From: a bacterium
GTDB lineage: Bacteria > UBA8248
DNA: 64,000 nt
Assembly (NCBI GenBank): GCA_965213685.1
Contig: CBDBZY010000064.1
Span: 1,152,001-1,216,000 of the forward strand
Reading direction: 5' to 3'
Below, piece after piece: positions 1 to 64,000 of the stretch. Every line of letters starts with the position of its first letter. The first letter of the stretch is position 1. The notes below the pieces were generated by a model, which saw only the letters and a list, made by a program, of their open reading frames with translations, did no database searches and had not been told where the DNA came from. The translations under genes and the position numbers were made by a program.

Positions 1-430
1 AATGGCCAGAGCAAACCCCAGAGGACCAATGGGGTCCCCTTGCTGAACCCCACAACCGCTGAGGATGACTTCATCATCGAGGTGAAGGATAGGTTGAGAG
101 CTATAGCAGCTCTCCAACCAAGTAGCCATGGAAGGAATTCAAGCCCTCACTTCCTGAAACATAGCCCCACGCTCCACCATATTGAAGGCATTGGAGAAGT
201 CCACAAGGAGGATGAATCGGTTCTCATGTAGAATGCTAGAATCATCCAACACATTTGCCACTGCATGAACCATGGCCTCACATCCAGCCGGTACTTTGAC
301 ACCCATTTGCAGAGGGGGTAGCATCCTGAAGGCTTCAGACTGGACTGCTCTTACGACACATTTAGAGGTCAACTGACATAACACCTCGCCAACTGCAGTA
401 GGGCATAACCCGCCACCCTTCTTCTTACAG
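1..430 (-). mobile_element. Non-LTR retrotransposon reverse transcriptase fragment, CRE-like clade (pseudogene; continues beyond the window start)
   Basis: Minus-strand translation ...AVGEVLCQLTSKC...LQMGVKVPAGCEAMVHA...LLVDFSNAFN..., then after a stop ...GVQQGDPIGPLGFALAI. These are RT motifs (DFSNAFN, GVQQGDP) typical of CRE/RLE-type LINEs. Confidence 0.8.
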
Positions 431-1433
431 GGAAAAATGTTTTACACGTACATACTTGTTTGTGTACTTTTGTAGTGCAGTAAAGGAGAATGTTGTTCTT
501 GCAAGTTTCTTTCAGAGTCCAGCAAACGAATCATTGATCATAGAAGCTACTGCTACCCGTCAGCAACAAAGATATGGGGGGTAGGGAGTGGCTTGAACAC
601 CGTCTCTTGAAGTTGGGGGGCTTTTTATACTTACTTGTGTGCTTTTTGTGCTGTACAATAGGACAGTGAAGGAGAATGTTGTTCTTGCAAGCTTCTTTCA
701 GATTCCAGCAAACAAATCAATGATCATAGCAGCCATCACTACCTGTCAGAGACAGAGGTGCAGGGTGGGGAGGGGCATTAGCACCAGCACTTATGAAGTT
801 GGACAGCTGAGCCTCTCCAAAACTTTCAGAACTAAAGTAGCTACCTCACTGTGTCTGACTGGCTAACTCATACCAGTAACATTCAAGTTTGTAGTACAGT
901 GAAGTAAGATGCTGTTCAAACGTGCTCCGTTCAGACACAAATAAGCGACTACGGTAGCCCTTGCCATGTCTAGCAATTAATAGGTGTGGCTTAACGAGGC
1001 CAGCTATCACATGCTTAATATGTGTGCCACATGACAATTATTAGAAAATGGCTTCCAAATATGGGAAGGTGGCCATGGCCTCTACTTTAACTTACCACTC
1101 ATTTGGGAAGGTACTAAGATTCTGTTAGCTTAGGATCATACTTGGTAGTGGATCTGTGAAAGAACTACAGTGATTACTCTAGCCACTTTTGAGAAAAGTT
1201 ATTTGAAAAATATCCCTGAAGAAGAAGATGAAGAACGTTTATCCCTTTTCTGGCAGTGAGTCAAGGGATGCATTTTGGCTATATCACTGTGTAGAGAAAC
1301 AGGATAGCTACGTACATGTAAGTGCCCAGAAAGGCGTAAAATATGAACATTTGCAAGTTAAGAAGGCCTTCCAATGTACGCATACTATGGGCATGTTGGT
1401 ACCATCTCTACATAGAGAGTCTACCGACTCTCT
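430..1433. repeat. Arm of a large palindromic (foldback-like) dispersed repeat family, with an internal ~200-bp tandem duplication
   Basis: GAGAATGTTGTTCTTGCAAG block occurs twice (~486 and ~672). The arm ends in CATAGAGAGTCTACCGACTCTCT, the reverse complement of the ends at 2026, 3137, ~27482 and ~63807. Confidence 0.6.
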
Positions 1434-2877
1434 TTATACATACTTTGTGCCAGCAATGGTGTTAATACAGTGATTACAATGATGTTAATACAGTGATTAT
1501 ATATGTACGTATATATGACATGATGCACTTTTCCTCATTGTTTGACTCCTATACACTTTGAAACTGGCCAAGTTGTGAATCACATCATAATGTACGGTAC
1601 ATTTTTGCAGAGGGAAGTATGCATGACTGCCATGAATGTCTGCTCCTGCCTTATTCTGCTCAGGCAATACAAGTGGCTGCCCACCTAACAGCACTGAAGT
1701 ACTCATGGATAATGCAGGTCTGTGTTGTTAAGATACATATGTGAACCATGTCACTGTAGCTGATTAACATACATGTATGTGTTATATCAATTTTGAGCAC
1801 CGTCCAAAGTGTAGCCTCTTTCCCAGGTTCTCCTCCCTTGCACACACAATTAGAGTCTATGTGATTGTATGGACACAATTAGAGTCTGTTTGATTGTGTG
1901 GTCAAGAACCATGTGCATCTGGAATTGGGGGAGAGTCTTGAGTGTCACTTTTATCAGTAGTACACACATTGTTCATATATACGTATGTGCCAGCAGTGAA
2001 AAGATGTGGTACAAGCCGCAGTTATCAGAGAGTCGGTAAACTTTCTATGTAGGGATGATGCCGACACTTTCATATTGTCTGTACATACAAACCTTCTAAG
2101 TGGCCAAGCTTTAAGCCTTCATGGCCACCAAACCTTTGGTTTTAAGTGCTTATCTAACCAACAATAGCCTCCATGTAGCAAACACCACCCACTAAGCCAA
2201 CTGATAAACAATTGCCTAACAGTCCATTTGTTTGTTTTTTCCTTATTTTTTTGGCAGCCTACATCAAAACTGGCTAAAGTTATCAACTTCACTGTTTGTA
2301 CAAATCCCCACATCTGTATATGCAGTGCAATATTTTTTGTAGTTTTGCAATAAAACTGGCAACTTCAGCATTGCAGGAGTGTTGGACACAGTGTCCAGGC
2401 AGGGTAGCATGGAACAAAGAAACCCCCATTCCTACAGCTTTTATTAAAGGTAGCCTTCACAACCCCACCACGTATATACATTGACCATTGTCAGTGCTAA
2501 GCATTTGTAGGCTGCCTCTCAAGAGCTAAAGTATGTTCAGTATGCATGGCATCCTGTCACAAACAGTGTATTTGGTCATGTGTCTCGTATGGATACTCAT
2601 ATGTGTACATGTAGTGACCAGCTAAGCACTGTATATGTACATGTACGTAGTGTACATATACATATACATGTACTTACATGTATACTGTCGAGGCCTCCTA
2701 CACTGCTTTGTTGTACTTGTTATTCACTGAGTTGTTTCTCACTTGTTACACAAAGCAAGAAGTGTACCACATGAGAACAGCTCTTAAGCAAAGTATGATG
2801 CAACTATTGGTGCCTTATTGACATTATATACACATTTTCTTCATAATTATGAATGTATAACTTTAAATCTCTTGTAG

Positions 2878-3071
2878 AGAGGAAGAATAATCCAGGTCCT
2901 CCACCTCCACCACCTCCTAATGCCAGTGGTCAAGCAAGCAGGCCGAAGTCTAAGCAGCCACTTCCAAACCCAAAGCTAGTGAAGGTCAAAACACTTCCAA
3001 AGAAGTCTAGCCCAGGCAGTGTTAGCCCACAGACCCCACCTGCACCTTTGCCAAAGCCCTTTAAGAAGTCG
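2878..3071 (+). CDS. Host gene exon A (proline-rich segment) of a CABIT-domain adaptor-like protein
   Basis: Acceptor cttgtag|, donor |gtcagt; RKNNPGPPPPPPPNASG...PPAPLPKPFKKS. Ends in phase 0, compatible with exon B. Confidence 0.7.
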
Positions 3072-3306
3072 GTCAGTATTTGTCACTTATGCTGTATCTT
3101 GACCATGTTCTTGTACTGTATTGTGCTGCAGTTTGTCAGAGAGTCAGTAGACTCTGTATGTAAGAAAGGTTGCAACATGCCCACACTGTACATACATACA
3201 AAAGCCTTCTAAAGTCGCAAATGTTCACCCCTTCTAAGCCTTTCTGATAACCTACATAGCTATCCGATGTTCCTCAACACAATAAATGCATTGCTAGACT
3301 TACTAA

Positions 3307-5510
3307 TTACTTGATGTTAGACTCATGAAATATGCTTATTCAGCATGTCTGTATAGTCGATATACATATGTGCCTATCAATCTTTCTCTCTCTGGTCTCC
3401 ACTGGTCTCCCCCAGTCTCCCCGGTCTCTATTAGTCTCCCCCAGACTTTCTGGTCTCTACTACTAGTCTCCTCCAGTCTCTCTGGTCTCCACTAGTCTCG
3501 CCCAGTCTCTCTGGTCTCTACTAGTCTCTCTGATCTCTAACTAGTCTCCTCCAGTCTCTCTGGTCTCTACTAGTCTCCCCCAGTCTCTCTGGTCTCCACT
3601 AGTCTCGCCCAGTCTCTCTGGTCTCTACTAGTCTCTCTGATCTCTAACTAGTCTCCCCCAGTTTCTCTGGTCTCTACTAGTCTCATCCAGTTTCTCTGGT
3701 CTCTACTAGTCTCCCCCAGTCTCTCTGGTCTCCACTAGTCTCACCCTGTCTCTCTGGTCTCTACTAGTCTCTCTGATCTCTAACTAGTCTCCCCCAGTCT
3801 CTCTGGTCTCTACTAGTCTCTCTGATCTCTAACTAGCCTCCCCCAGTCTCTCTGGTCTCTACTAGTCTCTCCCAGTCTCTCTGGTCTCCACTAGTCTCGC
3901 CCAGTCTCTCTGGTCTCTACTAGTCTCTCTGATCTCTAACTAGTCTCCCCCAGTCTCTCTGGTCTCTACTAGTCTCCCCCAATCTCTCTGGTCTCCACTA
4001 GCCTCGCTCAGTCTCTCTGGTCTCTACTAGTCTCTCTGATCTCTAACTAGTCTCCCCGAGTCTCTCTGGTCTCTACTAGTCTCCCCCAGTCTCTCTGGTC
4101 TCTACTAGTCTCGCCCAGTCTCTCTGGTCTCTACTAGTCTCTCCGAGTCTCTCTGGTCTCTACTAGTCTCGCCCAGTCTCTCTGGTCTCTACTAGTCTCT
4201 CTGATCTCTAACTAGTTTCCCCCAGTCTCTCTGGTCTCCGCTAGTCTCGCCCAGTCTCTCTGGTCTCTACTAGTCTCTCTGATCTCTAACTAGTCTCCCC
4301 CAATCTCTCTGGTCTCTACTAGTCTCCTCCAGTCTCTCTGGTCTCCACTAGTCTCGCCCAGTCTCTCTGGTCTCTACTAGTCTCTCTGATCTCTAACTAG
4401 TCTCCCCAAGTCTCTCTGGTCTCTACTAGTCTCCCCCAGTCTCTCTGGTCTCTACTAGTCTCTCTGATCTCTAACTAGCCTCCCCCAGTCTCTCTGGTCT
4501 CTACTAGTCTTCGCCAGTCTCTCTGGTCTCCACTAGTCTCGCCCAGTCTCTCTGGTCTCTACTAGTCTCCCCCAGTCTCTCTGGTATGTACTAATCTCGC
4601 CCAGTCTCTCTGGTCTCTACTAGTCTCTCTGATCTCTAACTAGTCTCCCCCAGTCTCTCTGGTCTCTACTAGTCTCGTCCAGTTTCTCTGGTCTCCCCCA
4701 GTCTCTGTGGTCTCTACTGGTCTCCCCCTGTCTCTGCGGTCTCTACTGGTCTCCTCCTGTCTCTCTGGTCTCTATATACTAGTCTCAGTCTCCCCCAGTC
4801 TCTCTGGTCTCTACTAGTCTCCCCCAGTATCTCCTAGTCTCCCCCAGTCTCTGCGGTCTCCCTCAGTCTCTCTGGTCTCTACTGGTCTCCCCCAGTCTCT
4901 CCGGTCTCTGCCGTCTCCCTCAGTCTCTTCAGTATCTATTGGTCTATCCTAGTCTCCTCCAGTCTCTCTGATCTATGAGACCGGGGGAGACCAGTAGAGA
5001 CCAAAGAGACCAGTAGAGATCAAAGAGACCAGTAGAGACCAGAGAGATGGGGGGAAACCGGAGAGATCAGTGGAGACTAGAGAGACTGGGGGAGACCGGA
5101 GAGATCAGTGGAGACTAGAGAGACTGGGGGAGAGTAGTAGAGACCAAAGAGACCAGTAGAGACCAGAGAGACTGGGGAGACCACTAGAGACTAGAGAAAC
5201 TAGTAGATACCAGAGAGACTGGGGGAGACTAATAGAGACCAGAGAGACTGGGAGAGACTAGTAGAGACCAGAGACTGGGTGAGACCAGTAGAGACCAAAG
5301 AAACTGGGGGAGACTAGTAGAGACCAGTGGAGACCAAAGAGGCCAGTAGAGACCAGAGAGACTGAGGGAGACTAGTAGAGACCAGAGAGACTGGGGGAGA
5401 CCAGAAGAGACTGGGGGCAACCAGTAGAGACCAGAGAGATTGATGGGCATACATGTATAACTACACAGACATGCTGAATAAGCATATTTCGTGAGTCTAA
5501 CACCAAGTAA
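3307..5510. mobile_element. Foldback-type element: ~80-90-bp unique TIRs enclosing oppositely oriented minisatellite arrays
   Basis: TTACTTGATGTTAGACTCATGAAATATGCTTATTCAGCATGTCTGT at 3307 and its reverse complement ending at 5510. The ~29-bp CTCTGGTCTCTACTAGTCTCCCCCAGTCT array (~3390-4975) flips to its complement (~4976-5440). Confidence 0.85.
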
Positions 5511-5749
5511 CAACCCAGAAAATGGTCAAACCATCAATCTGTACTTAAGAGAGTTCTTTAAAATAACTTTTCCTGAAACTGGCTGAGGCAAACAGCACAG
5601 TTTTTACACAGATCCATCACATCCATGTAATATTTACCAAATGTGACCCTAGGTAAATGGAATCTTTGTACTCTTCCAAATCTGGTGAGCAGAAACTAGA
5701 AGCTCTATATGTTTCCCCACACTTAAATTTCATTTTCCAATATTGTCAT

Positions 5750-6070
5750 GTGGCACAGTGGGCTATTCAGCAGCGTGTCATTTGTATGCAACTCTTAGCC
5801 AAGAGTCTTACTGGGGAGGAGATTGCAAGGGAGTTACTATTTGTACTGCAGGCTCAGTATGGAATAGCTACTGGCTCACTAGTTGCTACTATGTGAGATA
5901 GAGCTTCAGTAAACAATCTTGCTATGTCAATTCTCTGTGTGATGTACCCTCATGTGCTAGATGTGGAGTGTTTTAGTCGTACGATTGATAATGCTGGCCA
6001 TAACTTTGCTACACCTGTCCTAGATGAGTTTGTATCCTCTTGGGTTTCATTGTTCTCACATAGCCCAAAG
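5750..6070 (+). mobile_element. hAT-type transposase fragment (same family as 60257-61780)
   Basis: QWAIQQRVICMQLLAKSLTGEEIARELL...M*DRASVNN...CFSRTID...PVLDEFVSSWVSLFSHSPK, with an in-frame stop. The last segment resembles PFLSQFIHSWTTLFACCPK near 61200. Confidence 0.65.
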
Positions 6071-7078
6071 CATGTACTAGTGTTGCTGTGCAAGCATTGC
6101 AGGGAAGACTACACAACAAGTACCCCATCCCTACATCTTTTTTATACATGACACCCTTTAGCAGGCTATGTTACATGTATGAGATTACTGGGGAAAGCGT
6201 TGTGCAGTAAAAATTTAGGGATGGGGTTACTTGCGTAGTCTTTGTATAACCTGTCTGCCATGCCTGCACACTGCCATCCCTACACCTAGTTTTTGTGGTT
6301 TTGGCACTGCCATCCCTCTACATTTATGGATGATCTTTTCTGCAAGTTTTTTGTATAATATATATGTACATGTACATGTAGTTCACTAAAGAGGATGTCG
6401 TTCTTGTGAGCTTTTTTCAGGGTTTAGGATACAAATCAGGGATTACAACAGCCTTTCCTATATATATGTCAGGGATGGAAACATGGAGGACAGGGAGGGT
6501 CTTAAGCACTCTCACTGTTTAAGTTGGGGGGCTGAGCCCCCCAAAGATTTTTAAGCTAGAGTAACTACCTCACTGTATATGATTGCACCTGGACGTCTAT
6601 TTCACACTGTAGACGTGGCACTTAAACAGGGCAGGCATTATATATGATCGTAAGGCTGTGTGTATTGTGAACTAATACTTGTCCATCTACGCTGTGTGGC
6701 TCAAGAGCCTTATGCTCTGTCTTCTCAGTAGTCCCTAGGCTTTCAACCTGGAGAACATGTCAAACAGGTTCTTCTGTGCCATCAAAATACGTGAAGTCTT
6801 ACTAGTATACATGTTTATATATATGTAGTACCACGTGATGTACTTATGCAGAAGCATGCCATGTCCCTCAGCTGGCACTCAACCCAGCATTTAAGGTGGC
6901 GGGTACACCATGCAAGCACAACAGTGGTCATTGACTGTCCAAAGTGTACAGCTAGCAGAAATCCGCTAACAGGCTTGACACAATCAGTAACAAAATTGGC
7001 CCATGTACATGTATCTATATTGGGTAGTATTTCCATATGAATGAATTCCTTTTAAACACTGCAACATAATATGTGCAG

Positions 7079-7279
7079 GTGAGTTCTGACAGCTTGAACA
7101 CAAAGAAAGATGGTGGATATGTGGTTACAGAGAATCTACCATTTTCGGAAGTGGTTAAAAACTACAAGGACCAATTTCCACTCCGAGTTAGAGTAAGCAG
7201 AGGTCACTATGGCCCATCAGAACTGACCACTGTTTCTGAAGGAGACACATACACTCTCCATTTTGTGAAGCATGCCAAG
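7079..7279 (+). CDS. Host gene exon B (start of CABIT-like domain)
   Basis: gtgcag| ... |gtgagt; 201 bp, phase 0/0; ENLPFSEVVKNYKDQFPLRVRVSRGHYG...EGDTYTLHFVKHAK matches the CABIT N-terminal pattern (l.e.v....FP..v.V..G.y). Confidence 0.85.
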
Positions 7280-8483
7280 GTGAGTTATGTGTTCTTGTAG
7301 GTATATACACATGAGTATTTCATGCCAGCTCTTAATGAACATATTCATCCATGTCAGCTGCATTGAACCTTGTACAATTAGGTTGCACCTTCATACGTAC
7401 ATACATACACCACACCTATGGTATTAGTGGTATATTGGGATTGGTTCAGCATCAAACCTGAAGATTTTCACTTTCACTGTGCATTTTTTCACATCTGAAG
7501 ATATTAAGGTAATGAATAGCCCAAAAGGAAACTCTTATTAAAAACCAATATATTGTACACAGTGTGAGATATTAGCCAAATGCAATATTGTAATTATTCT
7601 TCTTATTCAAAATGAATCAATAACCATAATGCCAACGATCATGAAACTGTACATGCTGGTAATAAGTGGAAACAAATCATAGCAGTATGTACGTATTTGG
7701 GATATGCTCTTTCTTTGTCTACCATTTCACTTCTTACAATACTAATGAATATCTGCATTTTTCAGTGTTCTGTACATTGCGATGCTGAATGTGCTGTAAT
7801 TGACATGATATAGTTGAAGAATCTGTGATAACTGACTAACTTGAATAGTCAATAGTGATAGAACGCTGGCATACAAGGTTACAAGTGAGCTTATACAGGG
7901 TCCTAGACTATATGATATAACACTCTGGAAATGTGCAGTGAGGATAAATGCAGGATATGATCTAAGTGATAGCATACATACGTATGTGGGTGAGCCCAAA
8001 GAGAAGTCTACAGACATACAGGTGACAAGTTGCACTATGCAGGAAGTAGGACCTAGTATGAACAAATATTGTAACTACTAGCAGTCAGTATGTCTCTACA
8101 TCTGAACAATTACTACAGAATCTACATGGAAATAGTAGTAGTGAGAGAGTTGTGCTTAGAATGGGCTTAAAAATGTTAACCCTTTCACTGCTTGTATTGT
8201 TACATTGTAATAGCTCTTAATGATCCCTAATGTCAACTGTAGGGCCACCTACTCACAGATTTTAATTGACCAATCCCCCACTCTGTGAACGTAGCTGTTT
8301 TGTTGGTCAGTATCAGCTGCATATTGGTAGCTGGAAGCACAACCCCCCTCACACCAACAAGCAGTTAGAGACAGACAGGTAGCATCATATACTGTGTACA
8401 ATTATGAATCTCATTAACACACCGCGTAACTGCTTACCAACATACAGCACAATGGTTAAGCTTAGCTTCTGGTTTGCATAGAT

Positions 8484-8536
8484 GGGCTAGGGGTAGGGCA
8501 GGGCTAGAGCTAGGGCTAGGGCTAGGGCTAGGGCTA
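8484..8536 (+). repeat. (GGGCTA)n variant telomere-like repeat, G-quadruplex-capable
   Basis: Four GGG tracts spaced by CTA at 8513-8533, preceded by degenerate units. Confidence 0.7.
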
Positions 8537-9022
8537 ACCATGTTTCAAAAGTATACGATGCTAATGGTCTGTCTCAATGGCTTGTCTCACACCACCCTTC
8601 AGGCTTACTGTAGGGAAAACATGGTAGCCCAAAGTGCTGTGTCTACAGTGCTATCAACAGGCTTACACTGCTTCCATGTAACAAGCTGGCTGCTCTACCA
8701 GCTGGGCAGGTGTTACACTTTGGTGCGCATGCACAGAGGAGTATACCATGTTGCACCAACACACTATCATAAATCTTACGTTTTCTGTGGTTTGAGGATG
8801 CTGATTGCTCTGGTGGTGATAGTGTTGGTGGTGGTGGTGGTAGTGGTGCAGTACATTGGGAAGGTGGGGAAGGTGGTGGGGAAACCCAGCTCTCAAGTTT
8901 GTCTGGAAAAAGCCTCTCAAGTTTGTCTGGAAAAAGTCTGTAATACCTCTGAAGTACAATTGTTTAGCTATTAGTTAGAGTACATGTACATGTACATGTA
9001 TGTACATAACAGGAGGTTAAGG

Positions 9023-9841
9023 CATAGATTCTATAAACCACGTAACTGGGATTGGAAACTAGATAATTATTGTGTCACATGATCATTATGGCTCAGAGGT
9101 GGGAGGAGAGTATTCGCTTGGGAGTGAGAACGCAAGTAGTCAGCTGTCTGCACGTATAGTCCATACCTTCGTTACAATTTGGAGTGGGAATGTTCATTCT
9201 GACTAGGTGGAGCCACCGCAGCATTATAAATCCATTCACGTATGTAAGCCTGACACAATACGTGAGAATACATGTTACAGTCTCATCCTTCATATCCTAG
9301 CAAAAGATCTTTCTAGTTTAACCACTATAGTCTAATCCCACATAGCCATTATAAAGCTGCCCAGTTCTGTCTGGACAGAGCTCTCTGTCCTGGCGTTGTC
9401 ATGCAGCATGTACACAAAGCTAAGACCATCCTTACCCTGTTGTGGACACGAGGCACACCGGAGTCAAGTACTTTAGCCTAATCCCCCATACAATGGAAAG
9501 GAAAATATGCGCTGGTGGCCTTTTTAAGGCTATGTTGGCAATGTACCGCTCTACAAAGGTACACAAAGTGAATGGAAGAGAAGTGACAGCATATTGTGGG
9601 GAAGAGCATGCTTGCGGAATATGAACACAGCATAGGTTGCAGACTTGGCTAAACACTCTTCGCGAGTCTATACTGCTTGAAACTAACAAGTCCAACCGTA
9701 GAATATACGTCCTTCTCTAAGAAAGTTTGTTAGGCGCCTGTAAATGTCCATAACTATCATCACACACGGACGCTTATACGCGCATACTGCACATCACATG
9801 AGTAGTTTCCAATCCCAGTTACATAGTCTATAGTATCTATG
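9023..9841. mobile_element. Non-autonomous TIR element with CATAG..CTATG ends and a 7-bp TSD (P/Galileo-like)
   Basis: Left CATAGATTCTATAAACCACGTAACTGGGGATTGGAAACTA; right TAGTTTCCAATCCCAGTTACATAGTCTATAGTATCTATG. Flanks GTTAAGG / ATTAAGG match at 6 of 7. Confidence 0.75.
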
Positions 9842-10379
9842 ATTAAGGTACTTAATGGGCAATTATACACGCAAGCTATTCAAAGCATACTGTGCGCATG
9901 TGGATAGCTGCATCTACTAAAGGGGGAAGGGCTGGTTGCAAGTGTGTGCACACGTGTTAATTTACACGTACAGTTTTACTTACCTTCCTTGTTGACTAGT
10001 TCCACATCCCACCTCTTTCCCTTTGTGTGGAAAGGCCACCACACAATCACCTTGCTGCCACCAAGGTACATGTAGTCCATTAGACTGCAGGAGATCTTGT
10101 GGACTTGGCCGTGGTACATGGAGTCTGGGCAATCCCAGTGCACAAACACCAGGTCTGCTTTGTTGGACGCCATCAATAGCTTTACTTGCTACTGGTTTTT
10201 ATCAGGTGATGCACAAGCGAAGAGCTAAGTTTTATAGTCACTGACTCCATGAAAACCTACATGTTGCAATGTGCATAGGCAAATTGAATATTCATTTGCG
10301 ATACATGCGTAAATACGTGAACAATTCGTGATTCTAGTGTTACCTTTTTTGTGGCACATACTGTATTTCTGTCTCAAAA

Positions 10380-12100
10380 GTCCAATTACCTTTCAACATA
10401 AATTCGTACTTGGGAGAGTTGATGAGATGTATGTATCCACTTCAAGTTGAGATAATTGTTTTGAATGGTGGCTTGACTATTTTTGCACAGTAGAGGCCAA
10501 ATGACATTAAAGCCATGATCAGCTAGCACTTGTTTTCCAGGTTGAAGTTTATCTAAAATCTCACAATTTTCAGTAAGATACTTGTCTGAAACTCTACTCC
10601 TCCAACCCTTTGAAATACCCCTTGTGGGTTATTGTGTGTATTGTGGTGCTTATAAGTAGAATATGTTTCAGCTCTTACCTTCAAGCCACTTGGACGCTCA
10701 CAGAAAACTTAAAAACAGTCTATTATACCTACACATTTTCCTGAAGTTCTGTTGAAAAGCCCGTGGCATTGTTTTTATTAGTTGCTCTCAAGCTGGCCAT
10801 TTAATCAGAGGCTTTAAACAGAAATTAATCCACTTCCTCCAAGCTTTTGAGATTGTAGCCTGGCTGACTCCAAATCTGTATGCTATGTCCTGGTTAGAAA
10901 CATTGAGGCGGAGCTCCATTAAAGTCACAACAAAGTGCTCGAATTTTGGCAACAAACAGTGGTAAGTGAAGTGCTATAAAAATTATATATTAAAATGGTA
11001 AACGATGGGAGACCTGTATAAAATTTAACCTTGTCAGTTTCCAAAGTTCCAACACTGTTTGCTCCACTGATTCCATCGGTTTGCACTTTTCTTTCCTGAG
11101 GTGACAACACTCATCCTCCAGGCTAGTAATAGAATGCATGAATAAATCGAGAACCACAACTCCCTAGGCCACGAACAGCCCTTAGGCCTAGATGTTAAAC
11201 AGTCACCCAATGTGCAGGACGCATTTTGGCTAATATCAGGCCTCATCAGCTGCGCTGGGGTTACTGGGAGTGTGGCCATTACACGTCTTGCACATGCAAC
11301 ACAGATGGCTGTCCTTAGGTCTTCACAGTCACACAGCTTGGTAGCTAATAGTCGTGCTCATCATCTTCAGTTAAGCTTCCTCTTCAGAGTGACTAACCAT
11401 GTGCATGCGAAACGCTTGTACCAAGGAGCTATTATTGTACTGTAACAAACAATAGACAATGTAACAAACAAAAGATAACAAGGCACATGGTAGACTACAA
11501 ACTGACAACAGATGAACAATGTATGTTGTGTACAAGTACATATGTAGGTGTGATGTATGTAGGCTTGGTTGAGACAGACTAATAACACATGGAGAACAGA
11601 GCCAACATGTAGCATATTATGTGTGGGCAAATAAAACTTAATACGTAGATCAGTCTGTGTTTCCACTTCACATGTAGATGGTTCATCAGTTATAGTAGCA
11701 ACACAGCATAGCTCTAGACACACTTCACTGACACAACGCAACTGCAATAGTGACCTGTCAGCGGCTTGTTCCCTTTGAATTGCAGCCTCATGTTTCACGC
11801 GAGCATGTTTTCTACGCTCAAATGCAATTAAGTCGTTTTCTCGCTTTCTTTTAACTGAACTACACACATAGTTGAAGATACTAGGAAGATAGGCAGGTGA
11901 CAACGGATTGTCACTCTTCTAACTGCAAACAAAGTGGGCACTGCACAGCCAGGTATGCTCTGTTGGCACCCAATCCTTCCGATTAATAGCGGCAATCCAA
12001 CACTGACACCATTCGAGGTCAGTGAGAAAGTGGTAGAAACTGATTCCACAGCCCATGCTCCAATGGTTAGCAACCCAACAGCACAGCAGCTTTTCGCCAT
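10380..12100 (-). mobile_element. Decayed THAP + HTH + DDE_Tnp_4 (Harbinger/ISL2EU-type) transposase
   Basis: Across frames: MAKSCCAVG...WIAAINRKDWVPTEHTWLCSAHF...SPAYLPSIF (THAP); DKVKFYTGLPSF; LMELRLNVSNQDIAYRFGVSQATISK; CERPSGLKVRAETYSTYKHHNT. Many frameshifts. Confidence 0.85.
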
Positions 12101-12369
12101 ATTCGGTAGCACATATTCAGCACATCTTTTCGCCACTCAAAATGGTGCCCTAGCAACGCAGTTACGCGTTGCCATCTATAGCCAAACTGGTTTGTGGAAT
12201 AGTGTCTTCCACCTTTTCATGAGGTCAGTAGTGTGTGGAGAAACAGATACTGACACAGATTTAGACACAGGCATACACAGTATAGTAACATGTGGATAGA
12301 TCTACAGGTGTGTAGGTGTAGCTAGGTATGTAAGTACATATTGTATGAGGACTAGCTATATTCTTAGAG

Positions 12370-13520
12370 TGTCTGTTTTTTGCTAGTTGGTAGATCCTGA
12401 ACTAGCAGAGGTGGAAAGTGCAGAACCAAGGAAGAAGTTGAATGAGCACCCATTAAAAGTTGCATCAGGAATGCTGAGACCACGGATGATCTTGTTTGTG
12501 AGATTAGCGGTGTTGGGAAATGTTCGTAGATGGCTAATGTTGAGCAGGTTCTACAGCATGTTCTGTGGCCAAATGGACAAAGCACCATTGCAGGTCATCC
12601 ACATTGGCATGCTGGACAACAACTTTGGGTTTGGTGTTTCTACCCTTCAGTCCTCCTGGTCAGTTTTCGATACATCCTCTGTGTACCACAGGAAAAGCCA
12701 TTCTCCAGGATGCTCAATCAACTCAGTCTGGCATGGACTACGATGTAGTTGGCAATGCTTCTTTCCACTTCGAAGAGTGAAGTAGTACCCAGTGTAAAAA
12801 ATCATAGTGTTCAGCAGTGCGTGAGGACTATGGTCTCCAAACAAACCCTTTGCCCAAAGGTTGTCCTGTGTCTCTGATAGTGTCTCTGCCTGTCTCTTGA
12901 TGAACCCACGCCTTCCTGCTGGAGTCTCTTGATCTCCACATCAAGAGAACTATGAAACTGGGCAAACACAGGGTCTTTCAGAAAGTCGATGTTTGGCTGC
13001 CTAGACCACCATATATGCCTTATTAGGCCCATGACAATGTGGTGGAGGGTGTTGGGGGGGATAAACATTGCCACACTTCTTCCTGACCTCCAGTACAAAC
13101 CTCATCAAGCAGTAATTCAGTTGTTGTTTTGTCATTTGTGTTAGGCTTGGAATGGTTGCTTCTGTTGTTTGTATTCTGTGTATTCTACATTCATCAAATA
13201 GTCGAACACAGTATTTAGTGTTTGCCACAGATTTGGCAGGAACAGCCCTCTGTCGAACGCGCTCTATCTCTTCATCTGTATGTGGCTGTACAGAGTGGAC
13301 GGAGTGGGTGGGGGTGGTGTTACGGCCCAAGTACAAGCTCCAGTGTGGTTGTTGCACACGAGTGAGCGCAGTTTTCCAGTTGAGGGGTGGAGCTCATAGC
13401 TCTTGCTAGCAGCTGCAAGTAAGCAGTCTATGTAGTTGTTGTCAAGGTTGCCATCACCTTCACTGTTGTACGGAAGTTGCTGCTTGAAAGAATTTTGCTC
13501 CCAAATAGCTGTTCGCAATC
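12370..13520 (-). mobile_element. Decayed Crypton-like (DUF3504/ZMYM-QRICH1-KCTD1 type) tyrosine recombinase
   Basis: TDEEIERVRQRAVPAKSVANTKYCVRLF...LMRFVLEVRKKCGNVYPPNTLHHIVMGLIRH...FHSSLDVEIKRL...GDHSPHALLNTMIFYTGYYFTLRSG...YTEDVSK; frameshifted. Confidence 0.85.
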
Positions 13521-14094
13521 TTGTTTCTAAGGCATTTTCTGTTACTAGGGTGTTTAATGGGTTTCCTTAGCTAAAATAGTTAGACACCTCGTCCAATGAC
13601 ACTCGGACACTACAGCCCAGGCCCCTGGCCCTATTAATTCCCGTAGTTTTCATGGACTCAGTGTCTATCTATTATATATATATATAACCCCTTGATGCTA
13701 CTTGTATGAGTAAGGCAGTCACATACATGCAGTGAGGATGTTATAGGCCTGAAACTTTTTGAGGGGCTCAGCCCTTCTTCCACAAACACACTATCATACA
13801 TGCATACTAAAGTGTTGGTGCTCAACTTCGAGAACGACATCTTCCTGTAGGGTACGGTGGTACAGCAAAAATGCACACAAACAGGAATGAGAAACATTTT
13901 TCCAAAAATATAGGGGTAACTTGGGTAGTCCTCCTGTGCCCTGTGCTGCCTGCACACGGCCATCCATATATCTAGTTTGTGCAGTTTTTGCCACTGCCAT
14001 CCCTACATCCTCTGCGTTTTTGGATATGTCTTTCATTCTTGTAAAAATATCAAGGCACATTATAGCCAGTTTGACCTTTGGTATACAAGCCATG

Positions 14095-14570
14095 ACCATT
14101 GAATCTGAGCTGCTTGCCTCTCCTGTAGCAGGTACTGATGCTGTAGTAAACGGGGCACAGCCCCATTTCCATAATTGAAGTGATTAGTTGCCTTGCATTG
14201 TACTGATAAAAACTTCCAATAGCGTAGCACTCACTCTCCATCGCCTTCCTTTGTGGCATGATGAAAACCATGCCAAAGAAGACCAAGTGTGACAACATCA
14301 AGAAAATACAGGTGAACACGACATGCTGCTATAGCAAAATCTTCACTTGGCTCATTCTCTGGTAACTTCATGAGTGTGGCAACCACATATTCTACATAAT
14401 CTATGTTGCTCAATGAGTACAACATATGAGCAACAGCAATTATGTGTGAATGGAGTATCAAGAAAGTCTTCAGATGCTTAGCTTTTTGATGGGTCAGAAC
14501 AAACAGCTGTGTGATTTATGAGTGTTTTCAGCTGGGACAGTGTTCCTCTTTCGATTTGATCGAGTTGCCA
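14095..14570 (-). mobile_element. Academ-type (DUF6589-like) transposase fragment
   Basis: YFLDVVTLGLLWHGFHHATKEGDGE, followed in shifted frames by RYWKFL...HQYLLQERQAAQIQWS. This is the EGDG..R..WK..W pattern of DUF6589/Academ proteins. Confidence 0.7.
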
Positions 14571-14629
14571 AATAACCTATTGTGTTACAACACAAATGAA
14601 TGAGCACTGTAAACACTACATTTGTACAT

Positions 14630-15455
14630 TGTAGTAATAATCATAATACTCGAGAGGCTGCCCTAGCAATCCTGCCATTGACCACGTGCCCAGTGAAGGC
14701 GGGGCCAGTTTACATGAATCATCAGTTATACATGTAGATAACTTACCGGTCACTCTCCCTGAGTGACTGAACTTACCAAACTTACCTCTTCTCTGCCCAC
14801 CAACCACAGTGCCATCCCTCGGATCCCCAGCCGAGGACTGAGACTGAGGCTGGGTAGAGCATGGTTCTCCATATAATTTGACCTTCCTAACCTCCCACAA
14901 ATCGATTATGTACTCTTTCACTAAAGCAAGCATAGAATCAAAATTCTCCGTCCAAAGCTCACAACCTAACACAAAAGAAGCCCTTTCAATATTATCTAAT
15001 GCTTCAAAGTCTTTAAAAGCCTCTCCTAATGTGGACCTGAGCTTAATCATGAACTCTTCTCTACTATCCTTGTAAGCAGGACACTCCCATAAAACATGGA
15101 CAACACTCTTGCACTCATCGCCAGATAAAACACACTCAGTCCTGCCATTCCTTCCCCTATGCCTACCGAACTCCTCATTCAAACCATGTGTTCCTGACCT
15201 AAATTTAAACAAGAGTCTAGTTCCGGCATCACAATCCCATATGGTACCTTTTGAACTCTACTTGCTTACTAAATGCTTTATACAACCCTAACTTAACCTT
15301 GCTATTCAATCCTTCCACATACTCTTTATTTTCTCTATTAAACAGTCATTCACATTCGATAAAAACAGGCTTAATGGACATTGCCCCTTCCTAATATCAT
15401 CTAACAATTCACCTTTAGGCAATCCTAGCACATCAAATAATTCATCTACATACTT
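14630..15455 (-). mobile_element. 5'-truncated LINE 3' end (C-terminal zinc-binding region) with a degenerate (TAT)n tail
   Basis: FKFRSGTHGLNEEFGRH...ECVLSGDECKSVVHVLWECPAY; on the minus strand it ends in GAGTATTATGATTATTACTAC. Confidence 0.8.
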
Positions 15456-18400
15456 ATTCCAAGGCTGACGCAAGATTGAGCATACAACACAAGATGGAGC
15501 AACTGGAACAGACCACCTTGCAGGCGTGGCTTAGGTGGCCGATGAGTGATTCGAGTTCCTTTCTTGTGCAGGCCCGCCTATCACCCCACTGCTGCAGGAG
15601 AGCCTGGACCCAGTGTAGCTTGTTAGCCGGCAACCTGAGTTGGCCTGCCACGGTGTCTACCTCAATCCCTAGGTAGCACAGACATGTTATGGGGCCGTCT
15701 CGCTTGTGGTTAGCAATTGGGACCCCCAGGGAACGACATTCATGGTCCAGTAAGGCCAATGAGTCACTGCACTGATTTGAGTCCAGTGGTGCGACTATAA
15801 TGAAGTTGTTGAGATAGTGTGGAATTAGTGGTATGCCAGACTGATGCAGATGCCAGCGGAGTGCATCAGCCACTTAAAAATCTTTGGAGCTGACCTTAGA
15901 CTGAACGGCAGCATCATATCGATGTACACCCGGCCCTTCAAGCACATTACCAGCAAGGGGCGGTCGTGTGGATATACGGGGATCAGATGATTTGCCGATT
16001 CGATATTGCCTTAGCCAGGAGTGCCCCACAGCCCAGCCTTGTGACCAGGCCGGTGACTTCGTCAACGGTTGAATAGGTCAGCGAACAGAGTGATGGGTAG
16101 ATCCCATCGTTGACACTGTGCCCGTGTGGGAACGACAGATCGGTTATGAGCCGCCACTTCCCCTGGTCATGACCCTTGGGAAACACTGAACCAGTTAATC
16201 TGGAGATGAGGGAGATTCGATAAGCCATCACCACCAAATGGGCCTAATAATCAGGCGAGTGACAACTCCTTCAGATAGTCGGATACCACCAACAGATGCT
16301 CAAGGGCCAAATGCATGTTATCTGGGGCCGACCATAAGTGGAATGTGCCAGAGAAGCCAATGTGAAAGCTGAACCTCATTCCCACACAAATATACCGAGC
16401 AAATGCCCTGTCCGGATGGTGGGATAGTGCCCGAGCCCATGCTTCCACGACCAACAGCGTGGAGACTAGCTCAAGCTGGGGTGACGTGCATGAGATTGCT
16501 CAGTGGCAGGAGTTGAGGCACAACAGATCTGTTGTATACTCATACAACAATATTTCTGTGGCATCACCTGTGGGATAATGGAAGAGGGATCATGCTCAAG
16601 CGCTACCTTAAGGGTGGCCCCGATGGGCCGTCACACCCTTGGGGTGGAACCTAACTACCCTAGCTGATTGACTGATACCCCCCTTTCCCAATGAATCAAC
16701 AATGATATCATTAATTTTACAAACCACCATCATGAGTAAACATGCAGTGCTGCACTACATACATGTATACTAGCTAAGCTACCCGTGGACTGTTCCCTAT
16801 GATCTGTGATCCGTTGGGATGAATCGACACACATATCATTAATTTTATGAACCATCATCATGAGTAAACATGCAGTACTGCACTACTTATACTAGCTAAG
16901 CTACTCATGGTCTGTTCCCTGTGATCCGTCGAGAGATGGGGGAGGGGCAATTGTTTACTGGCAGGAACCGAGGGGAGTGCCTTTAGCTGGGATATGATCC
17001 AGCGGGAGGTGGGGTGAGCGGCTCCTGACTGGCTGGCTCCTTGGACAGTTGATGAGAGGGTGACCTGCCCCGCAATTGCTGCACTGGTGCCGGTATCAGC
17101 ACCAGGGAAATCAGCATTGGCCCTCGTTAAAACAGCGGCAGATCTCGTTGCGACCTTGCTGCGGAGCTGCACTCATCGCTGGGGACTGCAACGGCCACGA
17201 GGAGGGGACAGGGAGCCAACTAAACAACGGCTGATCTGGGTTGCGAGGGCAGTTTGCGTCTCCATGGTCGTCCTGGAGACAGAACCCGCACCGGGTGATA
17301 GACCGTGCTCATTCAGTGAAGGCCTCACTGTACAGCTGTGGGTCTGGGACGGACCAATTCAGGTCTCCCCTCACAAGGGCCTCCCACCTGTACTCTCCAT
17401 CATAGGCTACCCACCGTTTCCCTTCGTAATTACGTTTGGCTTGTACAATTGAGGCTTGATATGCAAACATCTCATCCGCCTTCTCCGGGCATTTCGTGCA
17501 CATGACTGTTGCCATCAACGAAAATCGCTCAATCCATTGCAAAATGTCCGTGATTGGGAGCCTAGCAGGAGGTGGTGGCTGGCCCAAGACTTGTGTGGCC
17601 ATATCATTGACGACCACCTCTGCCATCTCGACGAATTCTAAGTCGAGAATTCGCTTGACCTCCTTTGGGGCCAGGGATGCAGCCAGATTGAAAGGCCCTG
17701 GTTTTGCCAGGAGAGCCCTGCATGTGACCTTGGCTGTCTCATCCCCCGATCCACCGTCAACCTGGGCTATCGCATTAGCCAACATATCCAGACTGCAGCT
17801 CATCCCCTGTTTGGGGGAGAAGATCGGGACTGAGTGCTGGACCAGCGAGGTCTGGGCGTCAGTCTCTGCAATGGAGGGGGGGGAATTTAATTTGAGGGAA
17901 GCATTGTCCGATAATGCGACAGGTTACACGTTACACAATTGCCACATGTACGTGGGATCCTGGTGCCGACCAGGTACGGTGATTAACAACGGCCCATTCG
18001 CGCTGCACATAAGTACATGTGTACATGCGTACGTACATACCGGCCTGCCACTGATTATGTAATTTAGTACATAGGGGCATGCGGGCCTTGCATACTTGCT
18101 ATGGTTACTGAATCGCCGGCTGGGTACAGCCAGCCTGTATCCAGGAGTTGGCAGGTACTGGTACCGGGTCCAGGTACAGGTATGGGTACAGGTACTGGGT
18201 ACGGCGGCGTTGCACCGGGGCCAGCAGTGGGCACATGGGCCCTGTGAAGCATGAGCAGTGGTCGCCCGGCATATGCACTAAACCCGGGTGACTGGGCCAG
18301 CATGGCCCACCCCTAATACTGACATTCGCCCCTGGCCATCGAAGCTATCGCTCCCCTTGTGACTGTACCTCGGTACTTGCCGAGTGACACAAGTGGGGTG

Positions 18401-18790
18401 GGGCTCAAGAGGGGGCTGGGCATGTCTCGCAAGCATACGATAAGTAAAAGGCTCCGTGGCGTGTAGTGTTAGAGTGTGAGGTGCCAGCTATGCTCTTACC
18501 TGGCTGCGGGGTCCTTTGGGAGCCCATGGCTTCCTTGTCTGCGTTGGGAGCGGACTGGGACCGAAAGCATTCTTGAGCCAGGCCACTTGCTGGGCCGAGA
18601 ATGGCGGTGCAGAAGACTGCGGAGTCTCCTCAGGCTCATCGCCCATGACATAGTCGGTCCCAAATGCTGTAAGAAGTGCTCCGAGAAACCGACTCCCCGC
18701 TATTCGAATTGCCTGGCAACTGTCGCGCAGCGCCTTCAATCGACCTTCACTACATGCATGCACGCCAAATGCGACTAGTATAGTGGCACG
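15456..18790 (-). mobile_element. Degenerate DIRS/Ngaro-type retroelement copy 1 (gag-like ORF, RT and start of RNase H; 3' part missing)
   Basis: RILDLEFVEMAE...WIERFSLMA...EMFAYQASIV...WVAYD (gag); HHPDRAFARYI; GKWRLITDLSFP; PHYLNNFI (decayed YLDD); YLGIEVDT...LESLIGHLSHA. Confidence 0.9.
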
Positions 18791-18977
18791 TGACGAGCCC
18801 GAATCCTGCCGTTAACTATGTTTAACTCCATTAGTTCTTGGCCATCTCCTTAGAAAAAGGAATAGGTATGTTCCATGGCGTGATCTTGAAACTCAGGCAT
18901 GTGTTGGAGTATCATTCAATCACACAATATACGTACATTAACATAAAATACTCACATGCACAAACAAGGAACACATA

Positions 18978-19448
18978 CTGTATTTCCTCGAATAGACGTC
19001 CCGGCGTATATTTCCTTCACGACTCTGCGGACCCAGCGTTTAAATGAGGCCAGCGTTTATACGGGGCCGGTGTTTATTTACTTTACATATTGCTTGCCCA
19101 CGCCCACCCACGCTATGTAGCGCACGCCGAGGTTGAAATTCACTTCAGTTCGTGCGACCGTATGGCAAGCCAAGGGACCAACAGGCACACTCAATAGCCT
19201 TTAACTTGAAGGACACGTCAAAGCATCTCTTCTGTGCCATCGAAGTAGCAGTAGGTGAAGTTCAGCTATCCCCTTTGAGTCTACTGCGCGGTGCACATGG
19301 ACTACGTGCCATGCCCCCAAGCTGGTACCGGGCTGACCCGGCATCTAATCGAGGCCCGGTGTTTATTTGCTATACTGCCCTTAATACCCCCAGCGGTTAA
19401 ACGTGGCCAGCGTTTATTCGAGGGAGGCGTCTATTCAAAGAAATACGG
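18978..19448. mobile_element. Tc1/mariner-type MITE with TA TSD
   Basis: ta|CTGTATTTCCTCGAATAGACG ... CGTCTATTCAAAGAAATACGG|ta. A truncated second copy of the left end lies at ~21188-21245. Confidence 0.8.
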
Positions 19449-19647
19449 TACATACCTTGCCACAAGAATTTCACACTCATGGCATACTTTGGTTATGTCA
19501 CAAGAAGGTAGGAAGGAATGTAGTAGACTTGATCACAGGCCTTTGTGGTGGGCAATGATATATGATTATGCAGTCTTGTTACATGGATACACACACCTGT
19601 TTGCTGGTACCATTCCTAAACAGTGCAACTGACATTGCTCGCTGTAC

Positions 19648-19960
19648 TTGGGATACCTTTGTCTCAATGTCTGTGACATAATGAAACATATTGATGGCTT
19701 ATTACATTCATGCAGGGCTAAGTCTTGCACGTTGTTTCCAAACTTATGTAAGATAGCTACAATCAGTCTCTCAATCCCTGTCTCAGCAGCATTGGTAGAA
19801 AGAAGCATTTCCCAGATGAAGTTAATCAAGACCCGATTACGAAGCAGCCTATATGACAAAAGTCTTTCTCACCTGATGCAAATTGCTATTGAGTTCCCAG
19901 CTGAACTACCAGACAGTCACTTAGAAGAAGTGGTTAATGTATGGAACAGAAAAATAACAG
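19648..19960 (+). mobile_element. hAT C-terminal dimerization domain fragment
   Basis: LFPNLCKIATISLSIPVSAALVERSISQMKLIKTRLRSSL...LSHLMQIAIE. Confidence 0.8.
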
Positions 19961-19991
19961 TTTACGTAGGTATTAGTATACTGATAGTACA

Positions 19992-20994
19992 TGTCTAATG
20001 CACCTAGGTCTTGCACTACTCCACAGGCGCTTATCACAGACTCGGAGACTAACTTACAAGAACATACAGACTGTATAAATGGGCCCAATGTGAAGCGCTA
20101 GGATGGGCCTAACCTACTGTACATACACACTGACATGCACACTAATGACAAAATGAGTTCAAAATTCAACATTTCCCCACTCCTATCCTCAGCTCATCCT
20201 CAAGTTGATGGGGTCTCAGTCTCTTCCCCCACACTGCACCTCCTCTCTCTGGCTGCGCCACCCCAGGGTCCTCCATCTTCTGCCCAGGAGGGTGACTATC
20301 TAGAGCATCATCCAGTCCTCCCGGCTCTGCCTCTTCATCTTCACTCCCAGACTCTGAAGTTCTATCTCACTTTGCAGGCTGTACTCGTCCGCTGTAGTTC
20401 TCACAGTCTCCAGTGTCTGTTCTGTCTGCGCAAATCGCTCTGTCATCTCTTCCATCTGCCCTCTCATTGCCGCCTTCTCGCTGGTTAGAGTCTCGACAGA
20501 CTGACTTAGTTCTTCCACCCTCTCCTCTGTCTCTTGTTCCCGCTGGCGCATGGCAGCCTCCAACTGAGACACAGCTTGGGATAGACGCAGGTTCTCAGCC
20601 TGCATTTTCACCAACTCGTGCTCCAGGTGCATGGCCGTGGCCACCGCTGGGCACTCCTTCCTGAGTTTACGGTTTTTGGGCGTTGCGCTCCACTTGGAGC
20701 GCGTCTAGTTGAGTTCTTAGAGTCTCTGTTGTACTCATCTCGGTTTGGCTCTCATCTCAGGCTTCGAGTTCGGGTTTGGCTTTACGGTTCACTACAGCAA
20801 TGTTGCAGATGTGATTCCAGACTGGCCCCCAAATGTAATGCACCTCGGTCTCGCACTACTCCACAGGCCGCGCTGAGCCCAACAACAGACTTGACCAGAG
20901 TTATTACAGACTCAGAGACTAACTTACAAGAACAATGTCATACAGACTGTATAAATGGGCCCAATGTGAAGCCCTAGGATGGACCTAACCTACA
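19992..20994 (-). mobile_element. Internally deleted LTR retrotransposon (two LTR copies, tRNA-Pro PBS, gag N-terminal coiled coil)
   Basis: Direct repeats at ~19992-20120 and 20834-20994. Minus-strand ACA|TTTGGGGGCCAGTCTGGAAT resembles the tRNA-Pro PBS TGGGGGCTCGTCCGGGAT. Coiled-coil ORF at 20300-20644; purine tract GAGGATAGGAGTGGGGAAA precedes the 3' repeat. Confidence 0.75.
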
Positions 20995-21912
20995 TGTAAA
21001 ACTGTTAACACTACTGTTAATGGCTCACAAAAATTAATGGTTATACTTTCAGTTATGTTAAAAACTAAGAGTCTAGTCCCATAATGAGTGTTGTTATATT
21101 TTAAAGGGGGGTAGGAATCATGATGCCAAAACTGCAGAAACTATATAAGTGAAATGGTAGTGTGCAGGCAAGACAGGACATACATACTGTATTTCCTCGA
21201 ATAGACACCCAGGCATTTATTTCCTTCGCGACTCTGCGGACCTGGCTAGACCCTACTCCGAGCGCAAAGCGCAAAGCTTCGCGCTCAGAGTAGGGTCTAG
21301 CTCGATAGACTAGCCTACACTCTGCCATCCCTATACCAAGAATCTGTGGTGTTTTGACACTGCTATCCCTACATGTTTCAGGGAAAATAAGAACTTGTGT
21401 AATTGTAAGTATAAATGCTAGTTTTCCTTCTTTGGCACACTTACTATGACTCATGCGGTCCCTTTGTTGTAATGAGAGCACAAACAGTCAGTGAACCAGT
21501 TGTTTCTCGGTAGTATCTTTTTCTCCTCAATCTGTAATCATATGAGCTGCATTGGTTCAATAGAACAGTAATGATGCCCAGGGTTTTTCAAAATGTACTT
21601 TGGATGTTCTGTACAGAATTCAAACTTCCTTGTCATCTCTGTGTGTTGAGATCCTAATGTGCATATCCTCTCATTCTATAAGCTACCAGCTGGTTTTGCA
21701 GTGGTGTCTCTCTTATGTAGTAGAATAGCCATTTTTCTAGTAGCCATTAAGACAGTTGGAGGAAATACTTATAACTGCTATGCGCTGTAATAGATGCACA
21801 TACATACATATACGTATACATGTATGTACATACGTATGCAGACAGTCTTACACATGCAAGCTATATATTACAGTGTACGTGGTGCTTGTACCTACATCTC
21901 ACTTTTCCAAAG

Positions 21913-22014
21913 GTTGCTAATGCAATGGATGAATATGGTATTTCCTACAAGATCACCCTTAATTCTGCTGTGGAGTTTGGAGTGGTGTGGGATGCTCCCA
22001 CTGAGGAGGGAAAG
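21913..22014 (+). CDS. Host gene exon C (CABIT-like)
   Basis: ttttccaaag| ... |gttagt; 102 bp, phase 0/0; VANAMDEYGISYKITLNSAVEFGVVWDAPTEEGK. Confidence 0.8.
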
Positions 22015-22049
22015 GTTAGTTTCTCTCTGACACATACAAATACACATAT

Positions 22050-22606
22050 GTGACCGGATCTGCGAAAACCGACCACCTTGTAAAATATGTACATTAGAGA
22101 TACGGGCGTTTGAACGCGGTCATGTAGTTCCAGACCCAAACTTTTTTTATTATGCCACTGTAATCTTGGGTCCTTTAGCTACATCGTGGTGGAGTTTGAC
22201 AGTCATCAGCGCTTCCGTTCGAGCGCTATAGCGTGAAACATGCAGCCTATTCAAGCGCCCCGTTATAGTCTAGTATAGTATACGATGTGCGTTGCTAAGC
22301 CGAAGAACATGATCTACAAGCTACGCTAACGACTTGTAGCTTGCCTAATGGCTATATCGTATGGAGAATCAGTCGATTACAAGTAAACACGAGTACTCGT
22401 GTAAAAACTGTAAGTATCGCGGAAGTATATGGACTACGCAAAACACGCCCTAGCAACCGCAATAAACGCCCTTTTTCCGGAAACTATACAGGCGATCGCT
22501 TCCAAATTTTCACCAGACCTAGACCACACCTCAATGACATCATTCATTGCGCTATCTCGATTTCGATAGCGGGTACAAGGTGGTCGGTTTTCGCAGATCC
22601 GGTCAC
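22050..22606. mobile_element. MITE with ~30-bp TIRs and ATAT TSD (AWWT, Sola1-like)
   Basis: atat|GTGACCGGATCTGCGAAAACCGACCACCTTGTA ... TACAAGGTGGTCGGTTTTCGCAGATCCGGTCAC|atat. Confidence 0.85.
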
Positions 22607-23700
22607 ATATTTTGCATTGTCTTTGATATGTGGAAAAGTGATCATGAACAGTAGTTCAAGGATGACCCATGTTCCTCCTCAATCCTAGCATCAAGAAGGG
22701 TTTGGCTTGCACTATGGGCGTATTGTCACCATCCCTACATAGAGAGTCTACCAACTCTCTGATAAGCCACTGCTCACTGCAAGTTTCTCATGTGCCATGA
22801 CCCAGTCACAACATGCTCACTATTATCCCATGCACACATATACGTACATGTATGTACGTACCTGAATAGCAACGCAATGAAATGTTATAATGGGGTAACT
22901 GCCTTGGCAAAGTACAGATCATCCCAGGTCAACAATACTTCCAGTTCTCTTGCACACCTCCGTCATAGTCGGTGTTCTGCCATGGGGATTCATACTGCAC
23001 AGGCGTGATTACATACGTACTCCTGTAAGGATGTGTGTGCATACATGTGTCAAGTGAAGCTTGGAATGGGTCAGAAACCAATGTTTGAGCGAAAAAGATG
23101 CCAGTTGTCATGGGTGCATTAGAAACTATAGTAAGTCACATGCTGGTGTTGTGTAGGGGTGAGTTCTCTCATCTGACTCTAGCTGTGCATGAGGTTTTCT
23201 GTGCATTGTGTCAGGGTGCAGGAGTAATGCACAGATGCCCTGAAACCAATGCATGATTCTCTTTAGGATACTTTCAATGAAGCATCCTGCATATACATAT
23301 GTGTACACTGATATAACTTTTACCATTAGTTCACCATGCTGTCTGAAAGTATGTACATGATATCCGATTGTTGGTGGCTTACTCTGTCTGTTTACAAGTA
23401 TAAATGACGTCTTCCAAAGCAACAATGGATGGCAGTGCCAAATAACACAGAAGCTAGGTGTAGGGATGGTGTATGCAAGCAAGATAGGGCATAAGGAATG
23501 CAGAAGGAAGCCCATTCCTACACGTTTCCTTTGGTACATAACATCCTTCTGCCCAATTAGGGCAGTGCTGGTTTTGGTGCTGTATCCATGAGATATTGGA
23601 AGCAGCATGGTGCAGTAAAAAAATGTAAAGGATTTAAGGATTGGCCTCTGTTATATTCTTTGTATGCCTTGTCTTTTTATCATGTTTCATTGCTACACAG

Positions 23701-24195
23701 GGTGCTGAAGTATTCTTTGATCGCGTAGCAGATTTGCTTGCATTGAGTTCACCACCCAAAGTGGTACGTGCAATGAAGCAGTGGAGGGGGAGTGGCCCAG
23801 ATTCTACTGTGGAAGAAAATGAGCTGTTTGCCATTCAAAAAACCTCCAAAGCTAAATTAAAGAATGCACGAGTTCTCAAAGTCTACAGTTTGAAGTATAA
23901 GAAAAAGAAGATATTGCCTGAGCACTGTGTTGGTGGGTTTTCTGCTCGTCCATACGATTGCCGCCTGTTCCTTCCAGAAATAACAGAGCTAATACGTGAT
24001 AACCTGCCAATTAAAGTTATGCTCTTTGTGAACTCTGAAACAGCCCAGGAACTCCCTCAGTCTCTTGCATCTTCCATGGTTACTATTGAAGGTTTCAGCA
24101 CTGAGACCACAGTGGTATGTACCACTGTACTCCATGAGGGTCTCAGAAATGATAAGCTGGTGGACATCCCCATCGATCTTGACATCAGTGTGCAG
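23701..24195 (+). CDS. Host gene exon D (CABIT-like, largest exon)
   Basis: ctacacag| ... |gtacat; 495 bp open, phase 0/0; FFDRVADLLALSSPPKVVRA...LPEHCVGGFS...NLPIKVML...DIPIDLDISVQ. Confidence 0.85.
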
Positions 24196-24267
24196 GTACA
24201 TACACACGTGTGAGCCCTTCTACATGTATTTATACAAATCTTCCACATTCAGTGCCTGTCAGCAGTT

Positions 24268-24600
<333 letters not shown>

Positions 24601-24619
24601 TTAATTCTACAGAGCATAT

Positions 24620-26035
24620 AACATAAACAGTTTAAGATATGAAGGCCATGCTCACTCCCCTGAACAAATTCATTACCAATTGCATTTAAGTCTAGGCTGT
24701 CTTGTCTTTCTTTGTTCAAATGAAGCAGCATGAGATGGTTCAAATGTTTCTGCCCCATTGAGCTTCTCCGGTATGTATTTAATCACCTTATTGCAGAGAA
24801 GCTTTACTCACTGAGTGTATTGATCGCTGGGATGACAAGGAGATCAGCTGAGCTAAGTAGCATACTTCTCTGAAAAATGTGCATTCTTTCAGCTGGACTG
24901 CTGCCTTGTTACTTCCTTTGCTTGAAAACCAAGTCCCAAGGATCTGAAGCTACACCTGCAGCTCTGCAGCATTGAAGTCATCTTTGTAGAAAGACACTAC
25001 CTTTCCACAGAAATCTTCATAATTCTTTCCTCTTGCTGCATTGACAAGTAACTCTTCGAGATTCCTGTAAACTCCATAGCCTGGTTGATCAATAATACTA
25101 AAAACTGCTGTGCCAAGGACTTTGAAATACTTGAAACAGTAGTGGTCCTCAGCAGTAGAACTGTGAAAGCCACCACTGCTACCAACTTCCAACTTGAAGG
25201 GTGCTCTTCTCTGAAGGCAACACAGGCTCACTAACGCCCATCTTCTGACAATTGGTGTCAACAAAACTATGTATAGAATAGCTGAAATTTCTCACCACTG
25301 CCATCTGCTTTAGGGTGGCTACTGCGTAATCAGCCATTGTCTCTTTCTGCAGAGTCCTGCTCCGATTGTCAATGATCTTCAGGATTGATTTGCAATGATA
25401 CAAACCGAAGAACAGTTTGTACTGCATCATCTGGCTTTATGACCCTGCCCTTGATATCAGTATCCAGCCTTGTATCCAGGCACTCATCCCACAGCAGTTG
25501 GAGTATGCTGTAGTTCCTCAAACTGCATCACCTTGCACAGTTTAGCAAATAGGGCAGAAAGCATGGATGCCAATGCTGGATCCTCCTCCTTCTGAAGCTG
25601 CTAGCTCTGCTTTGATTCAATTAAACACAGCATTTTTTGCTTTGGAGAGTAGTGAGTTATTTCAATTGCCAAATAAAAAGCACCGGTCTTCAATTGCTTC
25701 ATTACATCTCCAACATCCAGGCTAAGTGCATGAGCATAGTAATGAGTCAGCACAGCAGGTGATTAGTTTGGCTTGGCAGCAACTCCATGCTTGCTACATA
25801 CCTATCATGTTAGATGCCCCATCATAGCATTGTCCACGACAATCTGAGAGCTTTATGTCTGCAGAAACAGATCTTTATAGCATCAGCCAAGCAATTTGCA
25901 TCTATTGTTTTGACATGTCTTAGCCCAATTACATCTTCATGATCAGTAAGGTTTTCATTCACCCACCTGATGCAGATGGTGAATTGCTCTGTGTTGGAAG
26001 CATCCATGCATTCATCAGCCATCAGCTGAAGATGC
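24620..26035 (-). mobile_element. Decayed hAT transposase (ZMYM1/DUF4371-like)
   Basis: LMADECMDASNTEQFTICIRWV...; RGQCYDGASNM; ...SMGQKHLNHLMLLHLNKE; many stops and frameshifts. Confidence 0.85.
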
Positions 26036-26073
26036 AAGCAAATGATGATAATATATGTATATGAACATATGTT

Positions 26074-26803
26074 CCGCCCCAATGCACAACCCAGTCACTT
26101 GATCAACTGGATGCCGGTTAATCAACTGAATACCCAGTTGATCAACTGGCTGTTTGAATACCCAACTCTACAGTGTAATATGCCCGGTTGTACAACTGGA
26201 TGACCGTCCAGTTGTGCAACACTGTGCCCTTATGCTCGAGCAAGAAAGTATGCTGTCTGCTTGATGTACGTAGATCTAGATGTGCACTCAACTTATCTGA
26301 CTTGTACACCAAGATATATTTTTGCTGTTTATGCCAGTTGATCCATACCTTGCCTATGGTTGCACAGCCGGGCAGTGGTCTAATTGTTCAACCAGCTGTC
26401 TCAATGCTCAACTGGTGAATGTGCACAACTTGGTTTGTAAGGATATGTGGTCGGCTCTGTCTGAACACACAGCAAGCTAACTTGAAGAGTTCAAGAGGGA
26501 CAGCTAAGAAGGGCGTGACTTTTGTTAGTTTGTCTGATTTGTTCACCACCACAATGGTATGGCAAGCCTACTACTTATCATGATCTGTAGAGGGTGATCT
26601 TGGATAGGTTTTGTAATTACAGTACATTTGGAAAACGGTCTTGTAATCGCACTATCATTCGCTGCTAACCAACTCTTGTCATTTCCACTGACCGGTAGAT
26701 TCTCAGTACACAAACATATCATCTGGTTGATTAACTGCACATCCGATTGGTTTAACTGGATATCCAGTTAGTCATTGGGGATGGTGGTTGCACATCGGGG
26801 CAG
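26074..26803. mobile_element. Unclassified MITE with internal CCAGTTGATCAACTGG-type palindromic motifs
   Basis: GCCCCAATGCACAACC at 26076 versus GGTTGCACATCGGGGC ending at 26801; repeated CAACTGG/CCAGTTG motifs inside. Confidence 0.5.
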
Positions 26804-27508
26804 TTAGAACAGCACCTTCCTATATGGTGTACTATTGTACAGCAAAACAAACAAGTAAATAAAACATTTTCCAAAAATGTAGAGGGATGTAGCCGTAGGG
26901 ATGGCAGATGCTCTTCTTTCAGGCACTAAAAAGCAATTTTTGACAACAGACAGCTTTTCCTACGTATGTGTCAGGGGCTGGGAGTAGCAAGAAGAAATTG
27001 AGGACCACCACTTGGAGTAGGGGCTGAGCCCCTTTAAAAAAGTCCTAAGCTACTCACTGCATGTATGTGACTGCCTACGTCAAACAAGTATCATCAACAT
27101 TTGTTGCTTACAAACAGAAATCAGCTGCTACAGTAGCTTTTGTAGGTGTTCTAGCGAGTAAAAATAATAGGTTGGCTTTAATAGTACAGTGAAGTAAGAT
27201 GCTACGTACTTCTAAACAGCTAGGCCTTATATCTAGGGATATAAGCTTGGCTTCGTGCACACGCACAGGGTCATGCTCAAAGTTCTGCCACGTGACATTA
27301 TATTAGAAAATGGCTTCCAAGTGTAGGGAAGAGTCTGGGGCTACTGTGTTTTGCTCGAAGTCAAACCAAGAACCAAACATGCTGGTAGTAAAAGGCACTA
27401 TGCACACAGGAAAGAAGGACATACATACAAAAGCCACCATGATAACTTTAGCCAGTTTTGCATAGGTCAATTTAGAAGAATCAAGAGAGTCAGTAGACTC
27501 CCTATGTA

Positions 27509-28234
27509 TAGTCTCGTGCCCAGACCCCACCCCCAAAATTGGAAAGGGTCTGGGGACATTGCTCGGAATTCTTGGTTGTGCTGACACAGCAGTCATGTGA
27601 CTGCCGCATGTGATTTGCACGTGTACATGTACATGTGGTGTGCATGCATATCAATATCTAGCTGTGTAGAGCTGGCCTGCTATCGCTCTGCAACTTACTA
27701 GAGCTCTAGCTAGCTAGAGTATTGGGTGCATGTACATGCTAGTGCCCTCTGCTCCTCTGTTGATTTCTCGTACCCGAGTGCTTGTACAGCAAGAGTAATA
27801 CACTTAGTGAGCGACTTTTCTGACACACTTATGTCAAAACAAGGCACATGTACGCAAGCCATGGCCTACTACCATGATTACACAGTTTCGCTATCACAGA
27901 GACGTCTAGTCATATCTAGCTCTAGTCGTTCTATAGAGGGCTAGCTGCGATACACCATAGATACTATACCTCCGTAAGGTATAGTATCTATGGATACACT
28001 ATACAGCTCTAGCAACACTTAGTCTCACTATTGATTGCCATGGCACACACATGTACATTAGTACTATAGTCCAAAGTCCACATCCGCACGTATGTACACA
28101 TACGTACACGGACCGCACGCACATGCAAATCTCACGCAGCCATCACATGACTGCTGTGTCAGCACAAACAAGAATTCCGAGCAGTGTCCCCAGATCCTTT
28201 CCCATTTTGGGGGTGGGGTATGGGCACGAGACTA
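27509..28234. mobile_element. Non-autonomous TAG..CTA element with ~110-bp TIRs and a perfect 9-bp TSD (AcademH-like)
   Basis: CCCTATGTA|TAGTCTCGTGCCCAGACCCC ... GGGGTATGGGCACGAGACTA|CCCTATGTA; it splits the terminus of the CAGAGAGTC palindromic family. Confidence 0.9.
27956..27992. mobile_element. 37-bp CATAG..CTATG mini-element with a 7-bp TSD
   Basis: GATACAC|CATAGATACTATACC-TCCGTAA-GGTATAGTATCTATG|GATACAC. Confidence 0.8.
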
Positions 28235-28779
28235 CCCTATGTAGGGATGGTGCCGACACACCCATAGTGTGCATACATTAGAAAGCCTTCTAAGCTCTTT
28301 AGCGCTCATGTTCTAAGCCTTTAGGTACCTAGCTATCCTATTCCAACCTATCTTAATCCCCACACGTAGCTAAAATGCATTGCCACACTTGCTGACAGAG
28401 AACCGCTGAAAGGTCAAATTGTTCATCTTCTTCTTCTTAAAGATTTTGTCAAACGGCCTATGTCGGAAGTGGCTGAAGTTTTAACCGTGGTTTTCCCACC
28501 AACGGCCTTAATTCGTGTGTGCGCAGTGCCTTTTACTAACAAATCGATGGTATCTTGGCAAACCTTGGTGAACAAACGCCAGTCGCTTTCCCATACTTGG
28601 TCTATAGAAGACATTGTCTAATAATGTCACGTGGCATAACTTTGAGCACGTGTCGTTATTACAACTTCCTTTATATTTGCACAGATTAGCCTCAGAAACT
28701 TGGGAGCACAGAGCAGCTTGTCGATAGGCCTCTGAGACACAGGAGGAGAGAGCAGCTTGTCTGTTGCAGGCTTCGGCTT

Positions 28780-29225
28780 TCCCCAACCGAGTGCTCCACT
28801 ACGCCTCCAGTCTGCGTGGCACCAAACACGTCAGCGGAGTCGCCTCCTCTTCATGGTTGACACACTGGGTCTGCCCACAATCTTCTTCACTCATAGTGCA
28901 GCAGATCTCCAGTGGTCAGAGCTGGCACAGCTTATCTGTCCTGACAACCCTGACTCCAGAGCTGCCCGTGCCAAGGCAGTTATCAAGAACCCAGCCCTTG
29001 CAGACTGGTTCTTCTACCACCGAGTCAGGGAGTTCATCAAGGCCTTGTCCTCAGAGGTACTGACTACTGGCTACAGTTCGAGTGGCAGCACTGTGGGAGC
29101 CCCCATGTGCATAGTCTAGCATGGCTGCTAGACACACCAGATTTGGAACAGATACTTGTTGACACAAGTGATGACTGATGACCTGAAGGAAGAGATTGTC
29201 AAGCATGCTGATCAGCTTGTGTCAT
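28780..29225 (+). mobile_element. Helitron Rep (HUH) fragment
   Basis: VLHYASSLRGT...RQRSRLLFMVDTLGLPTIFFTHSAADLQW...NPALADWFF...FEWQHCGSPHVHSLAW; frameshifted. Confidence 0.85.
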
Positions 29226-29228
29226 GAC

Positions 29229-29279
<51 letters not shown>

Positions 29280-32200
29280 CAAACTCTCCGAGATTTAATG
29301 TAGTGACCTACTCATCATGCAAGCAAAACTCCCAACCTTCATTGATTAATGGGTTGGGGGTTGGAGGTGTCGTGCAAGGGTCATTATTGCAGGGACACCA
29401 ACTGTAATTAATTATTACAGGGGCCCAGCCCTATCGCCAGCCTAGGACCAATTGGCCTACTCTGTCATTATCAGCTCTAATTGGCCCCTTTGAGGAAGCC
29501 CCTGCGATAATTATGCCCACCTCATTTAATTGCCCCCTTCTTACGCACAACACCCCTTAATGGACAAGGTGGCGCATGGGGTATCCAGCCAGCAAGGCTG
29601 ACAACCCACCCATAAAAGCTGGGCTACCAGCTCACCCCCATGCTCACCTTTATTCCCCCTTTTTCCTAGCCCCTTTAATACATTATTTAAATTTTTAGTC
29701 TATTTTGGCTAATATTCATATTTAACCTTTTTTTAAAATAATTATGCACAATGCAATTTAAGTGAACACTACAAAGGCAAGAAGCTACTAGTGAGATCCG
29801 TGAGCCAGTGCCCGGGAGACATTTGCCAGCTGTGCACAGGAAGCTTAATGTATAGTTTGTAGGCGTCGCTACGCCACCGCCCCAGAGTTTGGATGAGAGA
29901 GTCTTCCAGCCCACGCTGTGTTGCTGTTGTCGCAGCGCTGATCCGGAAACTGTGTCCATTGTAAGCTGTATCATCCAGGCCAGCCTGCCTGAGAGCTGCT
30001 TGCAAAGAGGATACAAGATATGCCCTGGTAAGGGGTGCTCCTGTGGAGCGCACGAAAAGGGGGCCCGGAGACGCTGGTCGAATGCTGATATATTGCAAGA
30101 GGGCCTAGATTGGGCAGACATCTGTTCCCAACCGGCCCATAAAGATTTCCATGCCCCGACAGTACGGGTCTGTCTTACTCTGCTTTAGCACCAGCCTCAC
30201 CATCAACGACTCAATATGGCTGTCCAGTGCCACATCACTGAGGCTCAGGTGAGTATCTGGGTCGTAAGATTCAGCTGATGGCACTGTAAACTCGCCTGCT
30301 CAAAGAAAGCCAAAAAACCCTGTGCACGCTGCGGCCCAGAGCATAACCCCATCAGCCACAGTAGGCTGGGCCAGCCACACTCTGCGCAGGCACTAGAGGA
30401 TCTCCATGGTTATGGGGAGCCTGGCATGTGACACGCTGCCACCTCTGGCCTCAACCTGCTTAATGCCCGTGAGGACATACTCCAGTCTAGGGAGAGGATT
30501 GGAGAAGGGATTGCCCAACCCTTGTTGGATCTGGAGGCAGCGAATTCCGGACAAATACGATTTATTGACCAGTGTTTTAGACCATCCTTAGCAAGGAAGG
30601 CTACGTATCTGCATAATGTGCCCTCCTGGAGAGGGTACGGGTTAGCCACTCCGTACTTCAAGCAGAAGGCTCCGTATCAGCGTTGTGCTGATTTGTAAAT
30701 CACACGAGTGGCAGGTGTAATGCAGTCTCCCAAGAAGCCCTCAACAGCAGCATCCAGCTGGGTGATGTCCAGTGCAGGTCGCGGTTGAACACCAGCTCTC
30801 GGAGCTCTACTGGGATAATTGCTGGCACTGGAACGCCTGTGGGTTGAGAGAGAAAAACAAATGGAGGCGGTTACAAGACAACGCGTCAGCTGATGCATTT
30901 TTTACCCCAGGCAGGTGATGTGCAGTAATGCGCATGTCTCAAATCGCTGCCAGGAATGCCAGTATCCTGAGCAGGTGCGACAGAGTGGGGTCCCTAGCTG
31001 CGCCCTTGTTTACCGCCCTGACGACTGTGGCATTGTCGCAGAGGCACTGGACATGTCTGCCTGCCCACTGTGGGCCCCACAGAGTGGCTGCTACAACTAT
31101 CGGAACCAGTTCCTTCGGAACAATAGAGACTGCAGCCCATGATTCAGGCCACTGGAGCTGGAACCAGCAGTTGCCATGAAAAGCTCCACAGCCCCATGCC
31201 CCAGAAGCATCTGACACCAGTTGGAGGGGGGGGTCCTGCCGGAGGCACAATGCTGGTTCCACTCCACACACTGAGGAATGTGTGCCACCAAGCCAGGTCT
31301 GCTCGCGCTGAGCTGTTGAGGTGGACCCAGTGATCAAGCTCTTTACTGCCACTGCTGCATGAATGAGACTACACAAGAAGGCCCTCCCCGGTCTGACTAC
31401 GGACGCTGTATGGTGCAGGAGGCCTAGCAATGAGAGTAGGTCCCGTTTCTTCCCAGAGCTCTGCGGTGTTGGCTGCTCAGACCGACTCATCCATGCAGCA
31501 ATGGTACCAGTTAACCAACCGAGCTTGTCTTGTGGAAGGCGGATCTATTGCTGCTGGGTGTCAATCTCGATGCTAAGAAATGTGAGTGCCGTTGTGGGGC
31601 CTTCAGTTTTGTCTTCGACCACTAGGAAACCCAACTTGTCGCAGAGTGCCAGAATCATCAACAATGCCGTGCCACATGCAGGCTGATCAGGGTGACCCTG
31701 GACCAGAAAGTCATCGAGGTAGTGTACAGTTGCATGTACACCCCGATCCCGGAGAACCCACATCATGGCATCTGTCAGGGTTGAAAACAGTTTGGGGGCT
31801 GAGCGTAGGCCAAAAGGTAGTGCCTTATTGAGGTAGGATGTGCCATTATATGACACTGCCAACAGCCGCTGATCGGACAGGTGTACCGGGACTGCCCTGT
31901 AGGCCTCCTTGAGGTCAAGTTTTGCCAGCAAAGTGCTTGGCCCTAGCGACTTGGCCAGCTCAAAAGCATGGTCCAGTGAGGCATAGGACACCGAGCAGAG
32001 GTCCTGTCTGATGGCATCATTCACATTGTGCCCCTCCAGGGAGGAGGGATCCACGATTAGCCACCACTTGTCTGGCCTATTCTTCTTGGGAATGACTCTG
32101 ATAGGGCTGATCTGCAGGAGAGGTGGACCCAGCTGAGGTTTTGATGGGATGATGGACATGCGACCCAAGTCCACCTCGCGAGCCAGGTACGCCAAGATCA

Positions 32201-35165
32201 CATCAGGCCTCTCATAAGCCGAGCTGCGATTTTGCCGGCAGGGTACAGACGTGGCCCCTTCCATCACACCAATGTGGAAACCGTCTGAGAGGCCCCTCAA
32301 TAAGAATGCAGTAAATGCTCTGTCTGGGATGGACTGGAGAGCCCTTTCCCAGGCAGTGGGGCGAAGTGGAAATATGATAGTAGCCAGGTAAGGAAGAGGC
32401 TGTAGGGCAGCAGATGCCAGCTCCAGCTGTAGCAGGTCTTGCGTAAACCGGTAGGAGCCCTTAGAGAAGTTTTTTGAAATACCATACGCCCTACATAGCA
32501 ATAGCAAAGCAAAGACCATTTTGTCCATCCCACCAACAGGTGGACAATGTGAATGTCACTATGGACCCACTCCTCCAGATGCCCAAGGGGTTGGCTTGAC
32601 AGCGGAACTGCTGGTGAAGGAGAGCTCCCTGCATGCCATAGCTTGTTGGGTGCCATAGCAGTACAGGCAGATGTGTGCATAGGTGCACTTCCCTGGGAAC
32701 TTGCAGCTCCCACTGTTCCACGAGGAGCAGATAGGTCGCTGGCGGGTGTAGGGGGCTGGCTGCTTCCCCTTTCCAGATGTGCGCTCCGAGCCTGCCACTG
32801 CAGAAGGTGAGTCAGTTGCACTAGTCCGTGGCTTCGGGAGCACTGCCATGACCACACACTCCAATGAGGTGTGGTCAATCTTAGTGCTGCAACGAATGCT
32901 GTTTTTGTACATCTGAGTACTTGTGTACTTTAACGAGCGAATAATCGGATACTCATTCCATTGTTTTCATTGGTTAGACCACAGTTTACAAAACTTCATG
33001 TTGGTAGTGAAGGCCACGTGAGGCGAACTAATGGTCACCAGCAATTCTTCCTTGATACCACTGTACAAACGTCGACAAGTAGCAGTGATGTGCAGGCGAG
33101 ATGGAACTTGGTATCCTGGCTCCACGTAGTTCATTAGCTGCCTAAAGCCTGTGCCATCCACGGTGGAAATTGGCTTCAAGTCTCGCGCAATAAATTCTGC
33201 TATCCGATTTGTGATGGCGCTGGCACGCTCCGGGGGGCAACACTTAACACAGTGGAATGAGAACATCGTTGCCTGCTTCTTTGTACCACTATCAGAATCT
33301 CCTGTAGCAGTCTTGTGGGCAACGGGATGCTTCGATTCAAGGTGGTTAAGAAGGTTGGTCGTGCCACCGGTGTATGTCAGTTGCAGTCTGTCGCACAGCG
33401 AACAAATGGCTTTCTTGGTCTTTCTTCCTTCCTCATCAGTAACCTCTGCTAATTCAAAACTCCCGCACTCGACTAGTTCGCCTTCTTTTCGCCATATCTC
33501 ATGCACATACTAACCCTCGCTAGTACTACATTCACACCACGTGTTAGCCTACTGCGCATGTGCATATGTCCAAGTCCGAGTACTCGGACCCAAATTTCTG
33601 GATTCGAATATGAGCAATCAACCGAATACTCGAGCAATGCAAATATTCGTTGCAGCACTAGTCAATCTCATTGCAGTGCTTACAGGGGGTTGCCACTCTC
33701 CCCTGCTGATTTGCGATATACACTTGATGCAGGGATGCATCAATGTAGTTCCATGGGGAGGATAGCCCCACCTGGTTCCTGCGGAAGACTGCGTCATAGG
33801 TGAGCCACCCACTCCCACCAAATTTACTGGCCTCTCGCACGGTGAGGCGCATGTATGCCAGCATGTCCCCCACTGTAGCAGGGTGAGCCTCCGCCACGAT
33901 TGCCACATACGTCACAAACGAAGACACCCAGGTCATGAAGGCCTTCTCTCCCGCAATCTCCCTCTCGCCCAGATGTTTGGAGGGTGCCAAACCTTGAGGA
34001 AGAGCTACTAGACACTCCGCGAGGGCCAGGTTGTCCGGGAGCAGCTCCCGCATGTCAACATATTCCAGGGCCTGTATACGACTGACCAGTTTCCCTGGGA
34101 TGGGGACAATGCTCCTGGCAACCTTGTACGGTGGCTTCGTCTGTTTCCTCTCCCCCCACTGACATAGATGGTCCTGGTAGTGATGGCATAAGTGCCACTC
34201 CAGAGCTGACTAGTGCTGTCGAGATTGCCCCACTCGACGCCAATGATGAAGGGAAAAGTGGTAGAGTGCCTGCAGATGCTTCAAAGAGCGGAATGCTTGG
34301 GAGGAAGAGATGGTGCAATGACAGTGCTGCTGGCTGTGAGGGAACCTAAGGCAGCAAGACAAGAAGAAACAATGAGTTGCCCCGTACTCCACGCACTGCT
34401 CTGCCACTCATGTTTCCCTGTGGGAACCTCCCCGACTACCATTAACGCTCTACCTCCCCCGCTGCACCCGCAGAACTCCCACTCATCAATTGAGGAAACC
34501 TGAACAAGACGCCCGCAAATTGGCATTAATTTTTTACACCTGACAGGCAGGCAGCGGAGTAGCGCCATGCGTACTCTCCTCGCATATATACGTACCTGGT
34601 CCATGCGTCAGACGGGCTAGAGCAGTCACCATGGCTGCCGCCACCTCCTCATGAGTCAACTGCCACACTGCCTCCTCGATCATCGCATGGTTCCACTCGT
34701 CGCCCCGCGGCTCTCCGTCTGTCTCCACGGGTTCGTGAGAATGGCGAGGAGTCTCTGAGTCCACCATTGGTCCTTAGGAAATAGCACAACACTGAGCAGA
34801 GAGGGTTCAGCTGCCACTGCGTATTCCTGCTGGAACTGGATAGCCTGCACTCACAGGTGTGATGCTCGCTTGCCAGAAAGGCGCAATAAAGCCACAATGC
34901 TGCACATGCAATGCGCATGCTCCGAAGACGCCTGCCACCCCCGCATGCGCAGTGGCTCCCTATGTACCAGGGTAGATGGGTGATTGCCAACCAGCCAGCG
35001 CTATGCACTCCCCTGTCATTCAGGGCCCAAACTTGCTCAACCCCCAGCCAGCCTTGGAGGTCACAGCACCAATGGGGCCTGCCGCCCATGCACCAATTGC
35101 CGGCTGCATACACCAGCGCCGTACACTCCTATGTCCTATATTAACTCTGTTTAATTATCATTAAA
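29280..35165 (-). mobile_element. Near-complete DIRS/Ngaro-type tyrosine-recombinase retrotransposon copy 2 (gag with CCHC and CCCH fingers, RT, RNase H, YR)
   Basis: RT ORF 31545-32528 (LAKLDLKEAYR, LPFGLRSAP, HYLDDFL); RNase H (SDASGAWGCG, KELVPI, CDN); YR (FGFL.AGEF, SKTDP, YNGHSFRISAAT, LGRWRSDAYKLY); a few stops and frameshifts. Outer boundaries are approximate. Confidence 0.92.
32882..33660 (-). mobile_element. Non-autonomous hAT element with a BED zinc-finger fragment and a perfect 8-bp TSD, nested in DIRS gag
   Basis: GTCAATCT|TAGTGCTGCAACGAAT ... ATTCGTTGCAGCACTA|GTCAATCT; ORF KAICSLC...GGTTNLLNHLESKH...IARDLKPISTVDGTGF. Confidence 0.92.
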
Positions 35166-35293
35166 CATCATGTGATGCAGAATTAGTTGCCTCGCACTAA
35201 GGCGCTCTTATAACGCACGTAATATACCTCAGAGCAGTAGCTAGCGGTTAGCTTTAAAAGGCACATACGCTAGCTATGTAAGTGCTTAGTATA

Positions 35294-35380
35294 CCCGTGT
35301 GGTGTAGCGGTTAGCGCATAGTGACTGTTGCTACAACGGTTGGGGGGTTGAATCCTGGTGAGAAAGTTGTCTTTTTTTTC
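35294..35380 (+). pseudogene. tRNA-derived sequence (pseudo-tRNA or SINE head) with A/B boxes and a T run
   Basis: TGGTGTAGCGGTTAGCG (A box/D arm), GGTTGAATCC (B box/T loop) and T8 downstream. The acceptor and anticodon stems do not pair well. Confidence 0.5.
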
Positions 35381-35929
35381 TTTTACATACCGCTCTTAAA
35401 AGCTCATGAATTATTCATATATGCATGAAATCGTGCACCCAACATGCAATTAATGTACGTAGGTTTGCTGAAGGGACTCTGGAAGACCTTTCAGTCACCC
35501 ATAGCACCATTTTTGTGTCCTCACTGTTTGAGTCTAGCTAATTAGTCAGTAGCTAAGCAGGTGGGAGACATGAACATGTGTATGTACATACATGTACATG
35601 CCATGCTCCTGCATGTGCATATGCACAATCCTGGGACTGTGCAAATGCATTCATTTATAACAGGTACATTGTACGTACACATTCAGCAACCCATAGATTG
35701 CCCAAATCTGGGCTTAGTAACGACCATGCCATATATGCACTATGTGTATACAATGTACATGTAGGTGTGTGTGTGTGTGTGATTTCTACCCTATTTTGTT
35801 TATGTGTTCACGCACTATGCAGTATTTACATACACACATGTGCATGAGATGGATGCACATGCATATGTGTAAGTGGTGTACTCAGCTCTAGCTTTCATAC
35901 AAGGTGTGTATATGTGTGCATGAATACAG

Positions 35930-36113
35930 ATAATGAAACCTGCCAGTGGAGAACAACAGGACCACTTATTTGAAGACACAAAAAATGTTCTGGAAAACTT
36001 CAACCCATCACGCTTGCAACCTTTGTTTAAGCCAAGTGAAGGCAGTAATTCTGACATCTACAACACACAAGCAGCTTTGTTCTGTATGCCCAGGAAAGGA
36101 AATGAGTTTACAG
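35930..36113 (+). CDS. Host gene exon E
   Basis: aatacag| ... |gtgtgt; phase 0/1; IMKPASGEQQDHLFEDTKNVLENFNPSRL...GNEFT(G). Confidence 0.75.
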
Positions 36114-36129
36114 GTGTGTTGGAAACAGA

Positions 36130-36172
<43 letters not shown>

Positions 36173-36399
36173 TGTGGTGTATCTACATACGTACATGTAG
36201 TAGTCATAGTATTTCATATGCACAGTCTTACTCTAGTAGTAGGAACCAAGCACAAAAGACTAGTCCCTGTTATCTACCTGGACTGCAACCGACTTGCTAT
36301 ACAAATGGTGGGAAAGGCAACAGTGCTCTTTCACTCCTCTACATGCCTGCATGCAATCTAACCATTAGTTCCATGCCATGCTCCCAATTTACTATGACG

Positions 36400-39300
36400 T
36401 TTAACATCAGGTTAGATGAAGTTAGTGGGCATGGCAGGGGGTGTGTGTGGCACATATTAGCTATGATAAAGGGCAAGTACTTGTCTCCGCCCCCAGGTCA
36501 ACTGAGAGCATGCACACTCCTTCTACATGCCTCAGAGAGATTGCTCTGACAGAGCAAGTTACAAGCCAGCATATCCCTAGCCATTGACTTTACCGCTCGC
36601 CAAGAGCCGAAGATGGGCGATGACAAAGTCGCGACTGTGCCAAGTCCCCTCACAGAGGACAGCATCTGTCAGCTTATCCAGGAAGAATTTTGAGTGGCTC
36701 TTCGTCCATCTGCTGACATGACGCATAGTGGTAAGTCGCTTTTTCGTCTCTCAGGCCGCGTTTTTCCCCTTTGCGGTACTCTGTGAGCTTCAGTCTTGGC
36801 GCCCTTTTGCCCGTGGGCAGCAGCATCAGCACCTGCCGCGCTTTAGCCACAGCACTCCTGCAGCTGCCTTGGGCTTCCCGTGCGCAGTTCCACAATCTCC
36901 TACCACTCAGTGCACTCCTGTGGTGATCCCGCATGCAGTTCTCTTGCTCTCCCCCTGTTCTGACCTTTCCTCTCTTCTTTCCTTTCTCTCCTTTCCTCCC
37001 TCCCTCCACCCAGGTGACCCAGCGGCTGCCATCTCCTCCTCCCGCCTTCTTCAGAGGCTCCTGCTACCCTAGACACACAGCACTACATACATGTACTCCT
37101 GGTCCCTCTGGGCACCATCTCCATTCAGTGATAGTGCCCCTGCTTCATTCAAGCAGTCAAAATGCCTCCTCTGTTCTGCCTTGCCAGCAACTTCTCGTCT
37201 ATCCCACCTAAGCTGGTCAGAAAAATCCAGAACGTAGAATTACTTCCTGACAATATTGCGCTGTCTGAGGTTATGTAGAAGCTGTACCTGTCCACTCAAC
37301 ACACACCTCAATCCCTGAGCATAGGGAGGTGTCAAAGATTGTCACCTGGGTCTCATGCTTTGCCACCTATGTGGCCATAGTATCCCAGAGCACACGAAGG
37401 ACATGATGGCCTACCTGCGCCTGATGGTCCGAGAGGGGTATAGGCATGGTGGCTCGGGCCGGCTCAAGTATGATTCAATAAATAATTCGGGTCCTTCTGC
37501 TTCATGGGACATCCTGGACCCTTCCCTTCTCACCATTGTTGTCAACCAGGGACTTAACCCTCGGCTCCCCTGCTACTACTGCCAGAAGTGTGACCATGCT
37601 GCTTATGAATGTGCCTTACCCCTCTGGAACAACCCACAAAAGTGCAAGGTGCTCAGCTCCGGCCTGCCACTTACTCCCGGAAAGGCAAGCACCCAGCCCC
37701 CTCTTCTGCTCATGTATCAAACTATTGCCCAGACACACAGATCCCTCAGGCCCCTGTGCGCAGGATTTGCATCTCATGGAACCGTGGGCAGTGTACACTC
37801 CCAGGCACATGTAGCTATGCTCATGTCTGCCTCACATGCAACAGCAGAAGCCATAGGGCTTGTGACTGTGCTATGACCCCACCTGACTCAGTCTACAAGA
37901 AGCGCCCCACTCAACACCTGCCCAGAGGTGATGGTGCTACTGCAGCAGCCAATCAGATGGTGCACCAACAAGGTTTCAGACACTCTCTGCACTACCTGGA
38001 CAATTTTCTGTTCCTGGGTGCACCAGCCTCCCCTCATTGTGAAGATGCTTTCACTTCACCCTCAAAATGTCTAGAGAGGGTGTTCAGGTGTGCAACGAGA
38101 AAACGGAAGGGCCATCCACCTCAATTACCTTCCTGGGGATAGAAATTGACTCGGTCCACCAACAGCTACAGCTCCCTCAAGCTAAACTGCGGGACCTACA
38201 TGAACATCTCAATCACTGGATGCTGTGCCATCACACCTCAAGAAGCAGGTGACCTCATCATACAGGAACTAAGCACAACCTTCTCTCCCTCATTGGAGTC
38301 CTCAATCATGCAGCTGGATACAGCAAGAGACCCTCAACTCATGAGTCTACTGCGCTCACTGTTCTTTCTACAGTGCCCTACAGGAAGAGACCAAAAAACA
38401 CTTTTTCAACATTTATTTTGTGGTGGTACATGGTAGTGGGACAAGCTTTATATCCTCCAACATTGGGGAATAATTGGATACATTATCATCTTGTCATGTG
38501 ACTTTCACGTGGAGAAATGGCGGTGACATCAACACCATTCGGGTGAACGATTTAGGCATGGGATTTTTCTAAACATAGGAGTTAAGGTCTGAAAATGCGG
38601 CACAGTACTTCTACTCATAAGTAGTATATGTGAACCCACATTCATCAAGCAGGCCCCAGCCACTTCTGCATGGGCGACCGGAAATGGTGGCTTCGGAGGA
38701 CCTCTGGTGTTGGCACGGGAAATGGTCAATACTAGTAGTTAAGCCTCAAAACTTTATGTATGTGTTCTAAAGTCCTTATACTTTCATCGCATACTAACCT
38801 TCATTTGCACTCTTGAAGTGTATTCCTATGAGCGCACATTATTTGCAAAAGGTGATGCCAATGACATCTCATGTTGCGCGTGGTGCTCTTGGGGCTTCAC
38901 AGGCTAGCCTGCATGTATCATCTGAAACGTGGATGATGGTGGAGTGCAAGTCTGTTGTTTCACTTCTTTTGTCGCACAGGTTAGAGGCATCATGTTTTAC
39001 GATCTGCAAGTGCACAGGGCTAGGCTAGCAGAGGGGGTTGTGCTCATTAGAAGGCCAGACAACCCATATGACAACAACTACCTGGATGTGAGAGTAGCCT
39101 ACCATTCCTGCTGGGTCGTCTAGTGGCGGAGGTAGCTGTGCGCCTCTCTCGTTTGCTGTGTGATGCTTTAGAATACATACATAAATTTTTGAGGCTTAAT
39201 TACTAGTATTGACCATTTCCCATGCCTAATGCCAGAGGTCCTCTGAAACCACCATTTTCGGTCGCCATGCAGAAGTGGCTGGGGTCTGCTTGATGAAAGT

Positions 39301-40870
39301 GGGTTCACATATACTACTTATAAATAAGTAGAAGTACTGTGCTGCATTTTCAGACCTTAACTCCTATGTTTAGAAAAATCCCATGCCTAAATCGTTCACC
39401 CAAATTGTGTTGATGTCACCACCATTTTCTCCACGTGAAAGTCACATGACAAGATCATAATGTATTCAATTATTCCCCAATGTTGGAGGATTAGTTTGAT
39501 ATAGAGCTTGTCCAACTACCATGTACCATCACAGAATAAATGCACAGAATGTTGAAAAAGGTGGTTTTCGGTATCTTCCTGTGGAGCACTGTAGGAGCAG
39601 CGAACAATTTCACCTTCACAGCGCGTCACATTGCAGGCATCCTCAATGACTCAGCAGATGCACTGCCGGACAATAACCACACTCTCTTTCTCTCTCTCCC
39701 TCAACCTTCAGGCACTACCCCACCCAGACCCACTTCCCAAGGAGGTACTAGAGCTGGCTCTCAACTGCAACCTGCTTTGGACATCTCCAAGCTGGATCAA
39801 GCTGTTCAAGGCTATCTTAAGGCCTGCATTGCCCCAATGACCAAGTCAGCCTACTGGTCCACACAACAACGCTACACAGATTTCTGCATCAGGGTGGCTA
39901 TAAGAGCTTCCTTTCCCTTACAAGAGGAGATTCTTTGTAAATATGTTTCCTACCTTAGCTTGCAACCTCTAGAGCACTGCACAATAAAGTTGTATCTCTC
40001 AGTGTGGCGAATTGGCCAAAGTCAACAAGGCTTGGGAAACCCTTTTCAAGCACAGGATATGCCCCTTCTTCAGTATGTGCTAGCAGGAATTAAACACTCT
40101 CAGACTCACTCTCACCCTCCTAAATAGACATGAAGTCAATCACGACTCTCTGAGGTGGGCAAGAATGGCAGGAGCTATCGGTAGTCTGCATTTCGAATGA
40201 AGGATGTATGCTATGGGCAGCAGCATGTCTAGGGTTCTTGGGGTTCCTTAGGGCTGGGGAATTCGCTGTGCCTTCTGTGCAGGCATATGACAAAGAGGTG
40301 CACTTGAATCTCCATTACTTAGCAGTTGACAGCCATACCAGCCCCTGCCTTATCAGGGTGAGATTGAACCAGAGCAAGACAGACCCCTTCCGCAAAGGAG
40401 CTGACATATACCTGGGAGCAACAGACTCATTACTTTGTCCAGTGCAAGCCTCACAATCGTATCTGGAACTTCGAGGCTGTTCTCCTGGCCCCCTGTTTGT
40501 GAGTGACTCCAACATTCCTCTAACTACATGTAGGTCAGCCCTTGTACAGCATCTGCACAGAGCACTGCAAGGCTCACCCTGAGAAGCGTATCCTACAATG
40601 GTCACAGTTTCCGGATTGGCGCTGCCACCACGGCAGCTAAGGCGGGTATAGAGGACTCTGTGATCCAAACCCTAGGACACCAGAAGAGCAGTGCATACCT
40701 GGCCTATATTAAGGATTCTTCCGCTGCAACTAGCAGCAATTGCCTCACACCTTGCTGCTTCTGTCCAGTCAGAGGGACCCCACACCCCCTCACTGTTTTT
40801 GTGTGCTAGTTCAGTCAATTCCACCATCACTTTGTAACGACCGTCTCCTACAGGTCTCACCAGATGTAGC
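36400..40870 (+). mobile_element. DIRS/Ngaro-type retroelement copy 3 (gag, mostly deleted RT, RNase H, YR)
   Basis: DMMAYLRLMVRE; CYYCQKCDHAAYEC; ICISWNRGQCTLPGTCSYAHVC; LHYLDNFL; TEGPSTSITFLGIEIDS; HIAGILNDSADAL; MLWAAACLGFLGFLRAGEF; SKTDPF; YNGHSFRIGAATT. Outer boundaries are approximate. Confidence 0.88.
38371..39591. mobile_element. TA-flanked foldback element (~400-bp TIRs) with a HIRAN-like fragment in the loop, nested in DIRS RNase H
   Basis: ta|CAGTGCCCTACAGGAAGA ... TCTTCCTGTGGAGCACTG|ta; arms ~38371-38772 and ~39166-39591. Removing it restores LLRSLFFL-GAANNFTFTARHIAG. Confidence 0.88.
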
Positions 40871-40899
40871 CATTGGTGTTATAATTATATATATGTACA

Positions 40900-41524
<625 letters not shown>

Positions 41525-42255
41525 TGAAGGTCACCTATATAATGGTACGTGTAGTATATTTTCCCCTGCATGGGCCAAGCTGGTTCCCAGCTTTTGGGCC
41601 TAGAGGTCAGCCTGTCAGCCGGATGGCCCATGCAGCATAGAGCAAGGTTATTGTGGAGGGTCAAAGGTCAGCAACTGTGAGCGCATGCACAGCCAAATTG
41701 CAACTGTACATAAGAGTCTTTCCCATAATCAATTAGGCCTCCTTAGGGGCCCATGCTGTTGGATGACATCAACAACTGCGAGCTCTCGAGCCTAGCCACA
41801 AGTCTGACCTGCCCCGACCCTGCGCAGCCGAACCCTCACACAATAAATACCTGCTTCACAAGAAGCGAGGTAGATGTTGACACCAAAGTATGGTGTACAA
41901 GTTCATTCAAGGTAAGCCACGTCCATTAACCATTCACCACAATGGAGCTCCACTCCACTGCCTTCATAACAAGGGGAAAGCTACACATGTACGTAGGTGG
42001 AACATGTGAAGTTATTCATGGAGTGTACATGCTTGGAAGCCATTGTCCAAGTGGCTCCAAAATGTAAATGTGAAACTACAAAATGTATATACATTATGTG
42101 GTGTTCATACATTTGGTCAGGGTGTGTGAAACCCCCTTTCCGAAGGGCTGTAGCTTGGAACGGAGCATGTGCATACATATGTATGTGTGTACATTTATGT
42201 AATGTACATACAAGCAGTGTTACATACATGTACATACCTATGTGCACTTCCACAG

Positions 42256-42446
42256 GCATAAAGGTGGAGATGCCGAGCGCATTATATGTGAATTCACCCT
42301 TCATTAGTGATGCCAGTGATGTGTCAAATCTGAGTACTATTCATCAAGCATCTAAATCAGTGTCCCCATGCTCAGTCAGTGAAGATCAACTCATTTCTAC
42401 AGAGGGTCCAGCCTTGACATTGGATATGATGCAGGAGAAAGTAAAG
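42256..42446 (+). CDS. Host gene exon F (contains LYVN motif)
   Basis: ttccacag| phase 1 completes the Gly codon from exon E; (G)IKVEMPSALYVNSPF...LDMMQEKVK. The donor is at 42447 (gtttgt) or alternatively 42441 (gtaaag), both phase 0. Confidence 0.72.
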
Positions 42447-43139
42447 GTTTGTAATTGCAAGTTATGCAGGAACTCTGTTTTAAACTTAAATTTGGTTTAA
42501 AATGCAAAGTTAGGAGGGCACTGAGGAAGCAATATTAATAGCTATGAGAACTGTATGTATGCGTGGATTTACAGTATACAGCAATTAGTGTGAGAGTGTA
42601 CTGAGTGTCCAGTACATGTATGTCTAACTGTCCATCTGAAATCTCTGCCCATACAAGACAGGGTGCATGGTCTATAGTTGCTATTGTAGCATGTTGAGTC
42701 ACGCACAAGTGTGTACATACGCATGTACATGCACATATGTTACAGCCAACCTGCTTGCAGCCAGCTGCTGGCTTCAAATCAGGTTAATTGACACCCTTTG
42801 TATGGTATATTGTACTAACCAGTTTGCCAGGTGTTGGCTGACTGACTTGTGAAGCCAATTTATTTCCTGGTGTACCAGAAGTGTTCTCTGAGGGTTTAAA
42901 ATTTAAATATTTTCTGGGGGAGCATGCCCACAGACCCTCCTAGATGGCACACTAGTGTGTAATACCCCTGCCCTTGCAAAATTTCTAAGTTCTCTTTTGT
43001 CCCCCCTTGAAGAAGTTCCTGCACAAAACACTGACTGGTGAGGCCAGTTAGCTTCTCCCCATTTTCTAGCCTCTGTGCATAAAGACACTGCTATTGTTTA
43101 GTTGTGCTAATTTATAGCTGTCTGGCACAGCAAGTGATA

Positions 43140-43585
43140 CCATATGGCGCCAAAGTTTCAAGGAGCATAATTTTCATGGTTTCGCTGATTAGCTTCAAAC
43201 CACGAAAACTATGCTCCACAAAATAACACTAAGTTCTCGAAGACGCGTACGTTGCTGCAAATTCAGCTATATAGTTGGTGATTGATCAGTGGTACTCTAT
43301 TGCTACTGCAACAATCTGACGATAAGCTGCGTAATCCTTGAGGTCCCTGACAGCCAATCTGAGAGCCAGTGAAAAAGGGTTTGTATGCTAAGGTCACCAG
43401 AGAAGCCAGCAGTAAAATGTGATGTTGCTGCAACCAACCATCTGTTACTATGAAAAACACTTGCGGCTATCCAGAAGTAGGCATGGCTAACTTGAATCCT
43501 TGTGATCCATGAAAATTGTTTCCATGAAACTTCCAAAAATGATATTCCACGAAAATTGTGCTCCTTGAAAATTTGGCACCATACG
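43140..43585. mobile_element. Tc1/mariner-type MITE
   Basis: ta|CCATATGGCGCCAAAGTTTCAAGGAGCATAATTTTC ... GAAAATTGTGCTCCTTGAAAATTTGGCACCATACG|ta. Confidence 0.65.
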
Positions 43586-44309
43586 TATGGTACGTACATG
43601 CATTTCACATCTCATGAATATAGTGATTGAATCACCAGACAAGCTTAAAGATAGTGACCTTGAAGAAATTTGGGGGGGGGGGAGGCTCCAGTAAGAAGGG
43701 GCTAATACCCCCCACACATAAAATTCTGCCAGTCCTATCCTCATTCCCTGGCACACTACAATGTATGTACATATGAGTGACCAAGGGATACCTTTTGGTA
43801 GAAATGAATGGAGTATATAGTAAGCTGTGCTGGAAGCCAGTCTGTTGTGCACTGTTCAACCAGTCAATGCAGCCAATGTCTGATCTTTTTGAGTGGTTAG
43901 TGTGTATGCAGCATACAGTTTGTACAATGAAGGTGTGTCAGATGTGTACCTACATACATACATGTAATTACATGTATGTACAATGTACGTTCATATTCAC
44001 ATGCATGTAGGGCCACATGCAGTGCACCAGAAGAGAAGATACACCCGCAGAAGCCCATAGTATGATTACGTACTGTACCATGATGCATTCTAATAGTCAT
44101 TTATGACCTCAGCTATGACAAGAACACCAAGGTTGCCATGGTAGCCTGTGCATCTCGGCCAGTTACATATGTCTAGGGGCAGCAACAGCTTTGACAGGAC
44201 AGCTGTAGAACAATAGGGTTGCCATGGCAGCCATATACCCTGGCTACCTAGGGTATAATAGGGTTTAATGGTTATTAAACCGTTAACTGGAGGGGAGACA
44301 GCAATAGAA

Positions 44310-46010
44310 AGTGAGGTGCATGGGTCAAGCTAAGCGCATGCGCACTGGGGCTGACTGTGTGGACAGCAGTGGCAGCACCAACCAGCAGTGTTTGCGTTTG
44401 CATTCTAAGCAGTTACCCCCTCGAGGGTGCATCAATGGGGGACGAGCAAAGTGGTCAGACGGAAGAGAGCAGGGCTGGACGGCCTGCGGTGTCGGAAACA
44501 GCAACATTCTCTGCAAGCCAGAAGCAGGTCTGAGAGGTGCTAGGCGAGGCCCCTCCTCGTCCTTCAAACTGGATGGTCACTTCCTGGCCGAGGATATCAG
44601 ATCCCCAGCCCCTAGGCAACAGGGAGTGGGCCACCGATGGGGGACTTGACCAATGCAAATGTCACTTAGAGTAGTTATCACCCGTCACCTGTTACTCTCA
44701 GTTCACATATAACAGTATAGTAGTAAATTGATAAATCAGCACATCTAGTCAAAACAGCATGTTATTCTCAACCAATTAACCCTACAATAGTCAAGCATAA
44801 TGGAGGAGGGGGTGACCAATGCAGTAGGGTGGGGCTGTCGTGGTAACAACCCTTTAGCATTCTACACTCTCCCCTCACAGGGCCTCAAACGTCTGGTTAC
44901 CCATATGGCCAGCACCTCCTAGAATTTGAGAGGAGAACAGGAGCAACTGGCGGGGTCACCGCCCCATGGCTGCAATGCGTGCTAAGATGGAGCACATAGC
45001 ACAAGAAGCTGGAAGGTCATCCAGACCCTGTCTTGATAAAATATGTCACAAATGGCATTCAGCAGGGCTTCAGCATTGGCTTCAACAGATCGGTTGACCG
45101 CAGCCTGGTCACATCCAACATGAAGTCTGCCCTGGACAATGCAGCTGTTATACAACAGTACTTGGAGGAGGAGAGGCTGCTGGGCCATATTATCAGTCCG
45201 ATGTCTCCAGAGTTGGTACATACCTACTGGGACACAGTTGAGCCCTATTGGGGTAATCCCCAAATCGAGTCAGCCAGGTAAAGGGAGGCTCATTGTGGAT
45301 CTTTCAAGCCCACAAGGTCAAAGCATTAATGATGGAATTGAGCCAGAGCTCTGCTCGTTGGAATACCTTCGACTGGACAAGGTGACTAATCATATTGCAG
45401 GGAATGGCAGAGGGTCCCTGCTAGCAAAGTGGAAATTGCTAGTGCCTACCAAATGGAAAATGTGCAGGACCAACCACATCCTTGGTATTCTTGGGATTTG
45501 AACTGGACACAGACGCCCTAGTAGTCAGGCTACCTCAACCATAACTTCGGCGGACACAGAGGCTGGTGCAGGAGTGGTTGTCCAGAAGAGCATGCAAAGA
45601 GCACAACCTAGAGTGCCTACTTGGCCACCTCCAGCATGCTCCAATGGTCATGTGCCCAGGTCGGACATTCATATGCAGACTAATTACTTTCTTCCAGAAC
45701 AGAGACCACTAGATTAAGCTGAGTTGTGTGATTCGCTCGGACCTCCTGTGGTAGAGCTGCTTCATGGAGGACTGGAACAGCATCTCCCTTATGCCCAGAG
45801 CAAGCCCTCACCAAGTGCTGCTGGTTTCAGACGCATCAGGCTCATGGGGCTGTGGAGCATTCTGGGGAACCCACTGGTTTCAGTGGAAGTGGGAAGACAG
45901 AGCTGCAGACTGGTCGATTGCACCAACTTGCCAACCCTTTTTAGTGTAGCAGTGTGGGGCAGCCAGTGCGCTGGCTCTAGGATGGAGTGCCACTGCAATC
46001 TCCAACTGAT
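44310..46010 (+). mobile_element. DIRS/Ngaro-type fragments (end of gag, RT, RNase H)
   Basis: YVTNGIQQGFSIGF; LSPIGVIPKSSQPGKGRLIVDLSSP; LVSDASGSWGCGAFWG..WFQWKW; MECHCN. Confidence 0.85.
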
Positions 46011-46019
46011 GGCAGGAAG

Positions 46020-47740
46020 ATTTGTAGGGGTAGTGTGGCCACATCAGCAATGGGAGCATCGTTTGGGAGATCCCTTCCTGTGATACGGTCTCAAGCAGCA
46101 TACGCATGAAACCAATAGTGACCTTCCTTACCATGGACTGGTGGGAAGTGTGCTGGAGTACATGTAGGTCACCATTGTCTCCAATGATCTGGTACGAGGG
46201 ACAGTCACCTTTAAGAGTATTGAATAAAAGAGCAACAGTAAAGACTCTGCATACACACAGAAACACTGATATCCTTTTGGTATGGTTAGCACATCACCCA
46301 ATACCAAGTAATAGTTGGGTATATGTATGTTCATGCAGTGTGGAATGTGCTGATAAGTATCTTTTAGGCAATCAATCCAACCTGAGTTTATCAACTGACA
46401 GCATCCTTCCATTTCAGCACTTTTTTGTCAAAGTCAGTTGCAAATTGGTCCACCTTATTCAGAGTTGCATCTGGTGACACAGCCATCTATAGATTATTTA
46501 GGCGAATGTGGATGAAAGAATACATTTCAGTCATACAGTAGAACAAAACCACAACATTTCACAACATGCCAACTTGCTAGCATTTCCATGGAAGAGGACA
46601 AGCCCAGAGATGTGATGTGCACTCGTGCACATTCCGTTGCCTTAGCAAAACTGCATCCACTCTACAGATACCAGCAAGGGTACTACGTACCCGACTCTGA
46701 TAGATCAACATTGGCAGCAGTGGCCAAGAATTGTAATAACAGTGGAGCAATAAAAGCCAACTCATTAGTGAGCTGGCTAAATGAGAATGAAACTAACCCT
46801 TGAGGCTGGAGTCCACGTAATACAGAAGACACTGTTTCTTTCTGGCAAAGAGCCAAACAGCCAAACACTGTCGGTGGAGATCCTGCAATATGTGTTTCAC
46901 AGCAACATCTTGCATACATCCTGGATACAGGATTGCCTCTATTACTGCCTCCACATCCCCTTTTGCAATGGCTTCTTCAAGTACCTAAGTGTTGGCAAAA
47001 GTGGGCTAGGTTTGACTGCTAGTGAAAAGCACTGAAGTACAGAACCCCTCAGCGCAATATGGCGAAATTCATACACATGCGCCAGCCTAGCTGAATAACA
47101 TGACAGCTGCTTGTGACAGGGGGGCAAGGTCCTCATGACCTCGTGGATGCCAAAGGGATTTTCGAAGGTAAAACATGGGCACAAGCGGAATTGGGAAATA
47201 GTGCACAATGAGGAGCTGGTGTAGTTAACTTCTCCTGCGCAACTTCAACTGGTAATTTGTGATGACACACTGGAGCTGGCGACTTTGAGTGCTCTTTTGT
47301 GTTTCTAGCCTCAGAGAGGGGTCTCTTGGCTAGAGGAGAAATTCCACTTATTCCCAATGGGGAAGATCAAGGTAGTTTCTCCGGTCAGCTGGGAAGCCTA
47401 GGCGGAGTCAGGCTCAACATGGCCTTGGCTGGTGATGGCTGCATGTTGCACGGGAACACTGGAGCAGGAATGAGTTTCTGGATAAGCTGTCTCCAGGACT
47501 TTTCATAGCGCTGCTTCTGTTTTGCAGCTGTCAATATACTCCCTTGACAGGACCAACACACAGAATCTGAACAAAGTCATAAATCGGCTCCAGCAACTGC
47601 TCATAGTTGGTGAAACAAGTCCATCGGCCAGCACCTTCTCTCAATCGATATGTATCCTTGAATAGATTACTAACCTTACAGACAGCACTAACAGGCACAG
47701 CAGCCATTACTGTTCAATTCACTGTACATTCTGCGGTTTG
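46020..47740 (-). mobile_element. Decayed Academ-type transposase N-terminal region (DUF6589-associated)
   Basis: YQIIGDNGDL...HQSM...HYWFHAYAA.DRITG across shifted frames, resembling the GDN.D...H..H.ya..DR motif preceding DUF6589; heavily disrupted. Confidence 0.55.
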
Positions 47741-49476
47741 TTTACACACCGGTACTGTATCTATGTGGATGATAGAGCATGCATGCTCTATTATCAATGC
47801 TTGAACAAACCAGACTAGCTCAGGCCTAGACACTAATGCTTGTAAGGCCACACTTAATAATGACTTCTTCCTAATAGCCACATTGAGTTGTGAATTCACA
47901 ACCACTATGATAGGGACAACATTTCTACAAAGGACTGCCCTTACTGGGGTCATTACTCAAAGATTTCTTAAGCACATAATAATGAAATGAGTATTTACAA
48001 AGACTTGTGTGTTCATTGAGTGTGCACAAGTGTAGGGAGGGTAATGCATATGACTATGTTAATTACACACTTAATGAACTATGCATCAAGCCACCAAACC
48101 TTAACCCTACATCCTTTCTACAGCTGTTTTGTAACATAGCAGTGAATTTTTGAAAGTGGCTTGTATTCAAGTACACTGCAGTAAAAGAGATGGAAATGGA
48201 GTTAGTGCCCCTTGTGTATGTGCATGCATACATACATACATACATACATACATGTACATTCTCACTCATGCTTACCCTCCAATGTTCAACATTTCAATCA
48301 TTATGTTCAATGCCATCATTTTTGCCTTGCTTACACAGTGCCATGCATACGTATGTACTGTCCTGTGTGTCTTGCTGTGCAGATAGATTCAATGTAGGTA
48401 GACAGACAGACTAATAGACAGACACACAGACAGACAGACAGGCAGGCAGACTGACAATACAAATAAAAATACCAATAAAACATACAAAAGATTGAAAGAA
48501 CTAGCCATTAATTATATATGAACACAAAATGAGCGATACAATATGCTACATATTTTTTGACAAAACAGATATGTTGTGTAAGAGGGGATGGTAGGAAGTA
48601 TCGGCAAGGTGTTTGTATTGCAGAGACAAATATAACGGTCAGTCAACGGACAAAATCTAGACGTACGTATCATGTGACTGAGCATTTTGTACCGCAGTCT
48701 GACAAATTACTGGTCGAAAGTACACGGCTATCAGCGCTTGGTTATCGCAGCAGATGCTGTTTTCAGCTGTCAGACCATGTCAGACCATTCTTTGGAGTGG
48801 TCTGACACATTACCAGACCATTTCCAAAAATGTTATTTGTCTCTGTGTTGCTATTTTGTGTATTTGAAAGAGTTTTTTTATTTGTCCATGTACACTGTGA
48901 GAAGGTAACACTCACTTTCATGGCTTAAGTCTGTTATCAGCTCACAATCTCTGCAATCGTTGGACCATATATATTTCACGAACAGTGTGTCTTGCATACG
49001 AAGTACTTTCATGCCGACCTAGGCCTTTCATTACACAATACAATCATAGAAGAATATACAGTAGAATATTACTACTGCAATAGAAGACTGATGCCACAAT
49101 TTACATACTTGTTATACATGTGCTACACCTAGTGGCTATATAGAGCCCACTCACTTGTTCAGGCTGGAATGTGAAGTACAGCATTTCTCCAGCTTATATA
49201 TATGTACGTACCTCTGATGAAAATTGGTATACAATATCTTGTAACCTTACACATCCATGTCTCACAAGTCCATGTCTTTACCCTGGCACTTGAGAGTACC
49301 TTTTGTCTTTTTTTATATTCACCTTCCAACTTCTCAGCCAAGCAGCCCATTTCTGTAGTGTTTGCAAACTCATGAGTCACTAGAGGGCCATGACTAGACA
49401 AGGAGATCATAGTATATGAATTGTCTATATTTTCTTCCATAAGTGACATGCCTGTGTATATTGACTTCCCAACTAG

Positions 49477-49630
49477 GGATTACATGAAAAATTTACCAAG
49501 CTGGATAATGATACTAACTCAATCAGAGCAGAAGTAAAGCAAGTGGAAATTGGCCTGATAAGAACACAAGGTGACGTTGCAGAAGCTAGAGTGGAAATTG
49601 CTGGAATGAAGCCAGATATCCAACATATCG
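49477..49630 (+). CDS. Host gene exon G (coiled coil)
   Basis: ttcccaactag| ... |gttggt; phase 0/1; open; GLHEKFTKLDNDTNSIRAEVKQVEIGLIRTQGDVAEARVEIAGMKPDIQHI with heptad periodicity continuing LDMMQEKVK. Confidence 0.65.
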
Positions 49631-49821
49631 GTTGGTCTACACATTGTTCATGTATGTACGTACATACATACCTGTGTACATACACATGTTAGGTGCACAA
49701 GCTAAGAATGAAAGTGAACCTCACTCTGGAATTGAAGATGTAGCCCCTGACTGAAGCTTTTTTCTAGCCTGTGTACCTAACAAATGTCTATGTGCATAAT
49801 TCTCTGGCAAGTATGTACATA

Positions 49822-50340
49822 CAGTAGGCGTCATTAAAAAGTTTCCGTACTGTTTGTGTTTCGTTTGCATTTCATTTTGCGTGCTATTTGCATAGGGCTT
49901 GCATTGGGCTACCGTACGGTTTGTGTGGGGTTTACATTGGGTTTGCATGGGGCTTCCGTTCCATGTACAATCCATTTACCGTTTGTCTAATTATACGTTA
50001 TCATAATTCCGGTACTCTACAAGTGCGAGTGCAAGTGCAAGGTACGTACTCTCCCAGGTGCAGTCAACGGTTTTCGACTATTGCACTAACGAGCAATGTT
50101 CTTCTGTTACTCCGACAGTCGACAGTCCTTCGAGGTTCAGCAGTTTCATGCGCACGCACGCGTTGCTCCTCTGTTTTTTAAATTTCGGATACCATTTAGG
50201 TACCATTCATTAGCTTGCGTTCTCCGTTCATTCACTGTCCATTCTCCGTCAATAGCGTCTGTTCTTCGTCTGTTTTGCATCAGTTTACCTATCGAAAACG
50301 AAACGCAAACAGTACGGAAACTTTTTAATGATGCCTACTG
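49822..50340. mobile_element. Tc1/mariner-type MITE (CAGT ends)
   Basis: ta|CAGTAGGCGTCATTAAAAAGTTTCCGTACTGTTTG ... CAAACAGTACGGAAACTTTTTAATGATGCCTACTG|ca. Confidence 0.8.
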
Positions 50341-51439
50341 CATGTGCATGTATATTTGTGTGTATTTTTCACTCCATGTGTCTGTCTGTCTGTTGGACAT
50401 GTTGAAACATATAGGGAGGTACATACAGTAACCAAGCCCTTTGGTACACTACAGTCTTCCTCGTTTGCTTTGTGTCATTTGTGTGTGGCTGACTGACAGT
50501 CTATCTCGAAGGTTCTAACTTGCCAGCTGACTAACTGTCTTTTACTTCCATGGCATATTGCTGATTTGCCTTATACCTGTGTATGTGAATGTAGCCAGAG
50601 CAGGCAGTTATACTGTCATACCTACGTACCTACGTACATATATGCACATGTATATAGCTATTCGTACTGAGAAAACTGGCTGTATTTCAAGCTAGCTGGC
50701 AGCAACAAGGCCTGGTGGTTGTACATAGACAGCTGATTATCCTTCAATCCCTAGATAGTGTAGTTTGCAAGCTCAATGGCTAAGCATAGATCATATATAG
50801 GTGCTAATGTTGGCAACATTAGGAGCATTTTGTATGAGGGTTTTAATACTATGATATGAGCTACGTGCATTGCAATGGGTGTGGCTTGTGAAACAGTATG
50901 CAGCTCTTGTCACTTCCTAACTGCAAGGAGCTCATGATACTGGACTATTGCTGTTGAGGCATGTGTGAAGAGTGTCCTAGAAGCCTATCCTGAAGAGAAT
51001 AAGAACAAGCTTGTCTCTCACTGTGCAGCTACGTATGTTGTAACACTTCTACATTGCAAAGCCCTCTATTAATCATAGTAGCCTACATATCTCAGCAGGA
51101 AAGAAACTCTGGGTTACGTTCTGTAAGTTGGGGATGGAGAAGTTGTCCACTTTGTGGAAAGCTTCAGGGATATTTGTTGCAGTAGTAGTGTTAAGGAGTG
51201 TTTGCTCATGGCATTGGCCAACAAGGAACAAGAGGACATTTAAAAGCAACTGTGTTCACTGGTTTTGTGTCTCACCTGTGCAGTGATTGTACGCATATCC
51301 TGCCTTGCCTGCATACTGCCATCACCTACGTATACTTCTACAATAGTACACTTAACAAGGATGTCATTGTTGCCAGCTTTCTTCAGACTCTTCACTGACC
51401 ACAGCCACGTTTGCTGTGTGTGTCAGGAATGGAGACTGC

Positions 51440-52250
51440 TTAACCGATTAATAGCGATAGACGCCGAACAGCGCTCCGCACGTTATGACGCTAAATGGCG
51501 ATAGACGCTGATCAGCGTCAATCTTACCCTGCGTCCGGAAGCGCCTTGAGCGCTGCAAGTATACACTCTAGCTCTGTCAAACTTCATTTGCTAACTCAGC
51601 ATGGGGAGGAGTAGTAGTTAAGTAACTAAGCAAATATGGATTACATAAGGCTAATAACTGTAAAACGCGGACGAAGTTCATGTACAGCTGCATAGTGCAG
51701 CTGTCTACAATCAAACAACCGCAGCGTGTGTACGAGGTAAGCAAAGGCTGTTCTAAGTGTAGAAGTCGTAGTAAACAATACAGTAAGCATTCTAACTGTG
51801 CATGGAGGTAGACAATGCATTAAAAATAATATACACAATGCAAGAAGCAACAATCAACACATCCTCAGTATCAATGGCATCAAGAGACAACTTTGATGGG
51901 ATGGAGAAGAGGCCGTGGCTTTCTGTGGATGACGTACTGGACGAGTTGGATGCAGATGATCTAGAACCAGTCATGCAAGGGAGCGATGATGAAGAGTTTG
52001 TGCTGGAGGGGGCCGAGGAGTTTGAGGAGTCTGATCCTGACTCGGACGTTGAAACACAGGACGTCCTTAGTGGAGAGGATCCAACACTGACGCCCAGAGA
52101 TCTACCCTCACCTCCTTCCCACACCAGTTCCACTACTACCCCTTCTCCTCCTCCTTCCGACACCAGTTCAACCCCTTCTCCACCACCTGAGTCACTCATA
52201 TGGACGACTGAATTAGAGCCAGTCGACATAGAGCCATTCACTGAGGCTGT
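51440..52250 (+). mobile_element. piggyBac-like 5' end with acidic transposase N-terminus (truncated)
   Basis: TTAA|CC start; ORF LSVDDVLDEL...EPVMQGSDDEEF...LIWTTELEPVDIEPFTEAV resembles PGBD4-type N-termini; no DDD core is seen. Confidence 0.55.
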
Positions 52251-53791
52251 GACCTTACTTGCCTACACACTGCCATTCCTACACTTAGTTTCTGTGGTTT
52301 TTGGCACTGCAATTCCTACATTCTTGTACATTCTTGGGAAACTTTTATTACTCATAATATTACATGCCTTTTTATGCTAGAATTAACTCTGGTCCGACCA
52401 TTTGCACTTTGGAGGAGCCAGACATGACAGGGGTGTCCCAGGCGGCTGCAAGCGGTGCACACATCACATGACATCATGTGACCACCAGCCTATGGCACTG
52501 CTGTCACGTGACCTTCGGTGCGCCCAACGTACACATGATCCCCACATGACCTGTCTCCCACGGCGGGTGGTGTCACGTGTTCCCACATCTCAGCATATCC
52601 AATCATGTGATCCCCACATGCCGGAGTGTCCGGTTACGTGATCCCCACACGCTGGCGTTTTCAGTCACGTGATGGGGCATGAGCCATCCCGTGCTGTCAC
52701 ATGACTCGAGTGCAGCTGAGCGACCTGGTGGGACACCCCATTTGCAGCACGTGTCTGAAGAACGCAGGAGTGACCCCCCCCCCACAAAGGAGGTAGCCAC
52801 AGGCTACCTTTCCCTCAGAGACTTATCAATTAGGTAGTGAAAAGACCTGTGATGCATTGTATAGCCTATTCAACTGCTTTCCCTTTGTTACTTATCTAGC
52901 CCCTGTCTGCAGCAACATCGGTACTAAACACTCAGCCTGCTCAGGTAAATTATATTATATCGTAACCACAATGATGATAACAATACACAGTACATGAATG
53001 AAAATGGAAGCACAGGTGATAGTAACACTACTCTTATTGTAACAGTACGGCTCTGTTGTGAGCGTGGTGAGGGTCCAGGATATTGTGGCAAACTTGTGCA
53101 CATTCACTATCCAGGTATGCTTGGACTACTGCAGGATGATCAAGGCGGAGGGCATATTTTGCGATGCCGAATAGTCATGTCCCAATGCAAACCGATGCAG
53201 AAACCCTCACTGATTCCAGCAAGGATGTACCTGGCATATGCTCTGTCCGGGTGAGCTTCGAGCGCTTTGACACACAGTGTGGGGCAATGGTGTGTGGCCA
53301 CCTTCAGGATGGCGGGGGAGGAGTACATAAGTGGCCAGCAATGGCCAATAGGTCGGCCGTGTACAGGTAGAAATCTGCCCATCCTGCAAGGGGGGAACAC
53401 CGCAAACCATTTGGATCAGTATTATAGTGCAATTACATGAGAGAAACCTGATAATAAGAGCATACAGGGGAACAATAAGGATACACAACAACACAACTAT
53501 CAGGTACATGGGTATATGGGATGAGAGTACAAGTAGCATAGATGACAATAGCATGAGTCTACGACATCTGTGGATGTGGCCCCCATCCAGTGTTAGCTGG
53601 GGCAAGCCTCCTTGCCGGGAGTGTAGAGTAAGGGGTGGTCCCCCATGGCTTTGATGCTAAGCATGGCTGAGTCAGGCCCTGGTTGGCAAGTGGGGCCAGT
53701 CGGCGCCGGCAGTTTTACGCCAGGTGAGGCCCTGCACAATTGGCACAGGAGTGGGTGTAATGACACTTCGCGAACCGGCATCAGCCAGCCA

Positions 53792-54624
53792 TAGCCTCAT
53801 ATCCAGGCCTCTCCCACAAAGCAAGGAGAGGGCCTGGTACACACTGTGTGCGCATGCGTGTAATATCTCCAGTTTTTGGGAGATTCGTAAATTATTAGTG
53901 GATATTTACCACAGATTAAGTATGTATACTAACTGTGTACATTCGTATCATGATGTTGATTGTCCGAGATAACGTTTTCTTCGAGTGATGCACATTTTGC
54001 CGCAGCTGTATGTACGTAGTCTCGCGCACCAGACCCTTGGAAAAACAAGGGTCTGGTCAAACTCGCATAGCGGTTTGGTTCCTACATGTCCAGGAATTTC
54101 TTGGACACATAATTGCCCGCAAAGTAGGTGTAATGTAAACAGTCCATAGGGTTCAGCTGGAGGCTCTAATCATATTCATAACAGACAGTTTACATTACCT
54201 AATCAACTGTTTATATTATCACTCACTGCTGACAGCGCGGAACCAACCCTCTAGCGAGTTTGACCAGACCCTTGTTTTTCGAAGGGTCTGCCATGCGAGA
54301 CTAGTATGTACGCTCTACAGAAGGTTGGGAAGGCGGGAATTGTGCTCAAGCCTAAGCAGCTACAAGCTGCACGCCAAGTGTACAAAGGGAGAGATGTCTT
54401 TCTGTGGCTACTGACTGGCTTTGTAAATCCATCAGCTATTAAGTTTAGCCTCGTACTCAGGCCCTCCCACAAAGCCACTATGTGCGAGGGGCCTGGGTAC
54501 ATCCCATGTGGGCAAGGTACATGTATGTTTTTATGGGGAGAAAAACAGTATACTCTGTGCATGCGCAAACAGTGTGTACCAGGCCCTCTCCCTGCTTTGT
54601 GGGAGGGGCCTGGGTATGAGGCTA
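53792..54624 (+). mobile_element. TAG..CTA TIR element carrying a RecQ helicase N-terminal fragment (AcademH-derived)
   Basis: TAGCCTCATATCCAGGCCTCTCCCACAAAGC ... GCTTTGTGGGAGGGGCCTGGGTATGAGGCTA; internal ALQKVGKAGIVLKPKQLQAARQVYKGRDVFLWLLTGF(fs)KS corresponds to RecQ motifs 0 and I. Confidence 0.75.
54017..54303. mobile_element. Nested TAG..CTA MITE with a perfect 9-bp TSD
   Basis: GTATGTACG|TAGTCTCGCGCACCAGACCCTT ... AAGGGTCTGCCATGCGAGACTA|GTATGTACG. Confidence 0.9.
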
Positions 54625-56130
54625 TGGCCGGCATGAAACTTCAACAAATTTTGGCCATCGGAGTTCATGGCAGTGCTGGGGAGGTAGTTGAGGCCAAACC
54701 CTTCTGCTGGCTTCTGATGGGGAATGGGGTGGGGGATTGAAACCATCCCACCAGGACTGGATTCGGGTGCTGGGGGCAACCCGTACTCCCATGGTCCTCC
54801 GAGAGGCAGTGCTGGCACCGAGGCATTATTCGAGCCCAGCCCGTGAAAGCCTCATTGTAGAGGCGAGAGTTTGGCACTGACCAGTTGAGGGCCTTGCATG
54901 CCAACATTTCTCTACGATACATCCGGTCGTAGGCCACCCAGGTGGATCCTTCGAGCTGTGGGCAGCATTCAGAATTGTGGACTGGTATACCCACAACTCC
55001 GGACCCTTCTCTGGGAAACAAGGTACCAGCACTGCAGCTGTGCGAGCGTAGCACTCAAGCCATGTCTTGATCACTGGGGGCTGGGCTGTGCAATGGGGTG
55101 GAATAGTGGTGTCCAACAGAACAGGGTACTCAGGCCAGACATCAGCCCTGAGCTCCAACATCTCCACAAACTCTAAGGCCAGTATCTTTTTTACCACCGT
55201 GGGTGAGAGAACAGCTACCGGGTTGTATGGCCCAGGGATATTCAGGTAAGCAGCGCCAGCTCCAGCGGGTGATGAGTCAGAGATTTGTACCCCTTGAGGC
55301 ATGGTTTGCAAGAGGGCTGCAGTAGCCAGCACATCGAGGCCAGAGGATGACCCCCCGGTGGGGGTTGGTAGGGGTGCAAGCTCTGACAAGGCTGGGGCTA
55401 CACTCGGCCCTGTGGTGACAGCTGCCCATGCTCTCCCAAGTGGGGGCGGCCCCTTTCATGGCCAGCAGCACGCACGGCATGCCCTGTATTTTGCACATAC
55501 GTACGTATGTATATGAATATTGAATACGCATGCCACTGCACTCAAATCGATAGTGGGGGTGGGCGCCGAATCGCCGCCCCTGCACCCAGTTGGTCACGGA
55601 CGGAGGACAATTATGACCGCAACAAGGTGTGCGTGCCGTTTTGTCTCCCAACTTGCACCTACGCCCAGCTATCTTCCCTTGAAATTACCAACATGAACTC
55701 ACCGGCTACGGCTGTGTCGGCAGCTGAAGTCAATGGTTGATCGCCTCCAGTAGTGCTGGTGCTGCCTGCAATCATGGTGGGAGGCGTCATCGTGTCAGTG
55801 GTGGTGGTGAGAGAGGAAGAGGGGGGTTGAAGCCTAGGCAGAAGCCATGCATCTGTTCTGGAGTGAACAGCATTGTCTCGTCTGACAGTCGTGGAGAGAG
55901 ACGGGGACAGAAGAGGGGGGGGGAGTGCGGCTCAAGAGCACAGCGAGACTGGGAAAGACCACTGAACACCAGACCACGGCTTGCTCCAACACTCACGGGA
56001 TAACTGACACCTGGCCACATGGCCTATCGTTGCGCATGCTCACTGTAATTCGATACTGCTACCCCAGCTCCAGGTATAGCTATCACGCATGCTGGTAGCT
56101 GAATGCCTTGTTTCCAGCCCCTCCATTAAA

Positions 56131-56489
56131 TACGATGTGCGTTGCTAAGCCAGAGAACACGATCTACAAGCTACGCTAACGACTTGTAGCTTGGCTAATG
56201 GCAGTATCATATGAAGAATCAGCCGATTACAAGTAAACATGAGTACTTGTGTTAAAACAGTATACGGACTATGCAAACACGCCTTAGCAACTGCAATAAA
56301 CGCCCGTTTTCCGGAGAACACGTGCATCTAAATTAGCCGACTCTCTGTGCTTCTAAGGACTGTATCTCCAAAACTATACAGGTGATCATTTTCACCAGAC
56401 CTAGACCACACCTCAATGACATCATTCATTGCGCTATCTCTATTTCGGTAGCAGGTACAATGTGCTCGGGTTTTCGCAGATTCGGTCAC
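56131..56489 (+). mobile_element. Right half of the Sola1-like MITE seen at 22050-22606
   Basis: High similarity to ~22280-22606; ends TTCGGTCAC|atat. Confidence 0.8.
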
Positions 56490-57189
56490 ATATGTATGCA
56501 AGGATCATACATTTCTAATTTTGAACATAATAGTAATGTTGCATGTACATTAACAGGGAAGAATTTTGATGTCCAGGGAGGAATTTGATATACATACATA
56601 CGTACATGTAGGTGGTGAGACTTACATAGAACCTGTTTGTGGTTCATCTTCATCTCAGGTTCTCCTTCACTGAACCTGATTGACAGTACAGAAAGAAGGC
56701 AATTATTGATCATGTCTTACAAAGGCAATTGTAATGTTCAGTATCACTGGTGCATGCTTTCAGTAAACATCCCTAATGATAGATGATGAACTACTGAGAT
56801 GTGTTGTTGACAAATGGTTGACTACTGGACGGATTGGTTTCCTATAGCATAGAATATACATACCATGACCAAGGGGAACAAGAGTCTCACAAAAGAAAAG
56901 CAGCAGAACTTCCACCTCAATCTGAGTAGTGTGGTATGTACAGCGCAATATTAGCAAGTAGAATATCAGTCAATGTTGTCTCTTTCTTGATCTTTTGCGA
57001 CAGTTACCTTGTAATCAATATAGAGGAACTGATTCTTGGACTCTCAGGAACACTCTGGTCACAAGAATGTTGAAAAGTGGCATTATCATTGCATCTTCTG
57101 TTGGTTCACTGATGACCAAAGAATGCTTAGAGAGGATTCTGGCGAAATCACATGACTTTACAGTTGGTTGCTAAAATTGAACATAAAGG

Positions 57190-57570
57190 AAGTGTGAGAA
57201 ACATTTTCCAAAAGTGTGGAGGGATGTGAGGTTGGCAGTGCCAAAAATCCACACAAACTAGATATACGTACATGTATGGATGGCAGTGTTCAGGCAACAC
57301 AGGGGAGGACTACACATGTAGCCCCATCCCTACATCATTTTTTTTCGTTTTTTGGTATCTGCCCAAAGCTGTTTCCAGTAATCTGACAGCAAAGCTTAGG
57401 TACATGTTCCATTCCAAAAAAGATGTACAGATAGGATTACTTGTGTAGTCCTCCCACTGACATATGTCATGTGTTGCGTGCACATTGCCATCCATATATA
57501 TATCTAGTTTTGTGGTTTTTGGCACTGCCATCTCTACATCCCTCTACATTTTGGGATAATGTTTTTCATA
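57190..57570. repeat. Centre of the large palindromic repeat family (inverted repeat)
   Basis: AAACATTTTCCAAAAGTGTGGAGGGATG...GGCAGTGCCAAAAATCCAC is mirrored by GTGGTTTTTGGCACTGCC...CATCCCTCTACATTTTGGGATAATGTTT. Confidence 0.6.
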
Positions 57571-57949
57571 CTTGGTTTGTGTGCTGAACCACAGTACCCT
57601 ACAGGAGAATGTCATTCTCTAAGTTAAGCACCAACACCTATAGTGTGCATGTACGTATGATAGTGTATATACAGCAGTTCAGACAGACCATAACGCAATG
57701 CAATGGAACTATATACCTGAAAGATCTTGGCCACAGTTGGCGACCGGACAGCACTTCTTCTTTCTGTACTTGACCTTGGAAACTACATTACTCCTGTGGC
57801 ATTTTGCATCCCCTGTTCAAGGACCATCTCACTAAGAAAAGTCCACTGTTGGTAGGCCCTATGTTGATTCACAAACAAATCACCTTTTCCACTTTCCACT
57901 ACTTCACATCGCAGCTGTTCCCTGATATCAAAGCATTTGAAAAAGAACA

Positions 57950-59200
57950 TTTTTTTCAGCTGTTTTTCCTGAAGCAACACACCCTCAATTTTTCAAGCAT
58001 TCAATGTTAAAGCCATGAATTTGTAAGGTAAATCTAGACGTAAGATATCTGCTGACACCATGGGCATCACTTCCAATGGAATTGAGGACCTTGGCTTAGT
58101 TGATGTTGCAGATGTTGATGATTTCACAGCCATCCCTTGAGGACCTATGGAATGCGTTAGAGTGGTTTTCCAGGTCAAGTGCATCAGCAGATCCCCACAG
58201 GCCGAGTTCCATCATTGGTTCAAAACAAACAAGCCTAAAGAAATGAGGGAGAGCATGATCAAGTCTGTGTGGCAAAAAGCAGGACTTGGTGAATCCCCAC
58301 CCCCATTTTGCAAATATCTTAGTGAGTCTCTAAATCGCCAGCTTAAGTGGCAGGTTGAATCTGTTCTAATTGAACGCATGCGTGATCTTGCTCATCTACA
58401 GGATTCACAATTGTACAAGGCAATAATTAGGAAAAGAAGCTGGTGCTTGGATGAGCAGTTTGCTGATTTAGAGATTCCATGTTATATCTGGTTCACTGCC
58501 TATACCAAGACTGACAGAGAGAGACGTTTGTCAACTGACTTCAGCAAGGTCACACTTGCCACTGGTCCACTACTGCCACTACTGAACCTACCTTGTCTGA
58601 ACCACATGATGACAGACACCTACAACGCAGCGCTGATCTTCATCACAGCCAAGAGGTGACATTTCACTGTCCATTCCATATTCTATGCTTAATACTTATG
58701 GGAGAACGTATTCATATTTATGAGCAGACATGGGAGGAAGTATTCATATTCATGAGCAGAGTTCCATGTGGGACAAAGCCACTAGCTGGTGCATGATCCT
58801 TCCATGGTTATACCAAGCACCTGGACACAGTTCCCCCTTCTCCTGCATGGTTGCATCTGCTCAGAGTGAAGCACCACACTTCATGTCAGTTCCCAAGCAA
58901 TTCACTGGACAATTCCTCTGTGATTCCCGGTGTCCGATGTTTGGGGCTTACAAGATATGCTCACACACGTTGAATTCTGTGGAAAGCTTTCTCATTTCTT
59001 GCAGTGGTTTAACAAGACCATACAGAAAGGCAAATTTGACCAAGCTTTCGAATACAGGAATGCCTGCACAGGCAGGGAAGGAGAGGGGTGCAAAGGGATC
59101 AAGGAGATGCAAAATGACACAGAGTGCACCACCTGCAACAACCCAGCGTATTCAACTTTCCAAATCAACTTCTGCTCCAATCTAGTTTAATCATACCAAG
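57950..59200 (+). mobile_element. Decayed MULE-like transposase with a SWIM-type finger
   Basis: SESLNRQLK; FLCDSRCPMFGAYKICSHTL (C-x3-C-x8-C-x-H); frameshifts. Confidence 0.5.
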
Positions 59201-60256
59201 CCAGTGAACACTGTACTCTCTGCCTAGCTCCAGTCACGTATGTACTTCTACAGTGACCACTTATGTATGTTCACCATCATATCCAGTGGATGTGTCATAT
59301 TCCCCCACTGTCAATATTTCTCACAGCAGTGTTGGTGGAGTGAGTATGCCACTTCTATTTTCAGTCTCGAAGCACATCAACACCCAGCACTGTTGAACAT
59401 TGCTTATCATTCCCTTCTACCCTCAAGTTCCCTTACAATGTAAGCTACCTTTCTGCCAGCCAGGTGTGACAGTGCAAGCCCCTAATGATTTGATCGTTTC
59501 TTGTCTTGAATGAAGACCATACAGGAATGCATCAGGAGAACCATTCACCCTAAGTAATGCTCATTATTGCGCCTAGAATTGGGATGCATTTGAGCAGTAG
59601 ACAGCACATTTGTTCCTTCATCTTTGGTTATGTCAGGGTTCTGTGATGTGCTAGATAACTGGAGCACACACACAAGCTCATGGCAAAGCTACATGTAGGT
59701 CTTGATATCATGATGTGCTGTTTACCTGTCATATTAATAACATGATGTGGTGTTTACTTGTCATATTTTTGCTAATGTTACTTACCTGTCCTATTACATA
59801 ATAACATGTGCAAATATGCTGTCGATGTCCATCATACACTCAGTCCTAGAGACAAGGCAAAGTAAGGTAACTACACCTGAAGACTGGCACACGGAAAAAA
59901 TGAGCTGTTTCAGGTAGGACTCGACTCATCACATACACTTTACCAGCCAAGTACTTAAACGTATTGAAGGCTCCCCTGTTACAAATGTTGACTTCTAAGT
60001 CACTACCAAAGACGTCCGATGTTAGTCGTACCAGTGCGCTTGGCAACACATGCAGGCGTGTGCATGCAGCACGTGCTGAGTTGCATCATGTGAGTTGCAT
60101 ACGTACATATATTTTATGTAATATCTTTTACCCTCATTTTCCAGAGTCTGTCAGTCTGTTTTCCACTCAGTAACTCACTAGGTGTGGGTAGAATATGCTC
60201 CAGAAGTTACCTATTCCACTTTATGAACATTGTTAATACTCCAATTTTTCAGACAT

Positions 60257-61780
60257 TCATAAAAACATAATACAGTACTTCTTATGTAAGCAATGTTGAT
60301 TTAATGTACGTATATTGTAATGAAATGTAAGTGATGTTTTAACATACTCTTCCTGTGATGCAAGTTGCTCATCACCAAATGAGTTCTTCGGAAGGGAAAA
60401 TACCCTTTCTGACACAGCTGATGAAGGTTGGATGAGAAGTACTTGCTGAGTTGCAGCAGACCAGGTAGGTAGACTTGTCAAGTTCACTTTCCACCACATT
60501 AATGGAGACAATTCTGGTGAAATATCTACTGCCTTTGCTAGGTAGTTTGGAAGCTCTTCCTTTAGCATTGCAATAGTGATAGCATTCAAAAATGGTAGAA
60601 TATCTGGGCTATTCAAAGCATCAGTATCTGGCTGCACCAGTACCACCTTGTGTGGGTTGAAGAACCTTGCAACTTTGAAAATGTCCATAACGGGTTTCAA
60701 TGTGTCACTAAATGCATGATGTAGGTATTCATGTCCAGGTCTCGCAGCACCATGCGTGTAAGTAGTGAGTTGCTTTTGCAGTTGTTGGTTCCCAGTACTA
60801 AGTTACCTCACAATAGCTTCCAGATTAGGATAATTGGCAACCCATTCACCTTCAATGGCACTGGAGATGATCTCATACTTGATAGCTAAAGGGCCGGCCG
60901 TCTTCAGTCCATAAGTTGCCTTCTCCAGTGGTTCCCCTGCATCAACAACTACAGCCATCTCAACCTGCTTTCCTTGTAACATCATTCAGTATGGCAAGGA
61001 GCTTGTTCTGGTGGCACTTGAGGAGAAGTATTCAGTAGATGTGAGGCAGGGCACAACGTCCCCAAACAACTCCATTGCTTGCTTACTAACTTCAAACTGA
61101 CTCCACCATCTGGTGGGAGAGTAGAAAGTCTTGTGTGTTTAATCCAGCAAAACCTAGATTTGGGGCAGCAAGCAAAGAGTGTGGTCCAAGAATGAATGAA
61201 TTGTGACAGAAATGGCACATTCAATCATTCTCCCACAAAGTTCAGTGTATGCGTTGTACGTACCATCAAAGATGACAGATTCTTGCTTGTCCCTTATCTC
61301 CTCCTTTAAGTGGGAATCTTCTTGATGGAGAAAGGGTAACAGATTGGCTGCAGTGCTCCACCTCTTTTGCTAAAAGCTGCTGTACTGCGTGAATGTTTCT
61401 CTGGTTGTAAGTGACCTTTCAGTATACTCTCACAATGAGCGCCTCTTGACAGGCATTGCAAATAAGTTTGCCACTTGAAACTGTCAACTCTTTGTCAGGG
61501 AGCTCTTTTACGTATGCACTGTACAGGTGTCATGAACTTTGGATCACTATTGCCTTGTGCAGAACTACATCACTCACCTGTGGGAGAAGGGTTGCTGTGG
61601 ACCTTGCGCGTTCTAGGCAGCTGACTGAATGTGGGGGCTTTCAGCTTGTCCAGTGGTGAGACTGACCCCAATGACATAGATGCTGTATTGTCACCATCCT
61701 CCACTGTAATGCTTCTGTCTTCAAGTTCTTCCGGCTCCATCATGTGTACACAGTGACGCAACAACTGAACGAACATGTGG
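60257..61780 (-). mobile_element. Decayed hAT transposase with a CGGBP1-like N-terminal zinc finger and C-terminal dimerization domain
   Basis: ...ELTVSSGKLICNACQE (N-terminal finger); TRWWS; VVDAGEPLEKATY; SPLMWWK...LPTWSAATQQVLLIQPSSAVSERVFS. Confidence 0.8.
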
Positions 61781-62429
61781 TTGCACTAGTCTCATGCCCA
61801 TACCACCCCTGGCATGCTGGCATCCCAGAACAACTGACTGGCAGGCCGGAGCCTAGTGGTACCGCAGGACCTGTGTGCATGTGCCCAAATGTCTGGATCT
61901 TTACCTAGTGTGCTTGTATTATGCTCATGGCCAAAGTGGACCTATTCCTCCCAAAATTATGTCTTTTCAGGCCTATCACTCACCCGGTAGAAAGACTTGA
62001 AATGAACGTGGCATGTGGGGAGACACAGCTATACTGCCGACGCAAACGGTACAAGCTAGCCGACATGGGATATCCAGCCACTACTAACAGTAGAATGCAG
62101 CTGCTGGAGGAGTAGCACACTTACTCATGAAAACACAAATACGTACATAGGTTTCAACTCCAGATCGGCAGGATCAACTAGAAAGAACAGCAAGGGATTC
62201 CGTGAGCTATGATCCCTCTTCACACATACACAACCATAGAAGGTCTATTCCTGGCAAACTCAAGGCCCTAGGAGTGCACGTACGTACACGTCATATGCCA
62301 GCATAAGCACTGTGCATGTGGGCCATACCATCAGTGCACGCTCTGGATATGTTTGCCATGCCTGCATATACAGGCTTCACATGACTTTGCTTAACTTCAC
62401 TCTAGGGATACAGCTTGGGATGAGGCTCC

Positions 62430-62967
62430 ATTTTCCCATCACTAGTTAAAATGCTTAAGGCAAGCAACATGACCATCGCAAGGAAAAGCACTAAAGTGCA
62501 AAGCCTCGGCGCAGTTGCATTGCATACTTCAACAGCCTGCACAGAGGTCCACTCATTGGGCTGTAATCTAGTGTCCTGCCTTGTCTGGCATGTTGTAGGA
62601 TCTGTGCACATACGTGTGTGCATATACTATGGCCTCATACATGCATGCGTTATGCGGGACATTATCGCACTAGCTTTACAGACATGAAACAGGTAGGTAT
62701 ACGAAACATCGCAACGTGAACAAAATGGCAGACTCGAGCTAGCTTTGTCCCAGTAAGTTAATAATGCTCTTCTAACTTTGTAAGGAAGCAAAGAAAACGC
62801 CTTTTTGTTTTTGTGAAAAATGTGCTGCTCAAGCCACAAGTGCCTTCATTTAGACATGTACTGGCACCAATATGCAGATTAGCTTCGGCGGACAGACACA
62901 CACACACACACACGGACACATAGGACAAGTACTGTAACCCTCGCTGTGCATGTTCACTGAGGGTTAA
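62430..62967 (-). mobile_element. Helentron/DINE-like element, second long copy
   Basis: Colinear with ~40990-41524 (AAAGCACTAAAGTGCAAA...; TAACCCTCGCTGTGCATGTTCACTGAGGGTTAA head). Confidence 0.65.
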
Positions 62968-63794
62968 TGACTGTGAAAGTGAAAAAGGTGGAATACTCAG
63001 TATGTACTAGCAGTTACTACGTAGTTACTACTACCAGATGTCTTCTACAGCATGCCCTCACAAATGTACCACCACAAAATGATTACTATTAAAAAATGGA
63101 TTTATATGTCTATTTGTGGCACTCCTTTTCCCCCAATAATTATAATGAGTAATTGGTTACATATGAGTTGCAACAGTCCCAAGTTTGACAACTATTAATA
63201 AAAATAATAAATTGTCCTACATACACAATAGTTTGACATTCTACCATGATATGTAAGCACATAATTATGTGCCAAGCTAGAATAGTATGGCAATTTTGTG
63301 TGATACAATCCTCAAGTAGTAGAGAGAACAGATAATTCAGCAAATAATGACAAAATTAAATTAATGTACCATTCCCTCTGGATTTGGTCACTTTTTACTA
63401 TGGACCTGCAATATAAGTGCATATATGATTTTGTGTTCCAAGTTTTGTGGTACATGATACAGCGAAACCTGTTTTTATAATCTGGCCGATCCGTCCCTGG
63501 AAAGCAAAAGTTCATGAGAGCTGTAGTTCTAAATTACAGTTTTGAAATTGCTGACTCAGAAATATCAAATTGCTTGAACTTTGAATTTGCAAGTCAACAA
63601 ATTGTGTCATCTTTCTTCACTGAAGTTGTATGTGAGATATGTGATGCTTTATGGGTGAATTTAGTAACAGATGCTGAAAAGAAGAAATTCTGCTTGAACT
63701 TTTGAAATTATGAAAGTGATATATGATTGGCCACAATACTTACTGTCTATGGTGCTGCATTGCAATCTCTAACGTACAGCATTTTGATTACAAT

Positions 63795-64000
63795 CAGAGA
63801 GTCAATCAGAGAGTTGGTAGACTCTTTATGTAGCAATGGTGCCGACAGGCCCATAGTGTGTGTACATTAGAAAGCCTTCTAAGCTCTTTAGCGCTTGCGT
63901 TCTAAGCCTTTCTAGGCACATACGTACGTATAGCTATCCTATTCCAACCTTTATCTATCCAACAATACTCCCCTAAAATGCATCACCACACTTGCCGACA
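63795..64000. repeat. Terminus of the CAGAGAGTC palindromic family
   Basis: CAGAGAGTTGGTAGACTCTTTATGTAGCAATGGTGCCGACA...TAGAAAGCCTTCTAAG; matches ~28235-28400. Confidence 0.7.

Follow-up and report, generated by a model that had tools for sequence, protein, structure and literature searches.

A stretch of 64 kb (hereafter the window) on a contig, C64, that was placed in a bacterial genome bin contains seven widely spaced intervals that had been read, in an initial annotation, as exons of a single adaptor gene with a CABIT domain and Grb2-type motifs. This locus raises the questions of whether the intervals belong to one real gene, where that gene begins and ends, and whether its product is a new kind of adaptor. 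Our analysis indicates that they are very probably exons 2–8 (or 1–7) of a single animal gene, of probable sponge origin, whose protein product would contain a CABIT domain, a coiled coil and a SAM domain.

Exons within and beyond the window

Reading the 64-kb window directly, AG precedes and GT follows all seven intervals. Their lengths (194, 201, 102, 495, 184, 191 and 154) sum to 1521 nt, or 3.25% of the 46,753-nt span. When joined, they give one frame that starts at 2880 and runs through 506 codons with 0 stops, while the other two frames contain 27 and 47 stops. The AG/GT borders, matching phases and absence of stops noted initially were thus reproduced for every exon, and the quoted peptides PLPNPK, PAPLPKPFKK and LYVN were each found in the spliced product. 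The exons are:

2878..3071, plus strand: exon E1, in frame from 2880; AG/GT borders, open frame
7079..7279, plus strand: exon E2, linker and start of the predicted CABIT domain; BLASTP to P0007
21913..22014, plus strand: exon E3, predicted CABIT domain with the conserved 'LNSAxxFG' block; BLASTP to P0007, family alignment
23701..24195, plus strand: exon E4, largest share of the predicted CABIT domain; phmmer, BLASTP, conserved Cys
35930..36113, plus strand: exon E5, extends the CABIT region at its C-terminal end; BLASTP to P0007
42256..42446, plus strand: exon E6, Tyr of LYVN (codon 42285-42287), Ser-rich linker and start of the coiled coil; open frame and phase
49477..49630, plus strand: exon E7, coiled-coil segment; collinear with the corresponding part of P0010, P0025 and P0033

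The E1 product is a Pro-rich N-terminal region with a P7 run, PLPNPK and PAPLPKPFKK. Alignments passed without gaps across the E2/E3 junction and, to P0004 and P0006, across E4/E5 and E5/E6. Conservation is poor around junctions E1/E2, E6/E7 and E7/E8, which were placed by frame, phase and overall collinearity only. Four runs of genomic contigs covered the introns and contained no joints at the exon borders. Exon order, frame and homology across splice junctions support the earlier claim of a real multi-exon gene.

All seven exons stand, but as a count of the gene's exons they are incomplete, as the gene extends beyond the window on both sides. E7 closes in phase 1, and the coding sequence resumes 22.9 kb further downstream, past the end of the window, in E8; E8 fits E7 in phase and carries the pre-SAM motif. 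Three further exons downstream (E8, E9 and E10) supply the end of the coiled coil and a SAM domain, and the conserved linker before that domain is the 'NRRYLASLDVEQ' motif. The downstream search for a SAM domain that had been suggested was run with Pfam PF00536 and PF07647, requiring a match above the gathering score. Exon E9 (L001:17138-17257) scored 34.9 bits with SAM_1 (cut-off 23) and 24.0 bits with SAM_2 (cut-off 20.5). The SAM domain of this gene is interrupted by an intron. In PDB searches the SAM exon of a paralog matched the SAM domains of liprin-beta and SARM1 (E 9e-7 to 2e-4), and the window gene's own E9 gave only one match, at 0.086. The predicted coiled coil is about 110 residues long; from aa 444 onwards a home-made heptad score exceeds the 99th percentile obtained with shuffled sequences, and domain and profile searches gave weak coiled-coil matches only.

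As 31.5 kb separate E7 from the first SAM exon, and as SAM exons at 577 kb and 617 kb of the contig have no adjoining CABIT match, we considered whether a CABIT/coiled-coil gene ends near E7 or E8 and a separate SAM gene follows. However, E7, E8 and E9 fit in phase and no stop closes the frame before E10. Moreover, E8 carries the pre-SAM motif, which in at least eight paralogs ends at a GT with a SAM exon after it, and P0010, P0025 and P0033 hold the same parts in one protein. Two separate genes are therefore highly improbable, and we treat the exons as one gene.

On the upstream side, a candidate first exon 16.5 kb away has an ATG two bases past an AG and encodes an N-terminal acidic Tyr motif (YEDI); its donor, CAG/GTACCA, leaves the phase exactly as E1 requires. 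Motifs of this class occur in 18 of 145 family N-termini compared to 2.6% of other 45-aa windows. The tblastn match of the candidate exon was non-significant (E = 0.46), and an alternative in-frame ATG is present at 2853, directly after a stop. The full model comprises 11 coding exons with a 2049-nt CDS for 682 aa, one ATG, one terminal stop and 20 canonical splice sites. It covers 103 kb, of which 2% is coding. On the contig it begins at about 1138272 with the candidate first exon, placed at 1138272-1138377, and ends at 1241398, and the whole window sits within the predicted gene.

The 10 introns total 101 kb and range from 1.7 to 22.9 kb each. They had been described as filled with transposable elements, which held in part. 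Pfam identified RVT_1, zf-BED and hAT-dimerisation ORFs within introns, satellites were also found, and about 30% of the span recurs elsewhere in 8 Mb of compared sequence. Some intron segments reached a depth of 10^3-10^5 in genomic runs compared to roughly 10-80 for unique sequence. The elements located are:

3402-4968, strand unspecified: minisatellite array in intron 1 (Tandem Repeats Finder)
4977-5439, strand unspecified: reverse-complement array in intron 1 (Tandem Repeats Finder)
31545-32555, minus strand: reverse transcriptase ORF in intron 4 (Pfam RVT_1, 49.4 bits)
32967-33509, minus strand: zf-BED ORF in intron 4 (Pfam zf-BED, 30.4 bits)
60257..60802, minus strand: hAT transposase remnant in intron 7 (Pfam Dimer_Tnp_hAT, 36 bits)

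No Pfam family was found in 20 of the 24 scanned intronic ORFs of at least 150 aa, and scans of the window with Rfam at gathering score and for tRNAs returned nothing.

Assignment of the middle exons to the CABIT family

The CABIT family was reportedly defined by Johnson et al. in 2009. A Pfam scan of the window exons one by one gave no CABIT match, and the domain was recognised through relatives. BLASTP against P0007, a protein that is itself positive for the Pfam CABIT model, placed E2 at residues 66-116 (E 1e-15), E3 at 130-145 (E 2e-4), E4 at 159-315 (E 1e-36) and E5 at 330-377 (E 1e-6). Each exon alone thus matched in the correct order and without overlap. Pfam PF12736 scored above its cut-off in three of ten homologs (P0007, 44.7 bits; P0008, 37.7 bits; P0014, 47.1 bits), in three of seven paralog ORFs from the same genome (L004, 36.2 bits; L006, 30.2 bits; L007, 40.1 bits) and in 34 of the 83 aligned members, and no other domain family competed with it. 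P0006 and P0010, which are the nearest relatives at full length, scored below Pfam CABIT at E 0.01.

Exon E4 contains the conserved Cys core motif LPEHCVGGFSARP...LFLPEI (sequence EHCVGGFSARPYDCRLFLPEI), the Cys codon being 23926-23928. This residue, C76 of E4, is conserved in at least 90% of the 83 aligned sequences, and among the 145 members with at least 400 aa, 115 carry CxGxF[ST]. Published descriptions, as far as these sources extend, give the CABIT core motif as about 24 residues from near the Cys, with Cys152 and Cys413 in THEMIS, and the fold as a beta core into which an SH3-like head subdomain is inserted, as in the THEMIS CABIT structure PDB 9i3p. In Pfam-positive members of the present family the core-motif Cys lies at domain-relative position ~145, comparable to THEMIS Cys152 and Cys413. 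Only one CABIT-homologous region, aa 80-400, was found. E2 and E4 gave no alignment to each other that would mark an internal repeat; a secondary HSP of E2 to P0007 (E 0.006) is a weak hint of one.

Searches of PDB sequences with the family profile returned weak coiled-coil matches (E >= 0.016) and no THEMIS chain, and the CABIT region of a paralog matched nothing at E <= 10, so that the link to THEMIS and GAREM runs through the Pfam model alone. Taken at the level of sequence, the Pfam-positive homologs and paralogs together with the Cys core motif support the initial proposal that the middle exons encode a CABIT-family domain.

A phmmer search with E4 recovered 453 relatives at E<=1e-3. On C64 itself, tblastn with the spliced product found 13 other places, most of them single uninterrupted HSPs; in one example a paralog ORF aligned over aa 9-405 in one continuous HSP (E 7e-55). 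As judged from sequence comparison, the ordered exon-by-exon matches and the continuous paralog HSPs far exceed chance. The genome bin (G000) yielded 14 matches, all on C64, and none of 60 related prokaryote genomes had a match. The contig is animal DNA that was mis-binned into a bacterial genome bin, in which 12 contigs are eukaryote-like.

With the 10-exon model, aa 7-641 aligned to P0010, a protein of 628 aa, over residues 30-620 (E 5.3e-85); the alignments to P0025 and P0033 likewise covered nearly the full length. P0010 is a protein of the sponge Ephydatia muelleri, Em0002g638a or 'hypothetical protein EMCRGX_G007863' (P0010, P0154). It has the same order of parts, from the N-terminal acidic Tyr motif through SAM, and groups with the window gene in a quick tree (SH-aLRT 94), although the two are only 32% identical. 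As the only named relatives are from a sponge, the contig is probably sponge DNA as well. Using E4, a search for longer homologous proteins found none and a protein atlas gave no usable match. No locus orthologous to the window gene was seen in the genome and metagenome contigs scanned. A literature search found no paper on CABIT proteins of sponges, and the main text of the Ephydatia genome paper contains 0 occurrences of CABIT or Themis.

Architecture and Grb2-type motifs

From N- to C-terminus the predicted protein would consist of the acidic Tyr motif (YEDI, in the candidate exon only), the Pro-rich stretch, one CABIT domain, a semi-conserved Tyr, the coiled coil, the 'NRRYLASLDVEQ' linker motif and a C-terminal SAM domain. 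The layout published for GAREM is a single CABIT domain with a C-terminal SAM domain (PMC8086153, Fig. 1 legend). For the window protein, too, just one CABIT domain is predicted, followed by a SAM domain at the C-terminus, the exons being joined by phase, motif and collinearity with P0010. With the SAM exons downstream, the architecture is therefore CABIT plus SAM as in GAREM, with a coiled coil added. The initial annotation had proposed an order of parts different from that of THEMIS and GAREM; this does not hold for GAREM. Within the known CABIT family the gene is an ordinary one of GAREM type and does not represent a new architecture.

Comparison with GAREM1 and GAREM2 (FAM59A/B; vertebrate Grb2-associated regulators of Erk/MAPK) was made with the published layout. 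Both have one CABIT domain, a SAM domain at the C-terminus and regions that are rich in Pro or contain Tyr, and both lack a catalytic domain. In contrast to GAREM, the Pro-rich stretch of the window gene is N-terminal to CABIT, the coiled coil lies between CABIT and SAM, and the published Grb2/Shp motifs (PxxP-type, LPpYEEL) are absent. THEMIS and THEMIS2 share the CABIT domain family and a Cys-containing core motif. THEMIS differs in that its two CABIT domains stand in tandem, followed by a PxRPxK proline-rich sequence, and that it lacks a SAM domain, where the window protein has one CABIT domain and a SAM domain; neither the tandem domains nor PxRPxK were found in the window protein.

Published CABIT proteins bind Grb2. 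According to the portions of the literature consulted, THEMIS CABIT domains and a proline-rich sequence bind the C-terminal SH3 domain of Grb2 and tune SHP-1, and GAREM, which has CABIT and SAM domains, is phosphorylated on Tyr and partners with Grb2. The initial annotation went further, describing a novel Pro-rich/CABIT/pYxN/coiled-coil adaptor, distinct from THEMIS and GAREM, that docks Grb2 via LYVN and PxxPxK/R. The motifs that it quoted do occur, the Tyr of LYVN is common to about 8 of 21 aligned homologs, and P.?P[KR]P precedes CABIT in 28 of 115 family members but follows it in only 8 of 115. However, YxN occurs once in the protein where 0.6 are expected by chance, and among the aligned homologs Asn at +2 of that Tyr is present only in the window protein and P0012. 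With SH3 motifs defined as in the sections consulted of PMC13381594, the predicted protein contained no match to PxxPx[KR], PxxPxR, PxRPxK, PxxxRxxKP or an ITIM-like motif; PLPNPK and PAPLPKPFKK do not conform to PxxPx[KR]. Together with the GAREM-like layout that the downstream SAM exons create, these results make the novel Grb2-docking adaptor unlikely, and we retain the assignment to an ordinary GAREM-type relative.

By analogy with published THEMIS and GAREM, the protein would be a cytoplasmic scaffold with no enzymatic domain. Its CABIT domain and Tyr and Pro motifs would recruit SH2/SH3 or phosphatase partners below tyrosine kinases, and the coiled coil and SAM domain would drive self-association into larger platforms.

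Gene structure and the wider family

The thirteen paralogs on C64 form a tandem array at 749-811 kb plus scattered copies, and their domain order is the same where complete. They share with the window gene a phase-0 intron directly before the SAM domain, and the pre-SAM motif ends at CAG/GT in the paralogs too. In at least eight of them one exon covers the sequence from Met to the pre-SAM motif, and the SAM exon follows after 85-822 bp (after 6.4 kb in one). This compact two-exon structure contrasts with the 10 introns and 101 kb of the window gene.

The window gene is the only C64 member with long, repeat-bearing introns, and its end branch in the quick tree is fairly long (0.85 compared to a median of 0.38). 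These features could point to a decaying or silent copy that was stretched by transposons and is no longer expressed, the compact paralogs doing the work. Against such decay, the reading frame is uninterrupted over all 682 codons and has a start and one stop, its 20 splice sites are canonical, and family-invariant residues are kept. Furthermore, P0001, which carries a 90%-identical E4 ortholog, and relatives at 45-60% identity have intron read-through signatures at matching sites, which argues that the intron-rich structure is old and maintained. We consider decay quite improbable and favor an intact, intron-rich gene.

A broader reading, which we offer only tentatively, is that these proteins make up an extensive and ancient clade of CABIT adaptors that has so far gone undescribed, with 453 clusters at 50% identity and annotated as 'hypothetical protein' in a sponge. 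As part of the same tentative reading, the clade would have a fixed architecture: N-terminal M-S/A-D-S-D-x-Y-E/D-x-I/V, Pro-rich stretch, CABIT, coiled coil, pre-SAM motif and SAM. If so, the CABIT and SAM layout of GAREM would trace to the root of the animal tree, its ancestor would have been a phosphotyrosine scaffold that oligomerises, and gene structure would have evolved along very different lines in this intron-rich subfamily and in the compact tandem arrays.

Even for THEMIS, what the CABIT domain does is still debated in the published accounts consulted. A single-CABIT protein is a simpler system in which to ask what the domain binds, and its many diverged copies in an early-branching animal offer natural variation for mapping conserved surfaces. 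The locus also illustrates that a 103-kb gene with 2% coding sequence can be recovered from raw sequence via frame and splice logic, and that host-animal DNA can make up 60% of a GTDB-type bacterial 'genome', which is relevant to anyone mining that bin.

Two further observations were made alongside this work. A neighbouring gene that combines kinase, filamin and NHL has 4775 relatives, all of them without a name, and an HSP70 search gave matches on bacterial contigs only.

Exon structure and CABIT homology

The initial annotation had proposed seven exons in the window, and each interval was found as claimed, with AG before it and GT after it and a summed length of 1521 nt.

Exons within the window (window positions, strand, exon)
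2878-3071, +, E1
7079-7279, +, E2
21913-22014, +, E3
23701-24195, +, E4
35930-36113, +, E5
42256-42446, +, E6
49477-49630, +, E7

When joined, E1-E7 formed one open frame of 506 codons from 2880, compared with 27 and 47 stops in the other two frames, and the product contained the peptides quoted for it (PLPNPK, PAPLPKPFKK and LYVN). The open frames closed within a few codons beyond the proposed borders, except for an in-frame ATG at 2853, nine codons 5′ of the E1 acceptor and immediately after a stop. A tblastn search of the 8-Mb assembly with the spliced product matched the seven exons and 13 further places on the same contig, C64, on which the window occupies positions 1152001-1216000. Most of the latter were single unbroken HSPs with 25-36% identity that spanned the proposed junctions (e.g. 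aa 9-405, E 7e-55). An independent search with E4 gave 14 matches in the assembly, all on C64, and 0 of 60 related prokaryote genomes had a match. With only E4 as the query, phmmer retrieved 453 relatives at E <= 1e-3 from 1.84 billion representatives, of which 193 reached E <= 1e-10. Four exons matched successive, non-overlapping segments of one relative, P0007: E2 residues 66-116 (E 1e-15), E3 residues 130-145 (E 2e-4), E4 residues 159-315 (E 1e-36) and E5 residues 330-377 (E 1e-6). Junctions E2/E3, E3/E4, E4/E5 and E5/E6 fell in well-aligned columns with a gap of one residue or none. Homology alone establishes that the seven exons form a real gene.

The proposed CABIT identity of the middle exons was borne out by relatives and paralogs that pass the Pfam cut-off (curated at 24 bits) and by the presence of the Cys core motif. 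Window exons scanned one at a time did not reach Pfam CABIT. The cut-off was exceeded by 3 of 10 relatives scanned (P0007, P0008 and P0014), 3 of 7 paralogs scanned (L004, L006 and L007) and 34 of the 83 members of the family alignment, among which no competing globular Pfam family was found. In the window gene the domain is spread across E2-E4, and its family is only distantly related to the Pfam seed. The most conserved family block is LPxxCxGxF(S/T)TxP...RLxLPEI; within it, the Cys that corresponds to C76 in E4 is retained in at least 90% of the 83 sequences. Of 145 family members of at least 400 aa, 115 carry CxGxF[ST]. In Pfam-positive members this Cys lies ~145 residues into the domain, in agreement with THEMIS, for which published work describes ‘universally conserved’ buried Cys152/Cys413 and a 24-residue Cys-containing ‘Core’ motif (PMC13381594, bioRxiv 10.1101/2024.10.01.616165, PMC3931654). 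The CABIT fold, as published, is a beta core with an inserted SH3-like head; sequence searches found no CABIT chain in the PDB. A second HSP of E2, weak at E 0.006, fell on P0007 residues 171-194, the E4-equivalent part, and hints at an internal repeat in CABIT. A check of E2 against E4 of the window gene gave no alignment.

Extent, architecture and motifs of the gene

Every C64 paralog has a SAM-domain exon shortly downstream, and a search beyond the window, as the initial annotation had suggested, identified a SAM_1 match.

Exons outside the window
C64:1138272-1138377 (L022:2272-2377), candidate first coding exon, 16.5 kb 5′ of E1 and 13.7 kb before the window start
C64:1224530-1224732, E8, between E7 and the SAM exons
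C64:1233138-1233257, E9, SAM exon 1, SAM_1 34.9 bits (cut-off 23)
C64:1241300-1241398, E10, SAM exon 2, stop included

The SAM domain is divided between two exons. E8 begins with two bases that complete the last E7 codon, continues with more heptad-rich sequence and ends in NRRYLASLDVEQ/GT. As this pre-SAM motif followed by GT ends the large exon in at least eight paralogs, and several database proteins are cut off at it, we conclude that a phase-0 intron is present family-wide. The 10-exon product (646 aa) aligned over aa 7-641 with residues 30-620 of P0010 (E 5.3e-85), the 628-aa Ephydatia muelleri protein Em0002g638a, which is 88% identical to NCBI ‘hypothetical protein EMCRGX_G007863’. P0025 and P0033 also aligned nearly end to end. 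The candidate first exon has an ATG two bases past an AG, encodes MSESDEEYEDI... and has the donor CAG/GTACCA in phase 1, the phase that E1 needs; its tblastn E value of 0.46 is non-significant on its own. The motif [DE]..Y[DE]x[IVLP] was found in the first 45 residues of 18 of 145 family members, compared to a frequency of 2.6% in other windows of 45 residues. Adding the candidate exon gives a model of 11 exons, 2049 nt and 682 aa with a single terminal stop. Its introns are 1.7-22.9 kb, its span is 103,127 bp (2.0% coding), and the entire window falls within the gene.

The domain order had been thought to differ from that of THEMIS and GAREM; with SAM_1 on a downstream exon, the architecture is instead of the CABIT + SAM kind. 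The window gene is a real gene, and an ordinary though unusually stretched member of that kind. The ‘Grb2-type’ reading of its motifs did not hold, as there is one YxN (LYVN) compared with 0.6 expected from composition, and the published Grb2 SH3 motifs are absent. Based on the Grb2 SH3 preferences given in PMC13381594, the protein contains no PxxPx[KR], PxxPxR, PxRPxK, PxxxRxxKP or ITIM-like motif, and one [RK]xxPxxP. The LYVN column is Tyr in ~8 of 21 aligned homologs, with Asn at +2 in P0012 only. Two motifs recur in the family. One is P.?P[KR]P upstream of CABIT (28 of 115 members; downstream 8 of 115 in 3.7x more residues), which is PLPKP in the window gene. The second, the acidic Tyr motif at the N-terminus (MSESDEEYEDI), could serve as a conserved site of phosphorylation or docking; its Y-E/D-x-I/V resembles Src-family SH2 ligands. 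For the coiled coil, a home-made heptad score exceeded the 99th percentile of shuffles in two stretches of the 646-aa model, aa 444-491 and aa 502-554, and the only database echoes were sub-threshold coiled-coil families and PDB coiled coils.

No catalytic domain is present in the protein. The analogy to THEMIS and GAREM suggests that it would be a cytoplasmic scaffold that acts downstream of tyrosine kinases. Its partners would be recruited by CABIT and the Tyr/Pro motifs, and its self-association would be driven by the coiled coil and SAM domain. The SAM of one paralog is nearest to those of liprin-beta and SARM1, which oligomerise. In published work, THEMIS uses its CABIT domains and proline-rich sequence to clamp the C-terminal SH3 domain of Grb2 and to modulate SHP-1, and GAREM, which has CABIT and SAM domains, is Tyr-phosphorylated and associates with Grb2.

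Repeat-bearing introns and host DNA in a bacterial bin

Intron 4 contains a reverse-transcriptase ORF and a zf-BED ORF, and intron 7 a hAT dimerisation ORF. In intron 1 (window 3402-5439), a 1.5-kb minisatellite (units of ~29/78/107 bp) is followed by an array of its reverse complement, forming a large imperfect palindrome; (TG)83 lies at 24311-24477, 116 bp past E4. About 30% of the initially annotated span has another copy in the same 8 Mb, where no exon copies were found other than four matches touching the E5 edge. In four genomic runs some intron bins reached a depth of 10^3-10^5, compared to roughly 10-80 elsewhere. An intron 5 segment (40978-41529) reached 10^4-10^5 in genomic runs and had ~22,000 BLAST matches within the same 8 Mb.

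The assembly was binned as bacterial, with a completeness score of 94%. Twelve contigs of at least 20 kb (4.81 of 7.97 Mb, 60%) have a GC of 0.43-0.54 and low coverage by long ORFs (0.21-0.57), carry (TG)n microsatellites and have repeats in common with the window. The other 31 contigs of this size have a GC of 0.63-0.69 and near-complete ORF cover. The bin is chimeric, combining eukaryote-looking contigs with a high-GC bacterium. These contrasts, together with same-genus genomes of 2.9-4.6 Mb versus the 7.97-Mb bin, indicate that C64 is mis-binned host DNA. As CABIT is described in the literature as metazoan-only and the only named relatives are freshwater sponge proteins, we tentatively infer that the host is a sponge or similar early-branching animal.

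Paralogs and intron history

At least eight C64 paralogs have one exon for all of the coding sequence between the Met and the end of the pre-SAM motif; the SAM exon follows after 85-822 bp, or after 6.4 kb in one case. The CABIT region was used for a quick maximum-likelihood tree of 100 rows, from which 6 of 106 sequences with <220 aligned residues had been dropped. In this tree the window gene stood next to P0006 and the Ephydatia clade, with an SH-aLRT of 94, slightly below the star threshold. The 12 own-genome rows were dispersed, required 11 label changes and each adjoined foreign sequences, from which we conclude that the family diversified long ago. The short proteins nearest E4, P0001 (90%), P0002 (60%), P0003 and P0004, begin or end exactly at E3/E4, E4/E5 or E5/E6 borders with read-through residues, indicating that related genomes have introns at these positions. 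This subfamily has maintained its intron-rich structure.

A tandem array at C64:749000-811200 holds nine CABIT-SAM genes in 62 kb on both strands, mostly with a single short intron before the SAM exon. Two near-identical SAM-domain exons without an adjacent CABIT match (C64:577120-577317 and 617165-617362) probably represent duplicates of one gene from a different SAM family. Adjoining one CABIT-SAM paralog is a gene with a single exon (C64:399758-402148) that combines a protein kinase, filamin repeat and NHL beta-propeller; its family has 4775 database relatives at E <= 1e-20.
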